Shown piece by piece: positions 1 to 64,000 of a stretch of 64,000 nucleotides of DNA (its first letter is position 1; each line of letters opens with the position of its first letter). Both the position numbers and the translations under genes were made by a program. This DNA is from Deltaproteobacteria bacterium HGW-Deltaproteobacteria-13 (GTDB lineage: Bacteria > Desulfobacterota > Syntrophia > Syntrophales > Smithellaceae), in the NCBI GenBank assembly GCA_002840555.1, contig PHBJ01000005.1, positions 174,045 to 238,044 on the forward strand, in the 5' to 3' direction. The notes beneath the pieces were generated by a model. That model saw only the letters and a list, made by a program, of their open reading frames with translations, ran no database searches and had not been told where the DNA came from.

Positions 1-109
1 TCCAAAAGTCAGCGGGAGCAGACGGCCTTTCGTAGAACTCATCGCGATTAGCCGCGAGAACCAATCTGTATGAAGGATGAACATTGTAAGCAAATACGAT
101 CAGGCACAT
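1..109 (-). CDS. NRDE family (TANGO2-like) protein, N-terminal fragment that continues past the window start
   Basis: Absent from the ORF track because it runs off the edge. Minus-strand ATG at 109-107. Translation [36 protein letters not shown] has an N-terminal Met-Cys and a literal NRDE motif. An AAGGGGA SD-like run lies upstream. Confidence 0.6.
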
Positions 110-133
110 GGCATTTCTTCTTTTTCCCCTTAC

Positions 134-168
134 TTTTCACCCTTCACGCTTCACCATTCACTATTCAC
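134..168. repeat. Heptamer tandem array, 5 units of NNTTCAC (GTGAANN on the minus strand)
   Basis: Read directly: ttttcac ccttcac gcttcac cattcac tattcac. Shares an identical 19-mer, ttcaccattcactattcac, with 47646-47664. Confidence 0.85.
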
Positions 169-931
169 GAATTATTGACTTAAGCTTTTCCATGACTTTC
201 GTCATGACATCCCCTGCCGGAGCGTTTATCAATACATCGGCGATATCATTCTGCCCCGTGTCTCCCATATTAATGATAACGATATTCGCACCGGAACGTC
301 TTGCATATAGAGGCATATAAGCGGCGGGATAAACGACCAGTGAAGAACCAATCACAATAAACAAATCGCATTCCTGGGATTCCCGCTCGGCCATCCTCAA
401 AGTATCAGGAGGAAGCATTTCGCCGAAAAAAACAACATCGGGTTTCAGAATACCCCGGCATCTTTCGCATACAGGAAAATGATCAGGTGACGGATGCTTT
501 TGTCTCATAATTTCTAAATCATAACGCTCCCCGCAACCAAGACAAACCAGCCACTCCATATTGCCGTGCAATTCGTGGACTTTTTTCGGATCGTTGCCTG
601 CTCGCTGGTGCAGATTATCAATGTTCTGCGTAATGACGGCACTTAGCTTGTTCATTTTTTCCAGTTCGGCTACCGCCAAATGCGCCCGATTGGGTTTGGC
701 ATTGGCCATCAATCCGCCTTCCACAAGGTAGTACCATACCTTTGTGCGCGTTTCACTGGAATGTAAAAACCTTTCAATGGTGAAATCTTCGGGATCGACT
801 TTGGTCCAGAGGCCATCGGGTCCGCGGAAATCCGGAATACCGGATTCCGTGCTGATGCCGGCGCCGGTAAAAACGACTAAACGTTTCGACGCCGCGATCA
901 TTTGGGCGACTTTATTTATTTTTGTTTCCAT
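161..931 (-). CDS. cobB: Sir2-family NAD-dependent protein deacylase
   Basis: GAGISTESGIPDFRG NAD-binding motif, catalytic His in HELHGN, and a CxxC...CxxC zinc ribbon (CLGCG, CERC). Confidence 0.9.
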   Translation of the reverse strand: METKINKVAQMIAASKRLVVFTGAGISTESGIPDFRGPDGLWTKVDPEDFTIERFLHSSETRTKVWYYLVEGGLMANAKPNRAHLAVAELEKMNKLSAVITQNIDNLHQRAGNDPKKVHELHGNMEWLVCLGCGERYDLEIMRQKHPSPDHFPVCERCRGILKPDVVFFGEMLPPDTLRMAERESQECDLFIVIGSSLVVYPAAYMPLYARRSGANIVIINMGDTGQNDIADVLINAPAGDVMTKVMEKLKSIIRE

Positions 932-1010
932 AAACCAGCTACTTTCTCTTTCTTTGATATTGAAAGCTTAAGATACACCATGTTTATTAAAAATCAAAAG
1001 AGAAAAATCT

Positions 1011-1111
1011 GATCCCCTCCTTTTTTAAAGGAGGGTCAGGGTGGATTTTGAAAAGAATCAAATCCCCCTGAATCCCCCTTTACAAAAGAGGGAAGCCCAA
1101 AAGAGGGGAAT
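1011..1111. repeat. GC-rich palindromic intergenic repeat (CCCTCC...GGAGGGTCAGGG type)
   Basis: ccctccttt/aaaggaggg 9-bp stem followed by gtcagggtgg, then an imperfect ccccctttacaaaagaggg hairpin. Related to 61248-61340. Confidence 0.6.
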
Positions 1112-1218
1112 GAAAAAAGATAGCACTTCTTTTTGATATTAAAAGGTGAAGCATAGACATGACGGTCTTGTGTCCATAAAAATGGCCGCCCTGTCTGAAA
1201 CTCCATACGCAACAAAAA

Positions 1219-3045
1219 CTAATATAATTTTTCTATTTCCTTTAAATAAACTTTCTGAGCCTCGTTGCGCTTGAGTTTCATGGTCTGGGTAACCAATCCG
1301 TTTTCCAAAGTGAAATCTTCGCTGATAAATATATATCGCTGGGGGATCTCATATCCGCCGTACGATTTTTTTAGATGTCGTTTAATCTCTTCGGATAGAA
1401 AATCCTGAACGTTTTTATTCTTCACGACTTCCTCCGGGGAGCCCTGCGCCCATTTTGAGATTCGGTCATCTTTTTTCATCGTCTCAAAATCCGGAACGAT
1501 GATCGCGATGTTGTATTCTCTGCCTTCGCCCCAGACAAAGGCATTGGCAATGTTGTGGATGAGTTTGATGTCGGTTTCAATGGATTCCGGGTGAATATAT
1601 TTACCGTTGGACAGTTTGTATTCGTCTTTAAATCTGCCCGTGATATAAAGATATCCGTCCGCAGTCAGGCGGCCCTGATCACCGGTGCGTATTCCGGGAA
1701 ATCCGTTCCAATTATCTTCCATCATAATTTCCGCGGTCTGCTCGGGCTTATTGTGATATCCCATCATCACATGAGCACCGTAAACGATAATTTCTCCTTC
1801 ATCGCTATCGCCTCCTGTGCGGGATTTGTCAATGACCACATGCATATTTTCCACGCATTTCCCGACGGATCCGTACCGGTTTCCCAGAAGCGGAGAATTC
1901 ATGGTGATGGCGGGCGACGTTTCGGTTAATCCGTACGCGTCGTAAGTGGGTATGCCGAGATCGGCAAAGAACATGGCTATCTCGGGATTCATGACCGCGC
2001 TGGCTGTCAAAACGCCTGAGAGGCGGCCGCCGAATCTTTCCCTGATTTTTGAAAACACGATTTTATCAAGTATTTTAAGTTTCAACGATTTATTTGATCG
2101 GCCTCTGCATTTTTTCGCTTCCTGACATGTCATATCGAAAAGCATTTTTGTGATTCCGCCCTCTTGGTGCATTTTGGCCTGAATCCCGTCGTAGATCTTG
2201 TTGAAAACCTTGGGGACCGCGATGAGGTAAGTGGGATGGACTTTAAGAAAATCTTCGGCCAGTGTGTTGACCGATTCCATTAACGCAATGGCTCCGCCGA
2301 ACTGCATCAAATTGTGCAGCTCCGCGCTCAGGCCGTAACTGTGCGCCCAGGGAAGGATGGCCAGAGAAACGGAATTTTCATTAAGATCGGGAAATATGTG
2401 ATAACCGGATTGAGAGCATGCGGACAGGTTGCCGTGAGACAGAAGAACGCCCTTGGGTTCTCCGGTCGTTCCGGATGTATAGATCAATTCCGCCGGCTCC
2501 GACCAATGAGGCTTATACGATTTAACCGGATTTTTCTTTCCGGCTTCCTCCAGCGCCTTGAGGCTGTTTCCGCCTTCTCCATAGATGATGAAAATTTCCT
2601 GTAAACTTTCTATTTCATTTTTGAAATGTTGTATCTGTTCGAAAATTTTTTCATCCCTGACAAAAAGATATTTGATGCCGCTGTCTTTGATGATGTATTG
2701 CCAGGTTCTCATCAATTCTTTTTCGTACATGGGCACAAAGATTGCGCCCAGTCCGTGCGCCGCGTTTTCCAGGACATACCATTCAACGGAATTGCCGATG
2801 ATCACTCCCACGGCATCACCCTTATTGATGCCCAGCTGGTGAATACCGCTTCTGGCGTTATTTATTCTTTCGGCAAGCAGTTTGTAGGTTATCCATTCGT
2901 ACTGCCTGGTTTGAAGATTTTTTGTTCCAATGGCGTTTCGATCAGCCCATTTAGCCGCCGTGTCTTCAAACAAGTCTACGAGATTTCGCGGATGCTTGTA
3001 ATATTTATCCAGCTCTTCAATTTGCTTTGCTGTGTATTTGATCAT
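1219..3045 (-). CDS. Long-chain fatty acid-CoA ligase (AMP-forming)
   Basis: AMP-binding motifs IYTSGTTGEPKGV and YGLTET. 608 aa. Paralog of 23489-25321. Confidence 0.85.
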   Translation of the reverse strand: MIKYTAKQIEELDKYYKHPRNLVDLFEDTAAKWADRNAIGTKNLQTRQYEWITYKLLAERINNARSGIHQLGINKGDAVGVIIGNSVEWYVLENAAHGLGAIFVPMYEKELMRTWQYIIKDSGIKYLFVRDEKIFEQIQHFKNEIESLQEIFIIYGEGGNSLKALEEAGKKNPVKSYKPHWSEPAELIYTSGTTGEPKGVLLSHGNLSACSQSGYHIFPDLNENSVSLAILPWAHSYGLSAELHNLMQFGGAIALMESVNTLAEDFLKVHPTYLIAVPKVFNKIYDGIQAKMHQEGGITKMLFDMTCQEAKKCRGRSNKSLKLKILDKIVFSKIRERFGGRLSGVLTASAVMNPEIAMFFADLGIPTYDAYGLTETSPAITMNSPLLGNRYGSVGKCVENMHVVIDKSRTGGDSDEGEIIVYGAHVMMGYHNKPEQTAEIMMEDNWNGFPGIRTGDQGRLTADGYLYITGRFKDEYKLSNGKYIHPESIETDIKLIHNIANAFVWGEGREYNIAIIVPDFETMKKDDRISKWAQGSPEEVVKNKNVQDFLSEEIKRHLKKSYGGYEIPQRYIFISEDFTLENGLVTQTMKLKRNEAQKVYLKEIEKLY

Positions 3046-3194
3046 AATACTTCTCCTTATGTTATATTATCGACCTTTTTCAGAAAAATATCCATAACAT
3101 TATACAAAAAGCAAAATCGTTTTTCTATAATAATTTCAATGGAATAACGCGTATTTTTGGGCTTGGAGGAAAGAGGAATGAAGGGGATTTGGCA

Positions 3195-3968
3195 CTAGAA
3201 CAGTTTTTCTGCCGCTTTCTTAACAGCTTTTTGGGATTTTTCCTGACCTCCTGTTTTGATTTTCCCGCGAATATCCTTCAGCGCCTTTTCGTAGATATCC
3301 AGCATTTTGCCGGTTTCAGGATTTCGTGTGATAATATCAACGTAAAGTTCTGGACTTTCCGTGAAAACTTTTCTGATAATATCGAGTTTTGTCCGGAAAA
3401 TCGGCGTGGAAAATTTGTTTATTTCCGCAAGGGTAATATTCGTCTGCGCCAGCGCCATTCCCAGGGAAATTGTATTGAGATGATTGAGCGCCTGAACAAT
3501 TGCCATCATTTTATCGTGCTTCCCGGAAGCGGATTCCAGAACAATCAGTTTATTTTTTTTAAAGACGCCTTTGAGCCAGCCAAGCCACTTTTTTCCGCGC
3601 GCCGGACATAAAATAACGTTTTGCCCGGAAGCATCCTTTAACTGCGGTCCGAAAAGCGGATGGCAGCCGATGACTTCAGCTCTGGAATTAGCCAGCATCA
3701 GTTTGACCGGTTCTTTTTTGAGCGATGTCAAATCCATTAAAAGCTGGTCTGTGGAAAGCAATGGACCAACCTGCCTGATGACATCAGCGGTGGCGGAAAT
3801 GGGCACGGCCACAACGATAACATCACTGAGTCTTGCCAAATCATTAATTTGCAGTTTTGTTTTTCTGCCGCTGACATGAACGATGCAGCCTTCTTTTTTC
3901 AGCAGACCGGCAAACCAATGCCCCATGCCTTTCGTGCCGCCGACGATGCCCACTTTAATTTTTTTCAT
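3195..3968 (-). CDS. tyrA: Prephenate dehydrogenase
   Basis: Rossmann motif VGIVGGTKGMGHWF and a prephenate dehydrogenase-like core. The ORF-track start at 4058 is trimmed to ATG 3968, which forms an ATGA overlap with the aroC stop. Confidence 0.75.
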   Translation of the reverse strand: MKKIKVGIVGGTKGMGHWFAGLLKKEGCIVHVSGRKTKLQINDLARLSDVIVVAVPISATADVIRQVGPLLSTDQLLMDLTSLKKEPVKLMLANSRAEVIGCHPLFGPQLKDASGQNVILCPARGKKWLGWLKGVFKKNKLIVLESASGKHDKMMAIVQALNHLNTISLGMALAQTNITLAEINKFSTPIFRTKLDIIRKVFTESPELYVDIITRNPETGKMLDIYEKALKDIRGKIKTGGQEKSQKAVKKAAEKLF

Positions 3969-5041
3969 CCGCATATCGCCACTTGTCGAAGTAAATGATC
4001 CGCCAGAACAATGTTTACCATGGCTTCGCAGACCGGCACGATCCTGGGCAGAACGCAAATATCATGTCTTCCCTGGATTTCAATGATCCGCTCTTTCCCC
4101 TGGGTATCGATCGTCTGCAGCTGCTTCGCTATTGAGGGAATAGGTTTGCAGTAAGCCCGAAGCACAATTTGTTCACCGCTTGTTATGCCCGCAAGTATTC
4201 CTCCGGCATGATTTGTTTTAAATCCTTTTTTATCCATCTGATCGTTAGCCTGAGATCCCTGGAGGCCGGCCAGAGTAAATCCATCGCCCACTTCCACCGC
4301 CTTCACAGAACCGATGCTCATTAGAGCTTTGGCCAAATCCGCGTCTATTTTGTCGAAAACCGGCTCGCCTAAACCTGCGGGACAACCCCGGACAATAATT
4401 TCCACTACCCCGCCCAGCGAATCTCCTTTTTTACGGACTGCCGCAATCTTCTTCTCCATTAAAATCGCCGCCTTTGGATCGGGGCAGAACAGAGGATTGT
4501 CATACACGGATTTTCGCATGCTCCGGCCCGAAGGCATTTTGCCGCGGTCAATCTCGATTGAGCCGATGGCCTGTGTGTAGGCGATGACATCGATACCCAG
4601 GCGCGCGATAACCTTCGCGGCAATGGCTCCTGCGGCAACACGGGCGGCGGTTTCTCTGCCGGAGGCGCGTCCCCCGCCACGCCAGTCGCGAATATCGTAT
4701 TTTTGCAGATAGGTAAAATCTCCCTGTCCGGGGCGGAACACATCCTTTAATTCATCGTAAGAGGAAGATTTCGCGTCAACATTTTTTATAATCAGGGAAA
4801 CCGGCGTGCCGGTGGTTTTTCCCTCGAAAACACCGGAAAGAATTTCGACCTTGTCACTCTCCTGCCTCGTCGTTGAGGAAACCGCCGTCGAAGGTTTTCT
4901 GGCGTCGAGAGCCTTTTGAATATCAGCTTCATGGAGAGCCAACCCCGGAGGACAACCGTCAACAACCGCTCCCAGAGCTTTCCCGTGTGACTCTCCCCAG
5001 GTTGTAACGCGAAAAATACTACCTATAGTATTGCCTGCCAT
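3965..5041 (-). CDS. aroC: Chorismate synthase
   Basis: N-terminus MAGNTIGSIFRVTTWGESHGKALG closely matches the canonical AroC N-terminus. Confidence 0.95.
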   Translation of the reverse strand: MAGNTIGSIFRVTTWGESHGKALGAVVDGCPPGLALHEADIQKALDARKPSTAVSSTTRQESDKVEILSGVFEGKTTGTPVSLIIKNVDAKSSSYDELKDVFRPGQGDFTYLQKYDIRDWRGGGRASGRETAARVAAGAIAAKVIARLGIDVIAYTQAIGSIEIDRGKMPSGRSMRKSVYDNPLFCPDPKAAILMEKKIAAVRKKGDSLGGVVEIIVRGCPAGLGEPVFDKIDADLAKALMSIGSVKAVEVGDGFTLAGLQGSQANDQMDKKGFKTNHAGGILAGITSGEQIVLRAYCKPIPSIAKQLQTIDTQGKERIIEIQGRHDICVLPRIVPVCEAMVNIVLADHLLRQVAICG

Positions 5042-5052
5042 ATCTACCCCTT

Positions 5053-5173
5053 ATCATTTCTAAATCAAAGCGCTATCTTTGTTAGCGTCGTCGTCAGCTT
5101 CCTCAACGTATGTACAATACGCCTCGTCGCTTCCTCCTAGCTGCCTCGATATCATCTTTGATTTAGAAACGAT
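5053..5173. repeat. Inverted-repeat intergenic element (termini TTTCTAAATCAAAG / CTTTGATTTAGAAA)
   Basis: Arms at 5057-5070 and 5156-5169 match 14/14. The element fills the only sizeable gap in the aro operon. A half-copy lies at 16373-16425. Confidence 0.7.
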
Positions 5174-5174
5174 A

Positions 5175-5720
5175 TTAGTTTATATTATTCTTATCCAAAT
5201 TTCCCGATTTAAGCAAATATTGATAAATCTCTGCCGCTACCTGATCGGCATTTTTGTCCGTCGTATCCACGATATAATCCGCGGCTTTATCGTATAAAGG
5301 AAGTCGCAGTTTCATAATATCCGTCGTTTCCTGAACAAGGTCTCCTGACGTAAACTGCGGACGGATTGACTCATTCAGAGCATCTTTCCTGAGCCGTTCA
5401 ATAATATCATGAAGCGGAGCGTTGATCCATATAATTACGCCCGCCTGCTTTAATAAATCTACATTTTCCGAGGACAAAATCACGCCGCCGCCGGTGGCAA
5501 TAACGCAATCGCCTTTTTGTGTCAGAAATTTTACAGCCTCTGTTTCCCTGGCGCGGAAAAAATCCCAGCCGTTTTTTGCCACAATTTCCTTAACCGGCAT
5601 CGCCATCATTTTTTCCACCATCACATCGGTATCCCAGAAATTTATATTCAGTTTTGCAGAAAGAATCCTGCCCACTGTCGACTTTCCTGTTGCCCGATAG
5701 CCAATCAGGACAACCTTCAT
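5175..5720 (-). CDS. aroK: Shikimate kinase
   Basis: P-loop GYRATGKST. Start trimmed to ATG 5720, which forms an ATGA overlap with the aroA stop. Confidence 0.85.
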   Translation of the reverse strand: MKVVLIGYRATGKSTVGRILSAKLNINFWDTDVMVEKMMAMPVKEIVAKNGWDFFRARETEAVKFLTQKGDCVIATGGGVILSSENVDLLKQAGVIIWINAPLHDIIERLRKDALNESIRPQFTSGDLVQETTDIMKLRLPLYDKAADYIVDTTDKNADQVAAEIYQYLLKSGNLDKNNIN

Positions 5721-6970
5721 ATCTTCCTCACTTCCTCCCAAAACGCCGGGAATGATTTATCAACGCATTTTTTATTGCTGATTTCAATACCATTGACAAC
5801 CAGAGACGCAATGGCAAAGCTCATGGCCATCCGGTGGTCGTTATAAGTCTCTATTTTTGCCGGCCGCATTTTTCCGCCCTGAATGACAAGGCCATCCCCC
5901 ATCTCCCGCGCTTCAATGCCGGCGCGATTCAGTTCCGCAACCATTGCGGCCAGTCGGTTGCTTTCCTTTATTCTTAAATGGGCCACGTTGTCGATAATTG
6001 TTTGTCCCCGGCGAAAAGCCGACAGCACCGCTAAAGTAGGCACCATATCCGGCATATCGTTGAGATCGAAAGTTAAATCGCCTTCCACCAGATTATTTCC
6101 GGTAACCTCTATCCAATTTTCTTCCGATCTTATCTTGCAGCCCAGCTCCTCCAGAACATCGAGCAGACGGATATCTCCCTGTTTGCTTTGCCTATTAATT
6201 CCGGCAACGCGGATTGTTTTTTTCAAAAGCGCGGCGGCCAGGAAAAAATAAGACGCGCTGGAAGCATCCCCTTCTACATGGTATTCACGCCCCTGATAAA
6301 TTTCCCCGGCAGCCACATGATATTCATATTTTCCTGTTTGGCTGATTTTCGCGCCGAAATCACGCATCACGTTAATCGTCAAATCAATATAAGGCGTGGA
6401 AACAACTCCGCCCTGCAAAGTTAAATCCATCCCCTGGAGCGTGTAAGGCGCGCACAAAAGCAGAGCCGATACGTATTGCGAGCTCTCGATATCCCGCAGA
6501 GTTATCTTTCCTCCTGTCAAGCCATCGGCGTTAATTTCCACCGGAGGACAATTGTTTGAACAGGAAATACCGGCGCCCATTTTTCTCAACGCTTCCGCCA
6601 AAGCCCCCACGGGTCTTTCACAGAGACGCTTTTCGCCGGTTAAAACATATTTGCCTTTGCCCAGGCACGTAAGCGCCGTAAGAAATCGCAGCGCTGTGCC
6701 ATTATTTCCCAGAAATAATTCTTCGCCGCTGTTTGCTATTTTACCTGATGTTCCGCAAACAATAAATCCCTCTTTCGAGGGATAAATTTTCGCTCCCAGC
6801 AACCGCAAGCCTTCAATCAAATAATGCGTGTCCTGGGAAAAAAGCACATTACTGATCAGGGAATTATTCTGCGCAAGAGCAGCGGCCACCAGAGCCCGCT
6901 GACTCAGACTTTTAGAGCCGGGGACTGAAACAGCAGCCGATACTTCCTTAAAATGAGCATCATGGTTCAC
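5717..6970 (-). CDS. aroA: 3-phosphoshikimate 1-carboxyvinyltransferase (EPSP synthase)
   Basis: 417 aa. KSLSQR and LGNNGTALRFL motifs typical of EPSP synthase. Confidence 0.9.
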   Translation of the reverse strand: MNHDAHFKEVSAAVSVPGSKSLSQRALVAAALAQNNSLISNVLFSQDTHYLIEGLRLLGAKIYPSKEGFIVCGTSGKIANSGEELFLGNNGTALRFLTALTCLGKGKYVLTGEKRLCERPVGALAEALRKMGAGISCSNNCPPVEINADGLTGGKITLRDIESSQYVSALLLCAPYTLQGMDLTLQGGVVSTPYIDLTINVMRDFGAKISQTGKYEYHVAAGEIYQGREYHVEGDASSASYFFLAAALLKKTIRVAGINRQSKQGDIRLLDVLEELGCKIRSEENWIEVTGNNLVEGDLTFDLNDMPDMVPTLAVLSAFRRGQTIIDNVAHLRIKESNRLAAMVAELNRAGIEAREMGDGLVIQGGKMRPAKIETYNDHRMAMSFAIASLVVNGIEISNKKCVDKSFPAFWEEVRKI

Positions 6971-8537
6971 TTTGAATTAACCTCGCTAATATTACTTTTT
7001 TCATCAGAGCACGGGGCGGTTCTTTTCCCGTCCAAAGCCGGAGTTGTTCCGCTCCCTGATTCACAAACATATCCAGCCCGGATAAAATTTTACAGCCCTG
7101 TTTTTCGGCATCCGCGAGCAACTTTGTCTTCAACGGATTGTAAATAACATCCATCACATAGGGATATCCGGCAAGCGCCCGGATTTTCACCGGCGATTTA
7201 TCCTGATGAGGATACATGCCCACAGATGTTGTGTTGATCAGGCAGTCCGCCTTAATTTTGCCGATTTCAGAAAGCGAATAAAAAGGACAATTTAATTTGT
7301 CCGCAAGAACCTTTCCTTTTTCCACGGTGCGATTGGCAATGACCGGTAATCCGCCCTCCTTCATTATTCCGTAAGCCGCCGCCCGCGCCGTTCCGCCCGC
7401 GCCAACGATGACAAAAGTTTTATTTTCAACCGTCATGGCTTTTTTAAGCGTAAGAATCAATCCCAGCCAGTCGGTATTGCAGCCCCTCAGACGGCCATGA
7501 TTGTTGATAATCGTGTTTACCGCTCCGATTTCCAGCGCGTCAGCGTCAATATCATCCAAATATTTCATAACGGCGACTTTAAAGGGAATGGTAACGCTGG
7601 CGCCCCGGATGTTCATCGCCCTCATGCTCTGCAAAGCTTCGCCCGGATCGTCAACACAGAAAGCATTGTAACTTCCTTCAATCCCCATCTTTTTCAGGGC
7701 TTCGTTGTGCATCAATGGCGAGAGACTCTGCCTTACCGGATTGCCCAGCAAAACATAATTTTGCGGCGAATCCCCGGACGGGCATAAAACCTGCTCCAGA
7801 GGCGCAGTCCGTTGTCTTTGAAGCAACGCATTAATTTGTCTCATCTCTCCGACTGTAAATTGTCCGGGCGCGGATTGTTCTTTCAGATCCAGCGCGGCAA
7901 AGCTCAAATAATTGCCCATCGACGGCGCTACGGCGCGGCTGATGACACCCTTGTCTCCCATGCACAATGAAATTATTTTTTGAGAACGCTTCCGCGCATA
8001 GGAAATCAAACCCATCGTCTTCATATTATCTTCGACCTTTTGAGCCATGGTGACTATTTTCACAATGGCCGGTTTGGCCTTCGCGCACTGATTAAATATT
8101 TCTTCCAGTTTATCAAGTTCCGGAGTTTCTTTAAGATTGTGGTAAGAAACAATGATCCCGGTTTGGCCGCCATGTTTTGCGCAGAAAGATTTAAGCGTCT
8201 TAATCACTGCTTGCCCTTCGGCAAGTTCGATATCAATAAAATCCGCGCCCAGTTCGATGGCCTCTTTGAGCAGTGCTATTTTCCTGTCTATTGAATTTCC
8301 CACGGCGTTTTTGACGCGCCTCGCCTTCCCGGCCCGGGCAGCCTCTTCTTTTTTCCTGCAGGTGACAATTATTTTGATCGAAGCGGATCTGTCACGGGCG
8401 GCGGAAATTAATTGGGCAAGATTTCCCCTCCCGATTAAATCCATTCTCAATTCGATAAAATCGGCGAGCCGGCAGCTTTTTTCTATGGCACGCAAAGCTT
8501 CTTTATTCGTGCCGGATGTGATGGGAATACAAATCAT
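6960..8537 (-). CDS. aroDE: Bifunctional type I 3-dehydroquinate dehydratase / shikimate 5-dehydrogenase fusion
   Basis: The N-terminal ~230 aa resembles a type I DHQase. The C-terminal half carries the AroE NTD motif (GCNTDWLG) and Rossmann motif VGAGGTARAA. Confidence 0.85.
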   Translation of the reverse strand: MICIPITSGTNKEALRAIEKSCRLADFIELRMDLIGRGNLAQLISAARDRSASIKIIVTCRKKEEAARAGKARRVKNAVGNSIDRKIALLKEAIELGADFIDIELAEGQAVIKTLKSFCAKHGGQTGIIVSYHNLKETPELDKLEEIFNQCAKAKPAIVKIVTMAQKVEDNMKTMGLISYARKRSQKIISLCMGDKGVISRAVAPSMGNYLSFAALDLKEQSAPGQFTVGEMRQINALLQRQRTAPLEQVLCPSGDSPQNYVLLGNPVRQSLSPLMHNEALKKMGIEGSYNAFCVDDPGEALQSMRAMNIRGASVTIPFKVAVMKYLDDIDADALEIGAVNTIINNHGRLRGCNTDWLGLILTLKKAMTVENKTFVIVGAGGTARAAAYGIMKEGGLPVIANRTVEKGKVLADKLNCPFYSLSEIGKIKADCLINTTSVGMYPHQDKSPVKIRALAGYPYVMDVIYNPLKTKLLADAEKQGCKILSGLDMFVNQGAEQLRLWTGKEPPRALMKKVILARLIQSEP

Positions 8538-9616
8538 AACGTGCCTTCATTTTTCGGGTACGAACCCAGTATCTTCAGAAAAGTAGTTTTTTTCTTCAAT
8601 TCCCGCAAACAATTTTTCACATCTTTATCAGTGATGTGGCCGATCATATCCACAAAAAAGCTGTACTCCCATAATTTCTCTTTTACGGGATGCGATTCTA
8701 TTTTTGCCAGATTAATTTTCCGCCGGGCAAAAGATGACAGCGCGCTGTGGAGAGATCCCGGAGAATGAGGCGTGGCAAAAATCAGGGACGTCTTATCATT
8801 GCCCGAAGCCTCGCTTTCGCCCCTGCCAATCACCAGAAAACGCGTCATATTGGAAGAATTATCCTCAATGCCTTCGGCCAGCAGGCTCAGACCGTAAATT
8901 TTACCGGCAAGAGAGCTGCCTATCGCGGCTTCATTTTTCTTTCCCCGCACCATTTGCACCGCGGCCGCGGTGCTTTCCGTTTCATTTAAAACGCAATTGG
9001 GCAAATTCGTTCTGAGCCATACCTGGCACTGAGCCAAAGCCTGCGGATGAGAATAAATTTTTTTAATATCCTTCATATTTTTAGCCGAAGAAATCAGGCA
9101 CTGGCTGATCCGCAGATAAATTTCCGCCCTGATTTTCAGGGTTGTTGTAATCAGCCTGTCCAGTGTTGTATTGACTGATCCTTCCAGAGAATTCTCCACG
9201 GGGACAACGCCCCAATCTATGGAGCCCTTTTCCACCTCGTCAAAAACGCGGGAAATTCCGGTTTGCGGGAAAAAGCGGCTGGACTCGCCGAAATGCAGCC
9301 GGGACGCCAAGTGGGAAAACGAAGCTTCCGGCCCCAGAAAAGCGATTGTCGTCGGCCTTTGCAAATCGCGCGACGCCGAAATAACTTCCCGGAAAATAGC
9401 CGTCAACGCTTTTTGCGGCAACGGACCGGGATTAAGATCCTGCAAATAACCGTGAACCTTCGCTTCCTGGGCGGGATCATATACCTGGATCCCGCCTTCT
9501 CCCTTAACCTTGCCTATCTCGACGGATATCCGCGACCGTTCATTTAAAAGCCGGATAATTTCCTTGTCCTTCCCCTTCATTTTCTCCCTTAAAATTTCCA
9601 GTCTTCGCGGCTTCAT
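8534..9616 (-). CDS. pheA: Chorismate mutase / prephenate dehydratase (P-protein)
   Basis: N-terminal chorismate-mutase helix pattern, PDT motif IAFLGPEASFSH, and a C-terminal ACT-like region. ATGA overlaps with both neighbours. Confidence 0.9.
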   Translation of the reverse strand: MKPRRLEILREKMKGKDKEIIRLLNERSRISVEIGKVKGEGGIQVYDPAQEAKVHGYLQDLNPGPLPQKALTAIFREVISASRDLQRPTTIAFLGPEASFSHLASRLHFGESSRFFPQTGISRVFDEVEKGSIDWGVVPVENSLEGSVNTTLDRLITTTLKIRAEIYLRISQCLISSAKNMKDIKKIYSHPQALAQCQVWLRTNLPNCVLNETESTAAAVQMVRGKKNEAAIGSSLAGKIYGLSLLAEGIEDNSSNMTRFLVIGRGESEASGNDKTSLIFATPHSPGSLHSALSSFARRKINLAKIESHPVKEKLWEYSFFVDMIGHITDKDVKNCLRELKKKTTFLKILGSYPKNEGTL

Positions 9617-10707
9617 GATTTCATCTCCTCAATCACTGCGGCAATAATTTTCGGATCAATGTCTCCGTCGATAAACGGCATCCCTATTTTTTTCAATAAA
9701 ACAAAATGGACAATATCACCTTTTTTCTTCTTATCCATCTTCAACCGGGCGATAATCTTATCACTGTCCAAAGACTTCGGTATCTTGAAGGGAAGTCCCG
9801 CATCGCGCACAAGAGCTTCAATGCGTTTGGTCTCATCGCTTTTCAGGTAGCCCGTTTTTTCGGAAATTCGCGCGGCGGCTATCATTCCCAGCCCCACGCC
9901 CTCGCCATGCGTTACCGTATATTGGGAAATTGTTTCCAGCGCGTGGCCCAGCGTGTGACCGAAATTAAGAATGCGTCTCAACCCCTGCTCTTTTTCATCA
10001 ATCTCGACAATGGATTTCTTGATCTGGCAGCAACTCTCCACAATATTGAGCAGGAGTTTCGGATCTTTTGACTTTATCGCGTCCATATTTGTTTCGAGAT
10101 TTCGAAACATTTTTTCATCGTCGATAATGCCGTATTTAATAATTTCCGCCAGGCCGTTGTTAAATTCTTTTTCCGGCAGCGTATCCAAAAAACTCAGGTT
10201 CGCAAACACGGCGCGCGGCTGATAAAAGGTTCCCAGCAAATTTTTCCCGTGGGGAAGGTCAATGCCCGTTTTTCCGCCGATGCTGCTGTCCACCTGCGCG
10301 ACCAGCGTGGTGGGAATCTGAACATACGGAACAGAACGCATAAATATCGAGGCGACAAATCCGGCGATATCGCCGACGACGCCACCGCCTAGAGCAATCA
10401 GACACGTCTCCCGGTCAGATCCCGATTCCATTAATTTTCCCGCGATATCCATCACCGTATTCATATTTTTAGAAGCCTCTCCAGCCGGGAAATCAATCAG
10501 GGATGCGTTCAATCCGATCTCTTTCAAACCGGCGAGAAACTGTTTCCCGTAAAGCTTGCCGACGCAATCGTCGGTAATCACCCCATAACGCCCCGCTTTA
10601 TGATTCTTGGCGATAAGCAGGATCATCCGGTCCAATATATCTTTACCGATGCGGATTTCATAAGAGGACACACATTTCTTATCAAGATTAACTTTTACCG
10701 ATCGCAT
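9613..10707 (-). CDS. aroB: 3-dehydroquinate synthase
   Basis: GGGVVGDIAGFVAS and HTLGHALE motifs. 364 aa. Confidence 0.9.
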   Translation of the reverse strand: MRSVKVNLDKKCVSSYEIRIGKDILDRMILLIAKNHKAGRYGVITDDCVGKLYGKQFLAGLKEIGLNASLIDFPAGEASKNMNTVMDIAGKLMESGSDRETCLIALGGGVVGDIAGFVASIFMRSVPYVQIPTTLVAQVDSSIGGKTGIDLPHGKNLLGTFYQPRAVFANLSFLDTLPEKEFNNGLAEIIKYGIIDDEKMFRNLETNMDAIKSKDPKLLLNIVESCCQIKKSIVEIDEKEQGLRRILNFGHTLGHALETISQYTVTHGEGVGLGMIAAARISEKTGYLKSDETKRIEALVRDAGLPFKIPKSLDSDKIIARLKMDKKKKGDIVHFVLLKKIGMPFIDGDIDPKIIAAVIEEMKS

Positions 10708-10738
10708 AGATTTATCCTTTCCATTTCCGCAGAAATTT

Positions 10739-11749
10739 TTAATGTCTCATGGCCGCGGTAATCGCTCTTAATTCGTCCATGAGTTGATAGAATTTCGCGG
10801 GCTTCAAAGACTGCGCACCGTCGGAAACCGCTTTTTCCGGCTCGGGATGCACTTCCACAATGATGCCGTCAGCGCCCACTGCAACCGCCGCGCGGGACAG
10901 CGGAATCACATACTTCCAGTTTCCGGCGGCATGGCTGGGATCAACAATAACCGGCAGATGCGTTAAACTTTTCAATACGGGAACAGCGCTGATATCCAAC
11001 GTGTTCCTTGTGGCCGTTTCAAACGTTCTGATGCCCCGTTCACAGAGAATCACATTGGGATTACCTTCGGAAAGAATATATTCCGCCGACATCAGCAGCT
11101 CTTCAATAGTCGTCATCATGCCTCTTTTAAGCAGCACCGGTTTGCGCGAATGGCCGACTTTTTTCAGCAAGGCGAAGTTCTGGACATTACGCGCGCCGAT
11201 CTGCAGCATATCGGCGAATGATTCCACAAGATCGACATCAGCCGGATTGACCACCTCGGTCACCGTCGGCAAACCCGTTCTCGAACTGACATAATTCAAT
11301 ATTTTCAAACCTTCTTCTTCCATACCCTGGAAACTGTATGGCGAGGTGCGCGGCTTGTAAGCGCCCCCTCTGAGAATCTGAGCGCCGCCCTTTTTGGCCA
11401 CATAGGCGGACTCCAGTAATTGTTCTTCGCTTTCAATCGCGCAGGGACCGGCGATGACCACGAAATCCGGACCGCCGATTTTTGCGGAACCTACGAAAAC
11501 CTCCGTATTACCATCGTGTGATTCGATGCTGGCCAGTTTGTAGGGTTTTAAAATAGGCATCGTTTTTTCCACGCCCGGCAAAGATTCGGCGTATTTGAGA
11601 ATATCCTTGCCGCGGTTGTCACCAACGGCTCCGATGATTGTCCTTTCCACACCGATGGAAGGATGCGCTTTATATCCGACAGACTCAATCCACTGAATCA
11701 CTTCTTCAATTTGTTTTTCGGTCGCTTGATTTTTCATTACAATAATCAT
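10739..11749 (-). CDS. aroF: 3-deoxy-7-phosphoheptulonate (DAHP) synthase, type I-beta with an N-terminal regulatory domain
   Basis: GPCAIES and KPRTSPYSFQG motifs. Start trimmed to ATG 11749 (MIIVMKNQ), which is preceded by AGGAGG. Confidence 0.85.
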   Translation of the reverse strand: MIIVMKNQATEKQIEEVIQWIESVGYKAHPSIGVERTIIGAVGDNRGKDILKYAESLPGVEKTMPILKPYKLASIESHDGNTEVFVGSAKIGGPDFVVIAGPCAIESEEQLLESAYVAKKGGAQILRGGAYKPRTSPYSFQGMEEEGLKILNYVSSRTGLPTVTEVVNPADVDLVESFADMLQIGARNVQNFALLKKVGHSRKPVLLKRGMMTTIEELLMSAEYILSEGNPNVILCERGIRTFETATRNTLDISAVPVLKSLTHLPVIVDPSHAAGNWKYVIPLSRAAVAVGADGIIVEVHPEPEKAVSDGAQSLKPAKFYQLMDELRAITAAMRH

Positions 11750-11764
11750 TATCTTGTCCTCCTG

Positions 11765-11803
11765 AATAATAAAAAAGGCCATGACTTTTGCCGCCACGGC
11801 CTT
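11765..11803 (-). terminator. Intrinsic terminator-like hairpin immediately upstream of the aro operon RBS (attenuator candidate)
   Basis: Minus strand AAGGCCGUG-(11 nt loop)-CAUGGCCUU followed by UUUUUAUU. It ends about 15 nt before the AGGAGG of the DAHP synthase gene. Confidence 0.65.
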
Positions 11804-11847
11804 AAAAACAGTAAAGCCATGGAAGCTCTTTCGATCTACCCATGGCT
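11802..11847 (-). promoter_or_regulatory. Upstream hairpin plus candidate 13-aa leader ORF (MGRSKELPWLYCF)
   Basis: AGCCATGG/CCATGGCT 8-bp stem at 11815-11847. The ATG at 11843 opens a 13-codon ORF that ends at TAA 11804-11802, abutting the terminator 5-prime arm. No good SD precedes it. Confidence 0.35.
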
Positions 11848-12049
11848 GTTTTGGTTTATCTTACCTTAACAAGTCCTCCTCAGCGCTGGGCAGACCAATG
11901 TAAAATAGGTATAATACCAGTAAGCAAAAAAATTGTTATTTACATTTAGTTTTCTGACCATCGTGAAAATCCTATCTTTTAATGATTCACTACTTAATGA
12001 AACGCAATAAATTTGTCAAGAAAAATTTTTTGAACGGATTATCTTCAAT

Positions 12050-12550
12050 TTATTTGCAGGCCAGCATCGTCCCGCGGCAGTTGGGCGCCCCGCACAGACA
12101 GGCATGTTCCTGCTTGACTTTTTTTGTCAACCGGCCGTCGATCATCAGGCCGTAATCGTAAAAGAGTTCCTCGCCCGCTTCGATGTCGCGCAGGGCTTTA
12201 AGAAAAACGCGCATGCCTTCCTGCTCGGCTTCCATATTGGGTTCGCAGGAATGATTGATCCATCTGGCCGTGTTGCCCTGCTGCCTGGCATCAATAACGT
12301 GGCCGTCGTCCAGATGGAAATAAAAGGTGTGGTTCGGCTGGCTCGGATCATGGGGGTGAAGGGCCTGCGCTTTGCGCCACGTGATGATTTTTCCCTTGTA
12401 CTCCAGCACCCTGTCGCCCGCCTTGATGGAACGAACGGCGTACACGCCCTTGCCATGAATACCCGATTCGCGCACCTGCGTGCGGCGTCCGCCCGCGGAA
12501 GCGCGGGACATTTGAGCAGACAGCTTGATTTTATTCTTGTCTTGTGTCAA
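12050..12550 (-). CDS. SET domain protein (putative lysine methyltransferase)
   Basis: NHSCEPN, ELFYDYG and post-SET CLCGAPNC motifs. Confidence 0.8.
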   Translation of the reverse strand: MTQDKNKIKLSAQMSRASAGGRRTQVRESGIHGKGVYAVRSIKAGDRVLEYKGKIITWRKAQALHPHDPSQPNHTFYFHLDDGHVIDARQQGNTARWINHSCEPNMEAEQEGMRVFLKALRDIEAGEELFYDYGLMIDGRLTKKVKQEHACLCGAPNCRGTMLACK

Positions 12551-12650
12551 GGGATATAAGCTTCCTTATAAGAGGTGGGCGTATATATAAAGAATGGTCT
12601 TGCCGGTCAAGAAAATTCTATAAAAAATATTATTTAAAAGAGAGTAGCCT

Positions 12651-14783
12651 ATGGAAAAATTTTTCGATCCAAAATCAGTTGTTGTCATCGGAGCCTCAAA
12701 TTCCCCCTTCAACCTGGGAGCCACCATCTGTAACATGCTTAAGGATTACCTCAAGTATCCGGGAGCCGTATATGCCGTAAATTCTAAAGGCGAAGTGGTG
12801 AACGGTTATCCGGGATATTCCTCGGTGCTGGATCTCCCCGAAATACCTGATCTGGCGGTCATCATCGTTGCGGCAAAAAATGTTCCCGGCATTATCAAGG
12901 ATTGCGCCGGTAAAGGCATCAAGCGGATCATCATCGAGAGCGCCGGTTTTTCCGAAGGCGGGGAAAAGGGCGAAGCGATGCAGCGCGAGATTGACGACGT
13001 CGCCAGGGCCCATGGAATCCGCATCATGGGGCCGAACTGCCTGGGGACACTGGACACCCGCAAAAAATTCTGTTGTTTCTACGGCGTCAACCCGAGCCTG
13101 GTCGAAATGGGCCAGATATTCGAGACCCCGGGCAACATTTCCTATATCATCCAGAGCGGTGGAATTGTTGTACTGGTTATTGAATCACTCTATTACGATC
13201 TCGTGGGTGTGAACAAGGTCGTCAGCATCGGCAATAAATGCGATGTGGATGAGGCAGACCTCATCGATTACTTTCAAAAAGATGAGACTGAAGTCATCGG
13301 CATATATCTGGAGAATATCTCCGACGGCCGCAAGCTCATGGAGGCCGCCAGGAAGTCGCGTAAACCGGTCCTGATCTATAAAGTGGGCCGGACACACGAA
13401 GGCGCAATGGCGGCCATGTCCCATACGGCGGGAATGGCCAACAATGATTGGATCTTTGAGAGCGCCTGCAAGCAGTCGGGAATCATCCGCCTCAAATCCA
13501 TCGACGAACTCCACTCGCTGCCCAAAATGCTCACGGAAATGCCTCTCTTGAAAGGGAAACGGGTTGCCATGTTTACAAATTCCGGGGCCTTCGGCAGTAT
13601 CAGCGCCGATCTGCTGGTGGAAGCAGGCTTGCAGGTTGTACGCCTCTCCCCGCAGACGCAGGAAAAGCTGAAAAAAGCGGGGCAGGTCTTTAATATCAAG
13701 AACCCCGTGGATATCGGTCCCGCTCCGCCGCAGACCTACCTCGATATCTTCGAGATCCTTCTTTCCGCGGATGAGGTAGACGGTCTTTTGCCCCTCCTGA
13801 GCGTCTGGCAGACCTTCGTCATCGATACCCTTCTGGAACTTTTGAAGATGTGCAAGCATTACAATAAGCCCGCGGCCATCTACACGCCGAACGCTCTTGC
13901 CAAGTCCATTGCCATTCGCGCCAAACATCGTATCCCGATATTTGAAACAGCGGAGCAGGCGGTGCGGGCGCTGTCGGTTTCCAATTACTATTACGAATCA
14001 TCCCTGGGAAGGAATTTTATTGCAGCAAATGGGAGTGCCGGAGAAGAAAGGATCACCGGCAGCGTGGCGGAAATAAATACCCTTGCGCCGGAAAACGAAA
14101 AAGAGGTGAAAACTATTTTATTAAAAGCCGTCGAAAGCGGCCACCCATCATTATCGGAGTATGAATCCAAGCGCATCATCGCCGCCGCCGGTGTTCCCGT
14201 AACGAAAGAAGTATTGGTTCATTCCCGGCAGGAGGCGCAAGAGCAGGCGGCACGAATCGGTTTTCCGGTTGTTCTCAAAGGATCGTCCCCGGCATTAACG
14301 CATAAAACAGAGATGGGGATGGTCCGCGTGAACCTCAAGGATGCACAGGATGTAGCGCAGGCGTTTGATGAACTCATGGCAAAAGAGATCGTTCTGGATG
14401 GCGTTCTTATTCAGGAGATGGTGAAAGGAAACCGGGAATTTGTCATCGGCCTTACCCGCGATCCCCAGTTCGGCCCCTGCGTCATGTTCGGCATCGGCGG
14501 CATTTTCACGGAGGCCATCAAAGACGTGAGTTTCCGCGTCGCCCCCCTGACTGAAGATGATGCCAGAAAAATGATTCGTGAGATCAGAGAGGTGAAACTC
14601 CTTGATGCCTTCCGAGGGGAGAGCGCCGTCGATATGGATATTCTGGTAAAAGCCCTGGTAGGCATCGGCAATCTGGGAATGACGTGTGAAGACATCGCCG
14701 AGATTGACATTAACCCCCTGATTGTGAAGGATGGCCGGCCCGTTGCCGTTGACGCCCTTGTTGTTCTGAAGGCTCGCCGATAA
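12651..14783 (+). CDS. ADP-forming acetyl-CoA synthetase (fused CoA-binding and ATP-grasp domains)
   Basis: 710 aa. N-terminal succinyl-CoA-synthetase-like CoA-binding region, central ligase-CoA domain and C-terminal ATP-grasp region. Confidence 0.8.
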   Translation: MEKFFDPKSVVVIGASNSPFNLGATICNMLKDYLKYPGAVYAVNSKGEVVNGYPGYSSVLDLPEIPDLAVIIVAAKNVPGIIKDCAGKGIKRIIIESAGFSEGGEKGEAMQREIDDVARAHGIRIMGPNCLGTLDTRKKFCCFYGVNPSLVEMGQIFETPGNISYIIQSGGIVVLVIESLYYDLVGVNKVVSIGNKCDVDEADLIDYFQKDETEVIGIYLENISDGRKLMEAARKSRKPVLIYKVGRTHEGAMAAMSHTAGMANNDWIFESACKQSGIIRLKSIDELHSLPKMLTEMPLLKGKRVAMFTNSGAFGSISADLLVEAGLQVVRLSPQTQEKLKKAGQVFNIKNPVDIGPAPPQTYLDIFEILLSADEVDGLLPLLSVWQTFVIDTLLELLKMCKHYNKPAAIYTPNALAKSIAIRAKHRIPIFETAEQAVRALSVSNYYYESSLGRNFIAANGSAGEERITGSVAEINTLAPENEKEVKTILLKAVESGHPSLSEYESKRIIAAAGVPVTKEVLVHSRQEAQEQAARIGFPVVLKGSSPALTHKTEMGMVRVNLKDAQDVAQAFDELMAKEIVLDGVLIQEMVKGNREFVIGLTRDPQFGPCVMFGIGGIFTEAIKDVSFRVAPLTEDDARKMIREIREVKLLDAFRGESAVDMDILVKALVGIGNLGMTCEDIAEIDINPLIVKDGRPVAVDALVVLKARR

Positions 14784-14887
14784 CCATGACCGGAAATCTT
14801 TACGATGACGTCCTTTTCTAAAGGAGGTTCGGGAGGATTTTATATTACAAACAATATTATTCATAGCCTCGCCTGAACAGAGATTTT

Positions 14888-15352
14888 ATGCAGATATTTG
14901 TTGACGCGGACGCATTTCCAAACGTAATTAAGGATATCCTGATCAAGGCCTCTTTGCGTCTGAATGTGCCGTTGGTTTTTGTGGCCAATAAACCGCTGCG
15001 GCTGGACAGGCATGCGCATATTTCAATCATCCTTGTTCCGGAAGGTCCGGATGTGGCCGATGACCGCATCGCGGAGCAGGTGCAGCCGGGCGACCTGGTC
15101 ATCACAGCCGATATCCCGCTTGCCGACCGGGTGGTGAACAAAAAAGCTTTCGCGATGAATCCCCGGGGAAAGCTCTATACCGAGGATAACATCAAAGACA
15201 GGCTGGCCATGCGTGATCTGCTCAACGAGCTGAGAAATAACGGCGCGATAACCGGCGGCCCCGCCGTTTTCAATCAAAAAGACCGCCAGGCATTTGCCAA
15301 TCAGCTGGACAGCTTTTTAATCAGACAACTTAAAGCAGAAAGATCAATTTAA
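14888..15352 (+). CDS. YaiI/YqxD family protein (UPF0178)
   Basis: N-terminus MQIFVDADAFPNVIKD and the 154-aa size are typical of the family. Confidence 0.7.
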   Translation: MQIFVDADAFPNVIKDILIKASLRLNVPLVFVANKPLRLDRHAHISIILVPEGPDVADDRIAEQVQPGDLVITADIPLADRVVNKKAFAMNPRGKLYTEDNIKDRLAMRDLLNELRNNGAITGGPAVFNQKDRQAFANQLDSFLIRQLKAERSI

Positions 15353-15371
15353 GGGACGATGTTTCTCACGC

Positions 15372-16316
15372 ATGACACGAACAAGAATCATAACATCTAT
15401 CGTTCCACCTCTTCCATCGGCCCGGCGTCTGGATAGCTATTGTGCCAACCGCTTCACTTACCTGACGAAGGACCAATGGATGGAAGAAATTGTTAAAGGC
15501 AAGTTAACGCTTGACGGTGAGATTGCCATCGATCCGGCCATAGCTCTAAAAGGCGGCGAAATTCTTTCCTGGGACGGCAGCGGCATCGTTGAACCGGCCG
15601 TTGATGATGGAATAACGATCCTCTACGAGGACAAGTGTTTTGTTGCTGTCAATAAAACAGGGAACTTGCCCGTCCATCCCTCGGGACGATATTTCAACAA
15701 TACGCTTGTTGCCATGGTAGAAGATCGCTACGGGTGCAAGGTTTATCCGGCGCACCGCATCGATCGCGAAACATCGGGGGTTATCCTGCTGGCCTTCGAT
15801 GGGAAAGGCGCGGCAAGCCTTTCCGAAGCGCTGGCGAAGGGATCAAAGGAATATCTGGCTTTGGTGCACGGCAATTTCCCTGATGTGGAGTTGATCGTCG
15901 ATTTGCCTCTCGGACGCGATATTGAATCTGCCGTAAAAAAGAAACGCAAGGCGTGGCCGGGCGGAACCCAAAGTGCCGTCACAAGATTTCAGAAAGTCCT
16001 CGCAGCCGGTGATATTTCTCTAATCCGCTGTTTCCCAAAAACGGGAAGACTCAATCAGATACGCGCTCATTTGCATTCCGCCGGGTTTCCGATTGTCGGG
16101 GACAAACTCTATGGAAGGGACGAGACGGCATTTCTTCAATTTATTGAACACGGTCTAACCGCCGAGCTGGAGGAGCGCCTTCTTTTGCCGCGTTCCGCTT
16201 TGCATGCGTCCCGACTGATTTTTTTGCACCCGCTAAACAAAAAAGAGATGATCATCGAGGCGCCTCTGCCCAAAATGTTTTCCGATTATATTCATTCGAA
16301 AAGAGCCGATGGCTGA
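15372..16316 (+). CDS. RluA-family pseudouridine synthase
   Basis: Catalytic motif HRIDRETSGVILLA and an N-terminal S4-like region. Confidence 0.85.
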   Translation: MTRTRIITSIVPPLPSARRLDSYCANRFTYLTKDQWMEEIVKGKLTLDGEIAIDPAIALKGGEILSWDGSGIVEPAVDDGITILYEDKCFVAVNKTGNLPVHPSGRYFNNTLVAMVEDRYGCKVYPAHRIDRETSGVILLAFDGKGAASLSEALAKGSKEYLALVHGNFPDVELIVDLPLGRDIESAVKKKRKAWPGGTQSAVTRFQKVLAAGDISLIRCFPKTGRLNQIRAHLHSAGFPIVGDKLYGRDETAFLQFIEHGLTAELEERLLLPRSALHASRLIFLHPLNKKEMIIEAPLPKMFSDYIHSKRADG

Positions 16317-16372
16317 TGGACACATCCGGTGGGGCAAGTATTGATTGTATTTGGATTTGCCATATAATACCA

Positions 16373-16425
16373 TTTCTAAATCAAAGATGATATTGCGGCA
16401 GCCAGGCGAAGACGACGATATTTTC
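16373..16425. repeat. Half-copy of the TTTCTAAATCAAAG-terminated element
   Basis: tttctaaatcaaagatgatattgcggcagccagg closely matches the reverse complement of 5136-5169. Confidence 0.65.
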
Positions 16426-16457
16426 ATTGGCTGTGTCTAATGAAATAATGAAGAATT

Positions 16458-17531
16458 CTATAGAACCCCTCTCTTCCTGGCCAGAGTAAGCATCTGTTCA
16501 AAGGAATTCTTCGGAGGGATTTTTCTTTTTTCTTCCGGTTTTACTTCGAGGGAAATCGCGTCAGAGGGGCAGGTCATGACACAGAGTCCGCAACCGATGC
16601 ATCTGTCGTAATCAATGACGGCGATTCCTTCATGATCCATCGAAATCGCTTCCATCTGACACCGGTCAATACAGATTTCGCATCCGGAACAGTTTTCACC
16701 GAGCACCGCGGCCTGATGGTTGGAATAAACTAAATCGGCCGGTTTCGGATCAAGTTTTATCGCTCTTAAAATTCCACAGCAATCGCCGCAGCAGTTGCAC
16801 ATGCCGCCGGGGTTCTGTGACGTTGCCGGCTGGGTGACAAGACCGGCCTGATGCGCCCCTTGCAGGATCGTGACAGCTTCGTCATACGAAATTTTCCGTC
16901 CCATCTTATTATCAAGATAATATTTTGCCATGGACCCGAACATGAAGCAGACCTCAACCGGTTTTCCGCATGCTTCATCAATCACCGCCTTGCTTTTTCT
17001 GCAGATACAGTCTGTTATGACAATCAGGTCGACTTTTGAGAAAATCGCGCAGGCATCATCAAAGGCGGCCACTTGCCTTTCTATATTGATTGATTCCTGA
17101 ACGGGTATGGTCCTTAAGAAAAGACCGCCGCTGCCGGCAATCGCCTTCCGAAGACCATCCTGAAAATATTTTTCAAACGCAAGGACTTTCTCTTTGCTGA
17201 GTTTTCTGATTTGAAATTCCAGAAGCCCATGCATAAAAGGAATTGCTCCGTATTTAACTTCGTTATCCTTTCTTAATCTGAAAAGCAGCCCCCTGGCGGC
17301 CATGTCTTCAAGCCGGCGGGCAACTTCAGCGGGGTCCTGCCCTAACCTTCCGGCTACGGATTCGGAGGTTTCCAGCATGGGCGTCATCTGGATGAAATAC
17401 CCGGCTTCCTCTTTTGTGAATAACTCTTTTAATATTTCTATTTCGATACCGGATTCAGTGGCCGGAAAACCCAGTGAATAAGTATCAAGTTGTTTTTGCA
17501 GTTTTCTGTAGAGATCTTCTTCCATCGTCAT
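16458..17531 (-). CDS. 4Fe-4S dicluster domain protein with an extra CNCCxxCC cluster
   Basis: CSGCEICIDRC and CIGCGLCVMTCP ferredoxin motifs plus CNCCGDCC. Paralog of 61481-62563. Confidence 0.7.
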   Translation of the reverse strand: MTMEEDLYRKLQKQLDTYSLGFPATESGIEIEILKELFTKEEAGYFIQMTPMLETSESVAGRLGQDPAEVARRLEDMAARGLLFRLRKDNEVKYGAIPFMHGLLEFQIRKLSKEKVLAFEKYFQDGLRKAIAGSGGLFLRTIPVQESINIERQVAAFDDACAIFSKVDLIVITDCICRKSKAVIDEACGKPVEVCFMFGSMAKYYLDNKMGRKISYDEAVTILQGAHQAGLVTQPATSQNPGGMCNCCGDCCGILRAIKLDPKPADLVYSNHQAAVLGENCSGCEICIDRCQMEAISMDHEGIAVIDYDRCIGCGLCVMTCPSDAISLEVKPEEKRKIPPKNSFEQMLTLARKRGVL

Positions 17532-17542
17532 TTACTCCTGTG

Positions 17543-17917
17543 TCATTTCATCAAAGCCGTCCGGTCGAAATAAACCTCATTTCTCGTAATCAGATTCTCA
17601 GAGACTTCGACGATATCCAATCCCATGGTTGTGATTTTATCATTACCAACGGGAAGCGCCAATTCCCACTTGAGAACAAATCCTTTTTCGGTAGGAATTA
17701 TTTCTACAGCCCGATAACTCCAGTCAGGATACCGGGACAACAATTTTTCAAAATATATTTTTATGTCCTCATGGCCTGTTAACCCCATGGGAAGCATCGC
17801 ATCCAGATAAAAGGCATTCTCGTCATAGAAAGACAGCAGACGTTTAACTGCCGCCTTACCTCCCGTCCAAGCTGAAAGCCATTGATCACAAAATTCCTTC
17901 GCATTGTCATGATTCAT
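17543..17917 (-). CDS. NTF2-like / SnoaL-like small protein
   Basis: Only the 124-aa size and sequence pattern support this, so the assignment is weak. Confidence 0.4.
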   Translation of the reverse strand: MNHDNAKEFCDQWLSAWTGGKAAVKRLLSFYDENAFYLDAMLPMGLTGHEDIKIYFEKLLSRYPDWSYRAVEIIPTEKGFVLKWELALPVGNDKITTMGLDIVEVSENLITRNEVYFDRTALMK

Positions 17918-18066
17918 AGCTATCCTCCTTTTGTTTCTTGAACAGTTATTTTTTATTTTTTCCCTGATCTTTGCCTTGATTTAAACCGGCAAAATTACCT
18001 ACGGTATGCGTAAAATATAAGGAGTCCCCTTTGTGTGTCAATACCTATCTTTCTTATTTTTTATGA

Positions 18067-19971
18067 TCAAGAGGATGAATATTTCGCCGCCAGGGTTTCC
18101 AGTTCATCCCAGCGCCGGTAAGCTTCGGCGAGTTTTGCTTCCAGATCTTCCAATTGTTTATTAATAACAATCACTTGCGCAGAGTTATTTTTTTTATAGA
18201 ACTCCGGAGCATTCAAAACGCCGATCAACTCCGCTTTTTGAACTTCTAAAACGTGTATCTGCCGAGGCAACTCTTCGAGCTCCCGTGTTTCCTTAAAAGA
18301 CAATTTGCTTTTTTCCCTGGGGCGTTTTTCCGGCTTAATGGTTTTGTCTTTCGGTGCGACCTTTGATTGACCGGCATGGGCATCTCTCTGTCTGATCCAA
18401 TCATCGTAACCGCCGATATACTCCTGCAGTCTTCCCTCCCCTTCCAAAACAATGGTCGAAGTGACGACATTATTGAGAAACGTCCGGTCATGGCTGACCA
18501 GCAAGATCGTGCCGCTGTATTCCAAAAGACGCTCTTCCAGGAGCTCCAGCGTTTCCGCGTCAAGATCATTGGTGGGTTCATCCAGCACCAGAACATTGGA
18601 GGGCGCGGCAAAGAGCCTCGCCAGAAGCAGGCGGTTTCGTTCGCCGCCGGAGAGAGACGATATGGGCGCGAGAATCTGCGCGGGCTGAAAAAGAAAATCC
18701 TGCAGATAACCGACGATATGTTTGGGCGCGCCGTTGATAAAGACCGTGTCGTTGCCGCCGGCGATATTATCCTTGAGCGATTTACTTTCGTCGAATTGCG
18801 CGCGCAGTTGATCGAAGTAGGCAATCTCAATCCCCGTGCCCAGTCTGATTTTTCCGCTGCTGACGGACAGTTCGCCCAGCAATACTTTCAGCAACGTGGT
18901 TTTGCCGGAACCGTTGGGACCGATGATCCCCACCCGGTCGCCGCGTAAAATCGTTGTGGAAAAGGCATCCATAATTTTCTGATCATGATAGGCAAAGCTG
19001 ATTTTGACGGCTTCAACCACCAGCTTGCCGCTGCGCCTGGCCTCCGAAATTTCCAACCGTACATTTTCTTCCCGCTCGCGTCTGCGGCCGCGCTCCTCGC
19101 GCATCTGCACAAGCGCCCGCACCCGGCCCTCATTGCGCGTGCGGCGTGCCTTGATGCCTTGCCGCACCCAGATTTCTTCCCTGGCCAGCTTTTTGTCGAA
19201 TGTCTGCCACTGCTTTTCTTCCGCCTCCGCCATTTCCTGCCGGCGTTCCAGGTATGCTGCGTAATTGCACGAAAAGGAAAAAAACTTGCCGCGGTCTATT
19301 TCCACGATGCGCGTGGCAATCTTTTGCAGGAATGTTCTGTCATGTGTGACAAACATCAATGTTTTATCAAAATTCCGCAGAAAGTCTTCCAGCCAGATAA
19401 TGGAAGCAATGTCCAGATGGTTGGTGGGTTCATCCAAAAGCAGAATATCCGGATCGGCGGCAAGCGCGCGCGCCAGTAATACCCGGCGTTTCAATCCCGC
19501 CGACAAAAAACGGAACTCCAGATTTTCATCAAGATCGACGCGCGAAATGACTTCCTCTACTTTTTGATGAAACTGCCAGGCGCCGGCCGCTTCCAGTTGG
19601 TGCTGAACTTTTTCTATTTTGTTCAGCAGTGTCTGATCACTGCTGTTGGTCATTTGTTGCGTGAGATCATGATAAGCTCGCAGCAAATCCAGATGTTTTT
19701 GTCCGCCGGAAGCGACAACATCATAGATGGAGCCGGGGATATCCTCAACGTCCTGCGGCATGATGGAAACCCGCACATTTTTATCACGGATAATTTCCCC
19801 CGAATCCGGCACAAGGCCGCCGGACAGCAGTTTCATCAGGGTGGACTTGCCCGAACCGTTTCTTCCCAGAAGCCCGATTCGTTCGCCCGCTTCAATCTGA
19901 AGCGACGCGCCGTCGATGAGCATCGGCCCGCCGAAACTAACCGTTATATTGTTAATCCATATGAGAGCCAT
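18067..19971 (-). CDS. ABC-F family ATPase (Uup-like)
   Basis: Two Walker A motifs (GRNGSGKST, GPNGSGKTT), an LSGGERNR signature and a C-terminal coiled coil. Start trimmed to MALIWINN at 19971. Confidence 0.85.
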   Translation of the reverse strand: MALIWINNITVSFGGPMLIDGASLQIEAGERIGLLGRNGSGKSTLMKLLSGGLVPDSGEIIRDKNVRVSIMPQDVEDIPGSIYDVVASGGQKHLDLLRAYHDLTQQMTNSSDQTLLNKIEKVQHQLEAAGAWQFHQKVEEVISRVDLDENLEFRFLSAGLKRRVLLARALAADPDILLLDEPTNHLDIASIIWLEDFLRNFDKTLMFVTHDRTFLQKIATRIVEIDRGKFFSFSCNYAAYLERRQEMAEAEEKQWQTFDKKLAREEIWVRQGIKARRTRNEGRVRALVQMREERGRRREREENVRLEISEARRSGKLVVEAVKISFAYHDQKIMDAFSTTILRGDRVGIIGPNGSGKTTLLKVLLGELSVSSGKIRLGTGIEIAYFDQLRAQFDESKSLKDNIAGGNDTVFINGAPKHIVGYLQDFLFQPAQILAPISSLSGGERNRLLLARLFAAPSNVLVLDEPTNDLDAETLELLEERLLEYSGTILLVSHDRTFLNNVVTSTIVLEGEGRLQEYIGGYDDWIRQRDAHAGQSKVAPKDKTIKPEKRPREKSKLSFKETRELEELPRQIHVLEVQKAELIGVLNAPEFYKKNNSAQVIVINKQLEDLEAKLAEAYRRWDELETLAAKYSSS

Positions 19972-20264
19972 AAAATCTTTTCCATTCGCGACTGTGCTCA
20001 TTTTTTGAGCATAAAGAATTACAGTGAATGCTCCATAGCACATTCCCGCGCCCGGCGCACTAACCATAAATTTCTTTAGTCTTTTGGCGTGGAGTGTTAA
20101 TGAAGCTGTGATGTCAATCAGAAGGTCATGACGATTGCGGATGACAATATATATAGGCTTCAGTGAATTGTTATATTGAAGTACTTCCCCTGGTACTCCC
20201 CTTCAAATAAAGTGCTTGACCTGACTACCGCTTCATAGTTTACGCTAGTTTGAAAGAGGTCATA

Positions 20265-20837
20265 ATGCCCGAATCCAAAACAAAACAATCCGCTCCTGCG
20301 CGCGACTTTGCCGGTTCCATGACGATCGGCGAACTGTCCAAACGTTTCAGCCTGTCGCGGAGTACGCTCCTTTATTACGATTCTATCGGGCTATTGAAGC
20401 CGTCCGCCAGAAGCAAGGCAAATTACCGGCGTTACACGCAGGAGGATGCCGGACGATTGGAGAGGATCTGCATGTATCGCCAGATGGGGCTCTCCATGGT
20501 GTCGATTGGTGAGATTCTCAAATCGCCGAAGAGCAGTGCGCGTAATATCTTGGAGAAACGGTTGCTGGCGCTGGCAAAGGAGATCTGTCGTTTGCGTGAA
20601 CAGCAACACATGATTATCCGAATGCTGGGGGATCGTTCGCTCCGCAAGCGTATTCCTGTGTTGGACAGGGAAGGCTGGGTCTCGCTTTTGAGGGCTTGCG
20701 GCCTTGATGAGGATGGAATGCATAAATGGCATCAGGAATTTGAGAAGCTTTCTCCATTGCTGCATCAGGAGTTTTTGGAAGGATTGGGCATATCCGGCAA
20801 AGAGATTGAAGTGATCCGTCAATGGTCTCAAACTTGA
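20265..20837 (+). CDS. MerR-family transcriptional regulator
   Basis: N-terminal HTH MTIGELSKRFSLSRSTLLYYDSIGLLKP. ATG at 20265 is preceded by GAAAGAGG. Confidence 0.8.
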   Translation: MPESKTKQSAPARDFAGSMTIGELSKRFSLSRSTLLYYDSIGLLKPSARSKANYRRYTQEDAGRLERICMYRQMGLSMVSIGEILKSPKSSARNILEKRLLALAKEICRLREQQHMIIRMLGDRSLRKRIPVLDREGWVSLLRACGLDEDGMHKWHQEFEKLSPLLHQEFLEGLGISGKEIEVIRQWSQT

Positions 20838-20912
20838 TATTTTTGTGGCGCCGCATTCTTCGAGATGATGCGGATGCCCATTATCAGCAACATCATAAAG
20901 GGAGTCATCCAT

Positions 20913-21662
20913 ATGAAAAATAAACTCATGATGGGATTGTGGAAGTATATGATCCATGTGCCCCCATTCCTGTGGGAAAAGCAGATTGCCAAAGGTAAAA
21001 AGAACTACGCGGACCACCTTGCCTTTATGTCCGTGGAACACCGGTTGGTACACCATTTTGTGGTGCGGGAACTTCCGTTTGCCGCAAAGCCGTTATCGCC
21101 TGAATTTATAGCGAATGTCCTGAATATTCCCGTACAACGGGTCATTTCCATTCTGGATGATCTGGAATCGCATATGACCTTCATCTTCAGAAATGCGGAC
21201 GGTTCAGTCGAGTGGGCTTATCCGGTGACAGTTGAAAAAACGCCTCACAGGGTAACGTTTCACACCGGTGAAACTCTCTACGCAGCCTGAGCAGCCGACG
21301 CTTTTGCGACGCCCTTCGTGCAAGGGCAATTGAGAAAAGACTTCCTGTCGGTTGTTGTCCGGACAGAATGCGCCCATTGCGGAAAGGCCATGGAATTAGA
21401 GATCGACAGTGATCTGAACTGCCGCGTGAAAGACGAGGCCTGCAATCCTGTTGTCTTCGTACCTGATGTCAATCTTATCGAACTCGACGATGAAAGCATC
21501 ATCAACGCCTTTTGACGCGAGAGTGTATTCTTCTGGTCAGAAGAACATGCAAGAGATTATCGGCAAAAGGTTCACCGTTTGCGCGGCGCATACATGAACG
21601 TGGATCAGATGAGCATGGTAACAAAAATGATCCAGAGCGTTCTTTTTGGATTTGAAAAATAG
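20913..21662 (+). CDS. MerB-like (alkylmercury lyase family) protein with two in-frame UGA codons read as selenocysteine
   Basis: ORFs 20865-21290 and 21318-21515 and the unlisted stretch 21516-21662 are all in one frame, separated only by TGA at 21288 and 21513. From memory of MerB, LYAA-U-AAD aligns with LYAWCALD and NAF-U-RESVFFWS with [11 protein letters not shown]. A hairpin follows each TGA. AAGGGAG RBS lies before ATG 20913. Confidence 0.7.
21292..21354 (+). promoter_or_regulatory. SECIS-like stem-loop after the first UGA
   Basis: Lower stem CAGCCGAC/GUCGGUUG (one G-U pair). Apical hairpin GCCCUU-CGUGC-AAGGGC at 21311-21327. Confidence 0.5.
21523..21550 (+). promoter_or_regulatory. 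SECIS-like stem-loop after the second UGA
   Basis: UUCUUCU-GGUC-AGAAGAA at 21528-21545, with the apical loop about 22 nt after the UGA. As I recall, GGUC is also the apical loop of the E. coli fdhF SECIS. Confidence 0.6.
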
Positions 21663-21765
21663 CAGGACACTGTCCCCTATACGCTCTATGTCATAGCGAG
21701 GAGCCCCACGCGCAGAGCCTGCCCTCGACCTGATCCCTTTGGTGTGCGTTGCCGTCTCCTAACCG

Positions 21766-22011
21766 CTATTTTTCAGGTGCCGGTTCTTGGCCTGCTTTTT
21801 TCGCGATGTCTTCGGTAACCTGATTAGCTTTGCTCACGGCGTCAGAGGCCCGTTTGGCTTTTTCGATAGCCGGCTGTGCCTGATCCGCACCCTGCATCAT
21901 AACCGTGGCCATTGGCTTGGCAAAATATCTGGACCAGAAAATCGCGGCAACGATGACTATGGCAATGATCAAAACAATAACCCATGTCGCAATACCTTTT
22001 TCATTTCTCAT
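21766..22011 (-). CDS. Small single-pass membrane protein
   Basis: Start trimmed to MRNEKG at 22011 after GGAGG. Contains a hydrophobic helix, WVIVLIIAIVIVAAIFW. Confidence 0.5.
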   Translation of the reverse strand: MRNEKGIATWVIVLIIAIVIVAAIFWSRYFAKPMATVMMQGADQAQPAIEKAKRASDAVSKANQVTEDIAKKAGQEPAPEK

Positions 22012-22180
22012 TGTTTTAGTCCTCCGGAAAGCAAGTATATTTCTTTTCTTTGTCATTGCCGCGTCCGATGCCGCGGACGCGGCAATTTCCATTATGTTAT
22101 TTAAAGAACAAGATTTCTTCGTAGCGGCTGCTCCCCGCAAAGGCAGGAAGCCGCCGCCTGAACCGCTGACTGTCACTGTC

Positions 22181-23392
22181 CTAATCCACGCGGATCAGGA
22201 CAGAGTCGCCCTGTGCCAGGCCGCCGCAAATTCCGCAGACACCATAACCGCCGCCGCGTCTTTTAAGTTCATACATCATGGTCATCAGAATTCTTCCGCC
22301 GCTCGCGCCCACCGGATGACCGATGGCGATCGCTCCCCCGTTGGGATTGGTTCTTTTGAGCATCTCCCGCCATTTGGTTTCATCATTGCCGGCCAGCATT
22401 TTTGTTGAGACCAGGGTTACTGCGGCAAAAGCCTCGTTGATTTCAATAATATTCATATCATCTATGGTCAGCGAAGCGCGCTCCAGCGCCTTGCCGATGA
22501 CGGTCGCGGGAAGTTCCGCCATGCGTCTGGGTTCACCCGCACCGCTCGCCACAGCGACAATCGTCGCGAGAGGCTTTATGCCCAATGCTTCGGCTTTAGC
22601 GCGTCGCATAATAATAACCGCCGTTGCTCCGGCATCCAGTCCCGGAGCGTTGCCCGCGGTCACGGTGGGACTTCCGTAAATGGTTTTTAATTTAGCCAGC
22701 GCCTCCATAGTCGTGTCCGGCCGGGGCAGTTCATCCCTGGCAAACATAACGGGAGCGCCCTTTTTAGCCGGCAGTTCCACGCCAACCAATTCATCGTTGA
22801 ATCGTCCGTCCTTATCGGCCGCGGCCCATTTCTGATGTGAACCCAGAGCCCATGCGTCCTGTTCCTCACGCGGGATGCCGTGCTCGATGGCTATTTCGCC
22901 GGCGTCGCGGCCCAATGGAGTATACTCACGATAGGTAATGGGATTCAGGTAGTCCTGAATTAAAAGAGGTTTCATTCCCGCGCCCCAGCGATGGCCGTTA
23001 ATCAAAAGCGGCGTGTTGCTCATGTTCTCCGCTCCCACGGCCATACAGGCGTCGGCTTCGTCAAGCAAAATAGCCCTTCGTCCCAACTGAACCGCGCAAA
23101 GAGAAGAGCAGCAGGCTCTATCCAGCGTGAGCGATACCAGCGTATTGGGCAGACCGGCGCGCAGGATAGCCTGACGGGCATTGACATTATCATACAGGGC
23201 GGCCTCAGCCTGATCGCACATGCCGTAATAAACTTCATCCAGATCCGAACCTTGGAGACCGGCGCGCTTTAAGCTTTCCTTAATGACAATGACGCCCAGA
23301 TCGGTGCTGTGGATTTCTTTGAGCGCACCGCCGAATTTACTGAAAGGCGTGCGCACCCCGCTGACAATGACTACGTCGTCCTTATTGCTCAT
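22181..23392 (-). CDS. Acetyl-CoA C-acyltransferase (thiolase)
   Basis: Thiolase motifs GHPVGASG and CGICGGLAQG, with the active-site Cys region DRACCSS. Confidence 0.85.
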   Translation of the reverse strand: MSNKDDVVIVSGVRTPFSKFGGALKEIHSTDLGVIVIKESLKRAGLQGSDLDEVYYGMCDQAEAALYDNVNARQAILRAGLPNTLVSLTLDRACCSSLCAVQLGRRAILLDEADACMAVGAENMSNTPLLINGHRWGAGMKPLLIQDYLNPITYREYTPLGRDAGEIAIEHGIPREEQDAWALGSHQKWAAADKDGRFNDELVGVELPAKKGAPVMFARDELPRPDTTMEALAKLKTIYGSPTVTAGNAPGLDAGATAVIIMRRAKAEALGIKPLATIVAVASGAGEPRRMAELPATVIGKALERASLTIDDMNIIEINEAFAAVTLVSTKMLAGNDETKWREMLKRTNPNGGAIAIGHPVGASGGRILMTMMYELKRRGGGYGVCGICGGLAQGDSVLIRVD

Positions 23393-23488
23393 AAAATCCC
23401 CCCTGATATTTTAGGCCCCGCATAAGTATAGCTATAATACCCCGCCTCTTGCTGTGGGGTATTATAGCCGTGATTAACTTACTGCTAA

Positions 23489-25321
23489 TTATACATTATC
23501 ATACAAAGCACGCAGTCTCTCACCATATTTGTCCATGACAATGCGCCGTTTCAGTTTCAGTGTCTGGGTTAACATGCCGTTATCCACGGAAAAGTCCTCT
23601 GCGATATAAAGGAACTTCTGGGGAATTTCATATCCGCCGAAAGACTTGCGCAGATGGTCTGTAATCTGCTGTGAAATAAAATCGGTACATTCCTTATTGG
23701 CAAGAGTTTCCTCAGGTGTGCCCTGCGCCCATGCCGCAGTATGAGCATCGGTTTTGAGGGTCTCGAAATTCGGAACAACCAAAGCCACGTTAAACATACG
23801 GCCTTCGCCGTAGACAATAACATTGGAGATATAGCGAAGAAGCTTCATTTCGTTTTCGATGGATTCGGGATGGACATACTTGCCGTTTTCCAGTTTATAT
23901 TCATCTTTAAAGCGTCCGGTGATATGCAGGTAACCTTCCTCATCAAGCCAGCCACGGTCTCCTGTTCTGATACCGGGGAAACCGTTCCAGGTATCGGGCA
24001 TCATCACCTCTTTAGTAACTTCCGGTTTGTTATGATAACCCTGCATGACTTGCGCGCCGTACACCACGATCTCGCCATCCATGCTGTCTTCTCCCACACG
24101 GGATTTATCGATCACCACCTTCGTGTCCTTGAAAACCTTGCCGACCGTACCGTACTTGTTGCCTCGCTTGGGCGAATTGTTGGTAATGACGGGCGTGGTT
24201 TCCGACAAACCATAACCGTCGTAGGTCGGCACGCCGACATCGCTGAAGAACAGCGCGATTTCCGGTTTCATCATCGCCCCGCCGGTGACAACATGTTTGA
24301 GCCGTCCGCCGAAAAGGTTCCGGATTTGGCAAAAGACCAAAGCGTCAAGATCCTGGAAATCTTTTGTTTTTTCTATAAGCCCCCGGTTCTTGACGGCCTC
24401 GGCGCAGGCGGCGTCAAAAAATTGTTTTTTGACCGGATCCGCCGCCACCCCCAGATGAATTTTATCGTAAATAATGTTGAACACCCGCGGCACGGCAGAC
24501 ATGCCGGTGGGCTTGACTTCACTAAAATTGACCAGGAGCTTGTCGGCGGATTCGGCAAAGCCGAGGCTCCCGCCGCCCAAGATGTAGCAGTGCAGATCGG
24601 CAGTCAGGCCGAAACTGTGCGCCCAGGGAAGAATGGATAAACCGATATCGTCCACGGTGATATTGAAAGTTTCTCTACACTCCTGGGCGTTGTGCGTCAT
24701 GTTGCCGTGATGAAGGAGCACGCCTTTCGGATCGCCGGTGGTTCCGGAAGTATAGATAATAAAAGCCGTCTCCGACCAATGCGGTTTGTAGGAATCAACG
24801 GGATTTGCCTTGCCCGTTTTTTCCAGCGCCGAAAGCGTATTTTCACCTTCCCCGAACAGAATAAACACTTCTTTTAGATTGGGGAATTCCGCCTGTACGC
24901 TTTTGATGGTATCGTAAATGCGTTGATCACGGACAAAAAGATATTTAATCGCCGCGTCTTTAATAATATATTGCCAGACCTTTTGCAGCTCTTTTTCATA
25001 CATGGGGACGAAAACGCCGCCCAGACCATGCGTGGCATTGGCGCACACAAACCATTCCACCGAATTGCTGACAATGACGCCGACCTTTTCGCCTTTACTT
25101 AATCCCAGTTTGTTTAAAGCGCCCCTGAGGTTGTTCACGCGTTCGGCAACCGCGCCGTAAGTTATCCATTCATACTGATTGGTCTCTTTATTTTTAGTTC
25201 CGAAAAGATTACGTGAAGAAAATTTCGCCACGCTGTTTTCGAATAAATCAACCAGATTGTTAGGTTTCGTGTAATACGCATCAAGATGAATTGACGTACC
25301 GGTTCCTTTTTCTTTTGTCAT
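23489..25321 (-). CDS. Long-chain fatty acid-CoA ligase (AMP-forming)
   Basis: IYTSGTTGDPKGV and YGLSET motifs. Paralog of 1219-3045. Confidence 0.85.
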   Translation of the reverse strand: MTKEKGTGTSIHLDAYYTKPNNLVDLFENSVAKFSSRNLFGTKNKETNQYEWITYGAVAERVNNLRGALNKLGLSKGEKVGVIVSNSVEWFVCANATHGLGGVFVPMYEKELQKVWQYIIKDAAIKYLFVRDQRIYDTIKSVQAEFPNLKEVFILFGEGENTLSALEKTGKANPVDSYKPHWSETAFIIYTSGTTGDPKGVLLHHGNMTHNAQECRETFNITVDDIGLSILPWAHSFGLTADLHCYILGGGSLGFAESADKLLVNFSEVKPTGMSAVPRVFNIIYDKIHLGVAADPVKKQFFDAACAEAVKNRGLIEKTKDFQDLDALVFCQIRNLFGGRLKHVVTGGAMMKPEIALFFSDVGVPTYDGYGLSETTPVITNNSPKRGNKYGTVGKVFKDTKVVIDKSRVGEDSMDGEIVVYGAQVMQGYHNKPEVTKEVMMPDTWNGFPGIRTGDRGWLDEEGYLHITGRFKDEYKLENGKYVHPESIENEMKLLRYISNVIVYGEGRMFNVALVVPNFETLKTDAHTAAWAQGTPEETLANKECTDFISQQITDHLRKSFGGYEIPQKFLYIAEDFSVDNGMLTQTLKLKRRIVMDKYGERLRALYDNV

Positions 25322-25479
25322 TTTACTGATCTCCTCTTTCTAATCAAAATATTTTTCCCGGCTGATGTGCCGTTATTTTCATAGCCTTATATTATTGCAA
25401 AATATTACTTCCTAATATAGGCATAAAAAAGTAAACTGTGTCAATTAATTATTGTTTCAATTGGGAAGTAAAAGGCAAA

Positions 25480-25938
25480 ATGCCGCAAGTCTATCAATAT
25501 CAATTAACGGTTTCCGAAGATTCGCTGGATGTGAATGGCCACGTAAATAATCTTGAGTATTTACGCTGGATGCAATCAGCCGCCGTTCTTCATTCGGACG
25601 CTCAGGGATGCACAAAAGCCACAACGGATATTGGGGCAACCTGGGTTGTCCGGGCGCATCGTGTCGAATACTTACGCCCCGCGTTCGCCGGAGAACATAT
25701 GATTGTCCTGACGTGGGTTTCCGATTTTCGCCGGGTGCAATCTCTCCGTAAATACAGAATCATTCGCGTCGAAGATAATGCGTTGCTTGTCGAAGGTGAA
25801 ACCGACTGGGTTTTCGTTGATGCCCGAACCGGCCGGCTGCGTTCAATCCCTAAAAATATTATGGCCGCATTTGAATTGTTGCCTAAAGATCAGGAATCGG
25901 ATATTATTCATCATATGAAATATTCCGGGCTTGGCTAG
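25480..25938 (+). CDS. Acyl-CoA thioesterase, 4HBT hotdog family
   Basis: DVNGHVNNLEYLRW pattern typical of YbgC/4HBT thioesterases. Start trimmed to MPQVYQ. Confidence 0.7.
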   Translation: MPQVYQYQLTVSEDSLDVNGHVNNLEYLRWMQSAAVLHSDAQGCTKATTDIGATWVVRAHRVEYLRPAFAGEHMIVLTWVSDFRRVQSLRKYRIIRVEDNALLVEGETDWVFVDARTGRLRSIPKNIMAAFELLPKDQESDIIHHMKYSGLG

Positions 25939-25971
25939 GAAAGAAATGACACTTTTTATACGGAGAAAATA

Positions 25972-27597
25972 GTGGATACAGATTTACAATCAAAAGCAAT
26001 GAGCGCGCTTGTCAATATGCACACGGCCATTAAGAATGTGCAATTATATCCGCCCACCAGTCCCACGGTGACGACTTCCATCGAGAGGCTTTATCTGCAG
26101 CTTCTGGACGTATTACGGCAGGAGGCTCCCCTGGTCTTTGCGGAATCGGAAAAAAAAATCCTGCTCCGAGGAAAGCTGTTAAATCAAAAAGAACACGAGA
26201 TGATTCATGTTACCTCCCTGCTGGATATTCTTCTCCAATGCGGCGTCAAGAGTATTTCTTTTGATAAAGGTTTGGAAAGGGAAGAACTGAATACTTTCAT
26301 AAGGCTTCTCGCTAAAAAACCGGAGACCATACAAAATGAGGGCGGTCTTCCCAAGCTCATGGCTGAGAATAAAATAACGCATATTTATCCGGATAAAAAA
26401 GTATACGTGTCCATGGATAAGGATAAAGAAGTTATTGCCAGCGTTGATATTGACCATGATCAATCTATCGAATCGCCCGCATCCGCGGAAGATCAGGGTT
26501 CTGATGACCCTGCCGGCCAGGCCATCAGCCGCCTGACAGAAGACATTTTAAATGAGCAAGCCGACCTGCGCGCTCAGGCGTCCAGCGAGCTTGTCAAAAT
26601 CATTGAATCTCTTTCTTTCGACCGGCAGAGAGGTCTGATTGAAAGATTATCAGAACGACTGGTTGAGTGGATTAAGCTCGAAACTTCAGTAACGCCTGCT
26701 TACAAAAAGATATGTAACGGATTACAAACACTTCTTCAAGACTTACTGAGCCGGGAACGTTTTGCGGAAACAATTCCGATCATGGATGTTTTCAGTAAAA
26801 TCCATACCGGCGCTCTGAAAAAAGATGATCCGGTGATCAAGGTCTCGTTGGAAGTTCTCCGGAATACGGCATCGGAATATAACATTCATATCCTCTTTAA
26901 AGAATTCACCACCAACGAGAAGAATAAATCAGCGGAAGCTTATCAGATACTCGCCGGATTTGGCGACATCATCCTGAGCCCTTTGCTTGATATTGTACGG
27001 GATGTCACCGACAGCAAAGAACGTGTCAACGTTATCCATCTTATCGTGGCCATGGGGCAAACGGCAATACCGGCCATCAAGGATCGGATGAATGCCGACG
27101 CTCCATGGTATTACCTGAGAAACCTCGCCTACATACTCGGCCATATCGGCAATGAAACCAGTGCCCATATACTTGTGCCTCTTTTACTCCATAAAAATGA
27201 CCGGGTCAGTATGGAGGCGTTGAAAAGCATTGGCCAGACGGGAGGAAGCCAGAGAGGGCCCCTGCTCCTTTCTGTTTTGCCTCAGGTCAATGAGCAATTA
27301 AGAATTAATATCATAGAAATGCTCGGCAAAGTTAAATGCGCAAAAGCAGTGACGAATCTTGTTGATATGCTCAAGAACAAATCGTTGCTGGCTTCAGATG
27401 AATATATCTCTTTACAGGAGAAGGTCTGTAATGCGCTCGGAGCTATCGGATCGCCTGAAGCAATACCCGCTCTTTCGGAAATTGCCGAATCAAAATCTTT
27501 TTTAGGCATCCGGTCTTGCCCGGTAGAAATTAAATACGCCGCGAAAAGAGCATTGGCCTCCATTAAAAGGAAACAGGAAGAGAATACCGGGCGTTGA
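25972..27597 (+). CDS. HEAT-repeat protein
   Basis: The C-terminal half has repeated HEAT/PBS-lyase-like units (RxxAxxALGxIG pattern). GTG start. Confidence 0.6.
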   Translation: MDTDLQSKAMSALVNMHTAIKNVQLYPPTSPTVTTSIERLYLQLLDVLRQEAPLVFAESEKKILLRGKLLNQKEHEMIHVTSLLDILLQCGVKSISFDKGLEREELNTFIRLLAKKPETIQNEGGLPKLMAENKITHIYPDKKVYVSMDKDKEVIASVDIDHDQSIESPASAEDQGSDDPAGQAISRLTEDILNEQADLRAQASSELVKIIESLSFDRQRGLIERLSERLVEWIKLETSVTPAYKKICNGLQTLLQDLLSRERFAETIPIMDVFSKIHTGALKKDDPVIKVSLEVLRNTASEYNIHILFKEFTTNEKNKSAEAYQILAGFGDIILSPLLDIVRDVTDSKERVNVIHLIVAMGQTAIPAIKDRMNADAPWYYLRNLAYILGHIGNETSAHILVPLLLHKNDRVSMEALKSIGQTGGSQRGPLLLSVLPQVNEQLRINIIEMLGKVKCAKAVTNLVDMLKNKSLLASDEYISLQEKVCNALGAIGSPEAIPALSEIAESKSFLGIRSCPVEIKYAAKRALASIKRKQEENTGR

Positions 27598-27638
27598 CGC
27601 GCATAACCCTCTGCGTTTCAATGATCAACGGAAACAGA

Positions 27639-28271
27639 TTACCTTTCCTTCAAAGATGAATTGATTATTTCATTAATCCCGCGGGCGGCCGCTTCAGGAT
27701 CTGCAGACGCGCAAATCGCCGAGACAACGGCAGCGCAGTCGGCGCCAGCCTTCACAACTTCTTTTACATTGGATTCGTTAATCCCGCCTATCGCGACCAG
27801 AGGATGCCTGCTGAAAGCTTTTATCCGGGAGAGGCCTTCCAACCCCCACGCCCCTTTGGTGTCGGTTTTTGTCGGCGTGGCAAAAACCGGACTGACGCCG
27901 ATATAACTAACATCGAGTTTTTGACTTGCCTCAACATCTTCCCATGTTTCCACCGACAGGCCGATGATCGCCTTTTGTCCCATGAGTTTTCGAACCATTT
28001 CATAAGGCATGTCTTCCTGCCCGATATGCACGCCTTCGGCGTCGCAGGCCATAGCCACATCAACGCGGTCATTGATGATCAGCGGAACTTTATACGGCGC
28101 CAGAAGTTTTCTAATCCTTCCGGCTTCTTCCACAAAAAAACGGGTGGAAACATCTTTCTCGCGCAATTGCACAAAAGAGGCGCCGCCTCTGACCGCTCCG
28201 ATAACGACTTCTTCCAGAGGTTTGCCTCCGCACAAGCCGCGATCGGTGACCAGATACAATCCTCGCATCAT
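27639..28271 (-). CDS. thiE: Thiamine-phosphate synthase
   Basis: LYLVTD N-terminus, QLREKD and VAIGGI motifs. Confidence 0.9.
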   Translation of the reverse strand: MMRGLYLVTDRGLCGGKPLEEVVIGAVRGGASFVQLREKDVSTRFFVEEAGRIRKLLAPYKVPLIINDRVDVAMACDAEGVHIGQEDMPYEMVRKLMGQKAIIGLSVETWEDVEASQKLDVSYIGVSPVFATPTKTDTKGAWGLEGLSRIKAFSRHPLVAIGGINESNVKEVVKAGADCAAVVSAICASADPEAAARGINEIINSSLKER

Positions 28272-29074
28272 TAATCCTCAACTTTTAAACGCCGGTGGAT
28301 ATCATCTTCAGACAGGCGATAAAGGTCATCCAGAAAATAAGTCTGAAGACTTCCCGGTCCGGAGGCAGCTTCTGCGGCCATTTCTCCGGCAATGCCCATC
28401 ACCGCCATAGCCTCGGCGGTCGCAGCAAAAGGTTGTCTTTCCACCGCGGCAAAAGCTCCGCATAAAGCCGATGCCGTGCAGCCTAATCCCGTCACTCTGG
28501 ACATCATAGGATGGCCGTTTTTAATCTTCAGAATTTTTTCTTTATCGACAATGTAATCCGTGGGCCCGCTGACACAGACCACGCAATGGTGAGTTTCACT
28601 TAACCTTCGTGCCATATCAATGGCCGCCTCCGAAGATGCGGCGCTGTCGACTCCCTTGGTTTTGGATTTGTCATCGTATAGAGCCATGATCTCCGAAGCA
28701 TTTCCCCGAATGACAGCAGGCGGTTCGCTATGAATCAGGTCTCTTGCCGTTTTCGTCCGGTAAGCGGTTGCTCCGGCTCCTACGGGATCTAAAATAACGG
28801 GGATGCCTTTTTTCCGGGCCTGACGTGCGGCCTTAAACATTGAGTTGATCCAGTATTCACTTAAGGTCCCGATGTTGATCACCAGGGCCGAAGCGATATT
28901 AACCATTTCCTCCACTTCTTCTTCCGCATGCGCCATCACGGGAGACGCTCCGATTGCCAGCAGTGCGTTGGCCGTATTATTCATGACCACGTAATTGGTA
29001 ATATTATGCACAACCGGTGACTGACAACGAATCAATTCTATGGACTTGAAAATTTCCGTCGCTGTGATCTTCAT
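28271..29074 (-). CDS. thiM: Hydroxyethylthiazole kinase
   Basis: PVVHNITNYV, NIGTL and CVSGPTDY motifs. Start trimmed to the ATG pair at 29077/29074 after GGAG. Confidence 0.9.
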   Translation of the reverse strand: MKITATEIFKSIELIRCQSPVVHNITNYVVMNNTANALLAIGASPVMAHAEEEVEEMVNIASALVINIGTLSEYWINSMFKAARQARKKGIPVILDPVGAGATAYRTKTARDLIHSEPPAVIRGNASEIMALYDDKSKTKGVDSAASSEAAIDMARRLSETHHCVVCVSGPTDYIVDKEKILKIKNGHPMMSRVTGLGCTASALCGAFAAVERQPFAATAEAMAVMGIAGEMAAEAASGPGSLQTYFLDDLYRLSEDDIHRRLKVED

Positions 29075-29143
29075 CATTTCTCCTTTTTCCATTTTATGTA
29101 AATTATGCCAAACAATCAATTGATATTCTGAAAATCAAACCCA

Positions 29144-29180
29144 TAAAAAAACCCTTCCCGTTATCGCCAGGGAAAGGGTT
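29144..29180 (-). terminator. Intrinsic terminator (expression platform of the TPP riboswitch)
   Basis: Minus strand AACCCUUUCCC-UGGCGAUAAC-GGGAAGGGUU followed by UUUUUUAUGG. Confidence 0.8.
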
Positions 29181-29194
29181 GATAAATCAACAAG

Positions 29195-29282
29195 CTCTTC
29201 TCCCTACGCTGGCATTATCCAGATCAGGTTCAACGGGTATAATCTCAGGTCCGGCTAGCGCCGGGCCACCCCTTTTGCTGTC
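29195..29282 (-). promoter_or_regulatory. TPP (THI-box) riboswitch aptamer
   Basis: Minus strand reads GGGGUGGCCCGGCGCUAGCCGGACCUGAGAUUAUACCCGUUGAACCUGAUCUGGAUAAUGCCAGCGUAGGGA. This matches the conserved CUGAGA and ACCUGAUCUGGAUAAUGCCAGCG cores. Confidence 0.9.
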
Positions 29283-29338
29283 CATATCAACTATATTAAA
29301 TTTCGTCAATCAAGATTAATAATCTTCCTTGACTCCGA

Positions 29339-29366
29339 TTATCTTTTAATTATATTAAGTCAACAT
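29339..29366 (+). promoter_or_regulatory. Sigma70-like promoter, TTGACT-N16-TATATT
   Basis: Read directly, 44 nt upstream of the 29410 start. Confidence 0.5.
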
Positions 29367-29409
29367 TATTTCTCTATTTCTATTTTTTGAACCTCAGAAT
29401 ATTGAACTT

Positions 29410-30579
29410 ATGAAGATAAAAATATCTGTCCTTATTCTCTGTTCATTTTTGGTAATCCTTTTTACCGTCAAGGATACAAAAGCCGCCCCACTGCAAAACA
29501 ACCAATTTCATGCTTATGTGAAACAGGGGATTGATAAAGCTTTTAATCTGGAAACAGCCGGCGCCAATGAATTTTTAAAGAAGGCTGTAGAACTTGATCC
29601 GGAAAATCCCGCGGGATACGCTTATCTTGCCATGTTTCACCTGAGTTCCTACGAAATGAGCGTTGAACAAAATGACCGGATTAAAAATCAGGAAGCGCTG
29701 CTTAATTACGCTAAAGAAGCCGTCGCCAGAGGAGAAAAGAGGATTAAGAATAATCCCCGCGACAGTCAGGCTTACTTTGCCATGTCCCTGGCTAAAATCG
29801 CTAAAATTCAATGGGCCATTCATCAAAAACGCTATTTTATCATTGCCAATGAAGCATCCAATATTTGGGACTATCTGGAAAAAGCCAAAGAGGGAAATAC
29901 ACAAAATTATGACGTGCGTTTTCTCATTGGCGTGCTTCATTACCATATACACCACCTGCCGGGCTTTATTCGTTTCCTGTCTTCCGCTTTCATCGTTGCC
30001 GGAAGCCATGAAAAAGGACTTCAGGAACTGGAGATGGCGGCACAGAAAGGCGACCTGCTCAAAGATCTGGCACAGGCCGAACTTACCTCTGTTTATTTGA
30101 ATTTTGAAAAACAACCGGCAAAAGCCCTGCCTTTAGCCAGAGAATTAAATAAAAGATTTCCCAACAATTATAATTTTTTATTTGTCCTGGGTAACACGCT
30201 TGCCGACCTTCACCACTATGAAGAGGCCTCGTCCATAGCCCAAGCGATTAATAAAAATATTCAGTCGGGCATTCCTCCCTTTATCCCCCAGCTTCAACCT
30301 CGTTACAACCAGTTAATGGGTAGAATCCTTTTTAATCAGGGAGAATACGATCGGGCCACGGAATATTTTCAAGCGGTTCTGAAGGATACTTCATTTTATA
30401 ATGCCCGGTCACGTGTCTGGGCTCTTGTCCGCATGGGAATGATCAACGACATTCTCAAAAAAAGAACACAGGCCCAGGAGTATTATTTAAAGGCATTGGA
30501 AGTGGAAGAAGGAGAAGGAGCCGCCCGCGTAGAAGCGGGAAAGTATCTGAAAAAGCCTTATGCACCTGCATCAAAATAA
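29410..30579 (+). CDS. Exported TPR-repeat protein
   Basis: N-terminal signal peptide MKIKISVLILCSFLVILF and TPR-like helical repeats. Confidence 0.65.
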   Translation: MKIKISVLILCSFLVILFTVKDTKAAPLQNNQFHAYVKQGIDKAFNLETAGANEFLKKAVELDPENPAGYAYLAMFHLSSYEMSVEQNDRIKNQEALLNYAKEAVARGEKRIKNNPRDSQAYFAMSLAKIAKIQWAIHQKRYFIIANEASNIWDYLEKAKEGNTQNYDVRFLIGVLHYHIHHLPGFIRFLSSAFIVAGSHEKGLQELEMAAQKGDLLKDLAQAELTSVYLNFEKQPAKALPLARELNKRFPNNYNFLFVLGNTLADLHHYEEASSIAQAINKNIQSGIPPFIPQLQPRYNQLMGRILFNQGEYDRATEYFQAVLKDTSFYNARSRVWALVRMGMINDILKKRTQAQEYYLKALEVEEGEGAARVEAGKYLKKPYAPASK

Positions 30580-30644
30580 ATTTAAAATCCTTATTTCCCG
30601 GCATCAATCGGCGCCAGGCTTCATGCTTTCCGGCCAATATCTCC

Positions 30645-30673
30645 TTGACATACAAAATTGAGTTTCTTATAGT
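30645..30673 (+). promoter_or_regulatory. Sigma70-like promoter, TTGACA-N17-TATAGT
   Basis: Read directly. Shares the extended TCCTTGACATAC box with 32774-32785. Confidence 0.55.
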
Positions 30674-30679
30674 TCAGTC

Positions 30680-31513
30680 ATGAAAGATTGTACGCCTGTT
30701 GAAACGCTCTCCAATTCCGTGCCCTCCCGTGTCAACCCCGCCCCGGATGAATCGGGAGCTTCTTTCGGAAAGGAAGATAAACGGCAAGGCTCCGGCAGGA
30801 ATATTTTGTGTTCCGAGTTATTGACTTTCCGATCCGTCCTCGAGAAAATCGCCTGCGTTAACCACGGGAATTCATCGTGGACTTGGGACCACGAGACGAG
30901 GTCATTTCTTCTTCAGGCGCCGAACGATATCATTGAGCAATACGTCAACATTCTGACCCGTGAAATGGGTAAATCCCTTTGTCTGCATTTACAACGCGCT
31001 GCCATCATCGTAGATCTGCGGCCCTGGAAAACAAATAAGGATAAAACGAGTTTGAGAATCGGATTCGAAGGGAACCACGTGCCTATTGATCTTCGCGGAT
31101 ATACCGGTCTGGATGATCTTGCGGGACTTCATTTCATATCTACGGCCAACGATTATCCGGATTTAAAAGCTGCGCTGGCAAAAGTCAGACGCATGTGCGC
31201 CAAAACGGATGCCATTTTCGAAAACAAGTGCGACTGGATGTGGGAAACACACTGGAAGGCGGACGGTCTGGCCTTCGCGGTCGTCCGATTATTTACATGG
31301 GAGAGCAAGTCCTCTCTGATGAAGAGAGAGATTGAGCGTTTTAATAATTCTCCGAAAAGCCAACAAGCCGGTTTGCGAATTAACCTTACCACTTATAATC
31401 GCGGAACCTCATTCAACGTGCGGCTGGCTCTGGAAGGCTGGCCGGGCAATCTACTGAAATACACCGGTATTCTGGATGCGTTCGACACGCATTTCTCTGG
31501 CCCGGCGGACTAA
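30680..31513 (+). CDS. Hypothetical protein with an internal two-module duplication
   Basis: I recognise no family. Two modules share WxW-ET ... LRI ... YTG(L/I)xD ... HF. Confidence 0.5.
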   Translation: MKDCTPVETLSNSVPSRVNPAPDESGASFGKEDKRQGSGRNILCSELLTFRSVLEKIACVNHGNSSWTWDHETRSFLLQAPNDIIEQYVNILTREMGKSLCLHLQRAAIIVDLRPWKTNKDKTSLRIGFEGNHVPIDLRGYTGLDDLAGLHFISTANDYPDLKAALAKVRRMCAKTDAIFENKCDWMWETHWKADGLAFAVVRLFTWESKSSLMKREIERFNNSPKSQQAGLRINLTTYNRGTSFNVRLALEGWPGNLLKYTGILDAFDTHFSGPAD

Positions 31514-31531
31514 ATTTTAAATCCCCTTCTT

Positions 31532-32716
31532 ATGAAAAAATACATCATTCTGATATCAGCCGTGTTGATTCAAATCTGTTTGGGTGTGGGCTATTCCTGG
31601 AGCACTTTTGTCCCGGCTTTAAAACAAACTTTTGGCCTTTCCATTACCCAGACGCAGACCATTTTCGGCACCGGCTCTCTGATCATTACGTTGTGTATTT
31701 TTATCGGAGGACGCATTCAGGATCGTCTGGGCCCGCGAATTCCCGTTTTGGCCGGAGGAATTCTCTTTGCCTGCAGTTATATAGCGGCCGGATATTCCAG
31801 CGGATCATATCCAGCCCTTCTTTTACTGATCGGCTTTTGCGCCGCAATCGGTGTCGGTATTTGTTATATCTGTCCTATTGTCTGTTGTGTCAAATGGTTT
31901 CCCAACCATAAAAGTCTGGCCACCGGCATTGTCGTCGCCGGATATGGAGGCAGCCCCATTATTGTCTCCCTCATCGGCGAATATCTATTATCTCATCATA
32001 TTTATGTTTTGGATATTTTCAAATATATGGGATTCGTGTTTCTGATCATTGTCACTTTCGCCGCCATCTTTTTACAAAACCCGCCCGAGGAAAAAGTCTT
32101 CCAACCGGCTCATGCGGATATGAAAACAATCGACCTGGTTAAAGACCGGAATTTCTGGGGGCTTTTGTGCGGCATGTTCCCCTGTCTGTGTATAGGATTA
32201 ATGACCATCGGCAATATCAAACCATTTGGCCTTTCTTTAAACCTGAGTTTGATGATTACCGCAACGGCGGTAAGCATCCTGGCATTTTTCAACGCCTTCG
32301 GCAGAATAGGCTGGGGCATCATCGGTGGTTTTCTGGAAGGGAAAAAGGCGATCCTCTTATCGCTTGTCAGCACATCCGTGGTTTGCCTTGCCGCCTCTTT
32401 CGCGGTTAAAGACGATCTGACATTTTTTCTTTTTGTCGTGCTTGCCGGTTTCAACTACGGAGGCTGCATGGTTCTTTATGCCGCCGAAATCGCCCATCAT
32501 TACGGAACACAAAAAATGGGAACAATATATTCGACACTTTTTCTTTCCAACGGGGTAGCCGGATTTTTCGCGCCGCCGCTTGCCGGAAGAATCTTCGACA
32601 GCACGGGTTCTTACGCCCCCGCCTTTTTGATTTTCGGTTTTCTGGCTTTCGTTTCGATATTTCTATTCTATTTTATTTATCAGCCCGCAACGTTGAAGAA
32701 TGAACAGCAACAGTAA
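31532..32716 (+). CDS. MFS transporter (oxalate/formate antiporter-like)
   Basis: About 12 predicted TM helices and 394 aa. Contains the MFS loop motif GGRIQDRLGPR. Confidence 0.75.
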   Translation: MKKYIILISAVLIQICLGVGYSWSTFVPALKQTFGLSITQTQTIFGTGSLIITLCIFIGGRIQDRLGPRIPVLAGGILFACSYIAAGYSSGSYPALLLLIGFCAAIGVGICYICPIVCCVKWFPNHKSLATGIVVAGYGGSPIIVSLIGEYLLSHHIYVLDIFKYMGFVFLIIVTFAAIFLQNPPEEKVFQPAHADMKTIDLVKDRNFWGLLCGMFPCLCIGLMTIGNIKPFGLSLNLSLMITATAVSILAFFNAFGRIGWGIIGGFLEGKKAILLSLVSTSVVCLAASFAVKDDLTFFLFVVLAGFNYGGCMVLYAAEIAHHYGTQKMGTIYSTLFLSNGVAGFFAPPLAGRIFDSTGSYAPAFLIFGFLAFVSIFLFYFIYQPATLKNEQQQ

Positions 32717-32776
32717 AAACCTGTAAAGGGAAGTAACGGCATCGGCGGCGCCTTATTTTATTTAACTCAGATTTCC

Positions 32777-32805
32777 TTGACATACTTGAAGGGGGTTCTT
32801 ATATT
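32777..32805 (+). promoter_or_regulatory. Sigma70-like promoter, TTGACA-N17-TATATT
   Basis: Read directly. Leaves a ~120-nt 5-prime UTR before 32931. Confidence 0.5.
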
Positions 32806-32930
32806 TTAATGGAATATAAATAGCGCCTTATTGGATTCACTACCGGCCGATACGTCAAGCCTTCGTGGTACGCATGGCCTGAATAAAGCTCTTTAAACCT
32901 TCTTCAATAACATAGCAAAAGGAGTTATCG

Positions 32931-34022
32931 ATGTATGAACAAACATTATTAAAACCTTTAAGAATCGGCACGAATGATCTTCCTAACCGTATCGTCATGG
33001 CTCCCATGACGCGCAGCCGCGCTGACAATCCGGAAAATGCCCCGACCGCTCTGCACGCCTTATATTACGCCCAGCGCGCCACCGCCGGACTTATTATTAC
33101 TGAAGGTTCGCAAATTTCCAGACAGGGCGTAGGCTACATCAACACACCCGGGATTTACAGCACGGCCCAGATCGAGGGCTGGCGGTTGGTTACAAAAGCG
33201 GTTCATGAAAAAGGCGGCCATATTTTCCTGCAGATCTGGCATGTGGGGCGCATTTCACATCCCGATTTTCATGATGGAGCGTTGCCTGTGGCGCCCTCCG
33301 CGATCAATCCGCATGACCGTTCCTATACGCCGTCCGGTTTCAAGGAAACGGTGACCCCGCACGCTCTGACCCTCGATGAAATTCAGGCCATTGTTCAGGA
33401 TTTCAAGAACGCCGCCGTTAACGCAATTTCGGCCGGTTTCGATGGTGTGGAGATACATTCCGCCAACGGTTATCTGATTCACCAGTTCTTCACGAACTGC
33501 TCGAATATCCGTACCGATGCCTACGGCGGCAGTCATGAAAACAGGGCCCGCTTCTTCTTCGAGGTACTCGATGCCGTGGGTGGAGCCATCGGATTTACAA
33601 AAGTCGGTATCCGGCTCAATCCTTCAGCCCATGGTTTCTTCGGCATCACCATTGACAAGGACACCATCCCCACCTTCGAATATGTGGTCAAACGCCTGAA
33701 CGATTATCCTGATCTGGCCTATGCCCACTTGGTCGAGCCCATGCTCCCGGTCGATAATGTGCCTTACGCGGTCAAAGATATCGCCAAACATTTCCGGCCG
33801 CTTTTCAATGGGATATTAATAACCAACTGCGGATACAATGCAGAAAGCGCAGACCGCATCATTGCCGGGGAATATGCCGATGCCGTGTCCTTCGGCAGCG
33901 CCTATATAGCGAATCCGGATTTGGTAGAACGCATCAGGCAAGGTTCTGTCTGGGCAAAGCCGGATACGAACACCTATTACACACCGGGCCCCAAGGGGTA
34001 TACGGACTATCCGGCCCTGTAA
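32931..34022 (+). CDS. Old Yellow Enzyme family NADH:flavin oxidoreductase (alkene reductase)
   Basis: MAPMTR, QIWHVGR and HSANGYLIHQF motifs. Confidence 0.85.
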   Translation: MYEQTLLKPLRIGTNDLPNRIVMAPMTRSRADNPENAPTALHALYYAQRATAGLIITEGSQISRQGVGYINTPGIYSTAQIEGWRLVTKAVHEKGGHIFLQIWHVGRISHPDFHDGALPVAPSAINPHDRSYTPSGFKETVTPHALTLDEIQAIVQDFKNAAVNAISAGFDGVEIHSANGYLIHQFFTNCSNIRTDAYGGSHENRARFFFEVLDAVGGAIGFTKVGIRLNPSAHGFFGITIDKDTIPTFEYVVKRLNDYPDLAYAHLVEPMLPVDNVPYAVKDIAKHFRPLFNGILITNCGYNAESADRIIAGEYADAVSFGSAYIANPDLVERIRQGSVWAKPDTNTYYTPGPKGYTDYPAL

Positions 34023-34045
34023 AATAATATTGCAGACTAAAAACC

Positions 34046-34909
34046 ATGCTGAAACGGATTATACAAATTGTTATCTTAAACAGGCTGCACATCATAGCCA
34101 GCGCGCCGGCGGTGATGTGGTGCTGGTCGGAGTTTTTAAAAATTCATTTTCAAAGTATTGATTATCTGATTATCACTCTGGCGGTGGCCTGTATCTGTCA
34201 GTGGAACCGCCTGACCGACGTGGAAGAGGATGCGCTAAACTGCCCGGAAGAGCTGAAGGACGCTCAAAGCAAAAGCCGCGCCATCAAGATATTCTGCTTC
34301 GCGGGCGGGACAATCGCCATATTGCTGGCGCTCTTTACCGAACCTGCATGGCCGCTTGCGGGGCTGGTCGCCTTTGGCGCCGCTGTCGGGTATTTCTATA
34401 ACACGCCGTTTATTCCTTCAAAACCTCATCTGCGGCTTAAAAATATGTACATCATCAAAAACGTAAGTTCCGGCGCGGGGTGGTCTCTCGGCCTGTTGGC
34501 TTTTCCGATGCTGCGCGCGCATACACAACCGGATGGGCTCTTTCTCATGGCATTTATTTACATGTTCGCCATGGTCATGACTTATGAAATCATGTGGGAC
34601 ATACGTGACGTGGAAGGCGATGGCCGGGCCGGAATCCGGACATTGCCGGTTGTGCTGGGAATTAACAGCGCCAGGGTTTATGCCGTCACACTCCAGATCG
34701 TCTGCCTCGCCATCATCATCAGCGGTCTTACCCATGCCCGCCTGACATCCCTGTGGTCGCTCTACCTTCTCCCGAGTATGATGCTCATGACATTGATCAT
34801 TTTTTTTCCGTTGCTGATCCGATATAATCGCAACCTTTCACATGTGCTCGTCATGGGGCTGAACGTCTTTGCCTGTCTGGGTGGTTTTCTGGCGATGCGT
34901 TTTGCGTGA
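34046..34909 (+). CDS. UbiA-family prenyltransferase
   Basis: NRLTDVEED (NxxxDxxxD) and DIRDVEGD motifs on a polytopic membrane protein. Confidence 0.75.
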   Translation: MLKRIIQIVILNRLHIIASAPAVMWCWSEFLKIHFQSIDYLIITLAVACICQWNRLTDVEEDALNCPEELKDAQSKSRAIKIFCFAGGTIAILLALFTEPAWPLAGLVAFGAAVGYFYNTPFIPSKPHLRLKNMYIIKNVSSGAGWSLGLLAFPMLRAHTQPDGLFLMAFIYMFAMVMTYEIMWDIRDVEGDGRAGIRTLPVVLGINSARVYAVTLQIVCLAIIISGLTHARLTSLWSLYLLPSMMLMTLIIFFPLLIRYNRNLSHVLVMGLNVFACLGGFLAMRFA

Positions 34910-34981
34910 GGGGTTAAGCGCTTGGTTTCGCAGCTGAACACTTCGAGAATCCCATTTGTCAATTATCGAGACGATCAATAA

Positions 34982-36754
34982 TCATTTATTTTTCATCTTA
35001 TCCCTATTGAGGGACATCACTTCCAGATTATATCTGGCCTTCTCATGTCCCTGATCAACCGCCTTGAGATACCATTCTGTGGCTTCAGCACTATCCTGCG
35101 GAACAACGACACCTTCCTGGTATATACCGCCCAGATTGAACTGAGCCTCTACATTTCCCAGCTGGGCCGCCTTACGATACCACTTTATCGCTTCAGTAAA
35201 GTCCTGTGGAACGCCATCGCCAAAGAAGTACTGCAACCCCAGATTATACTGGGCATCCGAATCTCCCTGCTGGGCCGCCTGATGATACCATTTTACGGCC
35301 TCAGTATCGTTCTGCGGAACACCTTCACCGTTATGGAACATTAAACCCAGACGCAACTGTGCCTTGGCAATCCCTTGTTCCGCTGATTTTAAAAACCATC
35401 TTGCAGCTTCGGCATCGTCCTGTGGAACGCCTTCACCGTTTCGATACATCACTCCCAGATTATATTGCGCACTCGCAATTCCCTGCTCGGCCGCCTTACG
35501 ATACCATTTTGCAGGATCGGAATCGTCCTGCGGAATGCCGTTGCCTTCTCTGTACATCGTATCCAATATGGTTTTGGCCTTCTTATGTCCTCGTTCAACC
35601 GCCTTGAGATACCACTCGATAGCTTCAACATTATCCTGCGGAACAATGATCCCTTCCTTGTATATACCGCCCAGATCGAACGGAGCCTCTGCATGACCCT
35701 GCTGGGCCGCTTTACGATAACACTTGATAGCTTCGGTAAAGTCCTGTGGAACGCCATCGCCGAAGAGATACTTCAACCCCAGATTATAATGAGCGTCTGC
35801 GTCTAGCGGCTCATCCGGCTTATGATGCCTTTCTAAGGCTTCGTTATTGTCCCGCGCAATACCCTTGAGTTTATTATATATCATCTTGGCGTCTGCATAT
35901 TCTTGATCAGCACCATTACGATGCCTTTCTTCGGCTTCAGGATCCTCCTGCGGAACGACGGCGCCTTCTTCAGCCATCATATTCAGTATTTTTTGGGCAT
36001 CTATATGCCCTATGTCAGCGGCCTTACGAAACCACTTAACGGCCTGGGCATCATCCTGCTTAACGCCCTCGCCTTTCTGGTACATCAAACCCAGATTATA
36101 CCGGGCCTCTGCATGTCCCTGCTCGGCTGCTCTAAGATACCATTTAGCGGCTTCCGCGTCATCCTGCGGAACTCCTTCACCGTTGTGGTAGATCAAACCC
36201 ATATTATAATGGGCGGCTCCAGGTCCCCGCTCAATCACTGCACTTCGTTTTCTCGCGCTCTTCACAGGGTCAGGAGAAACTGACCTGCTTTCATTGTGTC
36301 TCCTCTCCAACATGGTCCGGATATCTTCCTTGCCTTTTTTTTCCATCCTATCCAACATGGTCCGGGCATCTGCATGTCCCTGCTGGGCGGCCTTACGATA
36401 CCACTGAACCGCCTGGGCACTATCCTGCTCAACGCCTTCACCTTTTTGGTACATCAAACCCAGATGATACTGGGCCTCTGCATGTCCCTGCTCGGCTGCG
36501 TTACGATACCTTTTAAAGGCTTTCGCATCATCCTGCTCAACACCTTCACCTTTTTGGTACATCGATCCAAGATTGAACAGGGCATTGGCGTCTCCTTTAC
36601 TGGATGCTTTTAGAAACCATATCATGGCTTCGCTATAGTCCTGCTCAACACCTTCCCCCCTCAGGTAAATCAAACCCAGTTTGTTCTGGGCATCCACATC
36701 TCCCTGCTCAGCGACCACGCGAATATCTGCAACGGATAATATAATATTTTTCAT
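34982..36754 (-). CDS. Sel1-like repeat (SLR) protein
   Basis: About 14 repeats of GEGVxQDxxxAxKWYRKAAEQGHAxAQYNLGxMY. Confidence 0.85.
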   Translation of the reverse strand: MKNIILSVADIRVVAEQGDVDAQNKLGLIYLRGEGVEQDYSEAMIWFLKASSKGDANALFNLGSMYQKGEGVEQDDAKAFKRYRNAAEQGHAEAQYHLGLMYQKGEGVEQDSAQAVQWYRKAAQQGHADARTMLDRMEKKGKEDIRTMLERRHNESRSVSPDPVKSARKRSAVIERGPGAAHYNMGLIYHNGEGVPQDDAEAAKWYLRAAEQGHAEARYNLGLMYQKGEGVKQDDAQAVKWFRKAADIGHIDAQKILNMMAEEGAVVPQEDPEAEERHRNGADQEYADAKMIYNKLKGIARDNNEALERHHKPDEPLDADAHYNLGLKYLFGDGVPQDFTEAIKCYRKAAQQGHAEAPFDLGGIYKEGIIVPQDNVEAIEWYLKAVERGHKKAKTILDTMYREGNGIPQDDSDPAKWYRKAAEQGIASAQYNLGVMYRNGEGVPQDDAEAARWFLKSAEQGIAKAQLRLGLMFHNGEGVPQNDTEAVKWYHQAAQQGDSDAQYNLGLQYFFGDGVPQDFTEAIKWYRKAAQLGNVEAQFNLGGIYQEGVVVPQDSAEATEWYLKAVDQGHEKARYNLEVMSLNRDKMKNK

Positions 36755-37123
36755 TTTGAATTATTCTCTTTAGAAAGTTCCTTGTTCAAAACATTTTCTT
36801 ATTTTTCAAAGTATTCTCCACAAAATCCGCACTTAACTGCCGTATCTTTTGTGTCTAACAATTAAAATCCAGACTTCGCTATTTCCATGAATATTATATA
36901 GCACGATTCATTTTTTTTAAAAGAGAGAAAATACACAACCGAATTGATTACGGATTGAAAGAAAGTCCATCATTGGGCGGTGTGGTTTGCAGCCAATTCC
37001 GATCTTATCGGGACAGATAAGCTTATTGTAAAGCCTTCGGCTTTTTCCGGTAAGGAATATATTTAAATTATAATTTGCGCTTCCCTTACGGGATTGCGCT
37101 CCCGGTCAACAGCCCTGCTGGTG

Positions 37124-38134
37124 TCAATAGTGATCAGATGCCTTCGCCTTTCCCTTAAAAATCCTGTAAACAAAAATAGTGTAGGCAATTACGATCGGCA
37201 TTCCGATCAGGGCGATGACGCTCATCAACTTCAGCGTTTGCAATCCGGTGGAACTGTTATAAATCGTGATACTCAAAGCCTGATCGTTGCTTGCTTTGAT
37301 CATATTGGGAAAATGAACCGCCGCTACGGCAAGCCACAGGCCGATCAAGGCAAATGACGACTCCCAGAACGGGCAAGAATCGTTTTTATGTTTAATGGAA
37401 AAGAAAATTGCCGAAAGCCACAGCACGGTCCATAAAACCGCCAGGTAGAATAACCAGTTTGAGGTGATATCCTGAAACGTAAAGGCGATGGTGAGAAAAT
37501 AAACAATCGAGGTTATCAGGTTTATCCACATCAGTATGCCGACCGCGCGAAAAGACCTCTCCTGCAATGCTCCTTCCGTTTTCATCACGGCATAAGATGC
37601 GCCCTGCAGGAGAATAGCGGCAAACCCGGTAATCCCGAATAAAAGCGGCACCGGCCTGAGCAATGTGAAAAAGTTTCCGGTAAATTCCATTTTATTATCC
37701 AGCGGCACCCCGTAAACAACATTGCCCAGAGCCACGCCGAACAACAGAGCCGCCAGAGCGCTGCCCGCGAAGAACGACTTTTCCCAGATTGCAGCTCCGG
37801 CCTCATCCTGTGCGCGAAACTCAATCGAAACAGCCCGGAAAATCAACGCAAATAAAACGAGCATCATCGCCAGATAAAAGCCTGAAAAGGCCGTGGCGTA
37901 AGCATGAGGAAAAGCCGCAAACAGCGCGCCGCCGCCGGTAATCAGCCACACTTCGTTGCCGTCCCAGACGGGTCCGATGGAATTTATTAATATGTCTTTT
38001 TCCTCTTTTGTCTTACCGATCAAGTGCAGCAACGTTCCGATGCCCAGATCAAATCCATCCAGAAGAGAGTAGCCGGCAAACAGTATCAAAATAAGAATGA
38101 ACCAGAGAACTTGAAAGTTTTGTATATTTTCCAT
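37124..38134 (-). CDS. cydB: Cytochrome bd oxidase subunit II
   Basis: Polytopic, 336 aa. LDGFDLG N-terminal motif. Lies downstream of cydA. Confidence 0.9.
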   Translation of the reverse strand: MENIQNFQVLWFILILILFAGYSLLDGFDLGIGTLLHLIGKTKEEKDILINSIGPVWDGNEVWLITGGGALFAAFPHAYATAFSGFYLAMMLVLFALIFRAVSIEFRAQDEAGAAIWEKSFFAGSALAALLFGVALGNVVYGVPLDNKMEFTGNFFTLLRPVPLLFGITGFAAILLQGASYAVMKTEGALQERSFRAVGILMWINLITSIVYFLTIAFTFQDITSNWLFYLAVLWTVLWLSAIFFSIKHKNDSCPFWESSFALIGLWLAVAAVHFPNMIKASNDQALSITIYNSSTGLQTLKLMSVIALIGMPIVIAYTIFVYRIFKGKAKASDHY

Positions 38135-38173
38135 CTATTTTACCTCCCAAAATCCCAATTCCGGATAGAGTCG

Positions 38174-39481
38174 CTACACGGCCGGACCTTTTTGAACAAT
38201 TTTAATAAATAATTTGACAAACATTACCGACAAAAGCAGATAAATAAGGAAAAACATGATCAGGCTGAATGCTATCTCTCCTGCACCGACTACTACCGAC
38301 GCGGCATCAGCGGTCTTCATCAATTTATATATTATCCATGGCTGTCGGCCCACTTCCGCCGCTATCCATCCGGTCTCATGCGCAATATGCGGCAGGGGTA
38401 TCAGGAAGGGCAGAATAAAAAGATATAATTTGTTCTCATATATTTTCCCGCTCCAAAGCAGATACGCTCCCAGTAATCCCAGCGCGATGAGAAGCATGCC
38501 GATGCCCGCCATGATGTGATAAACCTGAAACACAAAGTTAACCGGCGGCCAGTTTTCCTTCGGGAAATCTTTCAATCCTTTTATTTCCGAGTTCCAGTCA
38601 AAGTTGTATAAAAAGCTCAGAGCCTTGGGAGCGTAGATCCCATAGGTCTTTTCGTTTTGCTCATCCACAAATCCCACAGCATAAAGCGGCACGCCTTTGG
38701 CCGTATTAAAATGTCCTTCAAACGCGGCCGCTTTTTCCGGCTGCATGTTGATGACTTCTATCGCATGAATATGTCCTGTGGCCAGCTGCAAAAGCGGGGT
38801 GAGAGCAAATAGAATGATGCCGATTTTCAGCATGGTTCTGGCGCCCTCACCGTGCAGGCCTTTTCTTACATAATATCCGGCAATGCCTGCCACCATCACC
38901 GCGCCGGTAATCCACGAAGCCATTACCGTGTGACAAAATCTGACAAGAGTTGATGGATTAAAAACGGCGTCGTTAAAACTGGTCAGAACGATTTTTCCCG
39001 CTTCGTTTATCGCGAAGCCTGCCGGAGTCTGCATCCAGGAATCGGCAACAACTATCCAGAAAGCGGAAAGATGCCCTCCCACAAATACCAGTAGCGCTGA
39101 TAACCAGTACACTTTCGGAGAGACTTTGTCTCTGGCAAAAAGAAGCACTCCGAGAAATACCGATTCCAGAAAAAAAGCAATAACGCCTTCGGCCGCCAGT
39201 ATCGGGCCGAAAACATCACCTACCGCACGGGAATATCCCGACCAGTTCGTTCCAAAAGAAAATTCCATCACAATGCCGGTTGCCGCGCCCAAGACGAAAA
39301 TCAATCCGAGCAGTCTGACCAGAAAATCAGTGATCTTTTTATAGACTTCATCTTTTTTAACGAGATACAGGGTTTCGGATGCGAGGATAATCAGGGACGT
39401 CCCCAAAGTCATGGCCGGAAAGAGGAAGTGGAAACATATCGTAAAGGCGAACTGGATACGGGCAAGGAGCAACGCGCTCAT
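38174..39481 (-). CDS. cydA: Cytochrome bd oxidase subunit I
   Basis: LARIQFAFT...HFLF N-terminus and GWxxxExGRQPW motif (GWIAAEVGRQPW). Start trimmed to ATG 39481 after GGAGG. Confidence 0.9.
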   Translation of the reverse strand: MSALLLARIQFAFTICFHFLFPAMTLGTSLIILASETLYLVKKDEVYKKITDFLVRLLGLIFVLGAATGIVMEFSFGTNWSGYSRAVGDVFGPILAAEGVIAFFLESVFLGVLLFARDKVSPKVYWLSALLVFVGGHLSAFWIVVADSWMQTPAGFAINEAGKIVLTSFNDAVFNPSTLVRFCHTVMASWITGAVMVAGIAGYYVRKGLHGEGARTMLKIGIILFALTPLLQLATGHIHAIEVINMQPEKAAAFEGHFNTAKGVPLYAVGFVDEQNEKTYGIYAPKALSFLYNFDWNSEIKGLKDFPKENWPPVNFVFQVYHIMAGIGMLLIALGLLGAYLLWSGKIYENKLYLFILPFLIPLPHIAHETGWIAAEVGRQPWIIYKLMKTADAASVVVGAGEIAFSLIMFFLIYLLLSVMFVKLFIKIVQKGPAV

Positions 39482-39613
39482 AGACACCTCCATATTTTAT
39501 GGACGAATACTAACCAATAGAATATAACTTTTCAACAACTTATTTTTTAACTTTTATTTGATGCTCAAATATATTATCATAAAATTAAAAAAAACGGCAT
39601 CGGAGATGTTTTT

Positions 39614-40174
39614 ATGGCCAATCTTATCAAATGTAAAGCTTGCGGCTATGTAACCAAAGAAGGCACGGTAAAAGATGTCTGCCCGGCATGCGGAGTACCC
39701 GCAAAAATGTTTGAGCCCTATACCGATCCGGTATCGGAAAAAAGACGCACGATCCTAGGCCTCCATGTTCATCCGATTATGGTGCATTTCCCGCAGGCGT
39801 TTTCCATTACTCTTCTTCTTCTGGCGGTTTTATCTTATGTCAGTTCTCCGCCCATCAAAGAATCGCTTTTTGTCTCTATCCAGGTCATTTCATTTCTTCT
39901 GCCTTATTTTATAATACTGTCACTTTTATCCGGATTATTTGACGGAAAAATAAGATTTCGAAAATTGACCACTCCTTTTTTGAAGAGGAAAATTATCATC
40001 GGACTGATTTTCCTAAATATAGCCTTCATTCTTGCTTTTATTGCTTTTTCAGGAAGACTTGCGGTTTCTCCGATCCGCGAATATTTTATATTGCTGACCA
40101 TCGCTGAGGTGGCCTGCAGCGCATTATTAGGATGGATCGGCGGCCATTTGATGGAAGCAAAATTTCCCGGCTGA
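39614..40174 (+). CDS. Rubredoxin-like zinc-ribbon domain fused to a DUF2231-like membrane domain
   Basis: CKACGY...CPACG N-terminal ribbon, then HPIMVHFPQAF and four hydrophobic helices. Confidence 0.6.
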   Translation: MANLIKCKACGYVTKEGTVKDVCPACGVPAKMFEPYTDPVSEKRRTILGLHVHPIMVHFPQAFSITLLLLAVLSYVSSPPIKESLFVSIQVISFLLPYFIILSLLSGLFDGKIRFRKLTTPFLKRKIIIGLIFLNIAFILAFIAFSGRLAVSPIREYFILLTIAEVACSALLGWIGGHLMEAKFPG

Positions 40175-40258
40175 TCCTTGCTCATCTCCAAGCGGTTGTT
40201 TTCTGCAAAGAACAGCGCTTTAATTTAAATTGAATTTAAGAAATTAAGGAGGTTTACC

Positions 40259-40639
40259 ATGAAAAGAACATCCGTATTTTCAAAACTTATTTTCAGCATG
40301 TTGTTATTTGTTTTAATGAGTTTCTTCCTTTATCCGCAAATCTCTTATGCCAACGCGCCGCAGGACGTAAAACTGGAATATGACGCGCCGACTCAAAATT
40401 TAGCGGTCACCATCACTCACAACTCCGCATCATCCGGTTTTCACTATATTAAAAATATCGAAATCAAGAAAAACTCGGTTGTCCTTAGCACCGGGAAATA
40501 TGATTCCCAGCCCGCTGGAACTTTTACCTATAATTATAAAGTATCCGCAGCAGCAGGAGACAAACTGGAAGTTACCGCTACCTGCAATATTTTCGGAAGC
40601 AAAACCGCGGCCGTTACAGTATCCGGGACTACGAAATAA
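40259..40639 (+). CDS. Exported small beta-rich protein with weak superoxide-reductase (desulfoferrodoxin Fe-domain) resemblance
   Basis: Signal peptide and AAGGAGG RBS. VTITHNSASSGFHYIKNIEI and TCNIFG faintly echo the SOR HPM..HYI.WIE and CN(L/I)HG motifs, but the full metal-ligand set is absent. Confidence 0.3.
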   Translation: MKRTSVFSKLIFSMLLFVLMSFFLYPQISYANAPQDVKLEYDAPTQNLAVTITHNSASSGFHYIKNIEIKKNSVVLSTGKYDSQPAGTFTYNYKVSAAAGDKLEVTATCNIFGSKTAAVTVSGTTK

Positions 40640-40651
40640 ATTGAATATCTA

Positions 40652-41989
40652 ATGCGAGAAAACAACTGGGATATAGTGATTACCGGCGGAACCCTCGTCA
40701 CCATGAATGCCGGCATGGAAATTATTGAAGACGCCTTTGTCGGCATTAAAAATGGAATTATTACCGCCGCGGGTAAAAGAGGCGATCAGAAAAACGCGAA
40801 CGATCCGGCAAAAGAAACGATAGAGGCTTCCGGCTGTATCGTTATGCCCGGATTAGTCAACACGCACACTCATCTGCCGATGGTCTGCTTTCGGGGGATG
40901 GCTGATGATCTGCCCTTAATGGAGTGGCTGACTAAAAATATCTGGCCGGCGGAAAAACGTTTCGTCAGCAAGAAAATGGTTTATGACGGAGCCACCCTGG
41001 CCATGGCGGAAATGATTCTCTCCGGCACAACAACTTTTTGCGACGGATATTTTTTTGAAGACAGCATCGCTGAGGCCGTCAGCGCCGCCGGAATGCGCGC
41101 TGTTGTTGGGCAGGGATTTGCCGATTTTATCATGCAGGACGAGTCCGCAATTGAAAAAACGATGGTGTCGGCTCGGCGTTTCATAAAAAGATGGCTCCCG
41201 CGCGCCCCATTGATCACGCCGGCCTTGTTCTGTCATTCCCCCTATACCTGTTCTCCGTCAACACTTGTCCCCGTAAAGGAAGCCGCCCGCGAAGCGGGCA
41301 TTTTATATCTGATTCATTTGCTTGAAAACAGAGACGAGGCCGGCACGATTCTGAATCGTTACGGCAAAAAACCGGTGCAGCATCTGCTCGATCTGGGAAT
41401 TCTGGACGAACAGACCGTTGCCGTTCACTGCAACTGGCTTACAAAAGAAGATATAGCTGTTTTTGCCGACCTGGGCGTTAAGGTCTCGCATAACCCGGAA
41501 AGTTCCATGAAGCTGGCGGCGGGTGTCGCTCCTGTTCCCGAAATGCTGCGGCAGGGTATCACTGTCGGAATCGGGACGGACGGATGCGCCAGCAACAACG
41601 ATCTGGATATGTTTCGGGAGATGGATACAACGGCAAAGATTCATAAAGTAACGTCTCTGAACCCCACCATTATGAGTGCGGAAACCGTTCTCAAAATGTC
41701 CACCATCGGCGGAGCAAGAACGCTGGGAATGGATAAACTGATTGGTTCCGTCGAAATCGGGAAAAAGGCTGATGTCATCCTGATGGATATGAATCAACCT
41801 CATCTCACACCGCTTTACAACTGCTATTCTCAACTTGTTTATGCCGCGCGCGGCGCGGACGTTAAAACGAGCATTATCAACGGCAGGATCGTCATGAAAG
41901 ACCGTAAGCTTCTCACGATTGATCCGCAAGCCGCCATGGAAAATGTACGTAGAATTGCCGCCGATATTATTCATCAAAAGATGCCTTAA
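40652..41989 (+). CDS. mtaD: Amidohydrolase, MTA/SAH (or 5-deoxyadenosine) deaminase-like
   Basis: PGLVNTHTHLPM metal-binding motif. 445 aa with the MtaD/TrzA-type architecture. Confidence 0.75.
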   Translation: MRENNWDIVITGGTLVTMNAGMEIIEDAFVGIKNGIITAAGKRGDQKNANDPAKETIEASGCIVMPGLVNTHTHLPMVCFRGMADDLPLMEWLTKNIWPAEKRFVSKKMVYDGATLAMAEMILSGTTTFCDGYFFEDSIAEAVSAAGMRAVVGQGFADFIMQDESAIEKTMVSARRFIKRWLPRAPLITPALFCHSPYTCSPSTLVPVKEAAREAGILYLIHLLENRDEAGTILNRYGKKPVQHLLDLGILDEQTVAVHCNWLTKEDIAVFADLGVKVSHNPESSMKLAAGVAPVPEMLRQGITVGIGTDGCASNNDLDMFREMDTTAKIHKVTSLNPTIMSAETVLKMSTIGGARTLGMDKLIGSVEIGKKADVILMDMNQPHLTPLYNCYSQLVYAARGADVKTSIINGRIVMKDRKLLTIDPQAAMENVRRIAADIIHQKMP

Positions 41990-42097
41990 AATTCCACTTC
42001 ACCTTTCAGGCAAAATATCATTGACAGGGAAATTAATATTCCCTATATTCCCCACAGTTCGAACGAATATTTTAGCTTCTTGATAAGGTTCACTTTT

Positions 42098-43021
42098 ATG
42101 AAAATTATTGTTTCCGGTTCCATGGCGTATGACAGGATCATGGACTTCCCCGGACATTTTTCCGACCATATCCTGCCCGATAAAATTCATATGCTGAATG
42201 TTTGCTTTCAGGTCAACGGCATGAAGGAGAAATACGGCGGCACCGCGGGCAACATCGCCTACGCGCTCACTTTAATGGGTGAAAAGCCTCTCATCTGCGC
42301 CACGATCGGCCATGATTATCAGAGATATTTTAAATGGCTTACGAAAAACGGAATATCCACGGAAAACATCAAAATCATCGCCGACGAATTCACGGCCGGC
42401 GCTTACATCACCACCGACCGCGCCGATAATCAAATTACCGGATTCAATCCCGGCGCTATGAAATATCAATCCACGTTGGACTTCGACAGGCTTGATCCTC
42501 AAAATACAATTCTTATCGTTTCTCCCGGAAATTTTGAAGATATGGTGAATTATCCGCGCGCCTGCAAAGCCAGAAGCATTGATTATATTCTTGATCCCGG
42601 GCAGTCTCTTCCCATGTGGGACAAAAAAGATCTGATCGAGGCCATTGACGGATGCCGGATCCTCATTGTTAATGATTATGAATTGAGCCTGATCATCAGC
42701 AAGACAGGATTAGAAAAAAAGAACTTATTGGAAATGGCCGGAACCATCATCACAACGCTGGGAGAGCTGGGCTCACAGGTCTCCACACGTGATCGTGAAA
42801 TTAATATTCCCGCCTTCAAGGTGAAGAAGGTCGTGGATCCGACCGGCGCCGGAGATTCCTACCGGGGCGGCCTGCTCAGCGGCCTGGTTCACGGTAAGGA
42901 TATCGAGCAGTGTGCGCGAATGGGCAGCGTCTGCGCTTCTTTTTCCATAGAAAGCTACGGCACCCAGGAATACTGTTTTACCCGGGAAGAATTTAATGAA
43001 AGACTCAACGGCCAAAAGTAA
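42098..43021 (+). CDS. PfkB-family carbohydrate/nucleoside kinase
   Basis: GGTAGN N-terminal motif and DPTGAGDSYRGG PfkB signature. Start trimmed to MKIIVSGS. Confidence 0.75.
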   Translation: MKIIVSGSMAYDRIMDFPGHFSDHILPDKIHMLNVCFQVNGMKEKYGGTAGNIAYALTLMGEKPLICATIGHDYQRYFKWLTKNGISTENIKIIADEFTAGAYITTDRADNQITGFNPGAMKYQSTLDFDRLDPQNTILIVSPGNFEDMVNYPRACKARSIDYILDPGQSLPMWDKKDLIEAIDGCRILIVNDYELSLIISKTGLEKKNLLEMAGTIITTLGELGSQVSTRDREINIPAFKVKKVVDPTGAGDSYRGGLLSGLVHGKDIEQCARMGSVCASFSIESYGTQEYCFTREEFNERLNGQK

Positions 43022-43100
43022 AACAGCCGGCTGCTCAATCCGGCGGTTTGTAACCTAGCCGGCAGCATAAAACAGAACATCTGATTTTGATCTTCGCGCA

Positions 43101-44804
43101 TTATTTGAATACGTTTGATAAATCGGGAAATGGCGAAACAGGATCCGCCGTTTCTTTATTTTCTTCCCGCATCAGCGTAATACCGTCAAGAATATAAATC
43201 GTTTCCGGCTGTCCTTTAAAAACATCTTTCAAATGCAGAATGGAACCTCTTTTGCATATGATCCTGTCGCCATATTCGGGAATGGAAGGAAATTGGAAAA
43301 CTATTTTGCTGCCGTGTCCTTCCAGGATAAAGTTTTCCATCGAGAACTCCCGCGTCCAGTTATAAAATTTTTTATTCAATGCATTATAAAAATAAACATC
43401 CCCGTAAATTTTTTGAAGCGATCCGGAATAGCGGCCTTCATTTACAAAATAATTCCCGAAGGCCAGAGCGCAGACAGGAGAAGAAGAAGCGAGATAGGAG
43501 GAAAGAAAAACCTGATAAAATTTATGATAATCTTTATATTCACTCTCCACTTTCCCGTAAACTGCCAGCGACTCCTGTTTTATTTGCAGATTTTGCATAA
43601 ACACGTTTTTGATATCAACCATTCCCCAGGCGGTGACGGAAATGAAAATGATACCGGCAAATAAAACAACTTTTTTGCTATGGAAACGATTAAAATATCC
43701 AAGCCGCTGTAGATATAATAACATTAAGAATAACATCAGCCCGGAAAGGCCGAGCGCCGGGATCAGATACCAGCCGGCCGGATGTTTGGCAACCATCATC
43801 ACGGCGAGCAGCTGCGCCACTGTCAACGAGGCCAGGATTCTTAAGATATTGTCCTGCCAAACCGCTTTTCTTTTTGCCTTTTCCCCGCCGAGGGAAGTCC
43901 ATCGGAATATCATGATAAACCCTGTCGAGGAGAGCCAGACCAGGAAGAATAAAGGGTTTCCTAAAAACAGATTCATGATATTTTGGAAATAGGCTTCGAG
44001 ATATATTATCCGCGAACCACCACTTCCATAATAACCGGTATGAGTAAGGATACGGTAATACCAGTTAAATAAATTTTCATATAATGAAATGATCGGCCAT
44101 GTCCACAAAACAAAACTGAAAACCGTCAAAAACAAGAAACCAATTTTATTTCGTAGTTTCGGCAAGGCGAAAAGAGGAATAATCAGCAAAGGGAGGAAGG
44201 TCAACTTTGTCGCCACACCAAACCCTGAGACCAGCGCCAAAATGATCATGTACAGGTGAGCTGATTTCAGAAGATTTTTGCTTAAGACCATTCTCATCAG
44301 AATCAATACAAACAGCAAACTGGAAAACAAAAGAAGGGGCTCCGGAGAAACCCTGGGCAAACCGTCAATCAGTATATTTTTAGAAAAAAACGGTGAAAAT
44401 TGCACAAGGAGACTCAGCCAGATATTTTTAGTCAAGGTAAAGGCCGTCAGGCCGATAAAGAACAGCAGCAGGGTGTTAAAGGTTACCAGGAGAGCGTTCA
44501 TGACGGTCAAATAAAATTCAGGGTTTTTGAGAACAGCAAATTCGAGGCTGTCTTTTCCGGAGAAGTCAAGCGCGTGGGAAATTTTCATGGTTGCCGCCCC
44601 CAGCATTTGAAGCGTTGTGCCCGGATTGCCGGTCGTATCCGTTTGTTTGGATTCGGCGAGCGTCAGGGAACTCAAGACATAAAGATATTCGGGATCAACG
44701 TTGGAACCCAGCCAATAGGGACCTTGCGCATAATGTAAAATCCCCGCGGTAAAGGCCAATACGGCCGGCAATATGAGTAATACAAACACAGATAATTTTT
44801 TCAT
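43101..44804 (-). CDS. Polytopic membrane protein, GT-C-fold glycosyltransferase-like (ArnT/PMT-like), copy B
   Basis: More than 10 hydrophobic helices, a first-loop acidic motif VDPEYLY, and a ~150-aa C-terminal soluble domain. Diverged paralog of 45191-46903. Function is inferred from topology only. Confidence 0.4.
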   Translation of the reverse strand: MKKLSVFVLLILPAVLAFTAGILHYAQGPYWLGSNVDPEYLYVLSSLTLAESKQTDTTGNPGTTLQMLGAATMKISHALDFSGKDSLEFAVLKNPEFYLTVMNALLVTFNTLLLFFIGLTAFTLTKNIWLSLLVQFSPFFSKNILIDGLPRVSPEPLLLFSSLLFVLILMRMVLSKNLLKSAHLYMIILALVSGFGVATKLTFLPLLIIPLFALPKLRNKIGFLFLTVFSFVLWTWPIISLYENLFNWYYRILTHTGYYGSGGSRIIYLEAYFQNIMNLFLGNPLFFLVWLSSTGFIMIFRWTSLGGEKAKRKAVWQDNILRILASLTVAQLLAVMMVAKHPAGWYLIPALGLSGLMLFLMLLYLQRLGYFNRFHSKKVVLFAGIIFISVTAWGMVDIKNVFMQNLQIKQESLAVYGKVESEYKDYHKFYQVFLSSYLASSSPVCALAFGNYFVNEGRYSGSLQKIYGDVYFYNALNKKFYNWTREFSMENFILEGHGSKIVFQFPSIPEYGDRIICKRGSILHLKDVFKGQPETIYILDGITLMREENKETADPVSPFPDLSNVFK

Positions 44805-44952
44805 ACGGTCATCAACACAATATCACTCTTGTCGTATGGTTTTAATTGAAGAGTAGTGTAATTTATAGAATAAGAATAAACAATAAAAAAAGTTGCCGCC
44901 GGTTTAAAATATTTTTCTTCAGACTAATATTCAGCAGCACCGGGACATTTTT

Positions 44953-45039
44953 TCATTTACTGTGCGGATGTGATTCGGTCGTTTTCAGGTAGCCGGTAAT
45001 ATTTTTTCTGTGATTGAGTAAGATGAGCAGAAACGTCGC
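44953..45039 (-). pseudogene. Remnant of the plsY 3-prime end
   Basis: Translates ATFLLILLNHRKNITGYLKTTESHPHSK*, compared with the PlsY C-terminus ATFLLILFNHRKNILNYWKTTEPQASRK*. The flanking intergenic sequence is also duplicated. Confidence 0.75.
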
Positions 45040-45190
45040 GAGGACGCAGGACTGCGCACAAAATCGCTAGCGGAGAGTAAAAAATATCCGCAAGCCGGAG
45101 TGGAAATCATAAGAATGAAACAATGATAATTACTGCTGTTCCGTATGTGATGACATTGATATCGAGCATCCTGGTGGGTTCGGCTTGTGT

Positions 45191-46903
45191 TTAATAACAA
45201 TGAAAACGGGACTGTTCGAAATTCACAGCCTTTATGGCAATGCCTTCCAAAGCATATATATTAGCATAAATACCATCAGAAGCATCCTTAAAATGCAAAA
45301 CTGAGCCTGTCCGGCATGCTATCAACGCGTCTTTTTTCTTTCTATAATCCGGCGGACCATAAAAGATTATTTTAGTAACCTGCTTTTTGATAATCATATC
45401 TTCAATAAAGAAACTCTTCGTCCAGGTGTAAAATTCTCCACTGCATAGATTATAAAAATAGGTCTCTCCGTAAATTTTTTGAAGAGTTTCCGAATACAGA
45501 CCTTTAGAAAATCGCCCCTCTGATATCTCTTTTATATGGGAATATTTATGACTTGCCATATGATCACCATAGGACAGACCGGCAAGGGGAGAAGGAGTAA
45601 TAGAGCGAGGTTGCTGATTAATGAAAATCTTCAGATAATTTTTATACTCATTTTCCGCTTTCCGGTAATACGTCAAGGTATCATTTTTTATCAGCAGAAG
45701 TTCCCTGAATGTATCTTTAAACTCAAAGACTCTCCAGGCGCCGCAGAAAGCAAGAAAAACAATAATAAAGAAAGTAACTTTTTTAGTATCAAGATTACGA
45801 AAATAGCCACGTCTTTGTAAAAAGATTAATTGCAAAAACAGCAGAAAGCCTATCAGACATAGAGCAGGCAGGGCATAGCGTTCGGCGTTCTGCTTAATAA
45901 TAATCAAAGCGGAAAACAGTTGTGAAACTATTACCGCAAGCAGGACTTTGAAAGATATATCATGCCAAACTTTTTTTCTCGCCGCTGAAGACCAATTAAA
46001 TATAATGATAATCAAAGCAGGAGTCAAAATAAACAGTATGTTTAATGGGTTATATAATAATCCGGTTAACATGTTCAGAAGATTTATTTTTATAGATGCA
46101 GTGTCTATCCCGGAAGGGCCATAACCATACCAGTGTGTGTTGGTGAGTGTAATATAGAAAAAATGCAATATACGTTGATATTGTGAATGAATTGGCCAGG
46201 TCCACAATATTGCGCTTGCAGCGGTTAAAAGCAGGAACCCGATTTTATTTCGCAACTTTGGTAAAGCTATTAAGGGAATAATAAGTAAAGGAGCAAAGGT
46301 CACTTTTGTGGCTATGCCAAAACCTGAAATAAGCGACAAAGCCACCATATACCAATGAGCAGATTTATAGATATTTTCATCGACGACCATTTTCACCAGA
46401 ATTAACACGAAAAGCATACTCGTAAACAATAAGAGAGGTTCACAGGAAATATTATTTAAGCCCCATCTTAATGTTATGTCAGAAAAAAAAGGTGAATATT
46501 GTAACAGGAGAGCCAGTCCAATATTTTTTGTTAAATTAAAAGTCACCAGACCGATAACAAATAATAATAAAACGTTTAAGGACACTAATACTATATTTAT
46601 AACTTTCAAATAAAATTCCGGATTCTTGAGAACTGCAAATGCCAAACTGTCTTTTTCAGAAAAATCAAGAGCGTGCGTGATCTTCAAACTGACCGCTCCC
46701 AATATTTGAAGAGTTGTGCCGGGATGGTCGGTAAAAAATACTTGTTTCGACTCTGCCATAGCAAGAGAACTTACCAGATAAAGATAATCATTATCTGTAT
46801 CAGAACATATATAATATGGACCTCGAGCATACTTCATGGCTGCAGCAGTTAAAATTAACGTTATCGGCAATATCAGCAATACAAACACATGTGATTTTTT
46901 CAT
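45191..46903 (-). CDS. Polytopic membrane protein, GT-C-fold glycosyltransferase-like, copy A
   Basis: Same architecture as 43101-44804. First-loop motif TDNDYLY and HPGTTLQ. Confidence 0.4.
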   Translation of the reverse strand: MKKSHVFVLLILPITLILTAAAMKYARGPYYICSDTDNDYLYLVSSLAMAESKQVFFTDHPGTTLQILGAVSLKITHALDFSEKDSLAFAVLKNPEFYLKVINIVLVSLNVLLLFVIGLVTFNLTKNIGLALLLQYSPFFSDITLRWGLNNISCEPLLLFTSMLFVLILVKMVVDENIYKSAHWYMVALSLISGFGIATKVTFAPLLIIPLIALPKLRNKIGFLLLTAASAILWTWPIHSQYQRILHFFYITLTNTHWYGYGPSGIDTASIKINLLNMLTGLLYNPLNILFILTPALIIIIFNWSSAARKKVWHDISFKVLLAVIVSQLFSALIIIKQNAERYALPALCLIGFLLFLQLIFLQRRGYFRNLDTKKVTFFIIVFLAFCGAWRVFEFKDTFRELLLIKNDTLTYYRKAENEYKNYLKIFINQQPRSITPSPLAGLSYGDHMASHKYSHIKEISEGRFSKGLYSETLQKIYGETYFYNLCSGEFYTWTKSFFIEDMIIKKQVTKIIFYGPPDYRKKKDALIACRTGSVLHFKDASDGIYANIYALEGIAIKAVNFEQSRFHCY

Positions 46904-47048
46904 GTCATCACCAATGTGATATCTCCACAGTGCTATGGTTTAAATGGAAAGCGATGTAATTTATAGAAAATAATAGGAATAAACAATAAAAAGTTTTGCC
47001 TTTTGAAATATTTTTCTTTAGGTTTATTTCGAAAAAACCATAACTTTT

Positions 47049-47639
47049 TTATTTTCGGGAGGCTTGCGGTTCAGTAGTTTTCCAGTAGTTGAGAATATTT
47101 TTTCTGTGATTAAATAAGATAAGCAGAAACGTCGCGCCGGCGCCCGCAACCGCGCTGAATTGCCAGTGAAGAATATAGGACTGTCCACAAGCAAGAACAA
47201 ACACCATAAAAAATGAAGCGACAAAAGGAATTCGGACGATACCGTAGACAATCAGCCAGATTACTGCCGAGCATGCAGCCGCTAAAGGCGCCACTGGAAT
47301 CGTAAAGCCTAAATAGTTAGCCACGCCTTTGCCGCCGCGAAATCCGTGAAAACAGGGAAAGCTGTTTCCCAAAACAAGAAAAAAGCAAGCCCAGGGAATT
47401 AAATCATCTTTTAAAAAATAAACAGCCATAAACGCGACGGATATCGCCCGGCCGATATCCAGCAAAAAGACAACGGCAGCCCATTTGATTCCCGCCTGGC
47501 GATAAACATTGGTGGTTCCCGCGTTGCCGCTGAAGCTTCGGCGCGGATCTCCCTTGCCGGTCAGTTTAAAAAAAATAACGGCAAAATTTACCGAACCGGC
47601 AAGATATGCTAAAAATAATATTAATAAAGTCGTTCCCAT
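47049..47639 (-). CDS. plsY: Glycerol-3-phosphate acyltransferase PlsY (acyl-phosphate dependent)
   Basis: GSVNFAV, SGNAGTTNV and RGGKGVAN motifs. 196 aa membrane protein. Confidence 0.9.
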   Translation of the reverse strand: MGTTLLILFLAYLAGSVNFAVIFFKLTGKGDPRRSFSGNAGTTNVYRQAGIKWAAVVFLLDIGRAISVAFMAVYFLKDDLIPWACFFLVLGNSFPCFHGFRGGKGVANYLGFTIPVAPLAAACSAVIWLIVYGIVRIPFVASFFMVFVLACGQSYILHWQFSAVAGAGATFLLILFNHRKNILNYWKTTEPQASRK

Positions 47640-47664
47640 TCACCATTCACCATTCACTATTCAC
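47637..47664. repeat. Heptamer tandem array, 4 units of (C/T)ATTCAC (GTGAAT(A/G) on the minus strand)
   Basis: Read directly. The array contains the stop codon of the dehydratase gene (TGA 47649-47647) and the ATG of plsY (47639-47637). Confidence 0.85.
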
Positions 47665-48516
47665 CCTTATCCATTCCGGCGGACACAGCCGTCCCCGCGT
47701 CACATCCTTCATTTGAATGCCGCTGATACTTTCGCATATGAGATCATCCTTATAAATCCACGCGTCAAATATCAACATCTCCTTACTCACGCTCACCGGC
47801 GCAACGTGCCCAATATATTCCTTCCCCTTTTTCGTCTTTTGATAAATTACCCTTTTTTCAAATCCGACGGGAAAGCAAACTTTACCGGCAAAGCGCTGTC
47901 CCCAGACACAGGCCGCGTGCATTGCCGCGTCCATCGGAAACGGAGAGCCGAGCAAACTTTCATCTGCTCCGTAATCCCCTCCCCGAATAAAAGCCCACGC
48001 GCCCTTTGGTGAAACAGATAAATCACCACTGATGTTTTGATAAGCCGCTCCAAAAGGAACCAGTTCATGGTAAATAGTCGCCGCGGGCACGCTGATGTAA
48101 TTTCCTTCCGGTTTATTGACGGCAAGAAAAGGGGGAGTCAATGGCTCGGCAGAATCTGCGGCCGCAAACTCCACCCGGGCATGCTCAACGGTGCGGCTGA
48201 TCGCGCCGGTCTTCGATTTTACCGAAGTTAAAAGAGACGCCGTAACACTTCCCTCACCGGACATTTCCAGGTCGACCATCACCGGCAGGCGCACGGCATC
48301 CGGCGCAATGGTTAAGAAACGTGGGAAACTTGCTCTCTTCAAAATACTTATCTCTGCCCGCGGATAATAGGTTCTAACCGCGCGAGCCATAATAATCAGC
48401 GATTCCACAGCGGGCAGAATTGCTTTACCTTCCAGATGATGATCCATTAGGTATGGATACACATCTTTAGCAATTGAGCAGCGTTTTTTCTGATTTAAAC
48501 GGGGAATGATTTCCAT
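47647..48516 (-). CDS. PKS-type (double-hotdog) dehydratase-like protein
   Basis: HxxxGxxxxP motif in HHLEGKAILP and a second DxxxH motif in PMDAAMH. Start taken at MEIIPRL (48516). Confidence 0.6.
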   Translation of the reverse strand: MEIIPRLNQKKRCSIAKDVYPYLMDHHLEGKAILPAVESLIIMARAVRTYYPRAEISILKRASFPRFLTIAPDAVRLPVMVDLEMSGEGSVTASLLTSVKSKTGAISRTVEHARVEFAAADSAEPLTPPFLAVNKPEGNYISVPAATIYHELVPFGAAYQNISGDLSVSPKGAWAFIRGGDYGADESLLGSPFPMDAAMHAACVWGQRFAGKVCFPVGFEKRVIYQKTKKGKEYIGHVAPVSVSKEMLIFDAWIYKDDLICESISGIQMKDVTRGRLCPPEWIRVNSEW

Positions 48517-48974
48517 ACTTGAACCGTTTTCGGATCCACAGCCACGGGAGTGCCCGACTGATTCAGGGCGCAATGTTTCGTGAAGCCGATACAGATGATA
48601 TGCCCCTTTTCGGCGTGCGTTATCAGGTAATCAAACTGCAAACGCACCCGCTCCAGATTTACCGGCCGCGTGTAGATATACATTACATCATCATAATATA
48701 GAGGCTGATAAAAACTTACGCCCAGATCGAAGATGGGATAAACATAGCCGCTTTCCTCGATTTCCTTGTAAGAGTATGCGATGTCGCGCATCAGAGACGT
48801 CCGGCCGAATTCAAAATAACGCAGATAATTGGAGTGATACACTACTTGTGAGCGGTCTGTGTCAACATACAGGGTCCGGTATGTTGAGCGATGCCAGACA
48901 AGACCGGTTGTCAGGTCGCGCACGTAATGTTCATCATTATTATATATCTCCGGTTTAAAAGGTTTGGGTTTCAT
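48495..48974 (-). CDS. 4HBT hotdog-fold thioesterase
   Basis: YVDTDRSQVVYHSNYLRYFEFGR pattern. Start trimmed to MKPKPF at 48974. Confidence 0.7.
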   Translation of the reverse strand: MKPKPFKPEIYNNDEHYVRDLTTGLVWHRSTYRTLYVDTDRSQVVYHSNYLRYFEFGRTSLMRDIAYSYKEIEESGYVYPIFDLGVSFYQPLYYDDVMYIYTRPVNLERVRLQFDYLITHAEKGHIICIGFTKHCALNQSGTPVAVDPKTVQVWKSFPV

Positions 48975-48976
48975 TC

Positions 48977-50242
48977 TTACACTCCTCTGAAAATAACACA
49001 GCAATTTGTTCCGCCAAAACCGAAAGCATTGGAAAGAGCGATTTCATATTTATGTTTGCGGGCTTCATTGGGGACAACATCAATATCGGATATTTCCGGA
49101 TCGGGTATATGATTGATCGTGGGCAGGATAATATCTTTCTTCATTCCTTCAATCGTCAAAGCAGCTTCGATGGCCGCGGTCGCGCCGAGGGTATGCCCCA
49201 GCTGCGATTTGTTCGAGGACACGGGAATTTTTTCTATTTTTCTGCCGAACACTTCCCGAAGACATTTGACTTCCGCGCTGTCGCCTTTCGGCGTGGAAGT
49301 GCCGTGGGCATTGACATATTGAATATCTTCCGGTTTCAATCCGGCATCCTCAATCGTTTCCCTCATAGCGCGGATGATCGTCGGCATATTGGGGCTGGTA
49401 TAATGATGGGCATCCGATGACCACCCGACACCGAGAACTTCGGCCCTGGGTTTTAGTCCGTAAGCTTTCATCGTCTCTTCCGCCGCCAGAATAACAACAC
49501 CCGCGCCTTCGGAAAGAACAAACCCCTTGCGGTCAACACTGAAAGGCCGTGATGCCAGCGCCGGATTATCATAAGCGCGGTCTTTGGGATTAACCTTGAT
49601 CGTGGCGTTCATGTTGGCAAAACCGTGAATAATCTCCGGCAGGATGGGCGTGTCGACGCCGCCCGCCAGAACAAAATCGCAATCACCGTCCCGGATCATC
49701 CTTGCCCCGATGCCGATCGCGTAGTTGCCCGAAGCGCAGGCGCCCTGCGGCGAAAAGATCGGTCCGGTATATTTCAACAGCATTCCCGCCTTGCCGGAGG
49801 GAAGATTCGCGCATAAATTAGGCAGAAGATAAGGGCTGACCCGGAGCGCCCCGCGGTGTTCCAGATCGTGCACGGCGATGCGAAAAGCATCGGCCCCGTT
49901 GATTGCCGAACCGATAAGACAGGCCATTCGCGGAGCGATTTGAGCGTCAAGGACAATGCCTGAATTCTGCAGCGCCTCCTTGCAGACCGCCATCGTCAAA
50001 ATAACAAAAGCCGCGTTCCAGTTATAAACTTCCTTCGCGTCGGTAAAATCAAGCTCCAGCGGGTACCAGTCGGGTATCTCCCCGACGATATCGCAAGCGG
50101 ATTCCACTTTACAGCGGGTTACCTTGCGAAACCCGGCCTCGCCCTTAATCGCTCGCCTCCACGTTTTTTCAAACGTGCTTCCCAGGGGAGTGGCCGCGCC
50201 GTAACCGACAACAAAAACTTTTCTGTTTTTCGGAGCTTTCAT
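48977..50242 (-). CDS. Beta-ketoacyl-ACP synthase (FabF/FabB-like), KS-1
   Basis: Cys-His-His triad: GACASG, VNAHGTSTP, GHTLGATA. Confidence 0.85.
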   Translation of the reverse strand: MKAPKNRKVFVVGYGAATPLGSTFEKTWRRAIKGEAGFRKVTRCKVESACDIVGEIPDWYPLELDFTDAKEVYNWNAAFVILTMAVCKEALQNSGIVLDAQIAPRMACLIGSAINGADAFRIAVHDLEHRGALRVSPYLLPNLCANLPSGKAGMLLKYTGPIFSPQGACASGNYAIGIGARMIRDGDCDFVLAGGVDTPILPEIIHGFANMNATIKVNPKDRAYDNPALASRPFSVDRKGFVLSEGAGVVILAAEETMKAYGLKPRAEVLGVGWSSDAHHYTSPNMPTIIRAMRETIEDAGLKPEDIQYVNAHGTSTPKGDSAEVKCLREVFGRKIEKIPVSSNKSQLGHTLGATAAIEAALTIEGMKKDIILPTINHIPDPEISDIDVVPNEARKHKYEIALSNAFGFGGTNCCVIFRGV

Positions 50243-50256
50243 ATTTTACCTTTTTA

Positions 50257-50329
50257 TGTCATTTCGAGCGTAGCGAGAAATCTTTTCTCTAAGATTGCCA
50301 CGCCAACCAAGGGTTGGCTCGCAATGACA
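50257..50329. repeat. Palindromic intergenic element (TGTCATTTCGAG ... CTCGCAATGACA), copy 1
   Basis: The outer inverted repeat encloses AATCTT/AAGATT and GCCAACC-AAG-GGTTGGC hairpins. Homologous to 52701-52783. Confidence 0.75.
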
Positions 50330-50334
50330 TTTAT

Positions 50335-51597
50335 TTACTCAGTTCTGCGCAAAACGAGGCAGGAATTGCATCCGCCGAAGCCAAACGCGTTTTTCAGCAC
50401 AAACTCCTGTTTTACAATTCTTGCGCCCTCGGCAACACAGTCAATTTCAATTTCCCTGTCAGGGATATAATTAATAGTGGGCAGCAATGTGTCTTTAAGC
50501 ATCCCTTCCATAGCCAGGATGGCTTCGATAGCGCTGGACGCGCCCATCGCGTGGCCAAGTTGCGATTTATTCGCCGATACCGGAGGCATTTTAGAACCGA
50601 AGATGTTACGCAAAGCATCGGCTTCCACTTTATCGCCAATTTTTGTCGAGGTCGCGTGCGCGTTTACCGCGTCAACGTCTTCGGGATGTAATCCACTATT
50701 GGCAATGGTTTCCTTGATGCATCTTTGCACCGTTGTCAAATTAGGCGAAACAAAATGACTGGCGTCGGAGGTCATGGACCATCCGCTCATTTCTATCTTT
50801 GATTTGAGCCCATGGGCTTTCGCAAATTCGTCGGTTGCCAGAATAACGCAGCCGGCGCCTTCGGAAACGACAAAGCCGCGCCGGTTCGCGGAAAAAGGCC
50901 GGCTCGTTTTTTCCGGAGGTTCTTCCATCTGTCCTTCTTTCGGACGGTACGCGCCGTTCATCGTGGCAAATCCGGCAACAATCGGCTCCACCAGAGGAAA
51001 ATCCACAGCGCCGCCGATCACGACGTCCGCCATATTTCTCTGCAGCAGCATCTCACCGACAATCAGCGAAGTAATTCCGGTAGCGCAAGCCGTAATGGTC
51101 GAGCTGATCGGTCCTGTCGCTCCCGTAAGAATGGAAACCTTGCCGCCGACCATATTAATGCAGGAATTGGGATTGGTAAAAGGATGGGGCATTTTGCCTT
51201 CAGCGATCATCAGTCGATCAGCCTGCAGAACCGCGTCCAGTCCGCCGACCGCTGAACTAAAGGTAACCGCCACCCGCGGCGCAATTTCCTTCGTAATAAC
51301 AATTCCACTTTTTAACAGGGCCCGATGAACAACCAGCAGGGCGTATTTAAAGATAGGAGAGGTCCAGTGCGCCAAATCTCGAGGCTGTAAAAAAGGATAC
51401 TGACGAGTATCCACCTCGGCCACTTCACCGGCGACACGCACCGGGAAGCCTTCAGTTAATGGAAATCTGGTCAACTTCCCTATTCCGCAATTTCCGGCGA
51501 CAGCCCGCTGCCATTGAGTATCCAGATCCGTCCCCAAAGAAGATACGGCATCGTAACCCAATATTAATGTTTTCTTTGAACCCATTACCACCTTCAT
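50335..51597 (-). CDS. Beta-ketoacyl-ACP synthase, KS-2
   Basis: Cys-His-His triad: TACATG, VNAHATSTK, GHAMGASS. Confidence 0.85.
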   Translation of the reverse strand: MKVVMGSKKTLILGYDAVSSLGTDLDTQWQRAVAGNCGIGKLTRFPLTEGFPVRVAGEVAEVDTRQYPFLQPRDLAHWTSPIFKYALLVVHRALLKSGIVITKEIAPRVAVTFSSAVGGLDAVLQADRLMIAEGKMPHPFTNPNSCINMVGGKVSILTGATGPISSTITACATGITSLIVGEMLLQRNMADVVIGGAVDFPLVEPIVAGFATMNGAYRPKEGQMEEPPEKTSRPFSANRRGFVVSEGAGCVILATDEFAKAHGLKSKIEMSGWSMTSDASHFVSPNLTTVQRCIKETIANSGLHPEDVDAVNAHATSTKIGDKVEADALRNIFGSKMPPVSANKSQLGHAMGASSAIEAILAMEGMLKDTLLPTINYIPDREIEIDCVAEGARIVKQEFVLKNAFGFGGCNSCLVLRRTE

Positions 51598-51683
51598 AAA
51601 AGAGATAAAAAAGCTTCTCCTGCTAAAAAGAGCAAGCGGGTTACGTTGATTCCCAAAATGCCTATATCAAAAATTGTCGGGGA

Positions 51684-52682
51684 TTACCAAGGAATAAAGT
51701 GGTACAACTTTGCAAACATTTCATAGACTTCGATCCAGTTTTGTAAATCTTTGGCCGATTTCATGTGTTCGCGTTTGTTGACCATGACCCAGCTCATATG
51801 CGCCGCGCCATCTTTGCAGGTGGAACAGTCGCGTGTTGCCGAAGTGCAACAGCGATGAACCGTTTTTAAATCGGAAGCCCAGCGGGAAAAATGAATTAAA
51901 CGGCGGGGACGATTTGTTCGATGATCAAGCGACTCCGTAACCGACGGGCATTCGTTCCAGCCAAAGTCCCGTCCCATCATTTTCCCCGTGGTAATCACTT
52001 CGTGATAGTATTTGCAGGAAATTACAGTTTGCGGATAATGATCGAGCATTTCGTCCATCTCCTGGCGCAAATCTTTCAGTTCGCCCTCGCGCCACGAAAA
52101 GCCGTCAACACGTTCATCATTCGATAAAAGCTGCAGATGTACTTTTAAGCCGACGTCGGCAATTCTTTTAATGACCGGTTCAATCTTGCCCACCTGACGG
52201 GGCGTTAAGGTAAAAAGATAATAAGTGTAAGCGTCTCCTTCATAATTCTTACTGGAAATGGCAAAAGTGTCACGCCCGCGAAGGATTTTCTCATCTTCTC
52301 CGCCGCCCCAGAGGGAAATTCCCACCATCATATCGGGGAATTTTTCCCGGGGAACCTTGATCAGACCGTTGGTGGCGCAATAGGTGGGCAGGCGCTTATA
52401 AAAAGCTTCAACGCGATCCATGCAGAGCGTGGGCTCCCCGCCGATCAAAATCGCCAGATTCACTCCCCGTTCTTTTTCACGGTCAATGAAATCTTCCCAC
52501 TTTTTTATGTCCATTTCCTCTTCGGCCGCCTGATGTTCTCCCGAAGAAAAGAAAAAACAGCCTTTGCAGCGCAAATTGCACCGGTTGGTTACATCATATA
52601 TGGAACTGCGGATATTAAGTGTTGAGATTCGTCTGTATCTCTCATGCCAGTCTTTATCCAGCAAAGAACTAACTGTTTTCAT
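51684..52682 (-). CDS. Radical SAM protein, HpnH-like architecture (rSAM-1)
   Basis: CNLRCKGC (CxxxCxxC), GGEPTL, CATNG, and a C-terminal Cys-rich tail CCTSATRDCSTC that resembles the HpnH C-terminal extension. Confidence 0.65.
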   Translation of the reverse strand: MKTVSSLLDKDWHERYRRISTLNIRSSIYDVTNRCNLRCKGCFFFSSGEHQAAEEEMDIKKWEDFIDREKERGVNLAILIGGEPTLCMDRVEAFYKRLPTYCATNGLIKVPREKFPDMMVGISLWGGGEDEKILRGRDTFAISSKNYEGDAYTYYLFTLTPRQVGKIEPVIKRIADVGLKVHLQLLSNDERVDGFSWREGELKDLRQEMDEMLDHYPQTVISCKYYHEVITTGKMMGRDFGWNECPSVTESLDHRTNRPRRLIHFSRWASDLKTVHRCCTSATRDCSTCKDGAAHMSWVMVNKREHMKSAKDLQNWIEVYEMFAKLYHFIPW

Positions 52683-52700
52683 TCATACTACCCTTAATTA

Positions 52701-52783
52701 TGTCATTTCGATCCGGCGTTTGCCGGGGAGAAATCTTTTCTTCAAGATTGCCACGCCCCGACAAGTCGGGGTTTGCAATGACA
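52701..52783. repeat. Palindromic intergenic element, copy 2
   Basis: tatgtcatttcga ... gagaaatcttttcttcaagattgccacgcc ... CCCCGAC-AA-GTCGGGG ... tgcaatgaca. The internal hairpin differs in sequence from copy 1 but still pairs. Confidence 0.75.
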
Positions 52784-52791
52784 TTCTTTTT

Positions 52792-53892
52792 TTACGATAG
52801 CGCCGCTTGCGGCGGTTCTATAGTTGCAGCGCAAAGATTTTCGCCCTTCTCATAACCCATCACCCAGACAGCCAGATAGGTGTCCACATAATCCAGCCAG
52901 GATTTAAAAGTATCAAGATTGCCCGCATGACGGTATAGCCGCGCCGTGACCACCGCTGAACCGGCGGCGTAATGACGGCAATCGCGACAATCCGTGTCCG
53001 GCACACAGCAGGCAACCGATCGGTCCCAGTTAAGATCCGTTCTGTATTGCCTGAAAGACCTTCCCAACCCGATATCCTGTGAAGGATTCTGACGGGGATA
53101 TGAACAGCCGTAAAGGTCATGCAAACCTTTTTGATGCGTATGCGCCACGGCGTTGTAAGCCGAAAAGAGAATGTTGCGCGGATATATATTCAAAAGCTCT
53201 ATCATCATCTGCCGTGTCCGGCTGAGAGATTCATCATCATGCCGCAGATTCCCCGTGTAACCGACCGGCGAGGAAAAGACGTTAAACGTTAATTTACACC
53301 CGTGGGCGACAAGCCGGGCGGCAACTTCTTTCACCTCATCTATATTTTCCCGCGTGAAGGTGTAAACAAAAACAGCGCGCGGATCATTTTCGTAATTCTC
53401 AATCTGTTTTTTCAAAAGATCTTTGGCCTTTCTGATTCTCAGGCTGGTTTCATCATTGCCCCAGACGGAAATATGCAGTTTATAGCCAACGGATGAAGAA
53501 ATTTTTTTAAACCCGTTGGTGGCAATACTGCCAAGCGGCATTTCCAGATAGCACGCATCCAGCAGCTGGGGCACTAAAGAAGGCTCCGCTCCCGCCAGAA
53601 CCACGTAAGTAATGCCGCGCGCTTTTTCCGCCCGCATCAGCTCGCGCCACGCCGCCGCGTCGCCAATCTCCCGGGCAAACTGTTTTTCGCCTTCAAAATA
53701 ATAACAGCCGTCGCATCGAATATTGCAGCGATTGGACATGTCGTAAGTTGATTCCCGCAGAAAAAAATATTTCCTCACCTTTTCCCAACGTGCTTTGACT
53801 TCCGGATGGGCTAAAAGTTCGGAAAATTTCGGCTTGGCTGATTCCTGAGTTACTTTATTATGAACAGGCATAGACCTATTTGCTTCTATCAA
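52792..53892 (-). CDS. Radical SAM protein, HpnH-like architecture (rSAM-2)
   Basis: CNIRCDGC, AGAEPSL, ATNG, and a C-terminal CCVPDTDCRDCRHY. Paralog of rSAM-1. Confidence 0.65.
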   Translation of the reverse strand: MIEANRSMPVHNKVTQESAKPKFSELLAHPEVKARWEKVRKYFFLRESTYDMSNRCNIRCDGCYYFEGEKQFAREIGDAAAWRELMRAEKARGITYVVLAGAEPSLVPQLLDACYLEMPLGSIATNGFKKISSSVGYKLHISVWGNDETSLRIRKAKDLLKKQIENYENDPRAVFVYTFTRENIDEVKEVAARLVAHGCKLTFNVFSSPVGYTGNLRHDDESLSRTRQMMIELLNIYPRNILFSAYNAVAHTHQKGLHDLYGCSYPRQNPSQDIGLGRSFRQYRTDLNWDRSVACCVPDTDCRDCRHYAAGSAVVTARLYRHAGNLDTFKSWLDYVDTYLAVWVMGYEKGENLCAATIEPPQAALS

Positions 53893-54165
53893 TTAATTTT
53901 TCGTGGCAATCTTTTCTTCAATATATTCGGCAATCAGACGAATCGTTTTCAACCTGGGATAATCGTCTTCATCAATGGCGATCCTGTATTCATCCTGCAG
54001 GACTAAGGCAATCGTTGCCAGATCCATGCTGTCAATGCCCAGTTCATCCACCAGATCCATATCCGGATTGAATGTATCCGCTGTAACCTCTTCCAGTTTA
54101 AGCTCATCAATAATGATTTCGGCCACGTGCCGTATAATGCCTTCGATATCGTGATTTACAGGCAT
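53893..54165 (-). CDS. Acyl carrier protein (ACP-1)
   Basis: LGIDSMDL phosphopantetheine-attachment motif. Start trimmed to MPVNHD after GGAGG. Confidence 0.8.
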   Translation of the reverse strand: MPVNHDIEGIIRHVAEIIIDELKLEEVTADTFNPDMDLVDELGIDSMDLATIALVLQDEYRIAIDEDDYPRLKTIRLIAEYIEEKIATKN

Positions 54166-54189
54166 CCCTTCCCTCCTTACCATGCTTAT

Positions 54190-54573
54190 TTATATTTTTT
54201 TATCACTTATTTTTTTTGCAATCATCAAACCACTGCACACAATATTTTCTTTTCTTATCACTTTAAACGAAAACAAAATATCTCCGCCTGCTTCTTCACC
54301 TGTTACGATTACCGAAAGTGTTTCTCCCGGCCTCACCGGTTGAGTGAATCTTACTCTTCTGAGCGACTGCAATTGAACGCACGTCCCTTTTGCCTGTGCG
54401 TCCCGGATAATTGCCTGTTCGACTATATTAACCAAAGCGATTCCCGGAAGAATCGGCTCACCCGGGAAATGACCTGAAAACCAGGGGGAATCAGCCGGCG
54501 CATCCGCTAAAGCTTCAATATGATTATTATTAATTGCCTTTATTTCTTTTAACAAACTCCATTGATTTTCCAA
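54190..54573 (-). CDS. FabZ-like hotdog dehydratase
   Basis: FSGHFPGEPILPGIAL motif. Apparent TTG start. Confidence 0.7.
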   Translation of the reverse strand: MENQWSLLKEIKAINNNHIEALADAPADSPWFSGHFPGEPILPGIALVNIVEQAIIRDAQAKGTCVQLQSLRRVRFTQPVRPGETLSVIVTGEEAGGDILFSFKVIRKENIVCSGLMIAKKISDKKI

Positions 54574-54786
54574 TAAACAGACCCCATTACCCCATCACAG
54601 CGTTAACTTCACGCCCAAAAGAGGTAATTCATATCATCGATTGTTTTTTCAATCAAAATTTTTTTATAACGTCAATAAAAATAATTAAACTCAAATTTTA
54701 GAAGTTAACACTTTTTTGTGAAAGGATCAGGATATCCCTTGTTTGATCGATAATATTTCTATTCATACAGAATCTACAGGGTGTTC

Positions 54787-56280
54787 TTAATTATTCTTTG
54801 CCGGATCATGGAACTCATTCAAACCGGCCAGGTATTTCATATCCGTCCGGTAACGTTCTTCCCATCCTTGTTTTGCCTGTCTGCGGCCGACAGTAAGCTT
54901 CAGCAAAGGGCGCAGCACATATGTCCAAAACGGCACCCACAGGCCTCCCTTGCTTCTGAACAGTTTGGAAGGCTCCCACCACCCGAAAATCTTCTGCCTG
55001 TGCAGCCAGACCAGATATTGCAATTGCTCCGTCTCGAGATGCCGGGTTTTAACATTGGCGCTGATGCCGTTGTATCTCTTGTAATCGTACGGATTGGTCA
55101 CCATTCCCTGATCCAGCAGTTGCTGACGCACCTCCGTCTTCGGATAGGGAGTCAGAATCTGGCAGTAGGGTATATCCGCGTCCAGCGCTTTCATAAACTT
55201 ATAGTTTTCAATAATATCCGCTTCGTCATCGTCCGGAAAACCGAAAATCAATCCGGCAATGACCATAATGCCGTATTTGTGGCATATCTGAACAGCTTTG
55301 CGCGATGCCTCCACGATATCGCCTTTGTGCGATACAACCAAGTTTTTCCGGGATACACTTTCAATCCCTAAAAAAATGGTTTTCATTCCCGCGAGAGACA
55401 TTTTACGCACCATCTCTTCGTTTCTGGATATGGAAACACAATCGGCCTGGACGTTGAGTTTCAGTCCCTTGTAATTGCGGGCGATGATCGCGTCACAAAT
55501 ATGAATGACCCGTTGGGGATCAAGCACCAGGTTGTCATCGACAATAAAAATCATGCGGGTCTTAAGGTTGTAATAAATGTCATCGATATCCGCCAAAACC
55601 CTTTCAATGGGGAACGTCCGAAAGGTCGGTCCATACATATGGTTCATGCTGCAAAAAGAACAGGTTCTGGTGCATCCCCGGGATGTCTCCATGACCTCAG
55701 CTTTCGAAGTTACGATATGATATCCTGACGTCAGGCGGCGTTTATCCCGGATGGGGATTTTAAGCCGGGAGAGATCCAGCAGTTCTCCTCTGGGATTGTG
55801 GACAAACTGCCCCCCGTCTTTATAAGACAGAGAAGGAATGTCTTCCAGCCGGTCCTTGTCCTCCAGCGCGTTTACCAGCCTCCGGAAGGATTCTTCGCCT
55901 TCTCCCCGGACCATGAAGTCGATCAGGCCGGCCTCGCTAGACGAGGCAATTTGTTCATACATCAGTGTGGCATGATATCCACCGATGACAATTTTTACTT
56001 CCGGCACAAGGCGCCGGATAAAACGGATTATTTTGATACAGGTCTCATACTGCCATGTCATGGCGGATAAACCAACCAGTTGTGGACGGATTTTAAGCAG
56101 GAGTCGTCTCAAATATCCGGTAAGATGCCTGCGTTTACGAATAAGATCGACAATAAAAATATCATGGCCGGCATCGATGTTGGCGCCTAAACTGGCAATT
56201 CCGCAATTGGATAAATGAAAGGCGCTTGCGTGCATAATCATCGGAATCACGTCCGGCATGGACATCAGAATAATTTTCAT
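54787..56280 (-). CDS. B12-binding-domain radical SAM protein (class B), B12-rSAM-1
   Basis: N-terminal Rossmann-like cobalamin-binding-type domain, then CTRTCSFC. 497 aa. Confidence 0.75.
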   Translation of the reverse strand: MKIILMSMPDVIPMIMHASAFHLSNCGIASLGANIDAGHDIFIVDLIRKRRHLTGYLRRLLLKIRPQLVGLSAMTWQYETCIKIIRFIRRLVPEVKIVIGGYHATLMYEQIASSSEAGLIDFMVRGEGEESFRRLVNALEDKDRLEDIPSLSYKDGGQFVHNPRGELLDLSRLKIPIRDKRRLTSGYHIVTSKAEVMETSRGCTRTCSFCSMNHMYGPTFRTFPIERVLADIDDIYYNLKTRMIFIVDDNLVLDPQRVIHICDAIIARNYKGLKLNVQADCVSISRNEEMVRKMSLAGMKTIFLGIESVSRKNLVVSHKGDIVEASRKAVQICHKYGIMVIAGLIFGFPDDDEADIIENYKFMKALDADIPYCQILTPYPKTEVRQQLLDQGMVTNPYDYKRYNGISANVKTRHLETEQLQYLVWLHRQKIFGWWEPSKLFRSKGGLWVPFWTYVLRPLLKLTVGRRQAKQGWEERYRTDMKYLAGLNEFHDPAKNN

Positions 56281-56354
56281 ATTGCCCCGACTCTCTCTGT
56301 CGTCACAATTCCAAACATATCAACGATAATTCTTAGGAGGTAACCATCCTTTTT

Positions 56355-57179
56355 TTAGCCGGCAGTTGCGTCATGCCGGCATTTCACCGCCATCATTTCT
56401 CTATCAATCAAAAAAGAAAGAGGCACAATTTTAAAACCATTGCCAATAAGTCCCTGCAATATTTTTTCAATCTCCGGCAATAAAATATCGCTGTCCTCTT
56501 TTTTACGCGGCGGTATGTCATGAAGGACGATAATATCGTCGGCCTTTACCTTCTTAAGTATTTTGGAGGCTAAATGTCCAACGCGGCGATTGCCGGCATC
56601 AAAAGCGCGGCAGCTGAAAGTTACACAGAACATTCCCAATTTATCCAACACCTGCGGCAGTTTGGGGCTGATGATGCCCACCGGAGGCCGGAAGGACATG
56701 GCATTCACGCCCATCTCTTTTAAAACTTCCTGAGCCCTGAATATTTCCTGATAAAGATAATTATAATTTCCCAGCATTAAAAAAGGATTATGATGGAAAG
56801 AATGATTGCCGATCGTGTGGCCGCGGGCGATTATTTCTTTGATTATTTCCGGATGCTTCAGTGCGTTTACGCCGGAAACAAAAAAAGTCGCTTTGACTGA
56901 ATACTTATCCAGCAAAGCCAGTATTTGTCCCGTTGTCGGCTCCGCCGGGCCATCGTCAAAAGTGAGCGCGACCAGATTTTGTCCGGTATGGCCGTGACTG
57001 ATCACAGGGAGGTAAAAATTGCTCTGCGGGAAAAAAGAGGCCGCGACACAGAGGATAATATAAAAAAAGGCAATGGCCGCAGCCAGCAGTGAGTTCATAA
57101 AAAAAACAACCGCGGCTGAAGATAAAAGAATTATTCCTGTGATTTGAGCGGGACTGGCAGACAAAAATTTGTTTTTCAT
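56355..57179 (-). CDS. NodB-type polysaccharide deacetylase family protein with an N-terminal membrane anchor
   Basis: TFDDGP and GNHSFHH motifs. Two N-terminal hydrophobic helices. Confidence 0.8.
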   Translation of the reverse strand: MKNKFLSASPAQITGIILLSSAAVVFFMNSLLAAAIAFFYIILCVAASFFPQSNFYLPVISHGHTGQNLVALTFDDGPAEPTTGQILALLDKYSVKATFFVSGVNALKHPEIIKEIIARGHTIGNHSFHHNPFLMLGNYNYLYQEIFRAQEVLKEMGVNAMSFRPPVGIISPKLPQVLDKLGMFCVTFSCRAFDAGNRRVGHLASKILKKVKADDIIVLHDIPPRKKEDSDILLPEIEKILQGLIGNGFKIVPLSFLIDREMMAVKCRHDATAG

Positions 57180-57390
57180 TGATCATTCCTTGAAAAACAT
57201 AGTACGGGTTTTTCAACTCGTCAAAGCTCAGCTAAAACCACACACTACATTATTATTTTTTCCGCTTCCCTATGCGAGCGGAGAAACAAAGGAAATCCCG
57301 ATGTTCTACCCTTCCTCGATCCCTCCCCTCAAACGCGGGAAGAAATACATGGATTCCCGCCAAAATCACGCGGGAATGACAGCGGAGTTT

Positions 57391-58743
57391 TTATTGAATC
57401 AGGTACTCCCACAAAGGACCCGTAAAACCGCGTCTGTAGAGCTTGGGCAAAATGCGTGTCGCCTTGGCTTCACCCGCGCCGATAATCCAGTTCAGACGGC
57501 CGTTGGCGTGATTTTCCACCGTCTGCATAATTTCCTGAGCGGTTATTTCCGGCGAACGGTAAAAGACGGGCGACAGGATATTTTGTTCCGCGGTAATTTG
57601 ACCCTCGCGCAGGGCGACATCATATAAAGCCGTGTGCGGGTATACGCGGACGCCGCAAAAAAAGAAGAAAACGGCCTTTTCGAGATTATCGATTCCGGCC
57701 AATGTTTTTTGCAGAGTCTCTTTGTTTTCGCCGGGCCCGCCCAGTAAAAAATAATGGGCAACATGCAATCCGGCGGCGAGCGCTTCCTGATGAGCGGCAA
57801 AAACATCGGCCCGAGCAAAAGGCTTGCGTAAGCTGGCCAGCACCTTTTCCGATAAAGACTCCGTGCCGAATTCCACATGCGTCAGTCCGGCATCCTTCAT
57901 CAGTTTAAAATAATCGGCCGGTGGAACAGTGGGAGCAAAAAAACCTCCCCATGGAATGGATACGCCCGCTCTTATAAACGCCTCCGCGACCTGCTTGCTG
58001 TGATCATAACTGGCGTTGAAGGCGGAATCGGTTATAAAAATATATTTGGCGCCCGCGTCCTGCAATTCCCGGGCGCTTTTGGCCACTTCACGCGGCGGGA
58101 AAAACCGCATCCGGCTGCCTTCAATGTGAGGATAAGTGCAGTAACTGCAATGAAAAGGGCAACCCCGTTTTGTTTGCAGGTTGAGCATGCCGCCGTAGGA
58201 CAGATAAAATCGGGCGTGAGTGCTTTCCGGATCGAAACGCCTGTTCATCGCGCCGTCATACGGTTCATAAACGACAGCCGTTTTTTCTTTTGTCAGGACG
58301 CCGGGGATCTGTTTCACATCCTCTTTTTTCTCCAGCGCATCAAGCAGCAGTGAAAATCTCTCGCCTTCGCCGGCAATGCCATAATCGGCATCCAGCGCCT
58401 GCATGAACTCAACGGGAAAAATAGTAAAACCGCTGCCGCCCAGAATTATCCGGGCCTTTGAATTCGTCCTTATCTGGCGGATCAAATTCTGATATTCGGG
58501 CAGGAATCCTTTGCAGTTTATTACATCGGTGTTATCAATATTCCTGATGGATACGCCGGCAAAATCGGGAGAAAACTCCCGGATCATCGCCTCCAGGCCC
58601 TCCGGATAGGTAAAATCGTTTAAATCCACAATTTTAGTCTGATAACGGGAATCCAGGGAACCGGCAACATAGTCCAACCCCAGCGGATATACCGGATAGG
58701 GAATTCTCAGAGTATTTGCCGAAATGAGCAGAACTTTCATCAT
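57391..58743 (-). CDS. B12-binding-domain radical SAM protein (class B), B12-rSAM-2
   Basis: MKVLLISANT...PLGLDYVAG N-terminal domain, then CPFHCSYC. Start trimmed to the ATG pair at 58743/58740. Confidence 0.75.
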   Translation of the reverse strand: MMKVLLISANTLRIPYPVYPLGLDYVAGSLDSRYQTKIVDLNDFTYPEGLEAMIREFSPDFAGVSIRNIDNTDVINCKGFLPEYQNLIRQIRTNSKARIILGGSGFTIFPVEFMQALDADYGIAGEGERFSLLLDALEKKEDVKQIPGVLTKEKTAVVYEPYDGAMNRRFDPESTHARFYLSYGGMLNLQTKRGCPFHCSYCTYPHIEGSRMRFFPPREVAKSARELQDAGAKYIFITDSAFNASYDHSKQVAEAFIRAGVSIPWGGFFAPTVPPADYFKLMKDAGLTHVEFGTESLSEKVLASLRKPFARADVFAAHQEALAAGLHVAHYFLLGGPGENKETLQKTLAGIDNLEKAVFFFFCGVRVYPHTALYDVALREGQITAEQNILSPVFYRSPEITAQEIMQTVENHANGRLNWIIGAGEAKATRILPKLYRRGFTGPLWEYLIQ

Positions 58744-58797
58744 AGGAATAACAACGCGCAAAATGCTTACAGGTCATGGTTTCGCGCAAGCTGAAAA

Positions 58798-59067
58798 TTA
58801 ACCTTTTTTCTGATTCTTGGCAATGTGAGCAGCCAGCGCGCGCACGGAAGCGAAAACTTTTACGCCCAGTTCCTTGCTTTCGATTTTAACGCCATAGTCT
58901 TTCTCAATCATCATCACCAGTTCCAGCACATCAATGGAATCAATCCCCATATCGCCGCCGACAAGTTGCGCATCATCCTTAATATCTTCGGGTCCAACGT
59001 CAATCAGCCCCAGTGTTTGAATAATTTTAACCTTAAGTTCACCAACCAGTTCTTCAATGTCACTCAT
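58798..59067 (-). CDS. Acyl carrier protein (ACP-2)
   Basis: MGIDSIDVLEL attachment motif. 89 aa. Confidence 0.8.
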   Translation of the reverse strand: MSDIEELVGELKVKIIQTLGLIDVGPEDIKDDAQLVGGDMGIDSIDVLELVMMIEKDYGVKIESKELGVKVFASVRALAAHIAKNQKKG

Positions 59068-59121
59068 TTAATACTCCTGCTCTTATATCAAAATTTCACT
59101 TTCATTTTTTGTATGAATTTT

Positions 59122-59511
59122 CTAATATTCCATTTGGTTTGCCGTAATTTTTTCAACGTCTTTCCCTAGAATTTTTTCCAGCACAATTCTCGCTAACCAT
59201 TTCCCAAGCGTTCTCGCGTAGTCGGCGCCAGTCAGGTACATTCCCAGTATCAGAAGCAACCAGGAAAAACCATAAGAAACCGGAATTCCAATAACACCAA
59301 TCAACGGTTTCTTCAACTTCACGGCGATTAATCCTATTACAAAAAATGCCGGCACGACAAAAAAAACACTTAAAATAATTAAGATAAGACCGATGATGAC
59401 CGGCAAAGTATTCTTTTCTTTTATAATGCTTAAATCAGTCTTCTCGATTATAGCGGTCCTGCAAAATTCTTTTCGGGCAAAATAAAACGCCGCTTTTTTT
59501 ATTATATTCAA
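59122..59511 (-). CDS. Small membrane protein, unknown function
   Basis: Two to three hydrophobic helices. I recognise no motif. Confidence 0.5.
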   Translation of the reverse strand: MNIIKKAAFYFARKEFCRTAIIEKTDLSIIKEKNTLPVIIGLILIILSVFFVVPAFFVIGLIAVKLKKPLIGVIGIPVSYGFSWLLLILGMYLTGADYARTLGKWLARIVLEKILGKDVEKITANQMEY

Positions 59512-59587
59512 AATATTTCCTTAAAAAAAATAAGTTAAATATTTTTCAAACGGAAATTTCGGACAAAAAAATTGATAATCGGCTTCG

Positions 59588-60178
59588 TTACCTTTCCATG
59601 ATTCCGCCGACGGAATGTTTGGAACGAAGCGGGTAATCTTTGTAGGCAATATCTTTAAAAACGCCCGTTCGCGCCTGACCGACGGTAGCAATCAATTCAT
59701 TATCAATATATATGCGCCCGTCACCAATGACTATGCTCGCGCCTGATTCCTTTAACTGCGAATAACGTCGCACATCAATTTCAAAACGGACACATTTGTT
59801 AAACGGACGAATCTGACCGTTAAAAGCGACCTCGCCGCATCCCAGCGCCCTGCCCGTCCCCAGCGAACCTTTCCAGACGCAGAAAAAACCAAGCAGTTGC
59901 CAGATCGCGTCCACGCCCAGACATCCGGGCTGTACCGGATCGCCGTGAAAGTGGCATTGAAAATACCAGGCGTCCAGCCTTATATCCTGTTCGGCAATTA
60001 TTTTACCCTTCTTCCCGTCGCTTTCAATCAATAATATGCGATCCACCATAAGAAAGGGAGGCGCAGGAAGTTTCGCGTCAAAATGTTCAGGAGGATCACC
60101 AATCAGCCTTCCGTAAGAAAAAGCGAGAAGTTCTTCGAAACTAAAATGATCACGTTTTAAAAATTCCTGATACTTCAT
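59588..60178 (-). CDS. fabA: 3-hydroxyacyl-ACP dehydratase / trans-2-cis-3 isomerase, FabA-type
   Basis: LPAPPFLMVDRI, WYFQCHFHGDPVQPGCLGVDAIWQL and GRALGCGEVAFNGQ align closely with my recollection of E. coli FabA. Confidence 0.85.
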   Translation of the reverse strand: MKYQEFLKRDHFSFEELLAFSYGRLIGDPPEHFDAKLPAPPFLMVDRILLIESDGKKGKIIAEQDIRLDAWYFQCHFHGDPVQPGCLGVDAIWQLLGFFCVWKGSLGTGRALGCGEVAFNGQIRPFNKCVRFEIDVRRYSQLKESGASIVIGDGRIYIDNELIATVGQARTGVFKDIAYKDYPLRSKHSVGGIMER

Positions 60179-60515
60179 AATAATTCTTTCTCTTTTTAGT
60201 GAACGGGAAATATTATTAATGATCTCCGGACAAAAAGTTTATTCCAGCATTGATTTGGATGCCCGGACTGCAAAAACCGCTACGAGAAATTGTAAGGCCC
60301 GATTTTCATTTTAATTTAGGTCAATTATAGGAAAAGGGTTCTTTTGTCAAAAGAAAAATGTCCCAGAAAAAGTCATCAAGAATAAAGGGCCCTAATCGGA
60401 TAAATATAAAAAGATTAATTTCTTACGCAACAATATATCTCATAAAATTTAATGGTGCTGGAATTAAAATTGGGTTATAACAGCCCCATTAAAAAAGTTA
60501 CAAAAAGGAGAACAA

Positions 60516-61202
60516 ATGAACAGAGCCGCTCTTCATAAAATCAGTTACGGTCTATATATCGTCACATCCGGGCAAGACGGTAAATTCAACGGTCAGATTG
60601 CCAACTCCATGTTTCAGGTTACATCAAATCCGGCAACCGTGGCCATCAGCATAAATAAAGAAAATTACACTCATGAACTCATTAAACTCAGCCGTAAATT
60701 TGTCGTCTCGATTCTGTCCGAAGCGGCGCCCATGACTTTCATCGGCCTTTTCGGCTTTAAAAGCGGGCGCGATGTCGATAAACTGAAAAACGTAAAAACA
60801 AAAACTGCGGTAACCGGCGTGCCCATCGTCCTGGAAAATACGGTCTCCTATATGGAAGTGGAAATGGAAAAAGAATTAGATTGCGGCACGCATACTATCT
60901 TCGTCGGCAACATTGTCGATTGCGACGTTGTGAACGACGCCGAACCTATGACTTACGCCTATTATCAAAACGTCAAAGGGGGCAAATCATCGAAAAACGC
61001 TCCTACTTATGTAAAAGATGAACCTTCCGCCGCTCCGCACAGCGCAGCCAGTTACGTTTGCAGCGTTTGCGGTTATGTTTATGATCCGGATAAAGGTGAT
61101 CCGGATAACGGCGTCGCTCCGGGAACAAAATTTGAAGATTTGCCGGAGACCTGGACATGTCCTGTCTGCGGCGCTGATAAATCGAAGTTTGAAAAAGAAT
61201 AG
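60516..61202 (+). CDS. Flavin reductase-like domain fused to a C-terminal rubredoxin (high-molecular-weight rubredoxin type)
   Basis: N-terminal flavin-reductase-like fold. C-terminal [10 protein letters not shown]...[10 protein letters not shown]. Confidence 0.8.
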
Positions 61203-61247
61203 CAACAGCCTCGGATTAAATGAACCTCTCCAAAGCAAACTGCGGGG

Positions 61248-61286
61248 CCTCCCTGACCCCTCCCTCGATGGGAGGGGTCAGGGAGG
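61248..61286. repeat. Perfect 17-bp inverted repeat CCTCCCTGACCCCTCCC / GGGAGGGGTCAGGGAGG
   Basis: Read directly, 5-nt loop, 46 nt after the upstream stop codon. No U-tract. Same family as 1011-1044. Confidence 0.8.
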
Positions 61287-61421
61287 ATGAAGTACCGAAC
61301 CGCAAGTTCGTCACCCCCACCTAACCTTCCCCGTCAAGGGGGAGGGATCTAAACGATAACCCCTTGGCAAGTTTATGAGAATGCCAGTTAAAAGGATTAA
61401 AATCAGCAAATAAAATATTCC

Positions 61422-61450
61422 TTGACTTGTAGACGACCGGTCTATTATAC
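61422..61450 (+). promoter_or_regulatory. Promoter TTGACT-N17-TTATAC with an embedded TAGAC-N5-GTCTA dyad (candidate TetR operator)
   Basis: Read directly. The dyad at 61430-61444 contains the palindrome GACCGGTC. Confidence 0.4.
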
Positions 61451-61480
61451 TTCCCGGCAAATTGCAACTAAGGGGGGGGT

Positions 61481-62563
61481 ATGGATATTTACGAACGATT
61501 AAGAGAAATTCTGGATTCGCATCCGGCAACGGCGCCAAAAGCAAAATCAATCAATGAGATATTAAGCATACTTTTCACACCGGAGGAAACAGCCCTCGCC
61601 GTAAACATGAGTTTTAAAACCAAAAGCGTATCCGTCATAGCCAAGGCGGCCGGAACAACTGAAAGTGAAGCAAAGCAAAACCTGGAATCCATGGCTAATA
61701 AAGGAATTATTCTTTCCAAAAATAAAAATGGAGAAAAATTATACGCTTTGCTTCCGCTGATTCCTGGCGTGTTTGAGTTTCCCTTTATGAAAGGCGGCCA
61801 GACGCCCATGCACAAAAGACTGGGCGAGCTTTGGGAAGAATATCATCATGAGGCCCTCGGCACATCATTTTCAGGCCAACCGACTCCACTCATGAGAGTG
61901 GTTGCCGTGGAAAAATCCATTACGGCGGAAAACCGTATTCATCCGTATGAAGAGGTCAGGAATTTTATCATGGACGCGAATTACATTGCACTGACTAATT
62001 GCGCCTGCAGGGTCAGCGTGGCCAAATGTGACAAACCCAGGGAAGTCTGCCTGATTTTCGATGCAACTGGAGAATTCCTGGTCGAAAGAGGATTTGCGCG
62101 ACAGATTAGCAAGGAAGAAGGGATGAAGGTTCTTGATCAGGCGGAAGAAGCGGGGCTGGTGCATACCAGCAATAACAGTTCCGATCACGCTCTTTTGATC
62201 TGTAATTGTTGCCCCTGCTGCTGCACGGTTTTACGGGGGAGAACCCAATTAAAACATGTTCATGCCTTTGAGCCCAGCCGTTTCCTGGCGCGGGTCAAGG
62301 GTGAAGATTGCAACGGCTGCGCCATCTGCGCCGATAATCGCTGTCCGATGAAGGCGATTGAGATCAAGGACAATGTTGCCGTCATTCATGAGGCGGAGTG
62401 CATCGGCTGCGGCCTCTGTGTGACCGGCTGCCCGGCCGAAGCGATTGTTCTAAAGGAAAGAGAGCCGTTGCCTCCTCTGCCGGCCACAGTGACGGAAATG
62501 GGAGCGAAAGTCCTTCAGGAAAAAGGCAGGCTTGACGCTTTCCTGAAGATTATGCAAAGCTAG
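61481..62563 (+). CDS. 4Fe-4S dicluster domain protein with a CNCCPCCC cluster
   Basis: CNGCAICADNRCP and CIGCGLCVTGCP motifs. Paralog of 16458-17531. Confidence 0.7.
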   Translation: MDIYERLREILDSHPATAPKAKSINEILSILFTPEETALAVNMSFKTKSVSVIAKAAGTTESEAKQNLESMANKGIILSKNKNGEKLYALLPLIPGVFEFPFMKGGQTPMHKRLGELWEEYHHEALGTSFSGQPTPLMRVVAVEKSITAENRIHPYEEVRNFIMDANYIALTNCACRVSVAKCDKPREVCLIFDATGEFLVERGFARQISKEEGMKVLDQAEEAGLVHTSNNSSDHALLICNCCPCCCTVLRGRTQLKHVHAFEPSRFLARVKGEDCNGCAICADNRCPMKAIEIKDNVAVIHEAECIGCGLCVTGCPAEAIVLKEREPLPPLPATVTEMGAKVLQEKGRLDAFLKIMQS

Positions 62564-62590
62564 AAAGAAAATTTATAAGAGAAAGCAGCC

Positions 62591-63178
62591 ATGGCACGAA
62601 ACGACACTCGTGAAAAGATTATCATCAAGGGTGCGGAGCTGATTTACGCACAGGGCTTCAATGCCACCGGCCTTCAGCAGATTTTACAGGCGGCGGGCAT
62701 TCCCAAGGGATCTTTTTATTTTTATTTCAAAAACAAAGAAGATTTCGGAGCGGCCGTCATCGATTATTTCAATGCGATGATCAGCGGCATTTTCACGCGT
62801 CATTTGAATGACAGTAAAATGCCGCCCCTGAAAAGACTGGAAAAATTATTCGAGACTTTTGAATCCATCTTTCAGAAAAGCGGCTATACCCTGGGATGCC
62901 CCATAGGAAACCTGTCTCTGGAGCTTGCCGATACCAATGAAAGACTGCGTATCAAGCTGGAAAGTGTGATCGAAAAGCTCATCGCACATATAGAATCATG
63001 CCTGAAGGAAGCTCAGCGCGGCAAATCAATTCCGGCCGGTCTGAATACGGCGGATACCGCTCATTTCATATTTCATGGATTTGAAGGAGCTGTTTTGAAT
63101 ATGAAAGTTGTAAAAAGCGTTGAACCTTTCCGTGTTTTCCGGAACTGTATGTTTGGATATCTTGACAACATCAAATAA
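62591..63178 (+). CDS. TetR/AcrR-family transcriptional regulator
   Basis: N-terminal HTH GFNATGLQQILQAAGIPKGSFYFYFKNKEDF. Confidence 0.85.
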   Translation: MARNDTREKIIIKGAELIYAQGFNATGLQQILQAAGIPKGSFYFYFKNKEDFGAAVIDYFNAMISGIFTRHLNDSKMPPLKRLEKLFETFESIFQKSGYTLGCPIGNLSLELADTNERLRIKLESVIEKLIAHIESCLKEAQRGKSIPAGLNTADTAHFIFHGFEGAVLNMKVVKSVEPFRVFRNCMFGYLDNIK

Positions 63179-63227
63179 GCCATTAAATCACATAAGTACC
63201 ATTTTTAACATTTCTATTATTATTTAA

Positions 63228-63256
63228 TTGACATATCCTCCGGGCAATCTTATATT
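63228..63256 (+). promoter_or_regulatory. Sigma70-like promoter, TTGACA-N17-TATATT
   Basis: Read directly. Confidence 0.5.
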
Positions 63257-63283
63257 TTAAAGAAAATAAGGGGTTTGACGATC

Positions 63284-63754
63284 ATGCAAACAAAAGTCCT
63301 TTCAGGTTTGTTCATTGGTTTTAGTCTTGCCTTGATCATTCTTCACGGACAGCAGGTTCAAGCCACTCTGGGCGAATCAGTCGATTCGGTCGCGGTGAAT
63401 CAGAAGGTTCTCCCGGTATTAAGAAGTTCCGTAAAAACATCATCGAACTATACCGTTCACGAATTCCAGTCCGAGGCGGCGACCATCCGTGAATACGTTT
63501 CACCTTCAGGCATTGTCTTCGGCATCGCCTGGACCGGCATGACTCAACCGGATTTGACGCCTCTTCTTGGAACTTATGCTGCCGAACACAAGAAGGCATT
63601 GAGCCACGTCAAGCGGCAGCCGGGACGCAGATACCTCAAGATTAAATCAGATAATGTCGTCGTGGAAAAATGGGGACATATGAGAAAAATGCAGGGCCGC
63701 GCCTACGCGCCGGCTTTGATGCCGCAAGGGGTCAGCATTGATGAAATTAAATAA
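63284..63754 (+). CDS. Exported hypothetical protein
   Basis: Signal-peptide-like N-terminus. ATG 63284 follows AAGGGG. The ORF-track start at 63275 is a TTG. Confidence 0.5.
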
Positions 63755-64000
63755 ACTGTCCTTTTTTATTTTGATTCCTTTACTGATCATGAGCTGTAGC
63801 GGAGGCGGAAGCGGAGGCGGATCGAGCACACCTGCCGCAACACTTACCTCTATTGCCATAACGCCGGTAAATCCAAGTATTGGCAAGGGCGCGACGCAGC
63901 AATTCATTGCCACCGGCACCTATTCAGACAACTCTACGAAAATTATCACCACTTCCGTGACCTGGAGTTCATCCGATACAAACGTCGCGACAATCGGCAG
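63741..64000 (+). CDS. Lipoprotein with a bacterial Ig-like (Big_2-type) domain, partial; runs off the window end
   Basis: Absent from the ORF track because it has no stop in the window. [19 protein letters not shown] lipobox, a Gly/Ser linker, then [40 protein letters not shown]. Confidence 0.65.

Follow-up and report, generated by a model that had tools for sequence, protein, structure and literature searches.

Can a single bacterial gene carry two in-frame TGA codons, each read as selenocysteine (Sec, U), at the two metal-binding positions of a MerB-like lyase? The question is raised by a gene in the 64-kb window (the whole stretch of DNA analyzed here), for which the ORF list gives two fragments in the same frame, 20865-21290 (141 aa) and 21318-21515 (65 aa). 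The initial annotation read these as parts of one frame broken by the TGAs at 21288 and 21513, and translation of 20913-21662 on the plus strand bears this out, yielding a single frame of 249 codons in which the only internal stops are the TGAs at codons 126 and 201 (Table 1). The ATG at 20913 is taken as the start because the orthologues have the N-terminus M-K-N-K-L-M. The G+C content of the gene (47.7%) is close to that of the window (47.1%).

Table 1. Features of the lyase gene and the adjoining regulator gene, in window positions.
Feature	Position	Strand	Detail or basis
MerR-family transcription regulator	20250..20837	+	Pfam MerR_1 E 3.7e-15, MerR E 9e-14
Shine-Dalgarno-like AAGGGAG	20898..20904	+	8 nt 5' of the ATG at 20913; read from the sequence
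Predicted MerB-like selenoprotein CDS	20913..21662	+	249 codons, U126 and U201; TAG stop at 21660-21662
TGA, predicted selenocysteine 126 (MerB Cys96 column)	21288..21290	+	Alignment; TGA in 81/81 orthologues
GAC, Asp129 (column of the MerB proton donor Asp99)	21297..21299	+	Invariant in two alignments and in 81/81 orthologues
SECIS-like hairpin 1	21311..21327	+	Stem GCCCUU (21311-21316)/AAGGGC (21322-21327), loop CGUGC
C153-A-H-C156 (C153 in MerB Cys117 column)	21369..21380	+	Cys in 99% and 88% of orthologues
TGA, predicted selenocysteine 201 (MerB Cys159 column)	21513..21515	+	Alignment; TGA in 81/81 orthologues
SECIS-like hairpin 2	21523..21550	+	Lower stem 21523-21526 with 21547-21550 (4 bp); upper stem UUCUUCU (21528-21534) with AGAAGAA (21539-21545); invariant GGUC loop (21535-21538)

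Are the two TGAs simply the marks of a decaying gene? A scan for relatives in which each GTDB species was represented by a single genome yielded 343 stretches that code for them; the best 80 of these 343 loci, together with the window, make up the 81 sequences (53-86% identity) that were compared in detail. The best 80 loci are all from MAGs, mostly of Syntrophales/Smithellaceae, Desulfobacterales, Desulfomonilaceae and other Desulfobacterota, with a few from Nitrospirota and others, and the nearest belong to Syntrophaceae and Smithella MAGs. The complete chromosomes OY821638.1, OY764159.1 and OY820932.1 have orthologues. A pseudogene, that is, a MerB-like gene killed by two nonsense mutations, would fit the way in which gene callers break the gene into fragments and leave mostly 125-aa stubs among the public proteins. 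But all 81 sequences have TGA at both columns, and none of the genes contains a frameshift or any internal stop beyond these two. Chance is thereby excluded, in line with the argument of the initial annotation that two random nonsense mutations would be unlikely to land on exactly these columns; the assorted stops and frameshifts that it had named as the sign of a pseudogene are absent from the 81 orthologues. Furthermore, the median Nei-Gojobori dN/dS is 0.145 before the first TGA, 0.190 between the TGAs and 0.081 after the second, so that all three segments are translated and under purifying selection, and the residues directly after each TGA are conserved. On the strength of the TGA conservation and the dN/dS values, the pseudogene explanation is rejected, and its probability is negligible. 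Translation as three separate ORFs was also considered and rejected, since the middle piece is without a conserved start codon and conservation extends to the codons right behind each TGA.

The TGAs might instead specify an ordinary amino acid (Trp or Gly) in an alternative genetic code, or be read through without the help of a SECIS. JGI gene calls do give W at both columns, in full-length entries. These, however, are gene-calling artefacts in which TGA was miscalled as Trp: in the DNA of one such entry (P0016, locus L088) there are stops at both columns under translation table 11. TGA is the terminator of 46 of the 81 orthologues (TAA ends 20 and TAG 15) and of 10 of the 29 well-supported genes in the window, so the genetic code must be standard. 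Homologues have Cys, rather than Trp or Gly, at the TGA columns; in MerB, both columns hold the thiol ligands, and behind both TGAs there are conserved hairpins at SECIS spacing, described below. The alternative code is rejected because TGA is a common terminator in both the orthologues and the window and the W calls are artefactual, and reassignment or SECIS-independent read-through is, taken together, very improbable.

What kind of protein does the gene encode when both TGAs are read as Sec? For the family searches, the two stops were set to Cys in the query. The product matches the Pfam MerB family (PF03243) over residues 106-239 with 58.4 bits (gathering score 27; E = 9.3e-16). The scores lie below the cut-offs of the more narrowly defined NCBIfam models, namely the MerB equivalogs NF009710 (49.8, cut-off 193) and NF033555 (44.8, cut-off 200) and SaoL NF040728 (45.9, cut-off 140). 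A phmmer search of PDB chains aligned about 175 residues with the MerB of plasmid R831b and with MerB2, pairing LYAA[126]AADA with LYAWC96ALD99 and NAF[201]RESVFF with QSFC159(C/S)HVHFF. Through this alignment, codon 126 falls on the Cys96 column, Asp129 on Asp99, codon 201 on Cys159 and C153 on Cys117. The MerB catalytic triad is thus represented by an invariant Asp and by TGA at both of the Cys columns; Sec is chemically analogous to Cys, yet it is not Cys.

The fold was evaluated on an AlphaFold model of a homologue rather than of the window protein itself. This homologue (P0002) is 67% identical and has W at both TGA columns, and its model (mean pLDDT 87.9, pTM 0.85) matches 11 MerB and MerB2 chains with a probability of 1.0. 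The target-normalised TM scores are 0.68-0.78 for the ten chains from crystal structures and 0.59 for the NMR model, and further matches have E > 0.05. With the PF03243 match above the gathering score, a MerB fold in the P0002 model and the phmmer alignment with PDB chains, the relationship to MerB that the initial annotation had drawn stands, as does its placement of the two TGAs on the Cys96 and Cys159 columns with the Asp retained. To judge by sequence comparison, the gene product is a member of the MerB family. It shares with the R831b MerB (3F0O, 3F0P, 1S6L) a predicted fold that matches at TM 0.74-0.78, the triad columns and a Cys at the Cys117 column (C153), but differs from it in having only 15-20% identity, about 25 extra N-terminal residues, predicted Sec in place of both cysteines and no equivalent of Cys160.

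How would two Sec residues be inserted? A stem-loop at SECIS-like distance had been proposed behind each TGA, the second with a 7-bp stem and the GGUC loop of the Escherichia coli fdhF SECIS. Both hairpins are found and conserved, with compensatory changes, and the fdhF fold does show GGUC, at nt 22-25. The loop of hairpin 1 begins 27 nt past its UGA, and both loops contain a G (CGUGC in hairpin 1, GGUC in hairpin 2); the spacing would suit the published model of bacterial SECIS elements. The folding energies are ordinary (z from -0.1 to -0.9, where the E. coli fdhF SECIS itself has z = -1.3), so the case for the hairpins is a comparative and not a thermodynamic one. Across the 81 sequences, 94.2% of the cells of hairpin 1 and 98.4% of those of hairpin 2 are paired, compared with 32-65% in control structures slid by 1-3 columns. 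In hairpin 1, two of the seven pairs show changes on both sides, for example from G-C to U-A. In hairpin 2, the closing pair has changed from U-A to C-G in 13 sequences, at the cost of replacing a Trp by Arg in the protein.

A further sign of selection on the RNA comes from codon usage. When synonymous codon entropy is computed among the sequences that share the majority amino acid, it drops to 0.00-0.10 bits at P134, F135, V136 and G138, in a low stretch that spans codons 134-138 at hairpin 1, and to 0.00 bits at F206, F207 and E210, within a low stretch of codons 206-211 at hairpin 2. Equally invariant residues elsewhere in the protein (A102, P104, V105, T106, F182, P184 and F245) use their synonymous codons freely. 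Since synonymous variation is close to zero only there, selection at the RNA level acts at exactly the two hairpins. Both are thus predicted to be SECIS elements, and the synonymous constraint is their signature and the strongest signal in the data. The peptide would in turn be constrained where each SECIS overlaps it, at PFVQG and FFWSEE, respectively.

The reference used for the fdhF SECIS was a 46-nt sequence that is 100% identical in the fdhF genes of 5419 E. coli genomes. As in fdhF, the hairpins lie within the ORF just 3' of the UGA, and the GGUC apical loop of hairpin 2 occupies nt 23-26 counted from the U of the UGA, where the fdhF loop occupies nt 22-25. On the other hand, the stem sequences are unrelated to those of fdhF and no bulged U is evident, and hairpin 1 differs both in its loop (CGUGC) and in the distance of this loop from its UGA, which is 7 nt greater. 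Rfam yields no family for the hairpins, either at gathering level across the whole window or at E-value level in 21200-21700. (Across the window, Rfam otherwise finds a TPP riboswitch elsewhere and chance matches, nothing more.)

More distant members of the clade show what happens when one of the two positions is not TGA. The comparison of Cys codons with TGA, which the initial annotation had put forward as a check, shows that Cys codons do occur at either column in distant relatives. Three members (L081, L085 and L086) have a TGT or TGC Cys codon at the first column and TGA at the second, while two others (L083 and L087) have Ser at the first and a TGC Cys codon at the second. In L085 and L086, which have Cys at the first column, both hairpin 1 and the PFVQG motif are absent, and L085 has an intact hairpin 2 behind its remaining TGA. 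As an internal control, the comparison is imperfect: L081 retains the hairpin 1 sequence despite its Cys at the first column, and L087 most of hairpin 2 despite its Cys at the second, so that either the hairpin sequence is partly bound to the peptide motif or the TGAs were replaced only recently. Both hairpin sequences are also kept in L084, where the two columns code for Gly and Leu. The GGT and TTA codons of P0021 at these columns are genuine and no miscall of the W type, and one group of paralogues is without all three catalytic residues.

Taken together, we put the probability at roughly 85-90% that the gene encodes a genuine and conserved MerB-family selenoprotein with two Sec residues, each provided with its own SECIS inside the ORF. 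A host that reads UGA as Sec needs the corresponding machinery. The 64-kb window has no selA, selB or selD and no tRNA gene of any kind (hence no tRNA-Sec), none of the 60 loci scanned for tRNA genes (L001-L060) has a tRNA-Sec within 6 kb, and the window has no second credible gene with an in-frame TGA. Since the sel and tRNA-Sec genes are absent from the window, Sec decoding in the source genome is assumed from the lineage: the nearest loci are those of Syntrophaceae and Smithella, within the Sec-rich Syntrophales, from which we infer that the source genome also decodes Sec. In this order, Syntrophus aciditrophicus is known to have 19 selenoproteins (PMC1794560).

How does this protein relate to selenoproteins that are already known? 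Earlier surveys list an "alkylmercury lyase MerB-like" selenoprotein (PMC9312934), and Haft and Gwadz (2022/2023) described SaoL, a MerB-like organometallic lyase selenoprotein (NF040728) encoded in the nine-gene SAO locus. Like the present protein, SaoL is a PF03243 protein of strict anaerobes, with Sec at the Cys159 column, the Asp kept and database entries that end at the UGA. Unlike it, SaoL has a single Sec, which is part of a CU dipeptide, and its Cys96 column is still occupied by Cys, whereas the present clade is predicted to have U at both ligand columns. The clade has AF-U-[RK] in place of the CU motif, with Phe before U201, Arg or Lys after it and no adjacent Cys. SaoL also resides in the SAO locus together with ABC transporter selenoproteins, whereas here only a regulator of the MerR or MarR type, and sometimes a thioesterase, recurs. 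Of the SaoL criteria, the clade shows only the Sec at the Cys159 column.

Two-Sec proteins are known elsewhere among prokaryotes, for example the UxxU metal-binding protein and MbdU of a 2026 inventory, which also have two UGA-encoded Sec residues that probably serve as soft-metal ligands. There, however, the two Sec are part of one short motif, whereas here they are 75 residues apart with a SECIS each and would be brought together by the MerB fold. That inventory, of May 2026, comprises 119 prokaryotic selenoprotein families and subfamilies, including the families of PMC9879109 and PMC12013261, and under MerB-like it has only SaoL (CU, one Sec). NCBIfam 20.0 has no two-Sec MerB-like family, the main texts on deep-Sep and BSepDB do not mention MerB, and, to judge by title and abstract, none of the papers searched on merB and selenocysteine seems to deal with a two-Sec form. 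The double-Sec MerB-like family is thus apparently uncatalogued. What is already known is a MerB-like selenoprotein with one Sec, SaoL; what appears to be new is the predicted Sec at both MerB ligands.

Why would such a family have been overlooked? A search of 1.84 billion representative proteins gave 1023 relatives (protein clusters) at E <= 0.001, and most of the best 150 of these 1023 stop at profile position 125, the last one ahead of the first TGA. Public entries are thus almost all 125-residue "hypothetical protein" stubs or TGA=Trp miscalls, and because of this truncation and miscalling, merB surveys of anoxic environments miss the family. RefSeq excludes MAGs, and since all 80 loci are from MAGs, curation based on RefSeq may have missed it as well. 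The family is large, with 343 matches among species-representative genomes in addition to the 1023 protein clusters, and it is mis-annotated everywhere.

The genomic setting differs from that of a typical merB. In contrast to the MerB of mer operons, the lyase gene is chromosomal and sits among housekeeping genes, and the annotated genes of the window include no mer operon (merA, merT, merP, merR). The rest of the window encodes a shikimate pathway operon, acyl-CoA synthetases, a thiolase, a cytochrome bd oxidase and B12-radical SAM enzymes. A MerR-family regulator gene lies 75 nt upstream on the same strand and probably either shares a transcript with the lyase gene or controls its expression; when its product was read by eye, the Cys pattern of Hg-responsive MerR was not obvious. 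When all ORFs within 6 kb of the gene were clustered for the 81 loci, about 48 of these loci proved to have a regulator as the immediate neighbor of the lyase gene, about 24 of the MerR type and 24 of the MarR type, and a 4HBT thioesterase gene follows downstream in 11. Among the recurrent neighbors there is no merA, merT or merP, no SAO transporter gene and no hgcAB. The presence of a MerR- or MarR-type regulator together with the lack of metabolic partners points to inducible detoxification and away from energy metabolism of the SAO type, which is what Haft and Gwadz propose for SAO. Alone behind its regulator and outside any mer or SAO operon, the gene thus looks like a self-contained and inducible means of detoxification in strictly anaerobic Desulfobacterota and their neighbors.

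What would the enzyme do? MerB coordinates R-Hg+ through the thiolates of Cys96 and Cys159, which weakens the C-Hg bond; with the proton supplied by Asp99, R-H departs and the two cysteines retain Hg(II) (PMC10114901). For the lyase, the Sec insertion, substrate, chemistry and physiological role are inferred. The product would be a cytosolic MerB-family enzyme with U126 and U201 as its metal ligands, each Sec being inserted at its in-frame UGA under the direction of the SECIS hairpin just downstream in the CDS. If the protein works as MerB does, its two selenolates would serve as ligands for the metal of an organometallic substrate, of which methylmercury or some other organomercurial is the most plausible. 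The carbon-metal bond would be polarized and the carbon then protonated by Asp129 as the general acid. After departure of the hydrocarbon, the metal would presumably be held between the two Se atoms until it is handed to a thiol or sulfide acceptor, which would be needed because there is no MerA at hand. Selenols have a higher affinity for soft metals than thiols and are ionized at neutral pH. A bis-selenolate site would therefore be expected to favor capture at very low substrate concentrations, and it could hinder release of the product. As a counterpoint, no merA, merT or merP lies nearby to deal with Hg(II), and a bis-selenolate may hold Hg too tightly, resulting in poor turnover. As a whole, a two-Sec member of the MerB family is the explanation that we consider best, and highly probable; cleavage of a carbon-metal bond by a bis-selenolate version of the MerB mechanism would be the simplest reading of its predicted Sec/Asp/Sec site.

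Whether the protein is specifically an organomercurial lyase is another matter, for which we see about even odds. The protein might be a true two-Sec selenoprotein that cleaves some other carbon-metal or carbon-metalloid bond (Sn, Pb, As or Se), or a trap or chaperone that binds a metal or methylmercury without turnover. The scores far under the MerB equivalog cut-offs would fit such a role, as would the missing mer genes nearby and the natural variants with Ser at the first column. PDB entries 5u79-5u7c, which we take to be MerB with organotin or organolead compounds, are also among the MerB chains matched by phmmer. Haft and Gwadz have pointed out that the Sec at the metal site makes the substrate of SaoL uncertain and that MerB accommodates other metals. 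However, the full Cys/Asp/Cys geometry of MerB is kept as Sec/Asp/Sec, and the invariant Asp favors protonolysis over binding alone; nor does the family have any other known activity. A role other than that of an organomercurial lyase is therefore the less likely one, without being far-fetched.

If the enzyme is indeed an organomercurial lyase with a bis-selenolate site, it could be a mer-independent methylmercury demethylase of anoxic habitats. This more far-reaching proposal is a speculative one, to which we give a rather low probability. It would imply that a cassette of regulator plus lyase is present in hundreds of species of Desulfobacterota, Syntrophales and Nitrospirota, guilds in which mercury is also methylated by way of the selenoprotein HgcA, and that it has escaped merB surveys as 125-residue stubs. 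How anaerobes without the mer system degrade methylmercury is a matter of continuing debate (PMC10114901), and the lyase gene provides a concrete and testable candidate for it. Beyond this proposed role, the gene is a clean example of two independent SECIS elements within the ORF of a single bacterial gene. Should the lyase activity prove true, the Sec/Asp/Sec site would represent a new active-site chemistry for the cleavage of carbon-metal bonds, in which both metal ligands are Sec, compared with the one Sec ligand of SaoL.

Not every relative of the MerB-like lyase (window 20913-21662, + strand) is listed with selenocysteine at codons 126 and 201, the columns of MerB Cys96 and Cys159. In public full-length JGI gene calls of the family (L088:501-1259; proteins P0001-P0018), both columns read Trp, since gene calling on short contigs took TGA for a Trp codon; the DNA encoding P0016, when read with table 11, has stop codons at both.

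Some homologues do lack these residues. At locus L084 (1501-2253; protein P0021), the two columns are GGT (Gly) and TTA (Leu), although the sequences of both SECIS-like hairpins are intact. The gene may have decayed or been repurposed there, or it may have lost selenocysteine recently. Five full-length paralogues within the clade (P0127, P0128, P0135, P0186 and P0209) have neither the two ligand residues nor the Asp in alignment A6, and presumably make up a non-catalytic branch.

The regulator encoded upstream varies with the lyase sub-clade (loci L029-L077 and L001-L027), being a 149-aa MarR-type versus a MerR-type protein of ~190 aa, and the two types occupy identical positions and orientations relative to the lyase gene. 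At 11 loci, a 4HBT thioesterase follows the lyase. Read by eye, the MerR-like gene in the window may start at ATG 20265 instead of TTG 20250; TTGACC occurs upstream, at 20217, and could be part of a long-spacer MerR-type promoter.

Elsewhere in the window, Pfam gave no match for two large ORFs (43101-44804 and 45191-46903). The TPP riboswitch lies upstream of a minus-strand ORF (28271-29119), and beta-ketoacyl synthase genes (48977-51597) neighbour the B12-binding radical SAM pair.

Features located in the window
Feature	Position	Strand	Details
C153-x-x-C156 of lyase	21369-21380		beta-hairpin region; conservation 99% (C153), 88% (C156)
C177 of lyase	21441-21443		beta-hairpin region; conservation 80%
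TPP riboswitch (RF00059)	29184-29283	-	59.3 bits vs gathering score 54.3
Two adjoining B12-binding radical SAM genes	54787-58761	-	

The lyase also carries three additional conserved cysteines, C153, C156 and C177, the second of which is replaced by Ser in some orthologues. Together, the C153-x-x-C156 motif and C177 are a candidate site that could serve a structural role or metal hand-off.

Follow-up and report, generated by a model that had tools for sequence, protein, structure and literature searches.

Fifteen open reading frames occupy positions 60178 to 47049 on the minus strand of the window, the 64,000-nucleotide stretch of contig PHBJ01000005.1 (Deltaproteobacteria bacterium HGW-Deltaproteobacteria-13) analyzed here, whose best homologs belong to Smithella/Smithellaceae. 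All are intact and follow the order given by an earlier, sequence-only reading, with intergenic gaps, in cluster order, of 76, 54, 36, 211, 74, 213, 6, 0, 109, 86, 92, −28, −79 and 7 nt. That reading treated them as one uniform fifteen-gene unit, a view that gives way here to two modules and one accessory gene, the second B12-binding radical SAM gene, which is found in only 2 of 71 related loci. The layout is best explained as two sub-operons, module A (60178 to 56355) and module B (54573 to 47049). Domains were annotated by Pfam and NCBIfam profile searches scored against curated cutoffs, and running this check on every ORF gave matches for 14 of the 15. The genes are as follows:

59588..60178 (−): fabA, 3-hydroxyacyl-ACP dehydratase/isomerase; in Smithellaceae it opens module A
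59122..59511 (−): TM129, a 129-aa membrane protein without family
58798..59067 (−): ACP2, acyl carrier protein dedicated to module A
57391..58761 (−): class B (B12-binding) radical SAM enzyme of TIGR04072, [quoted passage not shown]
56355..57179 (−): NodB-type metallohydrolase of the polysaccharide deacetylase family, anchored in the membrane; closes module A
54787..56280 (−): second class B radical SAM enzyme, BchE/HpnR-like, without family assignment; between modules A and B
54190..54573 (−): small FabZ/ApeI-like dehydratase of the hotdog type; opens module B
53893..54183 (−): ACP1, acyl carrier protein dedicated to module B
52792..53892 (−): rSAM_A, twitch/SPASM-like radical SAM enzyme whose C-terminus bears a Cys cluster; core signature gene
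51684..52682 (−): rSAM_B, paralogue of rSAM_A (28% identical), always adjoining it
50335..51597 (−): KS2, FabF-like ketosynthase, triad intact
48977..50242 (−): KS1, FabF-like ketosynthase, triad intact, 43% identical to KS2
48495..49004 (−): YbgC/FadM-type 4HBT hotdog thioesterase
47647..48573 (−): PS-DH, double-hotdog PKS-type dehydratase
47049..47639 (−): acyltransferase of the PlsY family, in a subfamily specific to the cluster; closes module B

Catalytic motifs of the enzymes are intact, both by computed check and by direct reading of the sequence: CxxxCxxC is present in all four radical SAM proteins, the DS motif in both ACPs, and Cys-His-His-Lys is complete in both ketosynthases. Within the cluster there are no fabH, fabD, fabG, fabI or plsX genes and no fabB equivalog; no ketoreductase, enoyl reductase, malonyl transferase or fatty-acid kinase; and no regulator, exporter or resistance gene.

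In module A, FabA scores 134 bits with PF07977 and 203 bits with NF003509 (cutoff 124) and keeps the catalytic His70/Asp84. TM129, with a hydrophobic stretch at residues 29-91, is the one protein with no match in Pfam or NCBIfam. ACP2 carries a GIDS motif and a PF00550 domain (41.8 bits); among NCBIfam models it comes nearest to NF006617 (69.6 bits, cutoff 70), and it falls short of the acpP equivalog (38 bits, cutoff 70.45). The B12-radical SAM enzyme matches TIGR04072 over its full length at 401.4 bits (cutoff 360), together with the B12-binding and Radical_SAM Pfam domains; as the alignment starts at residue 9, its true start is probably near 58737. The NodB-type protein (PF01522, Polysacc_deac_1, 102 bits) has readable TFDDG, HSFHH (HSxxH), RPP and LHD motifs and an N-terminal hydrophobic segment at residues 8-53.

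The second B12-radical SAM protein is recognized by Pfam (B12-binding 62 bits, Radical_SAM 60 bits), and all of its NCBIfam matches lie under the cutoff, with BchE scoring highest (181, cutoff 481). Its ortholog in the two other loci that have one (L052/L053) is 58% identical and stands at another position, and in the closest relatives this site is taken up by some 1.25 kb of DNA that is unrelated and includes an HNH-like ORF on the opposite strand. It is an accessory gene. A promoter-like site, for which the evidence is weak, lies at 54722-54695, within the 213-nt gap upstream of the small dehydratase.

Module B opens with that dehydratase, which scores 36 bits with PF07977 and 25.2 bits with the ApeI-like model (cutoff 28.5) and in the PDB best matches 3esi (47 bits), with 6qsr_A at 34 bits and the amxFabZ entries at only about 32 bits. 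Its catalytic His is kept; the acid position holds Asn, with a Glu three residues on. ACP1 (PF00550, 38.7 bits) is under the cutoff of every acpP model. rSAM_A combines a CNIRCDGC motif with invariant C295/C302/C305, its AF2 model has a pLDDT of 88.5, and its nearest PDB entries are SkfB by sequence and SuiB, viperin and anSME by fold (TM ~0.5). rSAM_B has CNLRCKGC and a C-terminal CC...DCSTC (PF04055, 32 bits). The label "HpnH-like" first given to this pair is not supported, no HpnH model being among their NCBIfam matches and generic SPASM/twitch radical SAM enzymes being nearest in sequence and fold. KS2 (PF00109/PF02801) and KS1 reach 324 and 380 bits, respectively, with the fabF equivalog (cutoff 493.75). 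The thioesterase scores 50 bits with PF13279 and passes TIGR00051 (73.3 bits, cutoff 68.7). PS-DH (PF14765, 29.2 bits) shows readable HxxxGxxxxP and DxxxH motifs, and the PlsY-family protein scores 126.6 bits with PF02660 and 111.8 bits with the TIGR00023 equivalog (cutoff 137.2) and aligns with Aquifex PlsY (5xj5). Public gene calls place the starts of rSAM_A, the thioesterase and PS-DH at 53871, 48974 (right after the KS1 stop) and 48516.

Conservation across related loci

The cluster was compared with 80 related loci, with denominators that vary by gene. The core order is seen again in 44-76 fetched loci from several phyla, an arrangement far beyond chance, and the core radical SAM protein has at least 570 matches among GTDB species genomes. 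The rigid core consists of the ApeI/FabZ-like dehydratase (67/76 loci), ACP1 (directly upstream of rSAM_A in 76/77), rSAM_A (70-89% identity over 79 loci), rSAM_B (71/71, 71-95% identity), KS2 (61/63), KS1 (56/58), the 4HBT thioesterase (48/51), PS-DH (44/50) and the PlsY-family protein, which is present in 33 and missing from 16 of the 49 loci long enough to show it. The co-occurrence for which the sequence-only reading proposed a synteny search is found for the radical SAM pair, the ketosynthases and ACP1, is partial for PlsY, and is not general for FabA. The two GT-C-like membrane proteins downstream (570 aa each) do have the GT-C fold, but they were not found with the cluster in any of 46 loci and are a lineage-specific insertion.

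The front module is variable. TM129 is kept beside ACP2 in 35 of 58 loci (34-63% identity), and the NodB-type gene is present in 53 of 67, with a SAM methyltransferase domain fused to it in L063/L074. Loci from Desulfonema, Desulfobacteraceae, Syntrophales and Spirochaetota have ACP2, a KS/CLF fusion (a 727-aa KS + Ketoacyl-synt_2 protein), a PDH-like (amine-oxidase/phytoene-desaturase-like) protein, the TIGR04072 enzyme and the deacetylase, and Smithellaceae have fabA in place of the KS/CLF and desaturase genes. In 23 of 57 loci, fabA is linked to ACP2/TIGR04072 on their upstream side; of the loci scored for the gene preceding TIGR04072, 21 have only fabA, 10 only the KS/CLF fusion and none both, so the two look like alternative feeds for the same enzyme. 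The halves of the fusion best match the two chains of PDB 9s5h; in chain C the catalytic Cys is replaced by Val, a change also published for Kuste3606 (PMC2649909 Table 2).

Outside these loci, a 40% identical relative of rSAM_A in a non-FAS context is likewise translationally coupled to an ACP gene, and distant relatives (30-45% identity) occur in sulfotransferase and glycosyltransferase contexts, so that the family at large extends beyond fatty-acid chemistry.

A family described by comparative genomics

The cluster had been put forward as the best candidate in the window for a previously undescribed system. An extended FASII family common to Kuenenia, Desulfotalea and Geobacter was in fact described by comparative genomics in 2009, Deltaproteobacteria included (Rattray et al. 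2009, PMC2649909), a curated NCBIfam model exists, and in genome mining such clusters from Desulfobacterota and further phyla are listed as "ladderane" BGCs (PMC9902471). The suggestion that candidate ladderane clusters are the closest kin is upheld, because of the TIGR04072 match above cutoff and the occurrence of Cluster I parts (KS/CLF fusion, PDH-like gene, TIGR04072 enzyme) in related loci.

Like gene kinds are found in Kuenenia kuste3335-3352 and kuste3603-3608 and at Desulfotalea DP1853/DP1855 (PMC2649909, PMC4790861). The present cluster shares with kuste3335-3352 and DP1853/DP1855 (and with Geobacter and Pelobacter) an operon in which two non-B12 radical SAM genes stand side by side and which also holds ACPs, multiple FabF paralogues, a polysaccharide-deacetylase-like gene and a FabZ-type dehydratase; both kinds of cluster occur in Deltaproteobacteria. 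Judged by matching architecture and the literature, rSAM_A/B may be the orthologues of Kuste3343/3342. Unlike those clusters, the present one lacks genes for FabG, a glycosyltransferase, a SAM methyltransferase and an MMPL-like membrane protein as well as phytoene-desaturase-like and acyl-CoA-ligase-like genes, and it has fabA, reported absent from Kuenenia (Rattray et al., PMC2649909), and a terminal PlsY.

The leading ladderane candidate is anammox "Cluster I", kuste3603-3608, with amxACP, amxFabZ, amxFabF2, amxFabFmut, PDH and a B12-radical SAM protein (PMC10139942; bioRxiv 10.64898/2026.05.19.726425). In Cluster I as in the present cluster, a dedicated ACP adjoins a TIGR04072-family enzyme, and the related non-anammox loci have the KS/CLF pair, fused, and the PDH-like flavoprotein in the same order. 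The present cluster differs in that fabA replaces the KS/CLF pair and PDH and in that its host is not an anammox bacterium, and its small dehydratase resembles amxFabZ no more than it does the remaining FabZ or ApeI proteins.

Proposed pathway and competing explanations

Our preferred explanation, moderately probable as a whole, is that the cluster is the Smithellaceae (Syntrophales, Desulfobacterota) version of a widespread "ladderane-type" extended type II FAS cluster and that it works in the way set out here. The data establish which genes are present, that their active sites are intact, the family to which the B12 enzyme belongs, the conserved linkage and the modular variation; we infer what the enzymes act on, in which sequence they act, what reactions the four radical SAM enzymes catalyze and that the product ends up in a lipid. 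The idea that an acyl chain is built on its own carrier and tailored by radical SAM enzymes, already voiced in the sequence-only reading, is supported. Module B would be a self-contained chain-building line on its own carrier, ACP1, with extension by the two intact FabF-type ketosynthases and dehydration by the ApeI/FabZ-type and PKS-type enzymes. The soluble rSAM_A/B most likely act on the ACP1-bound chain. The most likely role of module A is to supply a modified precursor, in which the B12 enzyme has alkylated or rearranged an unsaturated acyl-ACP. Given that ketoreductase, enoyl reductase and malonyl transferase are missing from the cluster, these steps are assumed to be borrowed from housekeeping FASII. 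Module B also includes the hotdog thioesterase, and its specialized PlsY would pass the finished acyl group to a glycerol phosphate backbone. What we expect is membrane glycerolipids with an unusual acyl chain (branched, cyclized, cross-linked or anaerobically desaturated), not a ladderane. Fusion of PS-DH to a 4'-phosphopantetheinyl transferase domain in several relatives (L053, L063, L073, L078, L086) counts for a tie to the carrier system, and the PlsC-type acyltransferase or MMPL protein added in some related loci counts as a glycerolipid-related extra. Against this explanation, the thioesterase could release a free acid instead of feeding a lipid, and PlsX and fatty-acid kinase are missing from the cluster, though the usual donor of PlsY is an acyl-phosphate. 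A PlsY without the His of the conserved LGH motif may also differ in its substrates, and the loci that lack PlsY and the contexts of the distant rSAM_A relatives count on the same side. In favor of the explanation, all cluster-linked PlsY copies, from different phyla, share the subfamily-specific substitutions LGH to GN/GT and FLKG to GRA.

An unlikely alternative, though the most probable of the rivals, is an aryl-polyene- or PUFA-like lipid made by a dissociated type II PKS with an iterative ketosynthase, FabG, dehydratases and no enoyl reduction, giving a lipid-anchored pigment, antioxidant or cold-/redox-adaptive lipid whose polyene the radical SAM enzymes trim or cyclize. The aryl polyene (APE) type II PKS clusters of Gram-negative bacteria, as reported by Cimermancic (2014) and Grammbitter and colleagues (2019), consist, like the present cluster, of discrete proteins: dedicated ACPs, paired ketosynthase-family genes, a 4HBT thioesterase, two dehydratases of which the small one is ApeI-like, and an acyltransferase anchoring the product on a lipid. 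The small dehydratase best matches ApeI-like proteins (6qsp/6qsr and 3esi are among the structure-database matches), and the FabA-type and PS-DH-type dehydratases and the PPTase fusions recall PUFA synthases. However, the ApeI-like score is under the Pfam cutoff, both ketosynthases are catalytically complete where APE clusters reportedly have a KS/CLF pair, dedicated ketoreductase, aryl-starter and LolA/MMPL export genes are missing from the cluster, PlsY stands in place of LPLAT, and nothing equivalent to the four radical SAM enzymes is known from APE clusters. As far as is known, the polyunsaturated hydrocarbons of other bacteria come from Pfa synthase and OleABCD, which also counts against this reading. 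In favor of it, Rattray et al. found C31:8/C31:9 hydrocarbons in Desulfotalea and put forward an anaerobic route to PUFAs (PMC2649909).

Housekeeping synthesis of unsaturated fatty acids by the anaerobic route (FabA with FabB/FabF-type synthases), followed by PlsX/PlsY-type phospholipid assembly with the radical SAM proteins as minor tailoring enzymes or passengers, is decidedly unlikely. It would account for a FabA that exceeds its equivalog cutoff with catalytic His and Asp in place, for ketosynthases whose triads are intact (canonical FabF being the best PDB match of both), and for the PlsY-fold gene that ends the operon, and the Kuenenia kuste3335-3352 cluster also holds ordinary FASII genes (PMC4790861). 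Yet KS1, KS2, both ACPs and PlsY all fall under the curated FabF, AcpP and PlsY cutoffs, the PlsY subfamily has altered conserved motifs (LGH to GN in the window), fabA linkage is limited to Smithellaceae while the ketosynthase pair always accompanies the radical SAM pair, and fabH, fabD, fabG, fabI and plsX are all missing. No genes of the cluster are better conserved than rSAM_A/B (70-95% identity), a poor fit with passengers.

It is very unlikely that the product is a non-lipid small molecule, the thioesterase freeing a modified medium-chain acid (a signal, cofactor precursor or antibiotic) with PlsY a mere neighbor. The widespread thioesterase above its subfamily cutoff, the patchier PlsY and the classing of such clusters as secondary-metabolite BGCs by mining tools (PMC9902471) are consistent with it; PlsY, however, follows PS-DH by 7 nt and is a cluster-specific subfamily kept across phyla, relatives add PlsC-type and MMPL genes, and regulator, exporter and resistance genes are all missing. 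True ladderane synthesis outside anammox bacteria, the least likely reading and one that we give almost no credence, can point to the full-length "rSAM_ladder_B12" enzyme, against which stand a Smithella-type syntroph as host, the lack in the window of the KS/CLF pair and desaturase of Cluster I, Desulfotalea, which carries homologous clusters and makes no ladderanes (PMC2649909), and the report of ladderanes solely from anammox bacteria (PMC13459092).

The ladderane-type extended FAS cluster of Smithellaceae is a version of a family known since 2009 and not a new kind of system.

Layout, Parts and Surroundings of the Cluster

The cluster comprises 15 minus-strand ORFs in the window sequence (47049-60178), whose order is exactly the one given by the sequence-only reading and whose intergenic gaps, from fabA to plsY, are 76, 54, 36, 211, 74, 213, 6, 0, 109, 86, 92, -28, -79, and 7 nt. 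Profile searches with Pfam and NCBIfam confirmed the parts: FabA, two acyl carrier proteins (ACP1 and ACP2), two B12-binding radical SAM (rSAM) enzymes, a NodB-type deacetylase, two further radical SAM enzymes (rSAM_A and rSAM_B), a small FabZ/ApeI-like hotdog dehydratase, two FabF-like ketosynthases (KS1 and KS2), a YbgC/FadM-type 4HBT thioesterase, a PS-DH double hotdog, and a PlsY-family protein. The 129-aa hydrophobic protein (TM129) matches no family in Pfam or NCBIfam.

Features of the cluster and its neighbourhood (all minus strand)
60178 to 56355: upstream module (fabA, TM129, ACP2, TIGR04072 B12-rSAM, deacetylase)
58798-59067: ACP2
57391-58761: TIGR04072 B12-rSAM
56355-57179: deacetylase
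54787-56280: second B12-rSAM, at the module junction
54573 to 47049: core (FabZ/ApeI-like dehydratase, ACP1, rSAM_A, rSAM_B, KS2, KS1, thioesterase, PS-DH, PlsY)
47049-47639: PlsY
45191-46903 and 43101-44804: two GT-C-like membrane proteins

According to a motif check and sequence reading, the catalytic motifs are intact wherever they are checkable. Both ketosynthases keep Cys-His-His-Lys, FabA has its conserved His70 and Asp84, PS-DH has HxxxGxxxxP and DxxxH, and the deacetylase, which carries an N-terminal membrane anchor (PF01522 at 102 bits), has TFDDG and HSxxH. CxxxCxxC is found in all four radical SAM enzymes and the DS serine in both ACPs.

The flanking genes are unrelated to the cluster, with a pfkB kinase, an amidohydrolase, rubrerythrin, and cytochrome bd oxidase on one side, and a flavin reductase-rubredoxin, an Fe-S protein, and a TetR regulator on the other. 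The cytochrome bd oxidase subunits I and II, the rubrerythrin-like protein, and the flavin reductase-rubredoxin fusion (37124-40174 and 60516-61202) are probably an oxygen defence in a presumed strict anaerobe. An Rfam scan of the cluster detected no cobalamin riboswitch and no other riboswitch, and promoter and terminator scans of the cluster remained at background level apart from one promoter-like site, a weak 10/12 match in the 213-nt gap upstream of the core. A TPP riboswitch unrelated to the cluster (RF00059, 29184-29283, minus strand, 59.3 bits versus a gathering threshold of 54.3) is located upstream of a 282-aa ORF (28271-29119). Among the matches listed, the best homologs of the core radical SAM enzyme rSAM_A are 79-88% identical and named Smithella/Smithellaceae, as are the closest genome loci, and proteins identical to KS1 are found on metagenome contigs of 553-954 kb.

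The two GT-C-like genes beside plsY are paralogues encoding 567- and 570-aa membrane proteins that are 49% identical. They form a tiny orphan family without a Pfam match; a search of 5.8 billion proteins gave 74 homologs, each annotated as "hypothetical". An AF2 model (pLDDT 86.6) is matched only by GT-C-fold glycosyltransferases (STT3/OST, ArnT, PglB, AglB, AftA, Pmt4, and DPY19; TM 0.40-0.48), and a conserved acidic D-x-D/E-Y motif (SDTDNDY / NVDPEY) is present in the first loop after TM1. Tblastn found homologs in 0 of the 46 related loci long enough to show them, indicating that these genes are an insertion that splits an otherwise conserved plsY-pfkB junction. One of the two genes (TM570a) has a GC content of 0.357, versus 0.471 for the window. 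A 131-nt copy of the plsY 3' end lies between them (44949-45079 versus 47045-47175, 71% identity) and a second repeat (44382-44633 versus 46481-46732) has the same spacing of ~2.1 kb, indicating that a unit of plsY tail plus GT-C-like gene was tandemly duplicated and has since diverged. A 71-aa ORF (44985-45200) overlaps the plsY remnant.

Conservation of the Core and Variation around It

A profile scan for rSAM_A, covering one genome per GTDB species, yielded at least 570 confirmed matches. The loci compared are the best 80 of these, at 70-89% identity, and the homolog list consists of the closest 120, all at least 70% identical. The 80 loci come from Smithellaceae/Syntrophales, Desulfobacteraceae, Desulfonema, Desulfatitalea, Spirochaetota/Leptospirales, and one "Gammaproteobacteria" MAG. 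In a tblastn search of all window proteins against them, the core was nearly invariant and its gene order was kept among these best 80 of at least 570 loci.

Presence of the cluster genes in the related loci (loci with the gene/loci long enough to show it)
FabZ-like dehydratase (core): 67/76
ACP1 (core): 76/77
rSAM_A (core): 79/79
rSAM_B (core): 71/71
KS2 (core): 61/63
KS1 (core): 56/58
Thioesterase (core): 48/51
PS-DH (core): 44/50
PlsY (core): 33/49
Deacetylase (upstream module): 53/67
TIGR04072 rSAM (upstream module): 47/63
ACP2 (upstream module): 49/61
TM129 (upstream module): 35/58
fabA (upstream module): 23/57

The second B12-rSAM has an ortholog in 2 of 71 loci (L052 and L053, 58% identity), where it is placed between a PlsC-type acyltransferase and PS-DH. 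The closest relatives (L001-L003), elsewhere in the cluster 79-86% identical at the nucleotide level, have at the site of this gene ~1.25 kb of unrelated DNA that includes an HNH-like ORF on the opposite strand, indicating that the cluster varies where the deacetylase and the FabZ-like gene adjoin. Rather than the single uniform 15-gene unit that had been described, the cluster is therefore best read as two modules that meet at a variable junction, with the second B12-rSAM as an accessory.

Several variants are found in the related loci. Small ORFs of the homing-endonuclease type occur at variable junctions, an HNH-like one at L003:8190-8540 (minus strand), the exact site of the window's extra B12-rSAM, and a GIY-YIG one (PF01541) at L052:13496-13813. 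In a Thermodesulfobacteriota subgroup (L013:249-3398, L015:5049-8231, and L016), neither the FabZ-like gene nor the TIGR04072 module precedes ACP1; in their place are a divergent deacetylase and a ~1050-aa fusion of MMPL and SAM-methyltransferase, and the region downstream of PS-DH contains an extra KS, an ACP, a FabZ-like gene, and a B12-rSAM that is not the TIGR04072 one. Several loci (L078:15129-16628, L053:19198-20733, L063:15271-16800, L073:17397-18905, and L086:8974-10515) have PS-DH and a 4'-phosphopantetheinyl transferase (ACPS) domain in one fused protein; in the window PS-DH stands alone and there is no PPTase in the cluster.

The radical SAM pair of the core is its most conserved part, with 70-95% identity between phyla, indicating strong constraint or horizontal transfer. 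rSAM_A and rSAM_B are paralogues (28% identical), and both combine the N-terminal CxxxCxxC with an invariant C-terminal C295/C302/C305 plus C263, a pattern that is compatible with one auxiliary cluster. The pair had been called HpnH-like, a label that the searches do not support, as no HpnH model in NCBIfam matches either protein at E <= 1e-3 and the PDB and Foldseek neighbours are generic SPASM/twitch enzymes; HpnJ and HpnR models are among the NCBIfam matches of the B12 enzymes. The best PDB match of rSAM_A by profile search is SkfB, and its AF2 model, a confident one (pLDDT 88.5), has SuiB, viperin, anSME, and BlsE as its best, generic neighbours (TM ~0.5). In BtrN, anSME, the sactisynthases, and other twitch/SPASM enzymes, the auxiliary cluster usually oxidises the substrate radical, so that the substrate is dehydrogenated or a C-C or C-S bond is formed. 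By this precedent, the pair may mediate an oxygen-independent desaturation, ring closure, or coupling of an ACP-bound chain. An ACP-bound substrate is supported by the position of ACP1 directly upstream of rSAM_A (0-21 nt, by the start chosen) and by a 40%-identical relative whose gene overlaps an ACP gene. In this relative (L083:10001-11255), the overlap with the PP-binding carrier gene is 8 nt and the context is one of polysaccharide and sulfotransferase genes. The distant rSAM_A relatives (L081 and L082 among them) have hosts that include the aerobes Pseudomonas asplenii and Cyanobacterium aponinum; at 30-45% identity, their sulfotransferase, glycosyltransferase, and O-antigen-like contexts were uninformative about function in the FAS-linked clade.

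The cluster PlsY can be aligned from end to end with Aquifex PlsY (5xj5), and reaches 111.8 bits with the TIGR00023 equivalog, the cutoff of which is 137.2. All cluster-linked PlsY proteins, from Smithellaceae to Leptospirales, share the changes LGH to GN(T) and FLKG to GRA in conserved motifs, and this subfamily (window, L003, L052, L060, L063, L067, L073, L075, L037, and L039) also has a new His in PCFHGF. The His of the LGH motif presumably lines the substrate pocket in the Aquifex structure. From these substitutions, the cluster PlsY is read as a dedicated paralogue, and its donor or acceptor may differ from that of the canonical enzyme. In L037, PlsY is part of a 632-aa fusion protein encoded on the opposite strand.

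Relation to Ladderane-Type Clusters

The B12-rSAM of the upstream module matches NCBIfam TIGR04072 (rSAM_ladder_B12, "lipid biosynthesis B12-binding/radical SAM protein") over its full length (model positions 1-443 of 443), at 401.4 bits versus a cutoff of 360. Like the putative ladderane cluster of anammox bacteria, Cluster I (kuste3603-3608), the window thus has a TIGR04072-family enzyme, and in both a dedicated ACP adjoins the B12-radical SAM gene, ACP2 being 36 nt upstream (a PF00550 match that does not reach the acpP equivalog cutoffs). Unlike Cluster I, the window has no KS/CLF-like pair of an active and a dead-triad FabF, since both of its ketosynthases are active and both belong to the core, and it has no phytoene-desaturase-like (PDH-like) flavoprotein, with no such ORF in 43-64 kb.

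Large FASII clusters in Kuenenia were described by Rattray et al. 2009 (PMC2649909), with the radical SAM genes Kuste3343/3342, the polysaccharide-deacetylase-like Kuste3351, FabF paralogues, ACPs, FabZ, and phytoene-desaturase-like genes. The same study reported "striking" synteny with Desulfotalea psychrophila (DP1853/DP1855), which has no ladderanes, and similar clusters in Geobacter and Pelobacter. Compared with this kuste3335-3352/Desulfotalea type, which has two adjacent non-B12 radical SAM genes (Kuste3343/3342, DP1855/DP1853) in a FAS operon, the window is alike in architecture, rSAM_A and rSAM_B being adjacent between ACP1 and the KS pair. KS1, KS2, ACP1, ACP2, and the FabZ/ApeI-like dehydratase are all in the window cluster, and its deacetylase corresponds to Kuste3351 at the domain level only. 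It differs in having no SAM methyltransferases, PDH-like oxidoreductase, acyl-CoA-ligase-like gene, or MMPL-like membrane protein; in relatives, a methyltransferase is found in L063, the PDH-like protein in L057, and an MMPL-methyltransferase in L013.

More distant loci (L052, L053, L057, L063, L064, L066, L067, L068, L074, L078, and L080) have a different upstream module, consisting of ACP2, a ~727-aa KS plus Ketoacyl-synt_2 protein, an optional PDH-like protein, the TIGR04072 rSAM, and a deacetylase that is sometimes fused to a SAM methyltransferase. The optional protein is a 493-aa amine-oxidase/phytoene-desaturase-like flavoprotein (L052, L053, L057, L068, and L080). The best PDB match of the N-terminal half of the ~727-aa protein is 9s5h chain B (193 bits) and that of the C-terminal half is 9s5h chain C (33 bits), which has Val at the FabF catalytic Cys position; the C-terminal half likewise lacks the Cys. 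Based on these matches and the missing Cys, the protein is read as a KS/CLF fusion, which the window lacks and which is confined to related loci (L057 and L052, for example). Kuste3606 has Val at this position, as published (PMC2649909), and 9s5h, from its two chains and this Val, would be the amxFabF2/amxFabFmut heterodimer. Among the links tried to solved anammox proteins, only the fusion has 9s5h as its best match: the small dehydratase has a better match than the amxFabZ entries, KS1 and KS2 resemble canonical FabF more closely than they do 9s5h, and AmxMT1 (8HD2) is not among the matches of the L063 methyltransferase domain.

Loci that combine the fused KS/CLF with TIGR04072 (L057:2446-6107, L052:2641-8157, L063:3942-7747, L074:4092-7610, and L078:5703-9169) are hosted by non-anammox MAGs (Desulfonema, Syntrophales, Leptospirales/Spirochaetota, and Desulfobacteraceae). 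Cluster I has been called unique to ladderane producers by a 2026 preprint. The ACP, KS/CLF, PDH-like, and TIGR04072 genes of these relatives, which immediately precede the core, amount to the Cluster I parts list in anaerobes other than anammox bacteria. Together with the TIGR04072 score, this bears out the resemblance to ladderane clusters noticed in the sequence-only reading. Upstream of TIGR04072, fabA alone is found in 21 loci, KS/CLF alone in 10, and both in 0; this mutual exclusion indicates that the window is a Smithellaceae variant in which fabA replaces KS/CLF and the desaturase.

A full Kuenenia gene list has been published together with heterologous expression that gave no product (PMC4790861), "ladderane" BGCs of unknown function have been mined in Desulfobacterota and many other phyla (PMC9902471), and the chemistry is still called unknown in a 2026 review and a 2026 preprint. 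A literature search for a characterised product of the non-anammox clusters found none. The kind of cluster is therefore known from these reports, which assign it no product. The claim of a previously undescribed system thus falls, this kind of cluster being already in the literature (PMC2649909 and PMC9902471) and covered by a curated NCBIfam model. The window cluster is a variant of this ladderane-type kind, and what is new in it is the fabA front end and the extra B12-rSAM.

A Proposed Pathway and Its Meaning

From the gene content, intact motifs, family membership, and linkage of the cluster, we infer a pathway in which the upstream module would yield an unsaturated acyl-ACP2, through FabA in the window and through KS/CLF and a desaturase elsewhere, which the TIGR04072 class B enzyme would then modify. 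Methylation is the commonest class B chemistry, and ring-forming members exist. In the core, a chain on ACP1 would be extended by KS1 and KS2, dehydrated by the two dehydratases, and remodelled by the radical SAM pair, with FabD, FabG, and FabI/K borrowed from housekeeping FASII. The thioesterase would edit or release the chain, and the PlsY paralogue would load it onto a glycerolipid. In its general form, a two-module system that delivers a tailored acyl chain to a glycerolipid, this reading is reasonably probable.

An aryl-polyene or PUFA-like secondary lipid is unlikely. The small dehydratase approaches the Pfam ApeI-like model of the aryl polyene dehydratases (25.2 bits, cutoff 28.5; best PDB match 3esi at 47 bits, 6qsr_A at 34 bits), but, unlike in aryl polyene type II PKS, both ketosynthases are active, there is no KS/CLF pair, and Pfam detects no KR, LolA, MMPL, LPLAT, or GT2/GT4 domains in the cluster. 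Unlike in PUFA (Pfa) synthases, the proteins are all discrete, with no PfaA/PfaC-type multidomain protein bearing tandem ACPs, and their PfaA model scores are 29-65 bits versus a cutoff of 1010. Housekeeping unsaturated-fatty-acid synthesis is decidedly unlikely: FabA is like that of canonical FASII by NF003509 (203 bits, above the cutoff of 124), falls below the cutoff of TIGR01749 (168 versus 238 bits), and has as neighbours ketosynthases (KS1 380 and KS2 324, versus 493.75 for fabF TIGR03150) and ACPs (38 and 33.7, versus 70.45 for acpP TIGR00517) that are unlike the canonical ones. A released, non-lipid acid, to which a releasing thioesterase but not the dedicated PlsY would correspond, is quite improbable, and a true ladderane, despite the TIGR04072 enzyme, is scarcely credible for a cluster that has neither the KS/CLF pair nor the PDH-like flavoprotein.

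Beyond the general two-module reading, a more specific one may be put forward tentatively, as possible though rather doubtful. The ACP1, rSAM_A, rSAM_B, KS, KS core would comprise the first radical SAM enzymes to remodel a growing acyl-ACP without oxygen, by desaturation, ring closure, or C-C coupling with a twitch-type auxiliary cluster, and fabA and KS/CLF plus desaturase would be interchangeable suppliers of the unsaturated substrate of TIGR04072. On this view, the pathway encoded in Smithella would be a pared-down sister of ladderane biosynthesis outside the anammox bacteria, making an unrecognised class of membrane lipid in syntrophic and sulfate-reducing anaerobes.

Ladderane biosynthesis has been a question for about 20 years, and progress has been blocked because anammox bacteria are not genetically manipulable and candidate enzymes express poorly. 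The presence of the same enzyme families, including TIGR04072, in many non-anammox anaerobes offers more tractable source organisms. Their natural mix-and-match, in which the front is formed by fabA or by KS/CLF and desaturase and in which extra B12 enzymes, methyltransferases, and PlsC are optional, provides a comparative handle on what each part does. Such modular variants make it easier to address the long-standing question of the ladderane-type pathway by tests in non-anammox hosts. The findings imply a conserved, probably abundant, and as yet uncharacterised lipid modification in Syntrophales, Desulfobacterales, and some Spirochaetota, which would be relevant to the lipid biomarkers of peat, sediments, and digesters.

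Follow-up and report, generated by a model that had tools for sequence, protein, structure and literature searches.

Gene organization of the locus

The window, a stretch of 64,000 nucleotides from Deltaproteobacteria bacterium HGW-Deltaproteobacteria-13, carries two class B radical SAM genes around a gene for a membrane-anchored NodB deacetylase. This arrangement, proposed in an initial annotation of the sequence, was confirmed both at the level of the open reading frames and of the domains found in their products. The three genes belong to a longer array on the minus strand, which reads as follows.

58798..60178, minus: FabA (59588-60178), the small membrane protein orf129 (59122-59511) and ACP1 (58798-59067)
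57391..58761, minus: B12-rSAM-2, class B radical SAM enzyme, NCBIfam TIGR04072 (rSAM_ladder_B12)
57180..57390, minus: intergenic spacer with a REP-like hairpin, from fold and repeat count
56355..57179, minus: membrane-anchored CE4 (NodB-fold) deacetylase, 274 aa, PF01522
56281..56354, minus: window-specific NodB-rSAM-1 spacer of 74 nt, upstream edge of the insertion
54787..56280, minus: B12-rSAM-1, 497 aa, class B radical SAM enzyme of an unnamed, highly conserved family
54679..54786, minus: AT-rich window-specific piece 3' of rSAM-1, 29% G+C
54575..54678, minus: ancestral NodB-hotdog intergenic block with a conserved core, candidate regulated internal promoter
54190..54573, minus: FabZ/ApeI-like single hotdog dehydratase, 127 aa, PF07977 and PF22818
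51684..54183, minus: ACP2 (53893-54183) and the tandem non-B12 radical SAM paralogs rSAMa (52792-53892) and rSAMb (51684-52682)
47049..51597, minus: KS1, KS2, 4HBT thioesterase, PKS-type double-hotdog dehydratase and PlsY
43101..46903, minus: two tandem GT-C-fold membrane proteins, 570 and 567 aa, from a fold match

The FabA and PlsY genes of this cluster are the only ones of their kind in the genome.

A TIGR04072 enzyme heads a conserved lipid module

The enzyme rSAM-2 combines a radical SAM domain (PF04055, 82 bits; motif CPFHCSYC) with a B12-binding domain (PF02310, 49 bits), and its closest solved relative is TsrM (6wte). It matches TIGR04072 with 401.4 bits, the cut-off being 360, and covers model positions 1-443 of 443. 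The reading of 456 aa begins at a TTG, and the true start is probably the ATG at 58743, the first one, where the initial annotation had placed the end of the gene. NCBIfam describes TIGR04072 as a "lipid biosynthesis B12/radical SAM" family, named for the anammox ladderane cluster. In the window this enzyme heads a conserved module, namely, ACP, TIGR04072, NodB, hotdog, ACP, two radical SAMs, two ketosynthases, thioesterase, dehydratase and PlsY. The cluster from FabA to PlsY is conserved in 13 same-genus genomes and several other Syntrophales genomes; identity in the same-genus clusters is 76-84% for rSAM-2 (13 clusters) and 83-94% for the block of ACP2, rSAMa and rSAMb, the latter falling to 63-80% in other families.

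The likeness to the FAS-II clusters proposed as "ladderane" candidates in Kuenenia stuttgartiensis and Desulfotalea psychrophila (Rattray et al., 2009, PMC2649909; Dietl et al., 2023, PMC10139942) lies, first, in the full-length family match of rSAM-2, above the cut-off; second, in the shared dedicated ACPs, FabZ-like hotdog, FabF-like ketosynthases and further radical SAM pair; and third, in the B12 radical SAM Kuste2803 and the polysaccharide deacetylase Kuste3351 listed for Kuenenia (PMC2649909). A role of the locus in making ladderane (cyclobutane) lipids, of the kind put forward for anammox bacteria and with rSAM-2 acting as "ladderane synthase", is nevertheless extremely unlikely. At E <= 1e-90, 76 of 301 Desulfobacterota genomes hold TIGR04072, 55 of them with a score above the cut-off, and Desulfotalea, in which a syntenic cluster is present, makes no ladderanes (PMC2649909). 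The enzyme of the window falls in a lower-scoring group of the family (353-426 bits), 33-37% identical to the high-scoring one (565-672 bits). Moreover, the hotdog dehydratase, whose top PDB match is 3esi, is as close to ordinary FabZ as to amxFabZ, the anammox entries scoring no higher in the PDB comparison; the organism is not an anammox bacterium; and no phytoene-desaturase-like gene was seen with the system of the window.

NodB is a core partner of the module in Syntrophales

The deacetylase belongs to Polysacc_deac_1 (PF01522, 102 bits), with N-terminal hydrophobic residues 13-53 that leave room for two membrane helices, and alignment to solved deacetylases shows its CE4 motifs TFDDG, HSFHH, RPP and LHD to be intact. 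It reaches no specific equivalog, scoring 118 bits against PdaB (cut-off 237), 99 against NodB (240) and 99 against PgdA (400). These best matches are of the type expected if NodB were a conventional deacetylase of peptidoglycan or exopolysaccharide, with nothing but its position linking it to the lipid genes. We consider this very improbable, both because none of these cut-offs is reached and because of the company that the gene keeps. All 36 related Syntrophales genomes with TIGR04072 above the cut-off (36/36) also hold NodB, usually as its neighbour, and the two adjoin in most Syntrophales loci; in other genomes NodB lies beside FakA/DegV, LpxL-type acyltransferase or PlsY genes, that is, beside different genes of one lipid system across families. 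Among 61 relatives, NodB and the aryl-polyene-type glycosyltransferase GT2 occur together in 40, one without the other in 1 + 1 and neither in 19 (Fisher 1e-13, uncorrected for kinship), the counts for NodB and TIGR04072 being 40/1/2/18, likewise uncorrected. NodB is thus nearly one-to-one with both and is lost with them: all three are absent in three near-complete same-genus genomes.

NodB is therefore a core partner of the TIGR04072 module in Syntrophales, and both are gained and lost jointly with the aryl-polyene-like module that contains GT2. The co-conservation with FAS-like genes that the initial annotation had made its test holds for NodB and rSAM-2 throughout Syntrophales. Across the phylum sample, however, NodB is missing from about 30 of the 46 genomes with the same type of TIGR04072, so that the core chemistry does not require deacetylation.

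rSAM-1 occupies a variable slot of the cluster

The second class B enzyme, encoded once in the genome, has a B12-binding domain (PF02310, 62 bits), a radical SAM domain (PF04055, 60 bits) and the motif CTRTCSFC. It reaches no named family, the best being BchE (181 bits, cut-off 481), HpnR (140, cut-off 650) and HpnJ (105, cut-off 578); its orthologs are 64-84% identical across Desulfobacterota. rSAM-1 was found only together with NodB, in 11/11 rSAM-1 genomes from six families of the phylum sample, where NodB itself occurs in 21/301, and in 12/12 carriers among the relatives. Within the 46 genomes whose TIGR04072 lies in the score range of the window, it is present in 10/16 with NodB and in 0/30 without (p = 2e-6, uncorrected for kinship).

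The position of rSAM-1 is less regular. Its usual place elsewhere is the end of the ACP-KS-acyltransferase operon of the aryl-polyene-like module; in most Smithella carriers it is solitary among housekeeping genes (TruA, RmlD, CarB and aminotransferase neighbours); and in about 15 Desulfobacterales loci it lies 5-10 kb from TIGR04072. It is inside the TIGR04072 cluster only here and in loci L136 and L146, which come from two other families and have it at a different position. Hence, for rSAM-1 the co-conservation with FAS-like genes stands in its phyletic nesting within NodB genomes but not in its location. It is absent from the slot between NodB and the hotdog gene in all relatives examined, and only this Smithella-like genome arranges the trio as B12 enzyme, deacetylase, B12 enzyme. 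In sister genomes the slot is empty or holds an SDR, an AbiE-like pair with an Hsp70-like gene, another radical SAM or unknown ORFs, some on the opposite strand. Here, the rSAM-1 coding sequence sits alone in this variable slot, between NodB and the conserved candidate promoter, which accounts for the bracketing appearance of the trio; homology to other Smithella rSAM-1 loci begins about 19 nt before its start codon.

As the slot also collects plainly unrelated cargo, the placement could be accidental, and rSAM-1 may have landed in an insertion hot spot without functional connection to NodB or rSAM-2. The differing cargo of sister genomes, the solitary copies of other Smithella and the presence of rSAM-1 in just 7/36 same-genus genomes agree with such an accident. 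We regard it as improbable, given that the nesting in NodB genomes spans six families, that rSAM-1 joined the system independently in Desulfobacterales superclusters, L136 and L146, and that the insert has the same orientation as the operon itself.

An internal promoter had been suspected at 54574-54786 (213 nt, 31% G+C), and the sequence favours a candidate there. The piece at 54679-54786, which is not conserved in relatives, has a sigma-70-like consensus match from 54722 to 54695. The block at 54575-54678 presents TTGACG (54675-54670), followed by the palindrome TTGATTG-N6-CAATCGA (54656-54637) and by TGATATGAAT at 54636-54627, a predicted -35 element, palindrome and extended -10 element whose core is near-invariant in 11 same-genus genomes, including those without an insert or with opposite-strand inserts. 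The 211-nt gap at 57180-57390, described earlier as filled with repeats and hairpins, indeed folds strongly (-68 kcal/mol, z = -2.56) and harbours one copy of a REP-like hairpin that is dispersed in the genome (TCATTCCCGCG, loop, CGCGGGAATGA); its 12-mer arm GTCATTCCCGCG is found at 36 sites over 3.5 Mb of genome, with less than one expected. A search of this gap against Rfam gave no family match, and the matching spacer in relatives measures about 30 to 400 nt.

GT-C-fold proteins are a lineage-specific addition

The two proteins encoded after PlsY share about 50% identity, have 39% G+C and gave no Pfam or NCBIfam match. The confident AlphaFold2 model of the 570-aa protein (pLDDT 87.6) matched only GT-C glycosyltransferases in the PDB with Foldseek, the top ones being AftB, ArnT, STT3, ALG9, PglB and PMT, in agreement with their description as GT-C-like. 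The genes are missing at the post-PlsY site in 19/20 related loci, one genome (G001) having a single copy there, and the protein family comprises 74 clusters only. The GT-C genes are thus a low-G+C, lineage-specific addition after PlsY.

In the pathways of ArnC, ArnD and ArnT, and of PpgS with Rv3779, a GT2 enzyme acting on polyprenyl phosphate is followed by deacylation and by a GT-C transferase. All three protein classes occur in the source genome, the deacylase being membrane-tethered with a NodB fold and the GT-C proteins matching ArnT and AftB in fold. In contrast to these pathways, NodB gave no ArnD match, the small GT2 of the genome has PpgS as best NCBIfam match with 84 bits, far under the PpgS and ArnC cut-offs, and the GT-C genes are missing in most genomes that hold NodB and GT2.

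Hopanoid tailoring is contradicted

The cyclitol ether of bacteriohopanepolyols involves steps by HpnI, HpnK and HpnJ (Schmerk et al., 2015, as summarised in PMC13459092), and the initial annotation had likened the trio and the GT-C-like proteins to these enzymes. Only the general gene types match, namely, glycosyltransferase, deacetylase and B12 radical SAM. A search of the whole genome, which is 100% complete, found neither a squalene-hopene cyclase nor an HpnK match; against the HpnJ model rSAM-1 and rSAM-2 score 105 and 82 bits with a cut-off of 578, and neither reaches the HpnR or BchE cut-offs; and the nearby glycosyltransferases, of the GT-C fold, are not a conserved part of the cluster. 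NodB, a CE4 protein, did not match HpnK. Homology to late bacteriohopanepolyol tailoring acting on hopanoids is already contradicted, retaining practically no probability.

The order of chemistry in that summary could still be analogous: addition of an N-acetyl-hexosamine, deacetylation and then a B12-domain radical SAM, on an acceptor derived from fatty acid or polyene rather than a hopanoid, whose pathway is lacking here. Thus rSAM-1 might use the amino sugar that NodB frees as its direct substrate, and a ring contraction, rearrangement or methylation would yield a cyclitol-like or modified hexosamine on a non-hopanoid lipid. This is unlikely, if credible. It agrees with the strict nesting of rSAM-1 in NodB-bearing genomes, with its place directly 3' of NodB (the 74-nt spacer has no terminator-like site on the minus strand), with the known sequence HpnI, HpnK, HpnJ (PMC13459092) and with best family or structure matches among which are BchE, HpnJ and OxsB, class B enzymes that do not methylate. 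However, all these matches are far under the family cut-offs, and the methylases HpnR, PhpK and TokK score rSAM-1 similarly. Furthermore, in most genomes rSAM-1 stands behind the trio of ACP, KS and acyltransferase genes, a position that speaks for the acyl part and not for the sugar.

An aryl-polyene-like partner module and the proposed pathway

In the source genome the partner module is split over three loci on other contigs, outside the window, whereas in five genomes (G153, G216, G349, G351 and G142) it is contiguous with the TIGR04072 cluster. It comprises an aromatic amino-acid lyase, KS/CLF, ACP, FakA/DegV, GT2, LpxL-type and PlsC-type acyltransferases, an MMPL exporter, a LolA-like carrier and further B12 radical SAMs. 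The set resembles the aryl polyene (ape) clusters known from Xenorhabdus doucetiae and from E. coli CFT073 (bioRxiv 10.1101/2020.12.19.423268) in its KS and CLF-like proteins, ACPs, hotdog dehydratase, FabG-type reductase, thioesterase, LpxL-type acyltransferase (ApeD-like), small GT2 (ApeJ-like), MMPL exporter with methyltransferase, LolA-like carrier and aromatic amino-acid lyase. In contrast, the characterised ape clusters are, per published gene lists, without radical SAM, CE4 deacetylase, FakA/DegV fusion and PlsY/FabA module.

The lipids of these ape clusters (APELs) have a hexosamine-phosphate-glycerol head group, which in Xenorhabdus is GalNAc-phosphate-glycerol, put on by the GT2 ApeJ (bioRxiv 10.1101/2020.12.19.423268). 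The earlier suggestion of an amino-sugar head group gains indirect support by this analogy, since the cluster is found in the same genomes as, and in several families next to, a module with a GT2 and two lipid acyltransferases; against it, the GalNAc of the characterised aryl-polyene lipid stays acetylated.

We put the chances at slightly better than even that all three genes serve a single pathway, spread over several loci, which makes a specialised envelope lipid. In such a pathway, the acyl chain would be built and radical-tailored on dedicated ACPs and then transferred to glycerol-3-phosphate via PlsY, and GT2 would install a hexosamine (GalNAc-like) head group. Judging from its fold, family and gene company, the membrane-anchored NodB would strip the N-acetyl group from this hexosamine, which may free the amine for acylation, further modification or charge. 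Both B12 enzymes would take part in tailoring the lipid, with rSAM-1 as an accessory cobalamin-dependent enzyme performing a C-methylation or rearrangement on a substrate present only once NodB has acted, and the GT-C proteins, as a recent add-on, may transfer a lipid-linked sugar at the membrane's outer face. The trio is an ordinary member of an already known family, and the system to which it would belong, of a "ladderane-type / aryl-polyene-like" radical-SAM kind, is a lipid pathway widespread in anaerobic Desulfobacterota.

The gene trio lies in a lipid-synthetic cluster

The window is on contig C6 of a 3.5 Mb, 100%-complete genome, whose nearest loci and proteins come from Smithella and Smithellaceae MAGs; groundwater metagenomes hold near-identical DNA. 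The gene trio singled out by the initial annotation, namely the class B (B12-binding and radical SAM) proteins rSAM-2 and rSAM-1 with a NodB deacetylase between them, is real and was correctly described: the three genes belong to a minus-strand run at 43101-60178, and their domains and motifs are present.

Genes of the minus-strand run in the window.
59588-60178, minus strand: FabA, the sole FabA in the genome
59122-59511, minus strand: orf129, a small membrane protein
58798-59067, minus strand: ACP1; PDB search gave no telling match
57391-58761, minus strand: B12-rSAM-2 (TIGR04072, PF02310, PF04055, CPFHCSYC)
56355-57179, minus strand: CE4/NodB deacetylase (PF01522, motifs, hydrophobic N-terminus)
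54787-56280, minus strand: B12-rSAM-1, with a B12-binding domain and a CxxxCxxC radical SAM core
54190-54573, minus strand: FabZ/ApeI-like hotdog protein
53893-54183, minus strand: ACP2
52792-53892 and 51684-52682, minus strand: two non-B12 radical SAM paralogs, rSAMa and rSAMb
47049-51597, minus strand: two ketosynthases, 4HBT thioesterase, PKS-type dehydratase and PlsY
47049-47639, minus strand: PlsY itself, the sole PlsY in the genome
43101-46903, minus strand: two membrane proteins of 570 and 567 residues (mem1 and mem2), with no family match

The presence of the genome's only PlsY and only FabA links the cluster to bulk phospholipid synthesis as well, rather than solely to a secondary product. 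The hotdog protein was rejected as a specifically anammox amxFabZ type, as PDB search gave 3esi at 2e-11 versus around 1e-6 for the amxFabZ entries, the same as for ordinary FabZ. Two 30-nt intercistronic elements of repeat family D8, 93% identical, occur between the ketosynthase genes KS2 and KS1 (50275-50304) and between rSAMb and rSAMa (52728-52757).

rSAM-2 matches TIGR04072 (rSAM_ladder_B12) with 401.4 bits, over the curated cut-off of 360 and across model positions 1-443 of 443, and it is the sole match of that kind in the genome. The entry is named 'lipid biosynthesis B12-binding/radical SAM protein', and the neighborhood of rSAM-2 is indeed lipid-synthetic, with ACP, FabA, hotdog protein and ketosynthases on its flanks. 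Clusters of the same type were reported in 2009 for Kuenenia and for Desulfotalea, in which ladderanes are not made (PMC2649909); the Kuenenia cluster includes the B12 radical SAM Kuste2803 and the polysaccharide deacetylase Kuste3351 (PMC2649909), just as the window has B12 radical SAMs and NodB. Surveys based on antiSMASH report 'ladderane' clusters of unassigned function in many non-anammox phyla (PMC9902471), and reviews from 2023-2026 refer to the B12 enzyme as uncharacterised or as a putative ladderane synthase (PMC10139942, PMC13459092, PMC13598231).

In 301 genomes that sample the phylum evenly, TIGR04072 scores are two-peaked, 565-672 versus 353-426 bits. Window-type proteins are 33-37% identical to those of the upper-scoring group, and the two groups differ in gene context (loci L153-L156); one TIGR04072 'equivalog' model may cover two functions. 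The upper-scoring genes of other Desulfobacterota are also found within aryl-polyene-type clusters. The closest solved structure to rSAM-2 is the tryptophan methylase TsrM. We considered rSAM-2 as a candidate mid-chain methylase (10-methyl fatty acids) and, from its likeness to TsrM and BzaD, as a candidate sp2-carbon methylase.

The deacetylase is part of the conserved cluster

NodB scores 102 bits against the CE4 family PF01522 (gathering score, 23.1), and all its matching families are CE4 families, with scores below every named equivalog cut-off: NodB TIGR04243 (99 against 240), PdaB (118 against 237), PgdA (99 against 400) and PdaA (82 against 298). Its motifs TFDDG, HSFHH, RPP and LHD line up with their counterparts in solved CE4 structures, except that the fourth motif's Trp is replaced, and its N-terminal hydrophobic stretch covers residues 13-53. 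The best 120 matches listed for NodB are all Smithella proteins, and in other genomes the gene also adjoins those for FakA/DegV, LpxL-type acyltransferase, PlsY or orf129.

We then compared 20 kb around the TIGR04072 gene in 20 related genomes. First, the complete run from FabA to PlsY is kept in 11 of 13 same-genus loci, at 60-95% identity and with shared flanks (flavin reductase-rubredoxin and PfkB), the remaining two retaining the FabA-to-NodB end only; the deacetylase and rSAM-2 are thus co-conserved with the FAS-like genes. Second, NodB immediately follows TIGR04072 in 12/13 same-genus loci, and the same holds, at 48-49% identity, for four further families of Syntrophales. Third, rSAM-1 is absent from all 13 same-genus TIGR04072 clusters.

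The site that rSAM-1 occupies in the window, between NodB and the hotdog gene, is an insertion hot spot of the genus. In several genomes these two genes are 140-290 nt apart; four others carry an opposite-strand SDR in the slot (L121-L123 and L129), the cargo across L119 10193-13760 and L125 12169-14098 comprises an AbiE-like toxin-antitoxin pair accompanied by an Hsp70-like gene, and a DUF4070-type radical SAM, and further genomes have AT-rich DNA with small ORFs. Because sister slots hold either nothing or unrelated cargo, the 'bracketing' gene order is private to this genome. Homology of the window's rSAM-1 gene to its counterparts in other Smithella extends no further than the coding sequence and some 19 nt, and no mobile-element signature was seen at its slot.

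Intergenic spacers and a predicted internal promoter

Both gaps were found where the initial annotation had placed them. The first, at 57180-57390, is filled with repeats and hairpins as described, being a variable spacer made of a REP-like hairpin family (arm GTCATTCCCGCG, short loop, arm CGCGGGAATGAC) that is common in the genome; the 12-mer arm was counted 36 times in the 3.5 Mb, and hairpins of the form TTCCCGC-N-GCGGGAA 38 times. The second, at 54574-54786, has two parts: 108 genome-private nt directly after rSAM-1, then 104 nt of ancestral NodB-hotdog spacer. A permissive Rfam search of 42800-61500 placed a riboswitch in neither gap, and a CRISPR-DR10 match within rSAM-1 was dismissed as chance (E = 0.19).

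The suggestion of an internal promoter in the second gap gained support. Its block at 54627-54675, 5' of the hotdog gene, contains TTGACG, then TTGATTG-N6-CAATCGA, which is a near-perfect palindrome, and TGATATGAAT, which resembles an extended -10 box; the corresponding core of the ancestral spacer (TTGACG ... TTGATTG-N6-CAATC(A/G)A ... TGATATGAAT) is near-invariant in 11 Smithella genomes. In several of these 11 genomes opposite-strand genes are inserted upstream of the block, so that the downstream genes must start at this predicted promoter. The palindrome is a likely operator, which probably serves a putative lipid regulator. As a genome-wide regulon motif it was rejected: 34 sites with at most two mismatches were found versus 15 in shuffles, with one other site at one mismatch.

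rSAM-1 belongs to a nameless family that accompanies the deacetylase

rSAM-1 falls below all family cut-offs, namely, BchE (TIGR02026, 180.9 against 481), HpnR (TIGR04367, 140.1 against 650) and HpnJ (TIGR03471, 104.6 against 577.6, the score of rSAM-2 on the last model being 82.4), and its closest solved structures are OxsB and TokK. The family has no name and is unusually conserved, with 64-84% identity over orders of Desulfobacterota. None of the RNA runs had rSAM-1; its matches were in DNA metagenomes only, the likely source being groundwater.

To describe its usual location we took the best 80 of 329 rSAM-1 loci from species genomes. In Desulfobacterales a conserved operon has the order 4HBT thioesterase, FakA/DegV fusion, GT2, LpxL-type acyltransferase, ACP, KS, PlsC-type acyltransferase and, last, rSAM-1; next to it, the opposite strand carries genes for a further B12 radical SAM, a lipoprotein, a LolA-like protein, FabG and a hotdog protein. 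A module of TIGR04072, hotdog, ACP and a radical SAM pair lies 5-10 kb off this operon in about 15 loci; the TIGR04072 and rSAM-1-type modules are contiguous in five genomes (G153, G216, G349, G351 and G142), and in G142 and G059 rSAM-1 is joined to the distal end of the TIGR04072 module, with or without ACP-KS-acyltransferase partners. Cultured Desulfosarcina strains have rSAM-1 beside aryl-polyene-like module genes (KS and thioesterase).

The window's genome holds the corresponding partner module outside the window, split over three segments of two other contigs, C28 and C17.

Partner module segments.
C28:4066-23821: aromatic amino-acid lyase, thioesterase, FakA/DegV, GT2, fusion of an MMPL exporter with a SAM methyltransferase, LpxL-type acyltransferase; also ACP, KS, CLF-like protein and two B12 radical SAMs
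C17:51082-53566: hotdog gene, FabG, LolA-like protein, lipoprotein
C17:71537-73821: ACP, KS, PlsC-type acyltransferase, without rSAM-1

These loci hold the full ape core set of KS, CLF, ACP, dehydratase, ketoreductase and MMPL transporter (bioRxiv 10.1101/2020.12.19.423268), and by domain content only the module is classed as an aryl-polyene-type cluster. The C28 GT2, which is of the ApeJ kind, has PpgS (polyprenyl-phospho-GalNAc synthase) as its best NCBIfam match, with 84 bits and under the cut-off, and scores 21.6 bits against HpnB (cut-off, 379). The middle of the C28 operon (L150) also contains genes for a BtrH_N/DUF4872 protein, an ABC-2 transporter and a Na+/H+ antiporter.

Gene co-occurrence was counted as raw numbers, uncorrected for shared ancestry. 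Among 61 relatives, 42 have TIGR04072 (E <= 1e-60), 41 NodB orthologs and 41 the aryl-polyene-type GT2; NodB and GT2 occur together in 40 and both are missing from 19, and all 36 relatives with TIGR04072 over the cut-off have NodB. TIGR04072, NodB and GT2 are all missing from three near-complete genomes of the same genus. In the sample of 301 genomes, NodB orthologs are found in 21, with TIGR04072 in 17 of these, and rSAM-1 orthologs in 11, from six families, all 11 with NodB. When only the 46 genomes with window-range TIGR04072 are taken, rSAM-1 occurs in 10/16 with NodB versus 0/30 without it. The pattern is repeated in several families with differing gene orders. Co-conservation of rSAM-1 stands as regards NodB, present in all 11 carriers of the sample, but does not extend to the same-genus clusters, which are devoid of it.

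The downstream membrane proteins are accessory GT-C proteins

The initial annotation called the downstream proteins GT-C-like, and this label is right, because the confident AlphaFold model of the 570-residue mem1 (pLDDT 87.6, pTM 0.90) matches GT-C enzymes only: the top 26 Foldseek matches in the PDB, which include AftB, ArnT, STT3, ALG9, PglB and PMT, have probabilities of 0.99-1.0 and TM-scores of 0.25-0.48. In agreement with the GT-C fold, in which an N-terminal membrane domain of several helices is joined to a soluble C-terminal domain, mem1 and mem2 have some 9-10 hydrophobic segments. After helix 1 comes a conserved DPEYxY stretch, which may include the catalytic acidic residue typical of the first outer loop. 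The family lacks a Pfam domain and is rare (74 clusters among 5.8 billion proteins), occurring in 12/36 same-genus genomes and mostly elsewhere in the genome. The low-G+C tandem pair is found in the window; in same-genus clusters without it PlsY directly adjoins PfkB, with the exception of the close relative G001, which carries one copy of the gene there. The GT-C proteins are accessory, not core.

A proposed lipid pathway and its head group

The trio had been likened to the late hopanoid enzymes HpnI, HpnK and HpnJ. As homology this parallel fails: no squalene-hopene cyclase (TIGR01507) and no HpnK (TIGR03473) match was found in the complete genome, and both radical SAM proteins are far under the HpnJ cut-off, which rejects membership of the Hpn system. 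The accompanying idea of an amino-sugar head group remains plausible and can now be linked to concrete partners.

From the company that these genes keep, a single pathway is evident, with its parts at several loci. In the proposed scheme, FabA, ketosynthases and dehydratases would build acyl chains on dedicated ACPs, the radical SAMs would tailor these chains, and PlsY would hand them to glycerol-3-phosphate. In characterised aryl-polyene lipids the head group is GalNAc-phosphate-glycerol, which the GT2 ApeJ adds (bioRxiv 10.1101/2020.12.19.423268). NodB, predicted to be membrane-tethered, with intact CE4 motifs and tracking GT2, is best explained as a head-group de-N-acetylase. As rSAM-1 is confined to genomes with NodB, its step probably comes after that of NodB; its target may be either the sugar or an acyl chain. 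It is conceivable, albeit unlikely, that both form a dependent pair, in which NodB would expose the hexosamine amine on an aryl-polyene-like or radical-tailored glycerolipid, and rSAM-1 would rearrange or C-methylate the amino sugar.

About 36 proteins of the genome match a model of B12-domain radical SAM enzymes. CbiC (PF02570), the single marker examined, had no match in it, and on this one marker the organism may rely on corrinoid import.

For the window itself our claim is modest: its locus is a typical member of a known lipid-cluster family, with one lineage-specific gene move. The chemistry of TIGR04072 or 'ladderane-type' clusters has been a question since 2009, and this enzyme family is common in non-anammox anaerobes, where it goes together with aryl-polyene-like lipid modules. 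One TIGR04072 subfamily has a CE4 deacetylase as its fixed partner, and a second B12 enzyme family, that of rSAM-1, is present only where this deacetylase exists. Since cultured Desulfosarcina have rSAM-1 together with module genes, lipid analysis would be practical there, unlike in anammox bacteria. If the dependent pair were true, it would represent the first HpnK/HpnJ-like head-group chemistry outside hopanoids, with an Arn-like route in this lineage completed by GT2 and the GT-C proteins.
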